This document shows, in pieces, positions 1 through 34,568 of a stretch of 34,568 nt of DNA; the stretch's first letter is position 1; each line of letters begins with the position of its first letter. The stretch spans positions 1-34,568 of IMG/VR virus record IMGVR_UViG_3300033153_012481. One strand, given 5' to 3'. Made by a program: the position numbers and the translations under genes. Origin of the DNA: a virus (taxonomy: Duplodnaviria; Caudoviricetes). The notes under the pieces were generated by a model. That model searched no databases. It was not told the origin of the DNA and saw only the letters and a program-made list of their open reading frames with translations.

Positions 1-517
1 TCAGGTCATCCAGCGCAGAGCGTGTCTTAGGATCAATGAAGTTGAACCCAGCCTGCTCAAGGTTTGAGATATCTGTAAGAACTGTAGGAATAAGGGCTGT
101 GTTGAACTGACCTGTCTCAAGTGTCACTCGCTCTATCTTTGATAAGCGCTCATAGATAGCCAAAAGCTTACATTTATTCTGAAACAGCTTCTTCGCTGAC
201 CTAATGAATAGTCTTTCCTGGTCCTCCATGAGTTCCAGTCTAGAGTTTTCAATAAGAGAAGAGAACATTCTCTTCTTAATTATAAGGGTAACCTCAGGTT
301 CCTGAAAGAGAACCTCACGCTGTCTAGGTCTAATGTTGTTGATTAGGCCATCTTCGATGTATGTTCTTTCAGCTGTTTGGTCGAATTTGTTCGCAAAATC
401 GCCTAGAAGACCAAAGTTCTGAACTCGGTCCCCATTTGCATCCAATGATGATACTGAGTTTTCACCAAAAGAATACTGTTCATTAATTACATTTCCAAGA
501 TCTGACAGGAAAGCCAT
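1..517 (-). CDS. Putative baseplate/tail protein, N-terminal part (runs off the window)
   Basis: Not in the ORF track. ATG at 517 after AAAGGGTAAGA; open frame MAFLSDLGNVINEQYSFGEN...TRSALDDL to the window edge; follows the tube-initiator gene. Confidence 0.7.
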   Translation of the reverse strand, partial: MAFLSDLGNVINEQYSFGENSVSSLDANGDRVQNFGLLGDFANKFDQTAERTYIEDGLINNIRPRQREVLFQEPEVTLIIKKRMFSSLIENSRLELMEDQERLFIRSAKKLFQNKCKLLAIYERLSKIERVTLETGQFNTALIPTVLTDISNLEQAGFNFIDPKTRSALDDL

Positions 518-532
518 TCTTACCCTTTATTC

Positions 533-1462
533 TTAAATACCTGTTGTATTTATGCCTACATCACCAATATATCCATTCGCAGACAAAAGCCTATCATTAG
601 CTGATGTTGTTCTCTCAACCACTTGCCTATTAGGTTCAAATGTCTGACCCGGAGCCAAATCCGAGTAAGAGTAGGAAGTTCCAAGCGTTGGGTCGGAGTT
701 TGATGGACCAGATGTTGGTGAACGATGCCAAGGGAAGAAGTTTGTCCTGAACCCTCTCTTTTGTGTTGCAATAAATGTCATCGCATAGTCAAACAGACCA
801 ATGTTCTGAGAAGACTCTGTTAGGTTGAAGTCTTTGAAGTAACCTCTGTACGTCCAACCTGACCAATACATCTCAACTGAGAATGCAAGAGATGCAAGTG
901 TTGGCCTAGGGCGTGTTGGGTTAACTGAGCCTGACTCAAGAGAGTTCACAACCTGATCTGCAAATGAATCTCCAATACCTGATGCAAAACCACCCAAGGC
1001 ATCTCCAATTGACTGAGGAGCGTTTCCAAGAAGTGATGTGCTGTCCTGAGCTGAGTCAAGTGACGCAGCAAAAGCTAGAGCAAAAGGATCGAATGCGACC
1101 TGCTCTGCCCTATAGATATCGTAAAGAACATTGATGCCTTCAATTCCTGAAGAGCCTGTTGTACCGGAGATAGAAAGAACAGTCTTCTCTTCACCCCAGT
1201 ACTGCATCACATATCCACCCTTTGTTCTGGTGTCCGATATGATTTTTGAATCTTTGTACTGGATATTCTGAGGGTTGATGTACATATCAACAATTCCAGT
1301 CTCCGGAACGAACCAACTCACCATATTTCTGGTATGAGTAGCAATCCTATTAGCAGGGACCTTATTCTGTCTAGATCCATCTCCTGATGAGGTCGGTGGC
1401 TTCCTATTACGAGATAGTGCATCCGTAATTGCGCCTGTTGCATTTAATGGTTGAATTGGCAT
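533..1462 (-). CDS. Tail tube initiator / baseplate tube-like protein (T4 gp48/gp54-like position)
   Basis: Directly after tape measure; tube-like beta pattern MYINPQNIQY..TRTKGGYVMQYWGEE..ISGTTG..YRGYFKDFNLTES..FDYAMTF. Confidence 0.6.
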   Translation of the reverse strand: MPIQPLNATGAITDALSRNRKPPTSSGDGSRQNKVPANRIATHTRNMVSWFVPETGIVDMYINPQNIQYKDSKIISDTRTKGGYVMQYWGEEKTVLSISGTTGSSGIEGINVLYDIYRAEQVAFDPFALAFAASLDSAQDSTSLLGNAPQSIGDALGGFASGIGDSFADQVVNSLESGSVNPTRPRPTLASLAFSVEMYWSGWTYRGYFKDFNLTESSQNIGLFDYAMTFIATQKRGFRTNFFPWHRSPTSGPSNSDPTLGTSYSYSDLAPGQTFEPNRQVVERTTSANDRLLSANGYIGDVGINTTGI

Positions 1463-1468
1463 AATATA

Positions 1469-1480
1469 ATGTGTTTTTAT
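1469..1480 (-). promoter_or_regulatory. Phage promoter motif ATA-N5-RYAT (leaderless type)
   Basis: ATA-AAAAC-ACAT, 6 nt before the ATG at 1462; no SD. Confidence 0.65.
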
Positions 1481-1492
1481 TGGTTTAGACTA

Positions 1493-3571
1493 TTAAGAAC
1501 CAGAGACCATGCCCCCAGGCTCCCTTTCAGATCTGGCCTTTTCTTTCCTGGATAAATCTTCTAGAGTTGTTGCGAAATCTCTTCTTACGATGATGTTTCT
1601 TTCCTCATCAGTAAGAACAACCTCCATCTCTATCTTGCCACCAAGCATCTGCTGCTGACTTTGGCCACTCATCGCTGAGCCAGCTCCATCAGTCCTTGCA
1701 ATAGCTCTCTGCATTTCATTTCCTCCAGAGGAAACCATATCCATGCCAGACCTTACAACCCCGCCAATAGTTCTTTTAACTTTATCAGCAGCACCACCAA
1801 CTTCACGCATTCCTCTACCCATTGTTTGAACAAGAGCTGTTTCTGGTACAACTTGCTCAAGTGCTCCGGTTCTGATGTCACCAGCAGTGCTAATGCCTGT
1901 ATTTGTTCCGTCCACAGATGTAACGTTACCACCCATGCGGGTCATCCTTGCAACATCTTCTTGATTGAAATTTCTCTCTACAAAGTTCGCTGCAGCTATT
2001 GAGTTAGCTCTTGTAAGAGCACCCTGTTGATTAGCCATCAGCAACAGCGTGGTATTCATTCTTGCTGATAGAGCATTGCCTGTCTCCAGTAACGCGCTCT
2101 GGTCTCTCTGAATCTCCTCCTGCCTTTGCTGTGGAGACTTCAAATCCTCTGCAAGCTTATCAAAGGCACCGTCCTTCATTGCCTGAAGAATCTTGGTAGC
2201 CTCTGTCATATTAGAAGCAACACCAAGCTTCTGAAGGAACTGAGTCTGCTTGTAAAGCTCCTGAGCCAGACCCTGATTGGTTGGATCGTTTTGAGTATCT
2301 TCAAGGGTAACAATCTCATCGATACCCATGTTCTGGAAAGCCTCACCAGCCTTAGAAAGAATCTGAGCAAGACCTTCTCCTGACTCATCCTGCTTGAGAG
2401 CCTCAATCTCCATAACGCCAGCAAGACCACCTGGACCACCAGACATCTGAGATATGAATGCAGCTTGGCCCTCATTCAATCCGGTCATGTTCTGCATTGT
2501 GCCAGAAAGAAGGTCACCAACGGCTCTTGCACCCATACCGTTATCCTTCATCACTTTACCAAGTGACTCCATAACGAGGATAGCTGACTTGGTTTTATCA
2601 CCAAGGATACCCATGCCTTGAGTCGCAGAGTCAATAAAGGAAAGCATGATATCTCTATTGATACCAACTTCCTTACCAACCCTATTCATCATAATAAGGT
2701 TATCATTGGTCTGCTCTATAGATGTACCCCAAGCAAACATCGCATCACGCTGTCTTTCAACAACCTTCATCTGATCCATGCCGAGGCCTCTGGCAAGCAT
2801 AACGCTCTGAACCATTCCGTCCATTCTTTCACCAGCACCATCAGACGCATCAGCGATAGCATTCAATGCTCCAGGCATTTGTCCATAAACGGCAAGCAAC
2901 TCTTGAACCTGCTCAGGTGCAAGTAGCGCCTTCTTACCAACCTCTTCAAGCCTCGTTGACATGCTAGCCATTGCTACGTTAAACTGATCCATATCAATAG
3001 CAGCAGATTCAACACCAGAACCAAGTTCACCCATGATTCCAGCAGTTGATGCGGACTCTTGAAGAAGAGAGTAGAAGCCCATCCTGGCCTGTTGTGCAGA
3101 CTCTCCAAGTCTCATAAGCTCCTGTACACCAGCAGGCATAGAGCTTATAAGGGTATTCATAGACTTATTTACATCAGTAGATGCACCTGAGCCAATTTTA
3201 CCAAACGTCTCAAAAGCAATCATGCCCTCAGTCATCTTAGGCATGAGAACAGTACCAATTACGGCTGCGGTTTCAGCAAGCCTTCCACTAGACTCTCTGT
3301 TAGCTTCAGAAGCTGCAGCTGCATATGTCTCTACGGACTTTTGTATACTGCCATAGGCGTCCTTAATTGTCCTTTCGGTAACGCCAGTCATGCCAATGAG
3401 CTTGCCAAGCTCAGACGCAGACCTAGATATGCTGTCAGCCATCTTATTAAAGATGTCTGTGGGTATCTTACCTCTCAAAGACTCCAGGGCATCGCCAGCA
3501 TCCATGCCCATATCTTTGAGCTTTTCCAGCATTTCCTGAGCTTTTTGTAGTGTAATAAGATCGTCAGCCAT
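1493..3571 (-). CDS. Tail tape measure protein
   Basis: 692 aa, A/G/M/Q-rich helical composition; follows sheath, tube and chaperone pair. Confidence 0.8.
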   Translation of the reverse strand: MADDLITLQKAQEMLEKLKDMGMDAGDALESLRGKIPTDIFNKMADSISRSASELGKLIGMTGVTERTIKDAYGSIQKSVETYAAAASEANRESSGRLAETAAVIGTVLMPKMTEGMIAFETFGKIGSGASTDVNKSMNTLISSMPAGVQELMRLGESAQQARMGFYSLLQESASTAGIMGELGSGVESAAIDMDQFNVAMASMSTRLEEVGKKALLAPEQVQELLAVYGQMPGALNAIADASDGAGERMDGMVQSVMLARGLGMDQMKVVERQRDAMFAWGTSIEQTNDNLIMMNRVGKEVGINRDIMLSFIDSATQGMGILGDKTKSAILVMESLGKVMKDNGMGARAVGDLLSGTMQNMTGLNEGQAAFISQMSGGPGGLAGVMEIEALKQDESGEGLAQILSKAGEAFQNMGIDEIVTLEDTQNDPTNQGLAQELYKQTQFLQKLGVASNMTEATKILQAMKDGAFDKLAEDLKSPQQRQEEIQRDQSALLETGNALSARMNTTLLLMANQQGALTRANSIAAANFVERNFNQEDVARMTRMGGNVTSVDGTNTGISTAGDIRTGALEQVVPETALVQTMGRGMREVGGAADKVKRTIGGVVRSGMDMVSSGGNEMQRAIARTDGAGSAMSGQSQQQMLGGKIEMEVVLTDEERNIIVRRDFATTLEDLSRKEKARSEREPGGMVSGS

Positions 3572-3926
3572 TTAGTAACCTGCGCCTGCGCCTGTGAGGG
3601 GCCTGTCCCCCTTCTTCTATGCGATCTAATGCAGTTGGAGCAGGTTGAGACTGTACATAATCCCAAGAACTTTCAAGCTCTTCATCAGAAAGCTGGTAGT
3701 CAGGACCCTTAGACATTTGCTTAGCCATTTCAGGATTATAGAATGCACCATTAAGAATCGCATGATCCTTAAGAATTTCTATTTGCACATTCTGCTTGTT
3801 AACCCAAGCATGAAATAGCCATAGCTTATCCATGGGCTCCATGTTCTCAAAGAAAGGATCCGATGGTGGCTTCTGAAAGGTCTCACACAGGTACAATAAG
3901 AACCTGTGGTCATCGTCCTTAACTAC
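3564..3926 (-). CDS. Tail assembly chaperone, T segment (probably made as a G-T frameshift fusion)
   Basis: No ATG start (track uses TTG 3896); frame stays open upstream across the G stop (VVKDDDHRFLLYLCETF); lies just before tape measure. Confidence 0.7.
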   Translation of the reverse strand, partial: VVKDDDHRFLLYLCETFQKPPSDPFFENMEPMDKLWLFHAWVNKQNVQIEILKDHAILNGAFYNPEMAKQMSKGPDYQLSDEELESSWDYVQSQPAPTALDRIEEGGQAPHRRRRRLLNG

Positions 3927-4716
3927 TTTTGGAGACCGCTTCAGCTACCTCTCTGATGGCCTCAGGTGACTCAAGCGAATACTTGGACCTTGACTCTTCG
4001 TCCAACTTTTCGAACTTAGAGAATAGATAAAGCGAAATGTTATCGTCCAGCTCTTTTACGAAAGACTCTCTTACAAGGAATCTCTCTTCTTCTGGATAGT
4101 TAACACATCCAAGAATGTAATCTAATGACTTACCTTCAACCCCAGAAATAGCGTAAGCCAGTACGGTATCTCTCATGCTGTGAAGGTTATCATGATTTCT
4201 ATTAGCAATAAACTTATCTAGAGCCTGAATGACGTGCCTTCTCTCTTTTGACTTTAAAGTAGTGAGAGTAAAAACAGTGGCTCCATGATCTGAATGAATG
4301 GGTACATCTACAGACTTCCTGCCAATACCAAGAAGAACCTCAACTGCCGATTTATCAACACGACCTTGAACATCACGTTCGGCTTGCATCTGTCCAAGCA
4401 CCTGCTGCCTGTGCGCCATAGCCTCTTCATAAGAACCATGGTGAACTGGCTGAGCTGTTTGCACAGGACGCTGCACAGGCTGCTGTGGTTCCTGTATAGG
4501 CTGCTGTGGAGGCAACTGTGATGCTGGTGGTGCTACTGGGTCCGTTGCATTGAATACAATTGGGCCTTGATTCGCTGGGGGCTGTGGTGCTCCCATTGAA
4601 CCCATTGAACCCATAGACGCAGGACGCCCCGCACCGCTCTCGTCTGGGACGGAGAAGTGTCGGGGCTGTGGACCGTTTACATTTGAACTTCCTAGTGGAG
4701 AATTTATCTTAGCCAA
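3919..4716 (-). CDS. Tail assembly chaperone, G segment, with P/Q-rich disordered N-terminus
   Basis: Between tube and tape measure; TTG start with GAGGT SD; FTLTTLKSKE..LAYAISGVEG..LFSKFEKL pattern. Confidence 0.7.
   Translation of the reverse strand: MAKINSPLGSSNVNGPQPRHFSVPDESGAGRPASMGSMGSMGAPQPPANQGPIVFNATDPVAPPASQLPPQQPIQEPQQPVQRPVQTAQPVHHGSYEEAMAHRQQVLGQMQAERDVQGRVDKSAVEVLLGIGRKSVDVPIHSDHGATVFTLTTLKSKERRHVIQALDKFIANRNHDNLHSMRDTVLAYAISGVEGKSLDYILGCVNYPEEERFLVRESFVKELDDNISLYLFSKFEKLDEESRSKYSLESPEAIREVAEAVSKSS
4592..4618. repeat. 9-bp tandem repeat x3 encoding SMG-SMG-SMG
   Basis: cccattgaa cccattgaa cccatagac. Confidence 0.7.
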
Positions 4717-4755
4717 TCTTACCTCTTACAATGAATTGCAGTATTGTACTAAGAT

Positions 4756-4763
4756 ATATATCA
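4756..4763 (-). promoter_or_regulatory. TGATATAT motif (extended -10-like promoter, second class)
   Basis: Same 8-mer in intergenic DNA at 22290-22297 and 26691-26698. Confidence 0.5.
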
Positions 4764-4783
4764 GGAATTTAGCTGATTTCTCC

Positions 4784-5410
4784 TTAAGCAGTCTCAATTG
4801 CGAGCAATAGACCAGCGCCGTCAATAGCGCCTCTGCGGTCTCCCTTATCAGCTGCCAACTCGAATGCGTTAACTGGGCCGATTGGAAGGTCTCTACCGCC
4901 TGCTGCTCCTGGAACTGCGTTATTAGAAGCTCCGAGAGTTGTGAAGATTGTCTCTGCTGTGAGGTTCATAGTCTCTGCGATTACGAAGTCCTGAGACTTG
5001 TATTCATATGAAATCTGATTAATCCAGCAGTTCTTGATGGTAGTCACAAGAGTAGAAGAAGGATCATCGCCAGCAAAGATATCCTTGATAACAACGTCGA
5101 ACGGGATACGCTGTGAGTGTGCATGAATGTAGCCACGGGAGAAAGCCGATGCAACTCTAAGGTTATCGAAACGAGTTCTAGTGCAGTTCAGAGTAATGTT
5201 CGTTGACTGGTTTGGAACCGAGTCAATGTGGCCATCAGTACCAACTTCATCGATGGTCTGAATGTTTCTCTGCTCCTGAACCTGAAGTGTCTGTATAGCG
5301 CCAACTGCATTACCATCAACTTCAACGATAATATTGGTGCTTACAGCCGTACCTGTACGATTTCTCCCCGACTCTGCCGTAGTAATACTGCCTGTATTTG
5401 GTGCTACCAT
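4784..5410 (-). CDS. Tail tube protein
   Basis: 208 aa immediately after sheath; IIVEVDGNAVGAIQTLQV..IDEVGT..ITLNCTR..IKNCWI..VIAETMNLTAE. Confidence 0.8.
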   Translation of the reverse strand: MVAPNTGSITTAESGRNRTGTAVSTNIIVEVDGNAVGAIQTLQVQEQRNIQTIDEVGTDGHIDSVPNQSTNITLNCTRTRFDNLRVASAFSRGYIHAHSQRIPFDVVIKDIFAGDDPSSTLVTTIKNCWINQISYEYKSQDFVIAETMNLTAETIFTTLGASNNAVPGAAGGRDLPIGPVNAFELAADKGDRRGAIDGAGLLLAIETA

Positions 5411-5460
5411 TGTTTAATCCTATATCCTGTTAATCCAATTTTATACAGTTTAATGCCTAT

Positions 5461-5484
5461 CTGGGGCCGCTCTCACGGCCCCAG
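5461..5484 (-). other. Strong RNA hairpin between sheath and tube genes (no U-tract on the sense strand)
   Basis: CTGGGGCCG-TGAGAG-CGGCCCCAG: 9-bp stem, GAGA (GNRA) loop closed by U-G. Confidence 0.7.
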
Positions 5485-5489
5485 CTTTA

Positions 5490-7958
5490 TTAGATGACTC
5501 CGATTCCGAGCCTAATGAAGATCCAGTTGACTGGGAACGTTGGCTGTACTGCTACTCTGATGTTCCACTGACGTGGCTCAACTGGGTCTCTTTCAACCGT
5601 TAGGTCCCTGAAGTCTGTGATTAGCCTTCTTGAAAGGAAGCTCTGCATCATTGCTGTTGCACGAGCAAAGAGTGTCTGCTGGAAGGTTGGAGTCTCTGCC
5701 TTGCCAATGAATGGGTCGAATGCAGTTCTCATATCCTTAGCAATCCTGTCTCTGATGAAGACAACTGACATTTCCTCTTCCTCTGGAAGAAGTGAGTCTG
5801 TTGTTGTTTTACCGAAGATAACAAGACCGCCACCAGAAAGTGGTCTAAGCATTGCAATACCAGCCGCTGTAACATTCTCCTCAATGATTGGGGAGAAGAG
5901 CTTGTCTCTGGTAAGAGTAAAGCCGCCAAGTGTCTTGTTTGTGAGTGGCTCCTGAATAAGGTCTCTACCACCGAACCAACCAGCTGCAGCTGCTGCCATG
6001 AAGAAGCCGTCTGCCTGAACTCTGTCAGCGCCAGTCTGAACGATTACCTCATCTGGGTAGAAGTAGAAGACACGGAAAGAATCTCCGTAGTTATTCTGAA
6101 CACCGTAATCTGTAAGGTCCTCAATATCTCCTGAAAGAATCTCAGAAACATCATCGCCCTGAATGCCCTCAAGAACACCGATGTCCTCAACAGCTGCAGG
6201 CTCTGTGCCGATAACATTCTCAGGTGTAAGGCCTCTGATTGCGCCAATCATAAGAACACGCTCACGCTTGTTCTTAATTCCGGACATGGTTTCAACGTGC
6301 GCCTTACCGTTGGAGAAGATTGCTGAGATTGTCTGAGATGGAAGTGGAACAACCATATCAACCTCAATTCTCTCCGCAGCGTCGTATGCTGAAATCCAGC
6401 CTACATCGAAGAAGTCTGCATCCCTTGTATCAACAAGCGTGCAGCGAAGTGACTCGCCAAGTGAAAGTGCAAGGTCATCTGTGAAGAGGATTCTTGAGCT
6501 TGATGCTGATGAATCTAGAACCTGGAACTCAGCACCAGTCTCTGCTGTGAATCCACCTGGGTCAGTGATTGTAACCAATCCGTTTGACACAGAGACAATT
6601 GCATATGTTCCATCATTACCAACACCAGAGTTCTCGATCCTTATTGAGCGTGTTGGAGATACATCATCAATACCGAACTGAACAGTCTGAGATGAAAGTG
6701 TTGCAGTGGTTGCTCCAGTTACAACAAGCTCACCGTCTGTACCAGACTTCTGAACAGAGTCGTCTTCAATTACTGTATAAGAGAAGTCATAAGCTGCACC
6801 GTAAACGAAGCCGAGTGGGTTCGATGTGATTGTTGGGTCGTAGAAAGCAACCTTGTTAGGAAGAATCTGTGACTCAACACCGGTAATTGGGTCTGTTACA
6901 AAGAAGTTGATGTTTGAATCAGCATCTGGAGTAACGCCAAGCGGAAGCTCGAATGTAAGCTCTTCAATATCGGACTCGCCGTTTGAAGACTCAACAAGCT
7001 GGTAAGACTCTCTGCGTGGAAGCGGTGGAGCACACTGAAGTGCAAACACACCAGGAGTTCCGTTCGCAAATGCAAGCTGAGCACCGAGAGACAGCCTATT
7101 GGAAAGAGATGGAGAACCATGTTTCGCAGTAAGCTGATTGATATCTGTAAAGAACTGAGGATCGTTTATGTCGATCTCAGGTATGTAGTTCGCTGTTAGA
7201 GATTCGCCAACTCTTAGAGAGCCGCCAGAAACCTCGAATACAAATGAGTCACCTTCAACGAATGCTGTTGAACCTTCAGAAATGGCGAACTGAAGAACAC
7301 CGTTGTTACGAGTCTGTCCATCTGACTGCCAAGTAATCTGATTACCATAACCATCAAGAACAACACCCGACACCGTTCCTCTAACTACGAACTGTGCATA
7401 TCCATCAATTGGATTTCCGTAGCCATCACGACGAACAGAGGTAACGCGAGCAGTCCAGGTTTCAGCAGGAGCATTCGGATCTAAAAGAGAAAGATTGGTT
7501 ACGGTTCCGTTTCCTGTATTAGCACCACCTGGACGGAAGAGTTCCCCACCCTGATCTACAAGAGCTGCTCTTTGAAGCTCAACGCAGTCAGACTGGATAT
7601 CAACTCTTGCATCATAACGTGAGTCAAAAGGATTGTCATCGATAGGAGACTCAAGAACTCTAAGCTCCACTCCATTCCTAAATAATCTTGTACGATTTGG
7701 AATAAGTGGACCGATAGCTTGCTGTCCACCTAGGATGAAGTGTCTACCGTCTGGAGTTCCTGTTAAAGTACAATCTGATCCGATGCCATCATTGCCGTTA
7801 CCAACAGCAAGGTTAACAATTACTTCTTCACGATTGCCTTCGCCCATCAACACAGCAGTACGTGCTCCAGATGGAACTGCAACACCAGTTGTTAATGATT
7901 CAGTTTGTGTGTATACGCCTGGTACGGCGTTTCCTGCACCTGGAAAGTTAGCTGCCAT
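5490..7958 (-). CDS. Tail sheath protein with large inserted surface domains
   Basis: N-terminal PGVYTQTES; C-terminal sheath domain EPLTNKTL..EMSVVFIRDRIAK..WNIRVAVQPTFPVNWIFI; GAGGA SD. Confidence 0.9.
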   Translation of the reverse strand: MAANFPGAGNAVPGVYTQTESLTTGVAVPSGARTAVLMGEGNREEVIVNLAVGNGNDGIGSDCTLTGTPDGRHFILGGQQAIGPLIPNRTRLFRNGVELRVLESPIDDNPFDSRYDARVDIQSDCVELQRAALVDQGGELFRPGGANTGNGTVTNLSLLDPNAPAETWTARVTSVRRDGYGNPIDGYAQFVVRGTVSGVVLDGYGNQITWQSDGQTRNNGVLQFAISEGSTAFVEGDSFVFEVSGGSLRVGESLTANYIPEIDINDPQFFTDINQLTAKHGSPSLSNRLSLGAQLAFANGTPGVFALQCAPPLPRRESYQLVESSNGESDIEELTFELPLGVTPDADSNINFFVTDPITGVESQILPNKVAFYDPTITSNPLGFVYGAAYDFSYTVIEDDSVQKSGTDGELVVTGATTATLSSQTVQFGIDDVSPTRSIRIENSGVGNDGTYAIVSVSNGLVTITDPGGFTAETGAEFQVLDSSASSSRILFTDDLALSLGESLRCTLVDTRDADFFDVGWISAYDAAERIEVDMVVPLPSQTISAIFSNGKAHVETMSGIKNKRERVLMIGAIRGLTPENVIGTEPAAVEDIGVLEGIQGDDVSEILSGDIEDLTDYGVQNNYGDSFRVFYFYPDEVIVQTGADRVQADGFFMAAAAAGWFGGRDLIQEPLTNKTLGGFTLTRDKLFSPIIEENVTAAGIAMLRPLSGGGLVIFGKTTTDSLLPEEEEMSVVFIRDRIAKDMRTAFDPFIGKAETPTFQQTLFARATAMMQSFLSRRLITDFRDLTVERDPVEPRQWNIRVAVQPTFPVNWIFIRLGIGVI

Positions 7959-8018
7959 TTAGTCCTCTTTTATTCAAAACCTTTAGAATGCTAATACGGG
8001 TTTTTATAACCTACACTT

Positions 8019-8030
8019 ATGTTTTCTTAT
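8019..8030 (-). promoter_or_regulatory. Phage promoter motif ATA-N5-RYAT
   Basis: ATA-AGAAA-ACAT upstream of the sheath gene. Confidence 0.6.
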
Positions 8031-8061
8031 GTATAGTTTACAATCCTATTTTTTAAGGGGC

Positions 8062-8856
8062 TTAGAGCCCTTCAAGCTCGTCAATGAGCTGAACTTGGGT
8101 ATTTATGGTCAAGTTTGGAGATATCACTGGTGGATTCACTCCTAAGTTGCCAAATTCTACGCAAATATTGATAGCGTCCAGCATGGACTCTACTGGTATT
8201 TCACGCCTCCATTCCATCCTGACCTCTAAGGAAATGGAGTTTTTATATAATGGCTCTTGCTGTCTATCCTGAGTTTCTGAGGGGCCTGATGAGCTAACAT
8301 TACGAATAGCCACGCCTGCCCTCAAAAGCTCCTCATATCTAATATCCTGAAGGAGCACCATTACAAAGTTTGTTAGTTCGTCTCTGGACTCAGAATCTCG
8401 TGCCCAGATATCAACAGAAACAGACCCCTCCCAAGCTCCTGCAAATACATAATGAGTAGGAGTTGTAAAGAGGCTTTCATTTCCATAACCGTCAATCACC
8501 TTTGTGACATCATACTTAACAGTTTCTTTATTTCGGTTTATGGAGATTGGTACATATTTAACCCCGCCCATTTTCACTAATAGAGCAGGATAGAAAATTA
8601 CGTCATGCCTGAATCTTTCGCCTATGAAGATTCTTGTCGTTTCATCATCATTGAAACCGGCATCAAGAGGTACATCTGTAAGGTCAGGTGTGTAAGGGAA
8701 TCCGTACTGATCGCTTACATAATGGTAGTAAGAGTCCTTTGCGAACTCGTCTCTCAGGATACCAATGATGATATCCTTCACAACATTGGTGTTCGTATTC
8801 TGAACAACGTTGTGAATCTGATTAAGATCAGATCTTGTGAAAGAGCCTGTAGTCAT
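8062..8856 (-). CDS. Tail terminator/completion protein
   Basis: Precedes sheath; YPALLVK..SVSVDIWARDSESRDELTNFV..YKNSISLEVRMEW pattern. Confidence 0.6.
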   Translation of the reverse strand: MTTGSFTRSDLNQIHNVVQNTNTNVVKDIIIGILRDEFAKDSYYHYVSDQYGFPYTPDLTDVPLDAGFNDDETTRIFIGERFRHDVIFYPALLVKMGGVKYVPISINRNKETVKYDVTKVIDGYGNESLFTTPTHYVFAGAWEGSVSVDIWARDSESRDELTNFVMVLLQDIRYEELLRAGVAIRNVSSSGPSETQDRQQEPLYKNSISLEVRMEWRREIPVESMLDAINICVEFGNLGVNPPVISPNLTINTQVQLIDELEGL

Positions 8857-8862
8857 ACAGGA

Positions 8863-8874
8863 ATGCCAAATTAT
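8863..8874 (-). promoter_or_regulatory. Phage promoter motif ATA-N5-RYAT (leaderless type)
   Basis: ATA-ATTTG-GCAT, 6 nt before the ATG at 8856; no SD. Confidence 0.65.
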
Positions 8875-8907
8875 CCGCTCCCAGATATAAACAGCCGAAC
8901 TTTTTTC

Positions 8908-8936
8908 TTGACTTTAGTTTAACTCCACGCTAGTAT
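8908..8936 (+). promoter_or_regulatory. sigma70-type promoter for the lipoprotein gene
   Basis: TTGACT-17 nt-TAGTAT, preceded by a T-run. Confidence 0.65.
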
Positions 8937-8993
8937 ACTATTATTCGCTTTCGGGAATTATCCCAGTTCATACAAGATTACAAGGACAATACA

Positions 8994-9695
8994 ATGAAGA
9001 CCTCAACTCTCTCACTAATCTCAATCATCTCAATCTCTTTCCTCTCTGGCTGCGCTGGAGACACCTTTTCTACCGCAGAAGAAGCCAATGGCTCAGGGTC
9101 TAATATGAGAGACGGGTCTGGTGGTGAAGGAGCAGAGACCTTCATGGATAAGACCGGAGGCTCAAACGGTGAGTCTGGTGGATCTTCATCAACTGGTGGC
9201 ACCGATACTGGGACTGGCGGAAATGGGGGCGACACCTCAACTGGTGGCAGTGATAATACCGGAGGATCTGAAAATACTGGCGGCAGCGGAGGCGGCGAAA
9301 CCTGCGTTCCAAAAACCTGTGATACTCTCACTGTCATTCTTTCAGGTGACGCCATTCAGCAAGGTGAACCAGGGTCTTCATGCGGAACCCATGAAGATGG
9401 ATGTGGTAACTTCATCTTCTGCGATGAATGTAATGGTGACAATAGGGAATGTGGCGGTCTCCGAAACATCCGTATTACAAACCCCATTCCAGAACCTTAC
9501 GTACAAGGTGAGGCTGGTGTATGCGGAGGAGGTTGTCTTCAGCAAACAAACAATACAGTAGAGGCTTATTACTGCTCTGGCTATGCTGAAGCTTACACCT
9601 GCCCAGTCGCTACGAATGGTCCTATTCCAGCAGAGCTTGATGGTAAAGAGTGTGAATACTCAGAATGGGACTTTCGTTTTATTTGCTGCAATTAA
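8994..9695 (+). CDS. Lipoprotein with G/S/T-rich linker and Cys-rich (myxobacterial-type) domain
   Basis: Signal II lipobox LSG-C20; GGSSSTGG linker; CVPKTC..CGTHEDGCGNFIFCDEC; AAGGA SD. Confidence 0.8.
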   Translation: MKTSTLSLISIISISFLSGCAGDTFSTAEEANGSGSNMRDGSGGEGAETFMDKTGGSNGESGGSSSTGGTDTGTGGNGGDTSTGGSDNTGGSENTGGSGGGETCVPKTCDTLTVILSGDAIQQGEPGSSCGTHEDGCGNFIFCDECNGDNRECGGLRNIRITNPIPEPYVQGEAGVCGGGCLQQTNNTVEAYYCSGYAEAYTCPVATNGPIPAELDGKECEYSEWDFRFICCN

Positions 9696-12600
9696 ACTGT
9701 GTAATACAACCTCATATACGACAAGTTAATTGCTGAAGCTACACTCGCATTAGGCGTAGAAATGAATATTTCATAATGCCTGAAATCATTAATATCGTCC
9801 AGAAAGTTAGCTCCAGTTGCTATTACTTCAAGAGAATCTCCGCCATCTGCTAAGTTATGAGTAGCAGATGTATCTTGAGTAGTATTAGACCTTCTCAATC
9901 TTGCCTGGATAGTGCCTGCAGTAAAAGTTCCTATTGTAGAGAAGCTACAGTCAACTCTTATAAGCTTAGCTCCTGTCGGCGCTATCTGGTGCAGAGGAAC
10001 GGAAACATATAAGCTCTTGTTTGTTCCGGCAGCTGCAATATTTATCCTGCACAATCCTGGCTGATTGTTTCTGGTCGTTATGCTTGTCAGCGAAGTACCT
10101 GTATCAAACTCTTCAACTATAGCCATACCATTAGTAGTGGAACCACCAATATTTCCATTGTAGGCAAGAAGCTTATTCATGACATGGTTTACATTTCCAT
10201 AAACATAATCACGCTGATCTGGCTCAAATGATATCGTATTAAAAGTTGTAGTGTCTGCATCATCATTATACAGTGAGCTTAAAATGTTTCCGGTACAAAC
10301 AGTTCTAGACCCGTTACCATCAAGTGTTATGAAGTTAGTACATACAGTGTCAACTTTGTATAACTTATTGTTAACAACCTGATTTGGCTCATCTGGCGGG
10401 CTGCTTGCTGATGATGTATCTATTTCAATTCCAATATTTAGGAATCTCACCGAATTACCAGAGCAATGCGCTCTAGCCTCTACTGCTAGAATACCTGTGA
10501 GGTAAGAGGTATCTGCAATCTTTGTTTCCACAGTGTTCTCTGAAATAAATGCATTTGAGCACCCGTCAACAAATATTCCAACATCTCTAAAATCTTCACC
10601 AAAATCAGTAGAGAAATCAGTATCATTATACATTACAACATTATTGGAAACCTCAAATCTCTCGACAAGTGTATTACCAAATAATCTAACATAAGAGCAT
10701 CTGTTTCTGTTTACAGATACTGATTGGTAAGATTGAGAGAAAGCTGTGAAATTAAATCTGCCAAAAATATCGACAGACCCAATGGCCAAAGCCTGATTGT
10801 CGCTAACGGATAAATGAGAGTCTTTAACAATAAATCCATCTCCAACGCCAAGATTGAACCCTATTAACCCATCCTTAATCACATTACCCGAAACTGATGC
10901 GTTGAATAAAACCAATCCAGCTGGAGTTACATCAATAGTATTACAAGATAAAACAATACTCTGACCATCCTTTATGGTGTTATCTTTAATGGATAGGTTC
11001 GTTAATGACAGGTCAGTAGCAGCCACTCCTATAGCGCAATTCAAGGCATTTGCAGAAGACTCAAAAGTGCAATTGCTAACTGAAACATTCTCTCCAGTTT
11101 GAGATGCTGTTGAAGAGTAAAGCGCAACGTATGGCGCTCTCTCTATCGATGAAGAAGAGAATGTACACCCATCAACAGTTACATTTCCTAATAATCCTCC
11201 ACTTTCAGTTATATTTATGCACGCCAATCCAAGATCCAAATTTGAATTTGGATTAGCTGAAACAACTTCGGCATTATATTCAAATACCAAATCCTCAAAC
11301 TTAACCCCATGACTTGCAAGGAATCCGTTTTGTGAATTGACAATAATTCGTCCACCATCACCCTTGACAATCAAAGTAGTAGTATCAGTAAACCCAACTA
11401 AATCAACCTCCTCATCAATAGTGAAGTCTCCATTAACCTTAACAGTAATGGATGTGGCATCTGAGTTAGAGCAATAAGTCTTAACCGCCTCAAAAGACGT
11501 AAAGGAACTTATTCTAGAATCATCTGATATTGTAAAATCTATAGCCGCTGTTTGATTTGATATATTATTTCTAGCATCTGTAACTGAGTTTACTGTAACA
11601 GAAGCTATGGTAACATTAGCTACAGCAATTATCGTCAAATCCTTTCTAAAGTTTGTTAGCTCATCAAATGTAACAGATGGTATGTAGTAGTTATCAATAT
11701 CAGGGAGCCTTCTCGCAAAAAAGTGCTGCTTAGTTAATGTTACAGGTATTGCCTCTAACAAGTCCTTATCATTAACACAAATAGCCCAATTAAGCGTTGT
11801 TACATCTCCGCCACCAGTATCCTGAACAATTTCTGGTATAGAAACTGAAGATGCCGACATTGTTGACATATGACCATTCACAAGAGCAATGCCTCCGTTA
11901 AAATCAAGTGTTCCAGGCTGAGAAATGCTCTCACCAGAAAATGTAAACCCTTGAATTACACCGTTCTCATGAAGGTACCTCTCTCCAGCTTCAATAAACC
12001 TAATAGCGGAATCTGTAAGGTCAACCTCGGAAACATTTCCAAACTCTCTAAGGTCATTAATATGTGTAACAGAGTTATCTACGAGCACACACCCGGCAAG
12101 TCTTAGATTTTCTTGATTTGTTGCAAGAGTATCGAAAACCTCAATATCAACGTACCTCTGATCGGCAGTGGACATAACCAAAGTTCCTGGACGCTGAATC
12201 TCTTCAAAGAATTCAATTTCAATGAAGTCAACATCTGTTGAGTCATAGAACCTTGTTGGCACATCCTTTCTAGCTCTAACCACTCTACCGAAATCAGTAA
12301 TATCATCAGTTCCGGTTACTCTCTTTCCTAAATAACCGTCAAACTCTCCGGTAGTAGTATCATAGTCAGTGACCATGAATCTAACGAATCTGTTTGTTCC
12401 AGTAGCTCCATCATCAATAAAGCCCTTGAGCTTTGGTGATACCTCTGTGATTCTGAAACCATTCTGAGTTCCAAGAAGAGATGGAGTCTCTGCCTGGAGA
12501 GGAAGCCTTGCTCTTTCATGAGTAAAGGTCTTACCCTCCTCATTCGCAAATACTTCATGATACCTTGAGAAAGGATTAACGTTAATTGTATCAATAACGT

Positions 12601-14767
12601 TAGCTTGATTAAATCCTACCGAATCCTCTCCAAAGTGAAGTCTTACCTGGAGTGGCGGCGTTGCCGATGCACCAATAGGCGCACCAGAAGCATGGATAGA
12701 GTTCACAACAGTGATCGATGTAGTAGCATCCACGCCTGGACAGCAATCAGTAAAGTTAACCTCTTTAATTACAAACCTTCCATAATCAACCTCATTGAAT
12801 AGAGCGTCTCCTCTATCAATTGCAGGCTGTATAGTAATCGTTTTTCAAGGCTTAAGCTCCGCTCTAGCAAGGATTCCATTTACCTGATAGGTTGTCTCTA
12901 CAGTAGTAGCTCCAACTGGCACACGACTTGAAACGTACCCATCCCAGTATGGAGTGGTTGGAGTAGTGAGATATGTTGTAGCAAATGAATCTCTAGAGAT
13001 TCCGTTAACTGAGTAATTTCTCTTATCAAGAGGGAAGTGTACGACTGTTGGATATGTCGCTGCGGCCAATGCGGAATCATATGAAGACTGGTAATTAATA
13101 GATGCAACAGAAGCTTTAGAAAAACCAAATCCAAGAGCGTCTCTTGAGTCTACCGCATCACCTATAACGTTGTTTACATATACACCGGATACTAAAGAAC
13201 CAGCTGTAAGACTTCCGTTAATGATAGAGAACGCCGCTCCATTAATGGAGTCAGTCATCATGATTCCAAACTCACCATCCTGCTGGTAAGCCATGAATCT
13301 ATAATTGTAACCACCAGCCCTAAGAGCATTATTGGTAGCATTAACTACTGAATCTATTGTATACTTGCCTGGTGTGATGCCCGCATTTCCGGTGACATCA
13401 ATCGCTGGAAGATCAATTGCAGCTTCAGCTGGATTACCAGTGGGGTAAAGAGCTAAATATAAACTGTAGTGAGTTGAATCTAGTTGAGTCGGGTCGAAAC
13501 CGATACCCAAAACTCTAGCAGCCTTTGGGTCTCCAACGATAAGAGATGATGTAATCGCTGGATCAATATCGTTGTTCGCAGCAGCTACTGCAAATGTGCC
13601 CCAGTTATTAGTTTCAAATCTCTTCCTATCAATCCTTACAGATGCAGCATATCCATCTGCTGGCCAAAGGTTTGTTCCATTGATTCTAACAACCCACTCT
13701 AAACCTGGGTCATGCCTCTTAGATTCAACATTGAAAACTCCCTCTATTCCATTTCCGTAGTTAACTCTTACTACATCACCAACAGCAACCTTAGCAAACT
13801 TCTCATCGAAAAGGTTGCTAGTATTATCCGGATTGAAAACAATAATGTCATCACCAGTAGTATTATTATCTACAGGAGAGGTGATTGGGCAGTTTACAAG
13901 ATACGCAGACGCTGATGTTGGAGGTATAATGTTGTATGAATAACCATCAACATTTCCAACAAGGACAGATCTAGACTCCCTAGGTACACCATTTGTATGC
14001 TGATTTCCCTGGTGCTGCTGGATAACGATAACATTAGCGTCATCAATTGCATCAAGAGACTTCTGAACAGTATCCGCAGATTGCGGTAACACTGTAAAGT
14101 TAGATGTATCCACAAAGATACCAGAAGCTGTATGCGCACCACCAGTTGAATTAAGCTCGTGTGCTACAAAGACATCATTAATTTCAAGAAGAGCCTCAGC
14201 AACAGTTGTTGCTGCTCTTGGATCTCCGTTCTTATCAAGAAGACCGGTCCAGTTGAAAGATGGGTCTCTTGGGTCATTAGGAGTCGCATTTATATCAATG
14301 TGAGAAGCTACATGGCGTCCTGCAGTTGAACCATCTGAGAGAACAACAGCACCTGCAATATGTGAGAGAAGGTCAGCGTTTGTAGTTGCCAAGAATGCTG
14401 CGGTTGAATTTAGTAGATTTGAGTTTGCAGTAATCTGAGCATTCAAATCAACTGTATTGAAATCAAGAGATAACTTTGACTCCTCGATACCAGCATTCGC
14501 ACCCACCTGAGGGTTATCAATTGGTAGTGTCGCTAGCCCTACAGATGTAAGTGCGGAAGCTTTGATGGTTCCATTTGGGTTAATGGAAACATCAAGCCTA
14601 TTCACAACGGAAGAAAGGGAGCCGGATGGATTAGTACCCAGCTCTCTTTCGATTGCAAAGACAGCAGATCTAAGCCGATTTATTGCCTCTGTGCCAAGCT
14701 CAGAAAGGTTGTCATCAATTCTTATGATGGTTGTATCATCATCTATTTGAAAGGGATATACTGTCAT
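9692..14767 (-). CDS. Large tail fibre/baseplate-associated protein with C-terminal beta-helix; one 1,691-codon frame with an internal TGA at 12845-12847
   Basis: Track ORFs of 640 aa and 1013 aa share a frame, joined by 37 sense codons (KTITIQPAIDRGDALFNEVDYGRFVIKEVNFTDCCPG); parallel beta-helix repeats (VTVDGCTF, VSVSNCTF, SIKDNTI, SVSGNVI). Confidence 0.75.
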
Positions 14768-14790
14768 TTATCTTTCCGTTATTATTCTGT

Positions 14791-15180
14791 TTACTCAGTT
14801 AGCTTCTTTTCTTCTTCTTCAACTCTTTTTGACATGAGCTGATTTATCTTCTTTTTCAAGAACTTATATGTATTGTTGCAGATAAGGCCTGCTACAATTC
14901 CGAAGAAAACCCTGCCAGGAGTTGAGTTTGCAAACATCTCAGGGTATGGATAGGACTCTACAAAGTATGCGATTAAACCACCAATAACTGATGGTGCAGC
15001 CAAAAGAACCCACTCATGCCAGAAATCAACCCACCACGGCTCATACTTATCAGGAAAAATAGGGGCAATCTTTGGCGCTAGAGCCTCGATAACTTTCCTA
15101 AAAGTAGCTACTGCAAGATACACTATAACAATAAATATAAGTGTTTGCATTGATAAAAACTGTGTTAATACACCTTCCAT
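14791..15180 (-). CDS. Putative holin (3 TM helices, charged C-terminal tail)
   Basis: 129 aa; three hydrophobic segments; K/E-rich tail; GGAGG SD. Confidence 0.55.
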   Translation of the reverse strand: MEGVLTQFLSMQTLIFIVIVYLAVATFRKVIEALAPKIAPIFPDKYEPWWVDFWHEWVLLAAPSVIGGLIAYFVESYPYPEMFANSTPGRVFFGIVAGLICNNTYKFLKKKINQLMSKRVEEEEKKLTE

Positions 15181-15202
15181 AAGGCCTCCATAGGTTAAAG
15201 TT

Positions 15203-15214
15203 ATGTTAAATTAT
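15203..15214 (-). promoter_or_regulatory. Phage promoter motif ATA-N5-RYAT
   Basis: ATA-ATTTA-ACAT upstream of the holin-like gene. Confidence 0.6.
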
Positions 15215-15225
15215 TGATTGAGGTC

Positions 15226-17967
15226 TTACTTATCAAAATCAGTTAATCCGTATATTCCAGCCTTTGATGATGAGATTAGAGATGATAATCTTTGAGCCTC
15301 ACCATTTGGCCTGTTTGTTGAAACAAGTTTGCCAGCTACCCAAGAAATTCCAAGGTGACCTGGCTCTGGGAACAATCCGTCTCCATGAGATATGGCAAAC
15401 CATGAGCCCAAATTCTCTGGCTCATTAGAATAAACCAATGCAGAAGCTCCAGAGGTATTAAGACCTGAAGAAATGACTGTTGCGTTACCAACCATCTGAA
15501 CGAGATTTGGGTTGGTAGTGACAGCTGTCATGACTCCGGTAGAGTCCCATGTTACACCATTATCTCCTGAGGTCATAACGAAACCATTTGAGGCAACTAT
15601 GACCCATCTATCAGATGACCTATTGTATGAAACATGGAAAATATCTCCAGCATTTACACCTGATGCAACAAGATTAAATGTAGGAGCCGTTGTGAAATCA
15701 AAGTTTGCCCCATAGTAATACACATTACCAGAGCCAACAGCTACTGCCATCATGCTTCCATCAGGTGCTCTTGCAACATCTCTAATACTCTGTCCTGCAA
15801 ATTGCTGATTGCTAAGACCTGTATAAGGAGTATTCATCTGCCAAATACCATCAGTAGTTGCTACAATAAATCTATTAGATCCTGGGCCCTGATACAGCCA
15901 GTTAATTATAGCATCTGCAGCTACAAAGGATGTAAGTCCTCCTGCACTAGGAAGGCCACCATTTCCCCTGCCTAAGCTGAATGTCTCAACAGATGTTCCA
16001 CCCTGTGAAACTATTGCAACTCTTGTAGTTGAACCCTCATCTCCAGCAGCAATAACAGCATCGGAGCTAACAATACCAGGTGATCCGCCGACTGGTCCCC
16101 AAACAGAACCATTGTCAGAATAACGACAAAAACCTGTTCTATCAACCGCAACAACACAATGGTTGTTCTTACAGTAAACAGGTCTTGATATTGGATCAAA
16201 GGTAGAGTTCTCATTCGCAAGTGATGGCACGACGATATCACCTATAATAGAGTGAGATGCCTGTGGCTCATTTGTATGGAACGGATTCTGACCAAGAAGG
16301 GAAGAATTATCATATGGTAGCGGAGAAGAATCATCATACACTGTTACATTCTTAGCTATCATTGTAAAGTAGTTAACAATAGAGTTGTATGTAAACTCAA
16401 ATTCTGTAACCGCACCTGGTCTTGGATCTGGGCAGTAAAGATCTGATATCTCAGCGTTTCTAAAGAATCCAGCCTGAGCAACATTACCAATCTGATCAAA
16501 TCTAAACCTTGTAATTGAAGGTGTTTGAGATGGATGATTGATAACTGAAATTCTTAAAGTCTCACCATCAAGTGGAACATAATCTAGAAGGAATCTAATA
16601 TCTCCAAATGTAGTGACTGATCTGCAATCAATTATTGCCCTACCAGCTGAGCAAACAACATTGTTCCCAAAATCAGAATCTTGAAGAACAATATACTGAC
16701 CAGCTTGTACCCTTCTTACACCAATGTCAGTACCCAATGTGGTCGTATTGTTTAACGCTACAAGATCGTTTCCTTGAACCGTAAGTGTAGATGTAATGCT
16801 TGCTCCGGAAACTACGAAGACATCATCTGTAAAAAGGCCAATATCAACCTGAGCAGTATGATGTGTTCCCCAGTTTGAAAGAGCAGTAGATCTAAGATTT
16901 GCTGGAGATGTTCTCGCATCAACAAGAAAGTCATTTGAACCAGCTGCATCTAAGCCACCAGAGTTACCATTGAGATTTATTGAGATATCATTATTCACTG
17001 TAACAATATCCTTAATGTAAGCAAAGCCCTCTGCTCCCCAGGTCGTATTAAGACCTTTATGAAAGTTCTCAGAGATGTTAGCATTGCAGTTTACAAAGGT
17101 AACAAAGAATCTATCCTGAACAGTTCCGAGACCTCCATCTCCAAATGTTCTAGCTCTATTATTTGTAACTGTAAGGTAATCTAAATCTCCCTGTCTTGCA
17201 TCAAAATCAATAGCTGTCTTGATGCCGTCGATGTAGCAATCGTTAACATGAAGAGTTGTACCAACACCGGCAGTTGTTAGGCCTGTGAATGCAATCACTC
17301 TATGAGTAACGCTAACTGGACCGGTAACAGCTCTACCGATGAATGAGCACTTCTCTATGCGGAGGTTTGCGCCATGCTGCATCTGAATCATTGGAATGGT
17401 TGACATAGATGGACCACCAGATGCAACTGTACCGTTTAGGTTATCATAAAGCTTTACGTTAACAAAACCATTCTGGAAGTCAGGCTGATCAACCTCGATA
17501 ACGGAAGGTTGAATATCATTCTTGACAGTAGCCTCCTGAATGGTGAACATTGGCACCTCGGACATCTCACCAATAATAGTTACCCCATCTCTCTCACCCA
17601 TGATAACAATGCCGTTAGGAACGGTAACGGTAGACTGCATGCAATAGGTTCCAGATCTGATGATAATGGTTCCACCATTAGCTAGTTCTGGATTAGCAAA
17701 GGCGTCATTGAAAGCATCTGCAAAATCTCCAACGCAGCCATTAAAGCCTTCGCCAATTGTGACGAAAGCTGAGTCAATTGAAGCTGCTTCAAGAGCCTGA
17801 AGCGCAGTCTGAACATTCGATGCACCAGCTACAGTTGGAGATACATCCACCTGATTAGCTTCATGACGCCAATCGCCACCCGTCACATGAGCGTTGAAGT
17901 CCTGCTTGTGAGTTGCGCCTACGCCGCCTTCTTGTGCCCTTCCTGAGCCTACGAATCTTTTAACCAT
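15226..17967 (-). CDS. Tailspike-like receptor-binding protein: anchor, pectin-lyase-like beta-helix, C-terminal Asp-box beta-propeller
   Basis: GGTIIIRSGTY..TVTVPNGIVIMG beta-helix cap; Asp-boxes YSDNGSVW and SGDNGVTW. Confidence 0.7.
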   Translation of the reverse strand: MVKRFVGSGRAQEGGVGATHKQDFNAHVTGGDWRHEANQVDVSPTVAGASNVQTALQALEAASIDSAFVTIGEGFNGCVGDFADAFNDAFANPELANGGTIIIRSGTYCMQSTVTVPNGIVIMGERDGVTIIGEMSEVPMFTIQEATVKNDIQPSVIEVDQPDFQNGFVNVKLYDNLNGTVASGGPSMSTIPMIQMQHGANLRIEKCSFIGRAVTGPVSVTHRVIAFTGLTTAGVGTTLHVNDCYIDGIKTAIDFDARQGDLDYLTVTNNRARTFGDGGLGTVQDRFFVTFVNCNANISENFHKGLNTTWGAEGFAYIKDIVTVNNDISINLNGNSGGLDAAGSNDFLVDARTSPANLRSTALSNWGTHHTAQVDIGLFTDDVFVVSGASITSTLTVQGNDLVALNNTTTLGTDIGVRRVQAGQYIVLQDSDFGNNVVCSAGRAIIDCRSVTTFGDIRFLLDYVPLDGETLRISVINHPSQTPSITRFRFDQIGNVAQAGFFRNAEISDLYCPDPRPGAVTEFEFTYNSIVNYFTMIAKNVTVYDDSSPLPYDNSSLLGQNPFHTNEPQASHSIIGDIVVPSLANENSTFDPISRPVYCKNNHCVVAVDRTGFCRYSDNGSVWGPVGGSPGIVSSDAVIAAGDEGSTTRVAIVSQGGTSVETFSLGRGNGGLPSAGGLTSFVAADAIINWLYQGPGSNRFIVATTDGIWQMNTPYTGLSNQQFAGQSIRDVARAPDGSMMAVAVGSGNVYYYGANFDFTTAPTFNLVASGVNAGDIFHVSYNRSSDRWVIVASNGFVMTSGDNGVTWDSTGVMTAVTTNPNLVQMVGNATVISSGLNTSGASALVYSNEPENLGSWFAISHGDGLFPEPGHLGISWVAGKLVSTNRPNGEAQRLSSLISSSKAGIYGLTDFDK

Positions 17968-17999
17968 TAAACACCTATATTATTGCCGTTCCACTTATT

Positions 18000-18011
18000 A
18001 TGCTTAATTAT
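18000..18011 (-). promoter_or_regulatory. Phage promoter motif ATA-N5-RYAT
   Basis: ATA-ATTAA-GCAT, touching the endonuclease stop codon. Confidence 0.6.
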
Positions 18012-18874
18012 TAGGGCAAAATAATGCTGCAATCATCATCCAAAAAACCCACAACCTTATTAGCCTTTCTTTCTAGATATCTTGAACCTTCAACCCCAGA
18101 ATAAAGCCATCTATAAATTTTTGAACATATTCCGTTTCCAAGATATTTAAGATCATAAATTCCAGAATTAACTGAAATCTTTTTACTTAACTTTGAGCTT
18201 GGCAAGTTTGCTTCATGTACTAACACTTTATTAAATTCTTTAAGGAAATCATGAGTACCCCTCACAGAAAACATAACTTGAGGTTTATGATTTGGTTTAG
18301 ATTTTGGCCTATGCAATGACCATCCACCATCTCCATCAAAATAACCTCTACAAAAATCCTTAACAAACTCATCTGGAATATCTGGAAACTTTATGTTGTG
18401 AGTCTTTCTTGGTACAATGCCAAACGATTTTACATCATTAACAATGCTCTCTGAACAAGCTGCCAAACTATAACAATAAGAATCCTTCCAACTAGGGTTT
18501 CTAGAACTAGTTTTGCTAATTGTTTTTGTAAGCTTTCCACCGTGTGACAAGTCACTCTGAAAAAGCTTCAAGTGATCAAGATCCTTTTCAGCCAATGTAA
18601 GTCTAAGATAATTTTTATGAACACATCCATCTGCCAAAAGGAAACCTACCCAGTAATACATTACACCAGACTCTCTGGCGAAAAACCCTTCATCTAATGA
18701 TACCCTGTTTCTTTTAGATTTATCGTAAGATATACCCATCCTATCAAACGCTGCTTTTATCGTAGAATGATCTCTACCATACTTCTTACCAATAGCTCTT
18801 AATGATCCTAATTCATTATAGTCCTTCAAAAGATCATCAGCGGATACAGATTGTTCATCTTCAAATTTCTTCAT
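18011..18874 (-). mobile_element. Free-standing LAGLIDADG homing endonuclease with N-terminal HTH
   Basis: Two motifs WVGFLLADGC and FCRGYFDGDGG; HTH SLRAIGKKYGRDHSTIKAAF; C-terminal YLERK; AT-rich. Confidence 0.9.
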
Positions 18875-18880
18875 GATAGG

Positions 18881-18892
18881 ATATGTAAATAT
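18881..18892 (-). promoter_or_regulatory. Phage promoter motif ATA-N5-RYAT (leaderless type)
   Basis: ATA-TTTAC-ATAT, 6 nt before the ATG at 18874. Confidence 0.6.
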
Positions 18893-18909
18893 TGATATGT
18901 TTGGGGAGG

Positions 18910-20502
18910 TTATGGAAGTATTATGTCGTGTCGGTGACCTAAGACTTCACATACAACTCCGTTTTGGATCGGATGGGAATGCCCCTGAACGATGTTTGTA
19001 TTCTGATTTACCTGGGCCAGAGACATGATTCCCTCATTAATCACTATCTCATGGAGATGTGGAGGGATTGATCCAGGCACCATGCCGATTCCGGTATTGA
19101 CGGTCTGCGGCATGAGAGATGTATCGTGAATGACCCTGAACTGATTAATTGGGTCTGTTTTGCGAACTCTGACTGCTGTGAATATCTGTCGTCCATCATT
19201 GTTGCCGAATGTCTTATTTCTGGTAACATTGATGATCTCGTACCTGAACTCAGGGGTTCCGTCCCTATTGTAACCAATAAGAACATCGCCATCCTTAATC
19301 ATTGGGTAAGAGAGAGTCCAGCCATTAACGATGAACTCATTTTCGAGACCCATCTCCTCACGCTTGATATCCTCCTTAGTAGGATCGAAGCGAACAAGGA
19401 TTCTACCGTCAGACCTTCTAGAGTTGAAGAACTGCTCGTATCCAACAACCATGTCAGTGCCATGGTTATCCAGACCTCTGTAGATAGTGTTCTCTTTCTT
19501 GTTATCGTAATGCCTTGACACCTTTCCAGATGTCTGCCTCTTCATGAGAACCATAGGCATGCCGTATGTCTCTAGAAGGATTTCCTCACGCTGGTTCTGG
19601 TGGTCATCGAAGCCTAATCCTCTGATTGGGCCACCCACGCTATCATACCCATCAGCACAATAGTGCTCACCACCAAAATAAGTTCCAATACACTTGCCTC
19701 CAATGTAATCCTCCGGTCTTGTTCTGTGATACCCGGCATAGTCATACTTCTTGAAATTCTCGTTGAGACAATCTGGTATATCTGTGTCTGGGTAAACTAT
19801 GTGATCCTTCTCCTTGTATCCATCACCCGCTACATGAGCGTACTTGTATGGACCAAAATCATTCTCCTCAAGCATTACTGACTTATTGCACTCTTCAAAA
19901 CCCTTATAATGCCTTACAATAGGGTCTCTCTGAACGTAGCCGTCGTAACCATCAACGTTATGCTGCCTAGCCTCAGTACCGAACATACCTCTTTGAGCAG
20001 CAGATGAAATCAGGGATGAATTAACAAAGTCAACAGAAGAGTATCCTATAATCTCTCCGCCTGCTTGAATTAATCCATAGGATGGAAATGTATCTGCATC
20101 CATTATTGGAATCACCGTATCAGTTGCAGAAATGTCCTGAAGCAGCAATCCCTCTGGATAAACAGAGACATTGTTAATCACTGGAAGCTGCATGAGGTTC
20201 ACATCATTGATTGGGAATGATGTTCCACGTACAGCGAAGTAGTAAACATCACCAGGTATTAAGTCTGGTATGTTACCGGTAGTTTGTGTTCCGTTAGATA
20301 CAACGAACTTAATGCCCTCATCAAATACTGACTCTCTATCTGAAGAGTAGTAGATATTATAAGCAACATTGTAGTCAAGACGTTGTGAATATGCCTGATA
20401 CCAATCTATCTTTACAGTATACCCATCGCCAAGAGAAGAAGCTATCTTTATCCCAGCAAATGGTGGATTCGCATATGTGGGAACAGGATTAAAGCAACCC
20501 AT
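18910..20502 (-). CDS. Head-closure/neck protein with N-terminal FN3 domain and C-terminal HxH repeats
   Basis: FN3 pattern VKIDW..YNIYYS..DLIPGDVYYFAVR; closure-like WTLSYPMIKDGDVL..RYEIINVTR; HLH/HSH/HRH tail. Confidence 0.6.
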   Translation of the reverse strand: MGCFNPVPTYANPPFAGIKIASSLGDGYTVKIDWYQAYSQRLDYNVAYNIYYSSDRESVFDEGIKFVVSNGTQTTGNIPDLIPGDVYYFAVRGTSFPINDVNLMQLPVINNVSVYPEGLLLQDISATDTVIPIMDADTFPSYGLIQAGGEIIGYSSVDFVNSSLISSAAQRGMFGTEARQHNVDGYDGYVQRDPIVRHYKGFEECNKSVMLEENDFGPYKYAHVAGDGYKEKDHIVYPDTDIPDCLNENFKKYDYAGYHRTRPEDYIGGKCIGTYFGGEHYCADGYDSVGGPIRGLGFDDHQNQREEILLETYGMPMVLMKRQTSGKVSRHYDNKKENTIYRGLDNHGTDMVVGYEQFFNSRRSDGRILVRFDPTKEDIKREEMGLENEFIVNGWTLSYPMIKDGDVLIGYNRDGTPEFRYEIINVTRNKTFGNNDGRQIFTAVRVRKTDPINQFRVIHDTSLMPQTVNTGIGMVPGSIPPHLHEIVINEGIMSLAQVNQNTNIVQGHSHPIQNGVVCEVLGHRHDIILP

Positions 20503-21045
20503 TTAGGCTCCTAGAAGTTTAATGAGACAATGCCTTCTTTGAGCTACGGTTTCCATTAGCTCCTCTTTCTTGTCTTCGGCCTTTGCTCCGTCATAGTCGT
20601 GATGATCTAAAACCTGCTCAATGTATTTTTCAGCTGTGCTCTCATCGGCAACATCAGCCATATACTCAACCTGGTTTTGAAAGCCCTCAATCTCGAATTC
20701 GTTCTCAAGATACTCTCCATCCTCAGCGCCCTTGGTTGGTTTTGAGCCTGTGGTCTGCTGAAGGAAGTGAGTTATCTCATGCACCATGTAATGATCGTCA
20801 TCATCAAAACCATCCTCTGAATCCAGAAGAGAGATATTGAAGTAGATAATACCATGGTCTGTTCTAGCTGAGACATCTATGTCTGCAAAACACATTGGAA
20901 TCAGGTCAATCTCAGAAATATCCACACCATGGTCCTCAAACATATCCTTCACCACATCGTGGTCTTTGATAAGCTCCCTGACCTTGTTTATCTTTTGGCG
21001 CAGTTTTTTCTGGGGAATTCCAGTTGTTTTAATATCTTCAGCCAT
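20503..21045 (-). CDS. Zinc metallopeptidase-like protein (HExxH)
   Basis: VHEITHFLQ plus downstream EIEGF glutamate ligand; GAGG SD. Confidence 0.7.
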   Translation of the reverse strand: MAEDIKTTGIPQKKLRQKINKVRELIKDHDVVKDMFEDHGVDISEIDLIPMCFADIDVSARTDHGIIYFNISLLDSEDGFDDDDHYMVHEITHFLQQTTGSKPTKGAEDGEYLENEFEIEGFQNQVEYMADVADESTAEKYIEQVLDHHDYDGAKAEDKKEELMETVAQRRHCLIKLLGA

Positions 21046-21115
21046 AAAATTGCCTCTCTAAAGAAGCGAAAATATGCGCTTACTTTTTTGCCTACATTTT
21101 ACCTAATATGAGAAA

Positions 21116-21135
21116 TCCCCGGACGAATCCGGGGA
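21116..21135 (-). terminator. Rho-independent terminator
   Basis: TCCCCGGA-TTCG-TCCGGGGA then TTTCT, 10 nt after the stop of the sulfotransferase-like gene. Confidence 0.75.
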
Positions 21136-21145
21136 CGCTCATTAC

Positions 21146-21793
21146 TTAGCTAATATATCTTGAAAGATACTTGCCAAAAAGGAATGGAGAATTATACATC
21201 ATTATGTCATTCATGTGCAATTTAGCATCTGCAGAGATTGACTCAGGAAATGCTGTAAGGTCAGAGCCAGGATATGTTCTCCTGAAAATTCCCATGCAGC
21301 ATCTATAATTCTGCTCGTAATTATCTATAATAGACTTAGCTAGGTCATCAGACAAATCTAAAAAATTAAATATTTCAATTATAGAATCATCTGGCTCACC
21401 AACCAAATCTTCATAATAAACTAGCATCTTTTCCCCATCCCAATCTTCATATGACTTGAGAACAGACATATACTTATCATAACCCTCATCAAGATATGTC
21501 CTCTGATAAAATGAGTTATCAACCTCATCCTTCACAAAAGACTTCCTGACAAACACATCCCTATAGTTTCTAACAAGAAAAATTGCTTTATTACCAATTC
21601 CCATATCAGAAGCTTCAATTTCACGCTTGGAATGAAGTATAGACTCTTTTCTTAGGTCTACCCCAATAGGGTAGACTTCTCCGATTGGCTTATCTTCAAT
21701 GCCTGGACCGGTAGTTGGTAGCTTGGTGGAATATTCCACCATGTAACGCACCCAGAAATCTCCTGAGTGATTATATGATACAATTAGGTTCAT
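21146..21793 (-). CDS. Sulfotransferase-family protein (degenerate PAPS loop)
   Basis: IVSYNHSGDFW (cf. SYPKSGTTW), IFLVRNYRD, LVYYEDLVGEP; start moved to ATG 21793 with GGAG SD. Confidence 0.7.
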   Translation of the reverse strand: MNLIVSYNHSGDFWVRYMVEYSTKLPTTGPGIEDKPIGEVYPIGVDLRKESILHSKREIEASDMGIGNKAIFLVRNYRDVFVRKSFVKDEVDNSFYQRTYLDEGYDKYMSVLKSYEDWDGEKMLVYYEDLVGEPDDSIIEIFNFLDLSDDLAKSIIDNYEQNYRCCMGIFRRTYPGSDLTAFPESISADAKLHMNDIMMYNSPFLFGKYLSRYIS

Positions 21794-21865
21794 ATCAGCT
21801 CCAGTAGTTAAAGTTGTGGTTAAGTCTTTCAACTTCAAGTGTCTTACTAGAACTTGCGTATTATT

Positions 21866-21877
21866 ATGCTTTTTTAT
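21866..21877 (-). promoter_or_regulatory. Phage promoter motif ATA-N5-RYAT
   Basis: ATA-AAAAA-GCAT upstream of the sulfotransferase-like gene. Confidence 0.6.
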
Positions 21878-21895
21878 GCAGTGATTTGGTCGCCT

Positions 21896-22270
21896 TTAAT
21901 ATTCGTCAGGCTTTACTTTTATTCTTTTAACGGGCTTTAATGTTGAAAGCACCATATGTTCTCTAATAGCAAATTCTTCAGTAGTACATGTAGTAGTCAC
22001 TGATTCCACCTCGGTATCCTCAAACATGAAGTGAACACCTGTACGTACATCCTGAATCCAAAGCGTCTTGCCATTTGGATCATCAGGAGTTCCAAACAGG
22101 TCTTCTAGTGTAACTCCATCGAATACAATTCTCTCAATAGTAGCTACACCACCGCCTTTTACTCTGGCAAATTCAATCTTCTGAATTGCTCCAATAGGTG
22201 TAGCGTCATCACCATAACAGATGAGGACATTGGCTGATGTTGATGTTCCTGGTCTTACATTCTCTGACAT
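21896..22270 (-). CDS. Short divergent paralog of the tail tube protein
   Basis: GTSTSANVLI..IGAIQKI..IERIVFD..EEFAIREHMVL aligns by eye to tube GTAVSTNIIV..VGAIQTL..CTRTRFD..QDFVIAETMNL; AAGGAG SD. Confidence 0.65.
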   Translation of the reverse strand: MSENVRPGTSTSANVLICYGDDATPIGAIQKIEFARVKGGGVATIERIVFDGVTLEDLFGTPDDPNGKTLWIQDVRTGVHFMFEDTEVESVTTTCTTEEFAIREHMVLSTLKPVKRIKVKPDEY

Positions 22271-22289
22271 AATTCTCCTTTGCAGGAGT

Positions 22290-22297
22290 ATATATCA
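22290..22297 (-). promoter_or_regulatory. TGATATAT motif (second promoter class)
   Basis: CTGATATATACT upstream of the SD of the tube paralog. Confidence 0.5.
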
Positions 22298-22304
22298 GTC
22301 TAGT

Positions 22305-23267
22305 CTAGTATATCTGGCGTTGGCGAAGATGTCTAAGCCTTCGGAATTGAGGGGAAGCAGCAAGAGGACGGAGTGTTCCCATACCTATTGGAGATGGCTT
22401 CATGTTGTGCTTGATAAGCTTAACCTTATCCCACCAGTTATCCATTTCCTTCTGGTACTGAGAGTTCAGAAGCTCTGAAACGGTTGGTGGTGTGAAGCCT
22501 AATCCGGCATCTGAAATCTGGAACTCACGACCACGCTCAATCAGTGCCTGAGCAGCTAGAGCCTGATACAATGCACCCTGCACCAATACATCAAAGAATA
22601 ACTCAATGATTGGTGTGTCGTCATAAGTGAACATTGTGAAGTGTGGAACCTCGTTAAACATTGAAAGCGAGTCTGCTAAAAATGTAACAAGCTCATCTGT
22701 AGAGAAGATGTCACAAGTATCATACACAATGTTTCCAAACTCATCACAGGATGGCCTTACGCCTGAGGACTTAAGTCTTCTTCTTAGTGCCTTGAGGAGA
22801 TTGTTAATATTACAGATAGCATTCTGAGAATAGCAGAAACCTGGGTCATCACCTAAGTGCTTATATCCATCAGTGTTAGTAGCTGGAAGCTGTGTGGTAT
22901 TAACCTGAAATGTACCCTCACCTCTTACAGTAAAGCCATCAACAGTTCCTTCCCATACATCACGCCACACACCCATGTCTGGATGCAGCCCGAGTGTAAA
23001 GTCAAACGAGTACTCACCCTCACCTGTTCTGAAAACGCCCTGAGAGGTTGGCCCTACAACAACTGCACCTGTAGTGTCAATGATTGATACGGATGGAAAT
23101 GTATCCGTATCTCTTGGCTGTCCATCTGGTCCTGTGAAAAGGAATCCAAGACGAACAGTCTCTCCAGGTTTAATCACCAATGAGCGTGGCTTAGTTGGTG
23201 AGAATACTGGATTGATTGTCATTGCGATGCATTCTGGGCACCCTGCTGCGCAACCATTGCAAGCCAT
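22305..23267 (-). CDS. Head-tail adaptor/neck protein with N-terminal Cys cluster and Ig-like domain
   Basis: Helical C-terminal half LLKALRRRL..FSTDELVTFL..LVQGALYQAL typical of adaptors; GAGGT SD. Confidence 0.6.
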   Translation of the reverse strand: MACNGCAAGCPECIAMTINPVFSPTKPRSLVIKPGETVRLGFLFTGPDGQPRDTDTFPSVSIIDTTGAVVVGPTSQGVFRTGEGEYSFDFTLGLHPDMGVWRDVWEGTVDGFTVRGEGTFQVNTTQLPATNTDGYKHLGDDPGFCYSQNAICNINNLLKALRRRLKSSGVRPSCDEFGNIVYDTCDIFSTDELVTFLADSLSMFNEVPHFTMFTYDDTPIIELFFDVLVQGALYQALAAQALIERGREFQISDAGLGFTPPTVSELLNSQYQKEMDNWWDKVKLIKHNMKPSPIGMGTLRPLAASPQFRRLRHLRQRQIY

Positions 23268-23277
23268 AATTACCTCG

Positions 23278-23619
23278 TTATATTGGAGTTGCTGTTGAGT
23301 TTCCGAACGGACGAGCTACATTAATAGTAAACAGCTGCCAAACCGGATTCGAAGTTCCAGGCTGTGTATACATAACAGATGCTGTAAATGTACCGAGAGA
23401 TGTTAGCCCTGGTGGGATAATCATATCATAAACGTAAAGCCCTTCCTCTAGACGAGTCATAGGCTGCGGGAATCCCTGAGCTAAAGAGCGATCTGGGAAA
23501 TAGATGGACATGACCTGTGGCACTGCTCCATCTTGGCGTGCCCCATACCCATCCACAGTCTGCACAAGAAGTGAGACTGTCTGACCTGGATTTGCAAAAA
23601 GTGGAATAGCTTGGCTCAT
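23278..23619 (-). CDS. Small Ig-like virion protein
   Basis: PGQTVSL..TRLEEGLYVYD resembles PGETVRL..FRTGEGEYSFD of the next gene. Confidence 0.55.
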   Translation of the reverse strand: MSQAIPLFANPGQTVSLLVQTVDGYGARQDGAVPQVMSIYFPDRSLAQGFPQPMTRLEEGLYVYDMIIPPGLTSLGTFTASVMYTQPGTSNPVWQLFTINVARPFGNSTATPI

Positions 23620-23625
23620 GCATAT

Positions 23626-23637
23626 ATATTAGAATAT
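23626..23637 (-). promoter_or_regulatory. Phage promoter motif ATA-N5-RYAT (leaderless type)
   Basis: ATA-TTCTA-ATAT, 6 nt before the ATG at 23619; no SD. Confidence 0.6.
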
Positions 23638-23650
23638 GCGGGAGAAGCTT

Positions 23651-24121
23651 TCATTCTTCTGCCAAATCATCCAGGTCTTTTGAAGGGCCAAACTTCTTAT
23701 CTACAGCCAAGGCAGGTTGTCTATCAAGAGATTCTAGGTCTGCTTGCTCAGCAGCATACTGCTCTTCAGACATGCCCATAAACTCATCCTCAACGTCCAG
23801 CTCCTTGAAGTATGGAGCGTCTGTTGACTGCTGTGGATTTCTCAAAGGCTTCAGCATCCTTGGCTTAGCTACTTCCTTGATAAGATTGAGAGCTGCACGC
23901 CTTGGCAGGATCTCTCGAACAGCCAACACATGACGCTTCTTAAAGATCGAACCTGTTTGCATGGACGCTTCAATCTGCTCTTTAGTAAACTGATAATGTT
24001 TAGAGAGGAGGTTTACACGCGCACCTCTCCTGACAGTAATCCTCAGATCACCAACAGAAATATCCCTATCAACTGATGTGTTAATGAGCCAAAGTTCTTT
24101 TTCTTTACTTGGCCTCTTCAT
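23651..24121 (-). CDS. Hypothetical protein (basic N-domain, acidic tail)
   Basis: 156 aa ORF overlapping the csp stop; GAGG SD. Confidence 0.65.
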   Translation of the reverse strand: MKRPSKEKELWLINTSVDRDISVGDLRITVRRGARVNLLSKHYQFTKEQIEASMQTGSIFKKRHVLAVREILPRRAALNLIKEVAKPRMLKPLRNPQQSTDAPYFKELDVEDEFMGMSEEQYAAEQADLESLDRQPALAVDKKFGPSKDLDDLAEE

Positions 24122-24347
24122 CAGACGCCTCTTGGATCACAACAACTTCAACAGCCTTGGGCTGGTTCCTTTTATTGATACCAATTGAAAAAGCAACTTG
24201 CTGACTCTTCTTAAGAGTCTTAAAACCTTCCGACGCAATATCGGACCAATGAACGAACAGATCTTTCTCGTCTGGCCTTTCAATGAAGCCAAAACCCAAT
24301 TTGGCATCAAACCAAACAACTGTTCCTATATATTTTTCGCTTTGCAT
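24105..24347 (-). CDS. Cold-shock domain protein (CspA family)
   Basis: GTVVWFDAKLGFGFI (RNP1), DLFVHWSDI (RNP2), GFKTL..QVAF. Confidence 0.93.
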   Translation of the reverse strand: MQSEKYIGTVVWFDAKLGFGFIERPDEKDLFVHWSDIASEGFKTLKKSQQVAFSIGINKRNQPKAVEVVVIQEASDEEAK

Positions 24348-24400
24348 ACCGTATCACCTAAGTAAGTAAAATCTTTCTTGTTTATTACTCTACCCTAAAA

Positions 24401-24412
24401 ATGCAACAATAT
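24401..24412 (-). promoter_or_regulatory. Phage promoter motif ATA-N5-RYAT
   Basis: ATA-TTGTT-GCAT upstream of the cold-shock gene. Confidence 0.6.
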
Positions 24413-24415
24413 GCC

Positions 24416-24949
24416 TTAGTCTATCTTTCTGAAAGTAGAAATACCTTCTTCTTCCTCAAGACCCTCTTCGGCAGGTATAATCATCTTGCCATCCATTACA
24501 AGAGCCTTTCGATTATGCAATAGTTTATGCACCTCGATACCACCCATGTATGCGATTTGTTGACGCTCATCCTCCGAGGTCGCCTTCTCAAGCATTAAAT
24601 CATACTTATTAAATATGGCATCAATGTCTTGCTGTGGCACGCCTAATGCCAATGCATAACGTGTAATACCTTCACGAGTTTCTTTCTCAGAAGCTCTCTG
24701 CTTGGGCAATTGGTCGAAATAATGCAAAGCGTTTTGCAGCTGTACATGCGCCTTTTCGGACACAGCAATCTTAAACAATAGAGTTCTAATTTCTGGCTCT
24801 GTTAAAGTTGCTGCTTTAGGTATTGATTTTTCGAACTTATCAAATACCTGTCTTAAGATACGCTCTGTTCCTAGGCGCTCAGCCATGTACAGAGTACCGT
24901 ACTTAATCTCTTGAATTCTTTTGTTTAGTCCCTTTGGCTTCTTTCCCAT
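24416..24949 (-). CDS. Hypothetical helical protein
   Basis: 177 aa; AAGGTG SD; start overlaps the 3' end of the HNH gene. Confidence 0.65.
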   Translation of the reverse strand: MGKKPKGLNKRIQEIKYGTLYMAERLGTERILRQVFDKFEKSIPKAATLTEPEIRTLLFKIAVSEKAHVQLQNALHYFDQLPKQRASEKETREGITRYALALGVPQQDIDAIFNKYDLMLEKATSEDERQQIAYMGGIEVHKLLHNRKALVMDGKMIIPAEEGLEEEEGISTFRKID

Positions 24950-25250
24950 CTTTCACCTTTGAAGTATAAGGAGTATAATAAGGTTCAGTTATACCTGATG
25001 TGTTAACTCCGTCTTCTTCATATATAACAGTTCTAGCCATTACAGGGTCAGTTGAAGGGTAAATGCCTATTATCTTAAGGGTTCCATGATGATGTCTTGA
25101 ATGGCAGTTTGCACACAGTACAGCCAGGTTCCAGTAGTTGTCATCACCGCCATCTGCCCTATGAACTACATGATGAATCTCAAGAGCGCCAGCTCTCTTC
25201 TCACCGCAAACTTCACAATGTATCTTTTGAGGCTTTCCAGATCTTATCAC
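24903..25250 (-). CDS. HNH endonuclease
   Basis: CEVC..LEIHHVVHRADGG..NLAVLCANCHSRHH. Confidence 0.9.
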   Translation of the reverse strand: MIRSGKPQKIHCEVCGEKRAGALEIHHVVHRADGGDDNYWNLAVLCANCHSRHHHGTLKIIGIYPSTDPVMARTVIYEEDGVNTSGITEPYYTPYTSKVKDGKEAKGTKQKNSRD

Positions 25251-25600
25251 TTAAGAGCCTCATTCATCTTTCCAAAATCTGATGAGAAATAGTTATCATT
25301 GATCATTTCAACCAAGCTCTTTCTACCATCTGTTGTTGCAATAGCTTTCTTCACTATAGAAGATATTTCAGATAAGTTAGTAACTGGCTTTAGGTTATAC
25401 TTCTTACATGCATTCAGATATGCACGCTTGTTATTTATATCCCTAACCATGTTTACAGGACACTCATAAACATTGCCATCCTCATCTATATACCCCATTC
25501 TTCGGGCAATTGGATTATCGAGAACAGTAAGCTTAGAGCCAATTTTAGTTAGAGAGAATAAGTAGTCCCAAACTGAATCATAATTGGATTTCACAATCAT
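25247..25600 (-). CDS. Hypothetical protein
   Basis: 117 aa; 4-nt start/stop overlaps with both neighbours. Confidence 0.65.
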   Translation of the reverse strand: MIVKSNYDSVWDYLFSLTKIGSKLTVLDNPIARRMGYIDEDGNVYECPVNMVRDINNKRAYLNACKKYNLKPVTNLSEISSIVKKAIATTDGRKSLVEMINDNYFSSDFGKMNEALK

Positions 25601-26682
25601 AACATTTTACCTAGCGTATCAATAAAATATTTAGCATCATCTTTACCGTACTCACCATAATGTGATATTCTTACGAAATCTCGAACTGACCCTCCTCGAC
25701 TTAATATCTTCATAAGAGGAGATGTCCCTGAATGAACAGAGCCACATGCTGAGCCAAGCCCTATGTATATCTTTTTCCATGAGAGCTGCTGCATCAATAT
25801 CTGTGAGTACTGACCCTGTGGCAATCTTGCGAATGTTGTACCCGGAGCCCTTGGACAATCCTTACCAATAATCTCAAACCCAAGCTCTTCAAGTCCTGGC
25901 TCAAGCACTGCCTTGAACTCAACCATCTTCTGCATGCGCTCATCCAAAGTCTCATTCGCATGCTTAAGAGCTGCAGCTGATGCAACAATAGATGGCACAT
26001 CTGGTGTTCCTGGCCTATCTAAGAAGTACCTAGAACCAGTTGAATTAGCTATCCAGTTATCAGTATTTCTCAAGTAAAGAATTCCAACTGATGATGGCCC
26101 TCCAAACTTATGAGAACCAAATACTGCTACATCTAAGTTAGGTATGTCTTTTAATTTAGGCATCTTTATTTTGCCTGGAGTCTGTGACATATCCAGAAAT
26201 AAAGATTTGCACTTAAGCTTAGTTACTGGCTGTATGATACCCATCTCATTTTGCACATGAATAGATATCACAGCTGACTCTTGAGGAATTGGGTACTCTG
26301 TATCAATAAGCCCAGAAGCATTTGTGCTTAATAAGACGCGCTTTGGAATGGATTCCTTAGCTGCCTGCCTCATTGCTGCATGCTCTGTTGGGGACATGTA
26401 AATAGGCCTATCCTCATTCATCTTTGCAAACATCTTCATTCCCCAAGAACAAGCCTCAGTGCATGTAGATGTAAAGATGACCTGAGCTGGGTATTCTGCC
26501 CCAAGCAGATCTGCTATCTCTTTCCTAGCAAGTTCAATAGCCGCTTCAGCCTCCCTTCCAGGAGCCGATGGGGCCAGAGCGTGTCCATGACCAGCAAGAG
26601 ACGAGTTCGTCTCAATAAAGGCGTCCATGGCTGGTCTGCATATTGGTAAGTGGGCATTTGCATCTAGAAATAGTTCAGGCAT
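25597..26682 (-). CDS. Cysteine desulfurase (IscS/NifS group I, PLP-dependent)
   Basis: FLDANA, FTSTCTEA, EH, NEMG, DMSQ, GSHKFGGP (PLP Lys), RPGT, GSACGS (catalytic Cys); likely start ATG 26682. Confidence 0.9.
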   Translation of the reverse strand: MPELFLDANAHLPICRPAMDAFIETNSSLAGHGHALAPSAPGREAEAAIELARKEIADLLGAEYPAQVIFTSTCTEACSWGMKMFAKMNEDRPIYMSPTEHAAMRQAAKESIPKRVLLSTNASGLIDTEYPIPQESAVISIHVQNEMGIIQPVTKLKCKSLFLDMSQTPGKIKMPKLKDIPNLDVAVFGSHKFGGPSSVGILYLRNTDNWIANSTGSRYFLDRPGTPDVPSIVASAAALKHANETLDERMQKMVEFKAVLEPGLEELGFEIIGKDCPRAPGTTFARLPQGQYSQILMQQLSWKKIYIGLGSACGSVHSGTSPLMKILSRGGSVRDFVRISHYGEYGKDDAKYFIDTLGKML

Positions 26683-26689
26683 GCCCTTC

Positions 26690-26698
26690 AATATATCA
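26690..26698 (-). promoter_or_regulatory. Extended -10-like promoter TG-A-TATATT
   Basis: 7 nt before the ATG at 26682; same TGATATAT core as 4756 and 22290. Confidence 0.5.
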
Positions 26699-26700
26699 AC

Positions 26701-26988
26701 TCATATGCGCCAAGCATGAATATCAACTTCGCCAGACCCTCTCAGCCAAATTTTATCTTCATTTCTTAATTCAAACGGGAAAACTTGACCAGCAGAAATT
26801 CTTCCATGAATAGTATTACCATTAAAAGAGTACTCTACATCTGAGCCAGAAACACCAACTAATAAAATGCTTCTTGGCCCTCTAAAAGCCATTTGAGCAT
26901 CAGGTTCTGTACCTGTTGCTGGCCAAGCTCCAGCAATTGCAGTAACCCTTTCGTAAAAGTTAAAATCTTTACCTATATCTTCAGTCAT
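26701..26988 (-). CDS. Small beta-rich protein, possible capsid decoration
   Basis: 95 aa; GGAG SD; last gene of the decoration array. Confidence 0.55.
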   Translation of the reverse strand: MTEDIGKDFNFYERVTAIAGAWPATGTEPDAQMAFRGPRSILLVGVSGSDVEYSFNGNTIHGRISAGQVFPFELRNEDKIWLRGSGEVDIHAWRI

Positions 26989-27003
26989 TTTATCTCCAAA
27001 TAT

Positions 27004-28725
27004 TTATGCTATTTCCCAAGTTTCTATACCCGCATCAATTACGCGCTTATAAATTAAGCCATCCTTACCTCTGGTAAATTCAGTGCGAATATCCTCGGGA
27101 GTAATTCCAAAAGTTAAGGTTTCATCATCATCTGATGATATGCCCGACACTGCACTTCCAGTAGTTCCTCGATATGTCAAATTTTCTGATTGCTCATTAT
27201 TAACTACGCAAACAACTGGAACATCGATCTCTATATAGCCTCCTAAAAAGTCACCATTTAAAACATAAGAGTAATCGTTAGTGTTTGAGCTTATAAGAGC
27301 TGAAGCTGGAAAGTTCTGTTCATCTCTAGTACTTGGAGTAAAGTAAGTATTATTAGCACCATCTCTTCTCTCAAGATTTATTTCTGTAGTATTAATACCA
27401 AAAGGATCTATTACAGTTACTATTTCTGCTTGTCCGGTTGCTTGGTTCCACTGATAAAGCCTTGCCGTTCCCTGATATTGAGAGCATAAAGCAATACTAT
27501 TATTTCCACCATCTCCAGAAACTCTAACCCTTAGAGGCAAAGCAACCTTTTGAGTTGTAAATTTAGTAGGGCATAATGGAGATGCTTCTAAACCAGAGCT
27601 GTCTGCTCCAGAGTATGCAGAAATCAAACCTGATGCAAAAAGTCTTGTGGCCCCTCTGGGCTCATAATCTTGATCGTTAGCACCTGTTATTCCATCAAAA
27701 TCTGCAGGAGACCCTGGGCTAACTCCATTAACTCCAAAATCACCAGATGCTCTATCATTTACATAATATTTTATTTTTGTATTATTATATAATGCAGAAA
27801 CAAAACCTGACCTAGGCCATGTCATTCCATCATTAGTCAGAGGTAATACTAATCTAGAGTCATAAAACCTAGTATTATTAGCATGTGTTGCGCCCATAAC
27901 GTTTTCACTAGCAACAAGCCTATACTCCCCATTACCATTTAAGTTTAACCTTATATACTCCCAAGGTTTTAGTACTATATCTTCTTGTGATAGAACTACT
28001 TGATTATTATCATCATATAAAGTTACTGAAGATTCTACAGGCCCATTTACTAAATGTAAAAACCCAGAACCTAAACCGCAATTTCTAAAACCATAAAAGA
28101 AAGTGTCTTTAAATGCTAGAGCCAATGACATCAATGGCATGGGAGACTCATTACTTCCATTGACCTGATTAGAAAACCCATAACCTCCTTCAGATAACGT
28201 TATAATTGAGCCGTTTACTAAATTTTGTACAACGTAAACTTCACCGTCTTCTAGGAATACTGGACCCTCTTGTATAACACCGGCAGTGTAATCAGAACCT
28301 GAAGCATATACAAACATAACATTACCAGCTCCTAGAGATGTTATCTGTGCTTTGTTCAAAAGAGGATCGTTTGCAGGGTTATAAGTATTAGCAACTGCTA
28401 GAACAGTCTTTCCAATCTGACCATTTTCAGCCAGTAAACCTTCAGTAATACCCTGGGCAATACCAGCAGCAATTGAAGTTGCCTGTTCTATACTGGCATC
28501 CTCTTCCTCATCTTTAATTTCTGGCACATATGCCGGGTCATTTCCAGCTGCAAAGTTTTGAACATCAGTAACAGTTGACGCATCAATGTCTACCTTAAAT
28601 GTAAAAACTGTATCTGTAGAAGTCAAATAAACAAGCTCAAAATCAGTATAGAAATCTTCAGCTTGAATAAAGTCCCTGACCCACAATATATTAAGAATAC
28701 CTGGTATTACTACTTCTGTTGCCAT
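27004..28725 (-). CDS. Virion decoration/adhesin-like protein (beta-rich; possibly IgGFc-binding-N-like)
   Basis: Start moved to ATG 28725 (TAATG coupling); N-domain resembles that of 28725-29612. Confidence 0.6.
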   Translation of the reverse strand: MATEVVIPGILNILWVRDFIQAEDFYTDFELVYLTSTDTVFTFKVDIDASTVTDVQNFAAGNDPAYVPEIKDEEEDASIEQATSIAAGIAQGITEGLLAENGQIGKTVLAVANTYNPANDPLLNKAQITSLGAGNVMFVYASGSDYTAGVIQEGPVFLEDGEVYVVQNLVNGSIITLSEGGYGFSNQVNGSNESPMPLMSLALAFKDTFFYGFRNCGLGSGFLHLVNGPVESSVTLYDDNNQVVLSQEDIVLKPWEYIRLNLNGNGEYRLVASENVMGATHANNTRFYDSRLVLPLTNDGMTWPRSGFVSALYNNTKIKYYVNDRASGDFGVNGVSPGSPADFDGITGANDQDYEPRGATRLFASGLISAYSGADSSGLEASPLCPTKFTTQKVALPLRVRVSGDGGNNSIALCSQYQGTARLYQWNQATGQAEIVTVIDPFGINTTEINLERRDGANNTYFTPSTRDEQNFPASALISSNTNDYSYVLNGDFLGGYIEIDVPVVCVVNNEQSENLTYRGTTGSAVSGISSDDDETLTFGITPEDIRTEFTRGKDGLIYKRVIDAGIETWEIA

Positions 28726-29612
28726 TATGAATTCTCCCAACTAACCCTTGTAACAGTAAGGTCATTTATTGTTAAGTCTTGATCTTCAGCCTTTAATTTT
28801 AGCAAATAACCACCAGAAATAGATACGGCATCTGCAACTGTTATAAAATCATATGTTAAAGAAAAATTTAAAAATTCATTTTTATCAGCAAGAATAAAAA
28901 CCTGCTGCTGAGTAAAACCAGAAACAGGATTCTCAACGGTTAAGACAACTTTTTTGTTCTTTTTATTATCAGGCTTTGTATAGTCTATTATAACTCTCCA
29001 GTAATGCGTCTGTCCAGGTACTGGATTTTCAAACCATGATCCGCTTACAGGGTCATGGAGTAAAGGAATGAAATCATCATAATCATTAACTGGATCCTTT
29101 CCTGGAAGATTATTGGATACAGTTTTGGGAAATTTTGAAAATGAAGCAAACTCAGACTGGTTGAAAGATCTTATTGTAAACTCAGTATCTCTCTTTAATA
29201 ATAATGACTGAACAACCCCGTTAAGCTTTACTGCTCCCCCATTTGGAGTTGAATATTTAAAGTATCCGTCTTCCCCATCAGTTAACAACATGTCCCCGTC
29301 AAAACTTGGACTGGGAAAAATATCTGGTGTACCTAAACTTATCTCTCCCATATCAGAAGATAAACCGTTTATCTTTGTAATGCTTTCAGATACTTTTTTA
29401 TTTAACGGCCTAGTGTAAGAAGGTTGATTAGCAGCAATCAAAAAATCAAGTGAACTTTCAATCTCAGGAGTTACTTCTACTGAAAAATAAAAAGTAGTAT
29501 CCCCAGAATCTTCTCTATAATATTGTAGAGTGTCTAGATCAAAATTAGTATAAAAATCTTGAAACCATTCGTCGTTAAGAACTACACCTGTCTTATTTAT
29601 AAAATTTGCCAT
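28725..29612 (-). CDS. Decoration protein (N-module B + C-module X)
   Basis: C-terminal two-thirds paralogous to 29612-30514; TAATG coupling. Confidence 0.65.
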   Translation of the reverse strand: MANFINKTGVVLNDEWFQDFYTNFDLDTLQYYREDSGDTTFYFSVEVTPEIESSLDFLIAANQPSYTRPLNKKVSESITKINGLSSDMGEISLGTPDIFPSPSFDGDMLLTDGEDGYFKYSTPNGGAVKLNGVVQSLLLKRDTEFTIRSFNQSEFASFSKFPKTVSNNLPGKDPVNDYDDFIPLLHDPVSGSWFENPVPGQTHYWRVIIDYTKPDNKKNKKVVLTVENPVSGFTQQQVFILADKNEFLNFSLTYDFITVADAVSISGGYLLKLKAEDQDLTINDLTVTRVSWENS

Positions 29613-30514
29613 TACAGAGTCTCCAAACTAGTTCTAACTATTTCCACTGTATTAATCGTTAAGGGAGCGCCTACTGCTTGAATTTCAAACTCATAACCAG
29701 AGCCAATAGATGAGGAGTCTGCAACAGTTGAAAAGTTCCAAGTTAAAGTTGTAGTTTGAAACTGAACGCCGTTTGGTAATATCTTAATTTCTTGCAGTGA
29801 AAAACCAGTGTCAGGATTTGTAACCCTTACAATTAACTCTCTATTAGCCTGAGTTGAATCTCTTGTGTAAGAGATAGAAACCCTCCAGAGATGAGCCTGA
29901 AACTCTATAGAGTTTTCAAGCCATCTATCATCTATAGAATTATATATTCCTGGTAAAAAGGTAGCTTTATTATTTATCGGATCTTGTCCAGGAAAATCAT
30001 TTGAGTAATTTTTTGGGAATGAAGTTGATGATGTAAATACTTCTCCAGCAGAGCCCTGCAGCTCGATGCCAACCGTTCCATTATTATTAATATTAACACC
30101 ATTTAGAAGACCAATTATTTTAACTACACCATTATTTGGAGTTTTATAATTAAAGTCACCAGGAGTACTAGATTGAGATAATAGATCAAATTCATTATTT
30201 GAAGCAATAGCTGGTTTAAATAAAGCATTTAGCTGTAAATCTTCAATATTATCTTTATTGTTATTTATTTGCTCATCACCCGGTGGCTTTAGAGAGTCTT
30301 CAGATTCTTGTTGAGTTAAAGTTCCACTGCCATCATTGATAAGTATATTACCGCTTTGAACCTGAGTTAAAAGATCAACGCTTTCCTGAATTTCAAAAAC
30401 AAAAAGAGTTTCTGTTAGTGTAGTGCTACTAGAAGCAGGTACAGAGACACCAATATCATCTAAGACTATTTCTGTACCTGTCTGGTTTTCTGCAATGAAT
30501 ACTCTAATTGCCAT
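29612..30514 (-). CDS. Decoration protein (N-module A + C-module X)
   Basis: First ~95 aa highly similar to the N-terminus of 32709-34154. Confidence 0.65.
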   Translation of the reverse strand: MAIRVFIAENQTGTEIVLDDIGVSVPASSSTTLTETLFVFEIQESVDLLTQVQSGNILINDGSGTLTQQESEDSLKPPGDEQINNNKDNIEDLQLNALFKPAIASNNEFDLLSQSSTPGDFNYKTPNNGVVKIIGLLNGVNINNNGTVGIELQGSAGEVFTSSTSFPKNYSNDFPGQDPINNKATFLPGIYNSIDDRWLENSIEFQAHLWRVSISYTRDSTQANRELIVRVTNPDTGFSLQEIKILPNGVQFQTTTLTWNFSTVADSSSIGSGYEFEIQAVGAPLTINTVEIVRTSLETL

Positions 30515-30588
30515 TCAATCCCCATTAATATCTTGTCAAAATTGAAATTTTGAAGCCACCTTATTCTCTAATAGACATGAGCCCTTCA

Positions 30589-31560
30589 CTACAATATATC
30601 AATAGATTCCTTTACTATCTCATACTCAGCATTATACATAAACCTTATCTGTGATGGAATAAAACTTAGAGTATCATATTCGAAATGCTCTTTAGGAGCT
30701 ATAATGCGTATTTTAATACCTTTTTCATGAACGCATTCATCATAGTAAACATCGTTAGCCATAATTTCTGCAGTGATAAGCTCAAGAACACGAGATATTT
30801 GTGGGAGTAACCTTGTATCCTTAACCCTTCCTACATTAAGAGGAGATGTGAGTATCACATCGATCTCTGTCGCTCCAAGCTCAACAGCATCTCTCAATGG
30901 CGCTGTCTCACGTACTCCACCATCAGTCCAGTTATAGCCATCTATTTCTGGCATTGGAAAGAATATGGGAAACGCAGACGAGGCCATTATCCAATCTTTA
31001 ATATCATCAGACTTCTCGTTTCCAGTCCTATACTCACCTGTCTGAAATGATACAGCCCCAACCCTTAGCTTCTTTCCAGACATATTAAGACGCTCAACAT
31101 CAAGCCTTTTATTAATAATATTCCTAAGGGGCTTTGTGCTGTAAATAGATCTGTTAAATTTCACACATTTTAGCATTGGCACTACAACCATTGCAGCGAT
31201 ATTAAGAATGGCTACCCCAAGAAAAGTTATTGATATCCATTTAGGCAGAGCAAAAAATAAAAGCGCAAAGCCTGCTACTACATGAGCCAGTATACATACA
31301 GCAATAATAATTATAAACATCAATAATCTATGAGTTCTAATAGATGAATTACCTTTGATGTCATTCATCCAAACCCTTTCAAGTTCAGATAGGGTTTCCC
31401 TTAATGGACCAGTTGCCAGAAGCGACGAATTCAACGCTCCAACAGAAATGCCAGTATAGATATCATAATCAAGTTCAGGATCTTCTTCCTGAAGCTTCTT
31501 AAGTACGCCAAGTTGGAATGCGCCCTTGCAGCCACCCCCAGATAGAACTAATGCCTTCAT
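30589..31560 (-). CDS. Patatin-like phospholipase with inserted transmembrane hairpin
   Basis: LVLSGGGCKG, GISVG (GxSxG), ASSAFP, DGG; two hydrophobic helices at ~aa 78-128; GAGGTG SD. Confidence 0.9.
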   Translation of the reverse strand: MKALVLSGGGCKGAFQLGVLKKLQEEDPELDYDIYTGISVGALNSSLLATGPLRETLSELERVWMNDIKGNSSIRTHRLLMFIIIIAVCILAHVVAGFALLFFALPKWISITFLGVAILNIAAMVVVPMLKCVKFNRSIYSTKPLRNIINKRLDVERLNMSGKKLRVGAVSFQTGEYRTGNEKSDDIKDWIMASSAFPIFFPMPEIDGYNWTDGGVRETAPLRDAVELGATEIDVILTSPLNVGRVKDTRLLPQISRVLELITAEIMANDVYYDECVHEKGIKIRIIAPKEHFEYDTLSFIPSQIRFMYNAEYEIVKESIDIL

Positions 31561-31644
31561 ATATACACCTCTGATGTATATCTAAATAGTCATTATTAAA
31601 TGCTCTTTCAGTGGTTAAACTCAATAAGCACTAAAAGTGTAAAA

Positions 31645-32709
31645 TTACAGTTCATGAACAGTACAATAGAAAGTAGCTGTAGATCTCTCTCCACCAAATT
31701 CCCTGGAGTTTCTAGTCTTAATTCTCAATTCAATACCCTGGGCCGAATTCAAGTCTCTTACAGTGTTGTAATTGAATGGAAACCCTAATGTATTCTTAGC
31801 TTTTCCAAGTACTGGACCACCCACAGCTGGTATTATTGGATAGGAGCCTGCTGCCTCATCCACAAAATTATGTATAGATTTATAAGCGTTCACCTTAATT
31901 GGCACTTTGTTAGGTAAATCATAAGGATTATAAGCCCAAATCTCAAAGTCTACAGCATCTGTATAATCTATATCATCAGAAAACTGCACCTCTGACATCT
32001 CTATCTGTATTCTTTTACCCGGATCTGGTACTAAATACCAGTTAGATGTAGTGGCATATGAATAATCTACCTCAACTACTCTACCAGTCTGATCTTCGAA
32101 GAAATTAATATAACCGTCCCTATAATCTACAGAGAATTCACAGTCATTATCACATGGTTCAAATGGAGTTAGCTCATATTGTTCATATCCATCAACCCTA
32201 ACAACTACTTTATAGCCATGAGAAACCTTTGCAGATATCTGGTCCTCTCTATGAACCTTACCATGTTTCATATCGATTATGAATTCATGTCCTAATTTAT
32301 ATGAGTTCCCATCAATATATGTAGGGCTTTCATTTTCCACCCTTATGGAATCACCAAACCAGGTTGTTTTGTCCGCAAAGTTATGTGTAGCGACCTCTAA
32401 GTCAGAACCAATACGCTTCTCTGGAACAACCATGAGACGCCCGCCTACATCATGTGCCTCTGCAAGCTCAACCTGATCGATGAAGTTAATGGGATCTCCA
32501 TCATGGGCTGCAACTACACTCTGAAGTATAACTACATCACCTGGGGCAAGAACATCTTTGAAAACAATATCGTAATAACCGTCAGAGCCAATTATTCCAG
32601 AGATTGCTGTAGCTATATCTGAATCCTGAATTTGAACCTGTAAAGCAGATGGCTCAATTCTATCATTTGCAGATTCAGTTTCGTGATATGTATATGTTGT
32701 TAAATTCAT
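31645..32709 (-). CDS. Virion structural/decoration protein
   Basis: 354 aa, beta-rich, three DGY motifs, TAATG-coupled to the upstream fibre gene. Confidence 0.55.
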   Translation of the reverse strand: MNLTTYTYHETESANDRIEPSALQVQIQDSDIATAISGIIGSDGYYDIVFKDVLAPGDVVILQSVVAAHDGDPINFIDQVELAEAHDVGGRLMVVPEKRIGSDLEVATHNFADKTTWFGDSIRVENESPTYIDGNSYKLGHEFIIDMKHGKVHREDQISAKVSHGYKVVVRVDGYEQYELTPFEPCDNDCEFSVDYRDGYINFFEDQTGRVVEVDYSYATTSNWYLVPDPGKRIQIEMSEVQFSDDIDYTDAVDFEIWAYNPYDLPNKVPIKVNAYKSIHNFVDEAAGSYPIIPAVGGPVLGKAKNTLGFPFNYNTVRDLNSAQGIELRIKTRNSREFGGERSTATFYCTVHEL

Positions 32710-34154
32710 TATGTAGTCCTAATTACACTTAGCCGTGATCCATTAGAAGCAAATCCTAGAGTCCCACCAGCTACAACATTTGTTCTAATTCTTACCTTGT
32801 CATTAGCATTAATGTTTAAAGCAATAGTTGCTGATAAGGTATCCTCATCATTTACAGAATTTCTATGGTAGCCAAAGCTTCTAGTTCCAAGCACCTCAAA
32901 AAACCCACCACCCTGATTTCTCTCCAAGAAAGCAGTTGATGAAGTTCTTGAATTTGTAGATTGAGTTAATGAAACGTCATAACTAAAAAGATAAACACCA
33001 GCCTGAGTTATAGTTACTTCACTTGCTGCAAGTACAATGCTTCCAGTAGTTATAGCTGAAACGTTTGTTAACGGAACAGTTATTGGGGTGGTTGTAAATG
33101 TTGTACCAGATGCATTCAAATAAAATGAAGCTAAATCATTATTAATTGCTGAACCCCCACCAGTTGCATCTATTGTAATATCTACTTCATCATTAGCAAC
33201 ATCATCTGCAATAGTCATTGTGATGTTCGAACCCTCAATGAAATTCAAGCGTCTTCTTGTCCCAGTATCAGTTCCAGAATTTTTACGAACAGTAACCTCA
33301 TTAGCTCCAGCAACAGAAGCTACATTAGCTCTAAAGAATGCTGCAACCCTATTGCCAGTTATATTTCCTGGACCAGTTACCGTGAAGAAGTTAATCCTAT
33401 CACCTGCAGATATAGCCACAGGAGTACCTAATGTAATAAAAGAATCTTGAGCGTTTGACGTAATGGAGGCTCCTGAATCAGATCCATTTACTTCAAGCCT
33501 TACAGTTGCGGAACCTCCACCTGCAAGGTTTAATGTTAGAGCATAACACTCACATGAAATTGGTATTACAACACCTCCAGTATTTGGGGTATCATCTCCA
33601 TTACCAAATGCCCACTCATAAGAATTATTTCCTAAGTCTCCATTCTCCTCTGCCCAGATTGCAAACGTAGTCCCATTTGCTCCAAGTTCAGCATCAATAC
33701 CGGAGAGGTGAGCAGATAGATTATCTACATCACTCACCTCCGGTGGAGAAATGTCAGGATTATAGTTAATAGGAGTAAAATCAATACTAATCTGATCTCC
33801 ATCAATTTCATCACCACCACCAAGTATATGTGATGTAGCATGAGAAGATGAAGCGTAACCATCCAAAGCTATTTGAATATTGTCGATTCTGTCAGTGTTA
33901 TAATCAATCTTCTCTTCGCCTGGTGGTCTCAGTGCTGCCTCTGAATCCTCTTGACCTAGGGTTCCTGATCCATCATTAATGAGAATGTTGCCAGCTTGCA
34001 CCTGGGCAAATAAATCAGCTGACTCTTGCACTTCCCATACAAATAGAGTTTCCGTGAGATCAAAGCTTCCATTACCTGGAATAGAAACTCCAATGTCATC
34101 AAGGTCTATTTGACCTGCCACCTGGTTCTCTGCTATAAGGACCCTGGTAGTCAT
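32709..34154 (-). CDS. Fibre/decoration protein with N-module A and C-terminal C1q/BclA-like domain
   Basis: VTITQAGVYLFSYDV..LNINANDKVRI..SRLSVIR; RRRLNFIEGSNIT linker; AGGAG SD. Confidence 0.7.
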   Translation of the reverse strand: MTTRVLIAENQVAGQIDLDDIGVSIPGNGSFDLTETLFVWEVQESADLFAQVQAGNILINDGSGTLGQEDSEAALRPPGEEKIDYNTDRIDNIQIALDGYASSSHATSHILGGGDEIDGDQISIDFTPINYNPDISPPEVSDVDNLSAHLSGIDAELGANGTTFAIWAEENGDLGNNSYEWAFGNGDDTPNTGGVVIPISCECYALTLNLAGGGSATVRLEVNGSDSGASITSNAQDSFITLGTPVAISAGDRINFFTVTGPGNITGNRVAAFFRANVASVAGANEVTVRKNSGTDTGTRRRLNFIEGSNITMTIADDVANDEVDITIDATGGGSAINNDLASFYLNASGTTFTTTPITVPLTNVSAITTGSIVLAASEVTITQAGVYLFSYDVSLTQSTNSRTSSTAFLERNQGGGFFEVLGTRSFGYHRNSVNDEDTLSATIALNINANDKVRIRTNVVAGGTLGFASNGSRLSVIRTT

Positions 34155-34166
34155 AAGGATCTCCTA

Positions 34167-34568
34167 TTATGCTCTTTTCTTATAACGTACAACTATCTGT
34201 ACGCTGGTAGTTGTATTTCCACCAGCCTGATTTCTGAACGACATAAGACCACCAGCAAAGTCAATATTTGCAGCTGTATTCTCAGTAAGACCAGCCGTAG
34301 AGTGTGCCAATGTACCAACTACAGATCCATTCACAAGAACCTCAAGAGTTGCAGCATCAGAGTCAACTCTCGTAATACCTATGTAAGTAATCGTTCCCTG
34401 ATCAACAGGAATACCTCTTGTTGTCGCATTAAGCACTAGGTTACCAACGCCACGATAAAACACAGCAGCACCAGTGTTACCATTCCTACCTGCGGTAACA
34501 TTCTCTGTTGCTACTGCCAGCCACTTTGAGCGTGATGCATCATAACGCATCTCTTCATTTAGTGTTGT
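34167..34568 (-). CDS. Decoration/fibre protein, C-terminal part (5' end outside the window)
   Basis: Frame stays open past the Met at 34550 to the window edge (TTLNEEMRYD); ATLEVLVNG resembles ATVRLEVNG in the next gene. Confidence 0.7.
   Translation of the reverse strand, partial: TTLNEEMRYDASRSKWLAVATENVTAGRNGNTGAAVFYRGVGNLVLNATTRGIPVDQGTITYIGITRVDSDAATLEVLVNGSVVGTLAHSTAGLTENTAANIDFAGGLMSFRNQAGGNTTTSVQIVVRYKKRA

Follow-up and report, generated by a model that had tools for sequence, protein, structure and literature searches.

Phage virions can carry glycosylation (PMC12582341), and tyrosine O-glycans occur on the S-layers of Gram-positive bacteria, where, in the part of PMC2943079 that deals with them, glycans are moved onto 2-4 sites per protein by an oligosaccharyltransferase. 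The glycosyltransferase clusters of jumbo phages have been read as modifiers of host-surface polysaccharides, as passages of PMC7824862 put it. Among HExxH enzymes with a zincin fold, some hydroxylate Asp (PMC12636437, in part), and the DUF4157/eCIS_core domain is found beside contractile-tail machines (PMC8213781, in part).

Here we analyze a 34,568-nt stretch of phage DNA (IMG/VR record IMGVR_UViG_3300033153_012481, hereafter the window), in which a sequence-only reading had proposed that the tripeptide DGY marks exposed virion proteins. Known glycosylation sequons are also short (N-X-S/T, the Campylobacter D/E-X-N-X-S/T and the Bacteroidota D-S/T-X), and N-glycosylation sequons typically exclude proline. 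Our literature searches found no description of a DGY tag, motif, tripeptide or sequon, and the glycosylation papers on Asp-Gly-Tyr included none on phages, judged by title and abstract.

The window is a member of a 400–480 kb phage-G-related myovirus clade, whose nearest cultured relative by capsid protein (52%) is Bacillus phage G (Donellivirus). We rejected membership in the Moraphages, which have a family-B DNA polymerase and genomes up to 307 kb (according to the portion of PMC12619734 that describes them), whereas in this clade the polymerase is DNA polymerase III alpha and genomes reach 480 kb. Leads on the host conflict: a lipoprotein is Myxococcota-like (score 0.81, a lead only), while clade contigs have been binned in MAGs of Chitinophagales, Gammaproteobacteria and Hydrogenedentes.

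DGY sites in the window

The 34 proteins of the window (11,122 aa) contain 21 DGY, all encoded on the minus strand; a six-frame count gives 23, again all on the minus strand, the other 2 lying in tiny stop-bounded segments. The total, the per-gene counts and the four DGYG sites reported by the sequence-only reading match our recount exactly, its quoted coordinates being the low ends of minus-strand codon triplets. The expected number is 2.0 from composition (Poisson p 6e-15) and 2.1 from within-protein shuffles (maximum 8). The enrichment is kept after correction for DG: none of 5,000 plain shuffles reached 21, nor did any of 5,000 in which DG positions were fixed (mean 3.2, maximum 12). A DG x GY Markov model expects 3.8 (p 8e-10), and DGY is the top tripeptide in the window by both the composition and the Markov model. 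Because the sites are encoded by 11 different 9-mers, a DNA repeat is rejected as their source, and the signal lies, as first suggested, at the level of the peptide. A bias in composition or DG turns is ruled out by the shuffles, the Markov model and the near-motif counts given below; a calcium-binding Dx[DN]xDG motif is ruled out by the lack of Asp enrichment at -2 or -4.

All of the DGY-bearing genes are on the minus strand. The tail sheath gene (5490-7958) has 3 DGY (7347..7427), at residues 178, 185 and 202, within the inserted domain to which they had been assigned. Mapping on an AlphaFold model, at the level of secondary structure, places them in predicted hairpin turns and a loop, and the three columns hold DGY in 29, 32 and 33 of 38 aligned sheaths. 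A putative tail terminator of 264 aa (8062-8856) has 1 DGY (8485..8493), and a putative neck/head-closure protein of 530 aa (18910..20502) has 5, at 19645, 19816, 19936 and 19945 (a tandem DGYDGY) and 20419; for these two the earlier counts stand, but the names "terminator" and "head-closure" are positional and find no support in any family profile. The true gene at ~9 kb is a plus-strand lipoprotein (8994-9695) with 0 DGY. The giant fibre-like gene (9692..14767) consists of two ORFs, split by one in-frame TGA at 12845-12847 that is GGA in a 99.8%-identical strain; its DGY sites, at 12332, 12935, 13649 and 13940, are divided 3+1 between the ORFs, and full-length relatives have 2-11 DGY each. 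Single sites occur in a 320-aa head-tail adaptor with a weak phrog_17327 match (22305-23267, DGY 22863..22871), a 113-aa small beta protein (23278-23619, DGY 23545..23553), of which the copies from 5 relatives hold 16 DGY, a 295-aa decoration-like protein (28725-29612, DGY 29262..29270) and a 481-aa BclA-C-like protein (32709-34154, DGY 33855..33863), and 3 more in a 354-aa decoration-like protein (31645-32709, DGY 32110..32583). The 1 DGY of the patatin-like gene (30589-31560, DGY 30934..30942) is probably incidental, because its two matching relatives have 0.

Distribution and exactness of the motif in relatives

Across relatives, DGY is concentrated in predicted outer virion proteins, as had been proposed for the window: 11 outer families have 249 DGY against 14 expected, and 10 inner or head families have 1 against 6. 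Nor are non-structural proteins equally rich, with 9 against 17 expected in 301 enzyme orthologues; there is no excess in capsid, portal, tube or enzymes.

The motif is also exact. In the virion modules of six relatives DGY occurs 293 times against 25 expected, which can be compared with 47/33 (observed/expected) for DGF, a mild 1.4x increase, 10/7 for DGW, 4/18 for EGY, 16/24 for NGY, 11/21 for DAY and 16/25 for DYG. Since neither DGF nor DGW is comparably enriched, the Tyr hydroxyl appears to be required; in statistical terms, the motif seems to need a hydroxyl-bearing residue, for which Phe and Trp do not substitute. The deep branches G010+G013 tolerate DAY too (45/13), as might be expected from an enzyme with drifting specificity. 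Proline at +1 follows 1/528 DGY sites versus 156/3,086 other Tyr, and 1/391 after clustering of similar flanks (p 3e-8); DGY sites are partly homologous between genomes, so that pooled p-values overstate independence. The flanks hold almost no further information, tandem DGY at spacing 3 occurs in 11 cases, and a single fibre can have up to 19 copies. These counts confirm that an exact short motif is enriched beyond composition and turn preference.

A candidate glycosylation sequon

What could read such a motif? We tentatively propose, at somewhat short of an even chance, that DGY not followed by Pro is a sequon for tyrosine O-glycosylation, with a conserved phage GT4 glycosyltransferase as its priming enzyme. 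The sequon would lie on exposed turns of outer virion proteins, GT4 would add the first sugar to the DGY tyrosine, and variable neighboring glycosyltransferases, methyltransferases and sulfotransferases would extend it into a sugar coat; the HExxH protein discussed below may act in this pathway too. That DGY carries any modification is our inference, as are the roles of Tyr as acceptor and of GT4 as enzyme, and the idea that the coat would protect the particle against proteases, adsorption or the surface defences of the host. We know of no GT4 that primes tyrosine.

The GT4, which has an EX7E motif, follows a DGY-rich baseplate fibre in 68/68 loci with at least 9 kb upstream, its presence in these loci being by construction because GT4 was the means of finding them. 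DGY reaches at least 3x expectation in 66 of the 68 (817 vs 50); the exceptions, the near-identical records L433 and L434, have only 2 DGY upstream of GT4. The GT4 is also present in all 7 of the sheath-selected genomes that reach the locus (G001-G004, G010-G012), and in G016, a contig that continues the near-identical strain (128-nt exact overlap). Other transferases nearby are patchier (55, 55, 37, 36, 25, 21, 13 and 10 of 63), and GT2-type genes are disfavored as the priming enzyme, being missing beside GT4 in several DGY-rich loci, L420, L422, L427 and L458 among them. Nucleotide-sugar enzymes belong to the clade core. The lipid-carrier priming transferase PF02397, our criterion for an S-layer-type lipid-linked route, occurs in 0/5 complete genomes, which fits a cytoplasmic protein acceptor, and a second sulfotransferase, which in the near-identical strain lies within the glycan cluster, suggests glycan tailoring. 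Modelling GT4 in complex with the DGY domain of the sheath gave a score of 0.00, which bears neither way. Altogether, the link between GT4 and DGY is one of synteny, and circumstantial.

Alternative readings

It is conceivable, though barely so, that DGY is simply a favored beta-hairpin turn of beta-rich virion proteins, inherited by homology. The sites do lie in predicted turns, those of the sheath overwrite an ancestral D-x-Y-G hairpin (DSY, DAY or DEY in the most distant sheaths), and one neck site is near-invariant (55/59 homologues). However, NGY, DGF and DGW do not share the enrichment to a comparable degree, and tail/head regions elsewhere show no excess, with 3 DGY vs 3.0 expected in phage G and 0 vs 1.8 and 3 vs 2.5 in LR745208; Tunturi_5 has only 5 vs 1.6. 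The loops are deletable, and the 28 DGY columns of the 59 neck homologues comprise 5 common and 23 sporadic ones. Alignments of this kind indicate that DGY was gained repeatedly, in unrelated proteins and columns, and the turn-only reading is largely refuted. Alternatively, DGY could be the docking site of a decoration protein, non-enzymatic and made by phage or host, that coats tail, neck and capsid cement. This would explain an exact three-residue motif in protruding, deletable loops, and the virion module does encode many small beta proteins. We consider docking quite unlikely: the tandem DGYDGY and the up to 19 copies in a fibre are easier to reconcile with a small modification than with a bound protein, the flanks are so uninformative, and among the small core genes none free of DGY stood out as a binder. 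Another modification of Tyr is very unlikely, whether the adjacent sulfotransferase were to sulfate it or a kinase of phage or host to phosphorylate it. Sites of sulfation and of kinases do resemble DGY in having an acidic residue close to Tyr, the clade core includes a tyrosine-phosphatase-like gene, and sulfotransferase-like genes occur in 3/10 records searched. Yet the gene in question (21146..21838, minus strand), suspected from the start as the reader, is sporadic, being found in 2/72 HExxH loci and absent from the complete DGY-rich genomes G002 and G004, which rules it out in that role; in the scan of core genes, several of which have no family, none was named as a protein kinase.

The more serious rival is the 180-aa zincin-like protein adjoining the neck gene (20503..21045, minus strand), a candidate reader or cargo carrier that is distantly DUF4157-like. 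H89, E90, H93, E118 and E120 are invariant in 56 aligned rows, and the HExxH motif is intact in 139/139 family members covering it. On the predicted structure (pLDDT 87), whose Foldseek matches are zincins, all at E > 0.001 and weakly nearest to minigluzincins, the protein would combine HExxH and a downstream Glu ligand on a zincin fold. It has no match in any cultured phage, phage G included. Such an enzyme may cut, bind or chemically prime DGY loops, a reading we hold to be doubtful. In the cutting form, exposed loops would be cleaved as D-G/Y, with Tyr at P1' and no Pro at P2', where Pro blocks thermolysin-type enzymes; the priming form could be, for example, Asp hydroxylation ahead of sugar transfer, and no match to an alpha-KG-dependent HExxH hydroxylase was found in NCBIfam, in PDB sequences or among the Foldseek matches listed. 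One argument for it comes from a single lineage, G019+G014, which branches within DGY-rich ones (grouping with L153 at FastTree support 1.0) and whose sister group, L148/L150, keeps 3 sheath DGY. In G019+G014 the adaptor abuts the neck gene (21-nt gap), a filter-free profile search of ~92 kb finds no HExxH, the neck protein has lost the DGYDGY and CADGY loops by deletion, and ten outer orthologues hold 7 DGY in 8,796 aa versus 27-41 in 6/7 relatives. Its nearest neck homologue, P0244, is also eroded (2 DGY versus 3-7 in the other 109 full-length homologues aligned). Of 21 neck-selected loci that reach the adaptor, 20 have HExxH placed between it and the neck gene; in the deep-branching G030 that position is taken by other genes, and the neck protein has 0 DGY.

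Because G019+G014 lost the HExxH gene, two neck loops and most tags, this protein is a real rival reader, and that the one natural loss of DGY goes with loss of HExxH counts against the GT4 reading. The earlier guess that it is involved thus gains support that is real but thin, as the co-loss has n=1, no further HExxH-less lineage is clear among 47 records, and G019+G014 may have lost the glycan cluster too; in both assemblies its contig ends ~300 nt past the baseplate fibre, before the GT4 locus. In G010 HExxH is retained, but those orthologues have only 8 DGY (95 across the genome). In seven records the neck protein has 3-5 DGY and HExxH is missing from what remains of the contig upstream (0.1-2.4 kb), a span that is uninformative, though it does not confirm the link either. 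Three cuts within 27 residues of the folded sheath domain would be expected to excise a strand. Moreover, 84/139 family members carry varied cargo as fusions (2H phosphoesterase, NUDIX, topoisomerase IB, DnaJ, LRV), and 36/56 match DUF4157 weakly (E up to 0.5, best 3e-4), which together favor an injected carrier of cargo over a surface enzyme. The window protein itself reaches 13.2 bits to PF13699 against a curated cut-off of 22, and one fused member 24 bits. We treat as unlikely the broader proposal of a dedicated pathway of virion finishing in these huge phages, in which a DUF4157-like zincin would recognize the DGY loops of each outer subunit and nick them, prime them or dock there, alone or before a GT4-initiated sugar coat.

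Comparison with known systems

A three-residue tag that is kept and regained across dozens of unrelated outer proteins suggests a reader enzyme with a simple, portable rule. If GT4 is that reader, tyrosine O-glycosylation would have a defined sequon and a soluble enzyme to prime it, which would be new enzymology and a possible handle for glyco-engineering, and a widespread clade of huge phages would have sugar-coated particles. If it is the HExxH protein, DGY would be the first substrate motif for a DUF4157-like domain and, in a zincin pathway, a three-residue address for the whole virion exterior.

Bacillus phage G shows no DGY excess in its tail region and has no HExxH homologue. The DUF4157/eCIS_core proteins, as far as PMC8213781 describes them, share with the 180-aa family the HExxH motif, N-terminal fusion to cargo and a place beside a contractile-tail machine; in contrast, the 180-aa family is below the Pfam cut-off, single copy and fixed at the neck in phage, with one co-loss with DGY. 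Gram-positive S-layers resemble the proposed system in a Tyr acceptor on an exposed lattice, but these phages combine a fixed sequon with the absence of PF02397 (compared with the S-layer sections of PMC2943079). In the mycobacteriophage system (Freeman et al. 2023, as summarized in PMC12582341), phage glycosyltransferases likewise lie near structural genes, with the particle surface as the likely target. Relative to that summary, the present system, known from sequence alone, shows a strict tripeptide that recurs in many unrelated outer proteins within a clade of 400-480 kb myoviruses; its likely acceptor is Tyr, and its capsid protein and tube are untagged. Like known sequons, DGY is a short exact motif with an acidic residue two before the likely acceptor and an exclusion of proline; it differs in its residues, in not accepting Glu, and in its proposed reader, which would be cytoplasmic and phage encoded.

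DGY in the window and its relatives

The 34 proteins of the window (34.6 kb, 41% GC, genes almost all on the minus strand) contain 21 Asp-Gly-Tyr (DGY) tripeptides in 11,122 aa, and our recount matched exactly every position listed in an earlier sequence-only reading. Composition predicts 2.0 and a DG x GY model 3.8, and under either DGY is the most over-represented tripeptide. Shuffling residues within each protein 5,000 times gave at most 8 (mean 2.1), and 5,000 draws with DG fixed gave at most 12 (mean 3.2); 21 was never reached. Because 11 different 9-mers encode the sites, a DNA repeat is excluded, as that reading had held.

The window carries a contractile-tail module, with matches to sheath, tube, adaptor, and tube-initiator. 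Searching IMG/VR with the sheath returned 45 loci, 42-100% identical and on contigs as long as 458 kb; for the sheath alignment, the best 80 of 420 matches were kept. In the capsid protein, the clade and Bacillus phage G share 52% identity. Strain G018 is 99.6-99.8% identical to the window and is continued by G016 through a 128-nt exact overlap, so baseplate and glycan genes beyond the window can be read there. The clade core (G002 L054-L056) includes ribosomal protein S21, IF3, peptide deformylase, trigger factor, ClpP, and DnaJ, with a TubZ-like tubulin farther along. Two clade contigs found inside bacterial MAGs, L308 (JAIXLO010000160.1, 383 kb) and L309 (CAZGHY010000001.1, 145 kb), carry both the DGY excess and the glycosyltransferase gene GT4, and are probably mis-binned. 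PMC12619734 concerns a different phage lineage, and a myxophage preprint (10.64898/2026.09.14.751636) contributed nothing further.

Several window genes merit separate mention. The sole plus-strand gene (8994-9695) encodes a 233-aa lipoprotein with a lipobox, a Gly/Ser/Thr linker, and a Cys-rich end; it is Myxococcota-like by language-model features (a lead only), and its C-terminal third is unlike that of the near-identical strain L001. It is a possible host hint or superinfection-exclusion gene. An in-frame TGA (12845-12847, minus strand) interrupts a fibre gene of about 1,700 aa; L001 has GGA there and its copy stops elsewhere (925 aa), so the TGA is either a variant or an assembly error. 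A cysteine desulfurase-like gene (25597-26691) is conserved within the virion module of most relatives, the DGY-poor phage G019+G014 included.

In eight relatives, read in 20-kb stretches, observed/expected DGY was 84/23, 47/13, 61 (observed), 91/17, 80/22, 101/21, 86/8.5, and 95/5.4; DGY was the top tripeptide in all except G003, which is dominated by a repeat protein. The virion modules of six genomes, delimited by core structural genes, hold 293 DGY against 25 expected, and the remainder of those genomes 171 against 89, with accessory fibre-like genes contributing a large share. Eleven outer orthologue families contain 249 (14 expected), ten inner or head families 1 (6 expected), and 301 orthologues of 57 enzymes 9 (17 expected); we judged families outer or inner by gene position, profiles, and how phages are generally built, and chose the outer set with counts known. 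The tag is found across the clade and is limited to proteins labelled outer. Control counts were 3 against 3.0 expected in the phage G tail region, 0 against 1.8 and 3 against 2.5 in LR745208, and 5 against 1.6 in Tunturi_5. Two deep-branching genomes, G010 (L223-L227) and G013 (L213-L220), reach extreme densities in accessory fibres; G010 has 95 DGY in 31,000 aa genome-wide.

Residue rules of the motif

In the six virion modules, near-motifs show no comparable excess (observed/expected: DGF 47/33, DGW 10/7, EGY 4/18, NGY 16/24, DAY 11/21, DYG 16/25), which shows that each of the three residues counts, as does their order; DAY is also enriched in G010 and G013 (45/13). Proline follows DGY once in 528 sites, compared with 156 of 3,086 other tyrosines of the same proteins, and once in 391 after similar flanks are clustered. 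The remaining flanks carry little signal. All pooled counts take in homologous sites and are not independent. The data show DGY to be a selected tripeptide of the outer surface, exact in its sequence and bound by a proline rule; these rules are enzyme-like.

A sheath model built on a 33-row alignment (pLDDT 80) places the three DGY of the inserted domain in two predicted hairpin turns and one loop. These sites are conserved in 29, 32, and 33 of 38 aligned rows; at the same positions the most divergent sheaths carry DSY, DAY, or DEY. Across 59 neck proteins, DGY is common at 5 alignment columns and sporadic at another 23.

Candidate readers of the tag

Two clade-specific enzymes, GT4 and HExxH, track DGY. 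GT4 comes first in the strain's glycan cluster, directly behind a DGY-rich baseplate fibre and ahead of GT2s, a GDP-mannose dehydratase, and a fucose synthase. From the best 80 of 109 matches we obtained 79 loci and used 77, leaving out two that had no intact ORF call. The fibre lies upstream in all 68 with 9 kb of upstream sequence, and in 66 of these the upstream DGY count is at least 3x expectation. The cluster's other transferases vary among loci, and a PF02397 priming transferase was not found in five complete genomes. The GT4 of G010 is divergent (about 34%). We tentatively favor a reading, somewhat short of even confidence, in which GT4 would prime the DGY tyrosine in the cytoplasm of the infected cell and the variable cluster would then extend it into a sugar coat. 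Modification of the host surface is another role put forward for phage GT clusters (PMC7824862).

The HExxH gene (20503-21045, minus strand), a single-copy member of the clade core with a predicted small zincin fold, is at most 100 nt away from the neck gene in 54 of 75 loci. It could itself read DGY, which is compatible with glycosylation by GT4 but which we consider rather unlikely. In its favor, HExxH is cleanly missing from relative G019+G014, nested within the clade, whose neck protein has two DGY loops deleted and whose ten outer orthologues hold 7 DGY (expected 1.7), compared with 27-41 in six relatives and 8 in G010; this co-loss concerns one phage, with its GT4 locus outside the sequence covered. 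Among 26 neck-selected loci, 21 reach the adaptor and 20 of these have HExxH. Of 47 further records, 12 contain both genes and 9 contain the neck gene, close to the end of a contig, but no HExxH; of these nine, seven are DGY-rich, one is a fragment, and one (G030) has no DGY. In DGY-rich G009, the HExxH gene is cut in two (C1:8999-10417) by an ORF-bearing insertion of 880 nt, possibly an intron.

A role as reader at the virion surface fits poorly with the family's architecture: 84 of 139 representatives are fused to diverse cargo of cytoplasm-type domains, with HExxH mostly N-terminal (71 of 84) and weakly matching DUF4157. The arrangement resembles the DUF4157 toxin carriers described in PMC8213781, and the family has the look of a polymorphic set of cargo carriers encoded at the neck locus. 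Cargo in P0363-P0510 comprises 2H phosphoesterase/Acb1-like, NUDIX, topoisomerase IB, DnaJ, LRV/PcfJ, and further zincin domains. HExxH hydroxylases with a zincin fold also exist (PMC12636437). A second motif, L-x-K-x-A, likewise argues against a surface reader, being enriched in cargo-like proteins (42 against 12) and not in outer ones (3 against 6). The enriched proteins, cargo-like and head-associated (G002 L058:2-3277, L058:6582-9971, L081-L082, and orthologues), lack DGY; the motif may be where a head protease cuts, an "inner" tag that complements DGY.

The sequence-only reading had also pointed to the adjacent sulfotransferase, which did not hold up: among HExxH loci (best 80 of 133 matches kept), 72 have 3 kb of upstream sequence and 2 of these carry the gene, which is absent from the complete genomes G002 and G004. 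Another sulfotransferase lies amid methyltransferases in the glycan cluster of the near-identical strain. Sulfation or phosphorylation of the DGY tyrosine seems highly improbable. That DGY serves as a docking motif is improbable, and we give very little credence to a purely structural feature.

Relation to known systems

Our literature search, with subscription papers and supplements outside its scope, found no published description of a DGY tag; the tag is real and strong, and undescribed within the literature searched. Glycosylation sequon rules provide one close comparison. The closest known systems also include the glycosylated virions of mycobacteriophages, as cited in PMC12582341, and S-layer proteins glycosylated on tyrosine (PMC2943079). 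On the best reading, glycosylation of DGY by GT4, a mechanism that we infer, would be a variation on such known virion and protein glycosylation.
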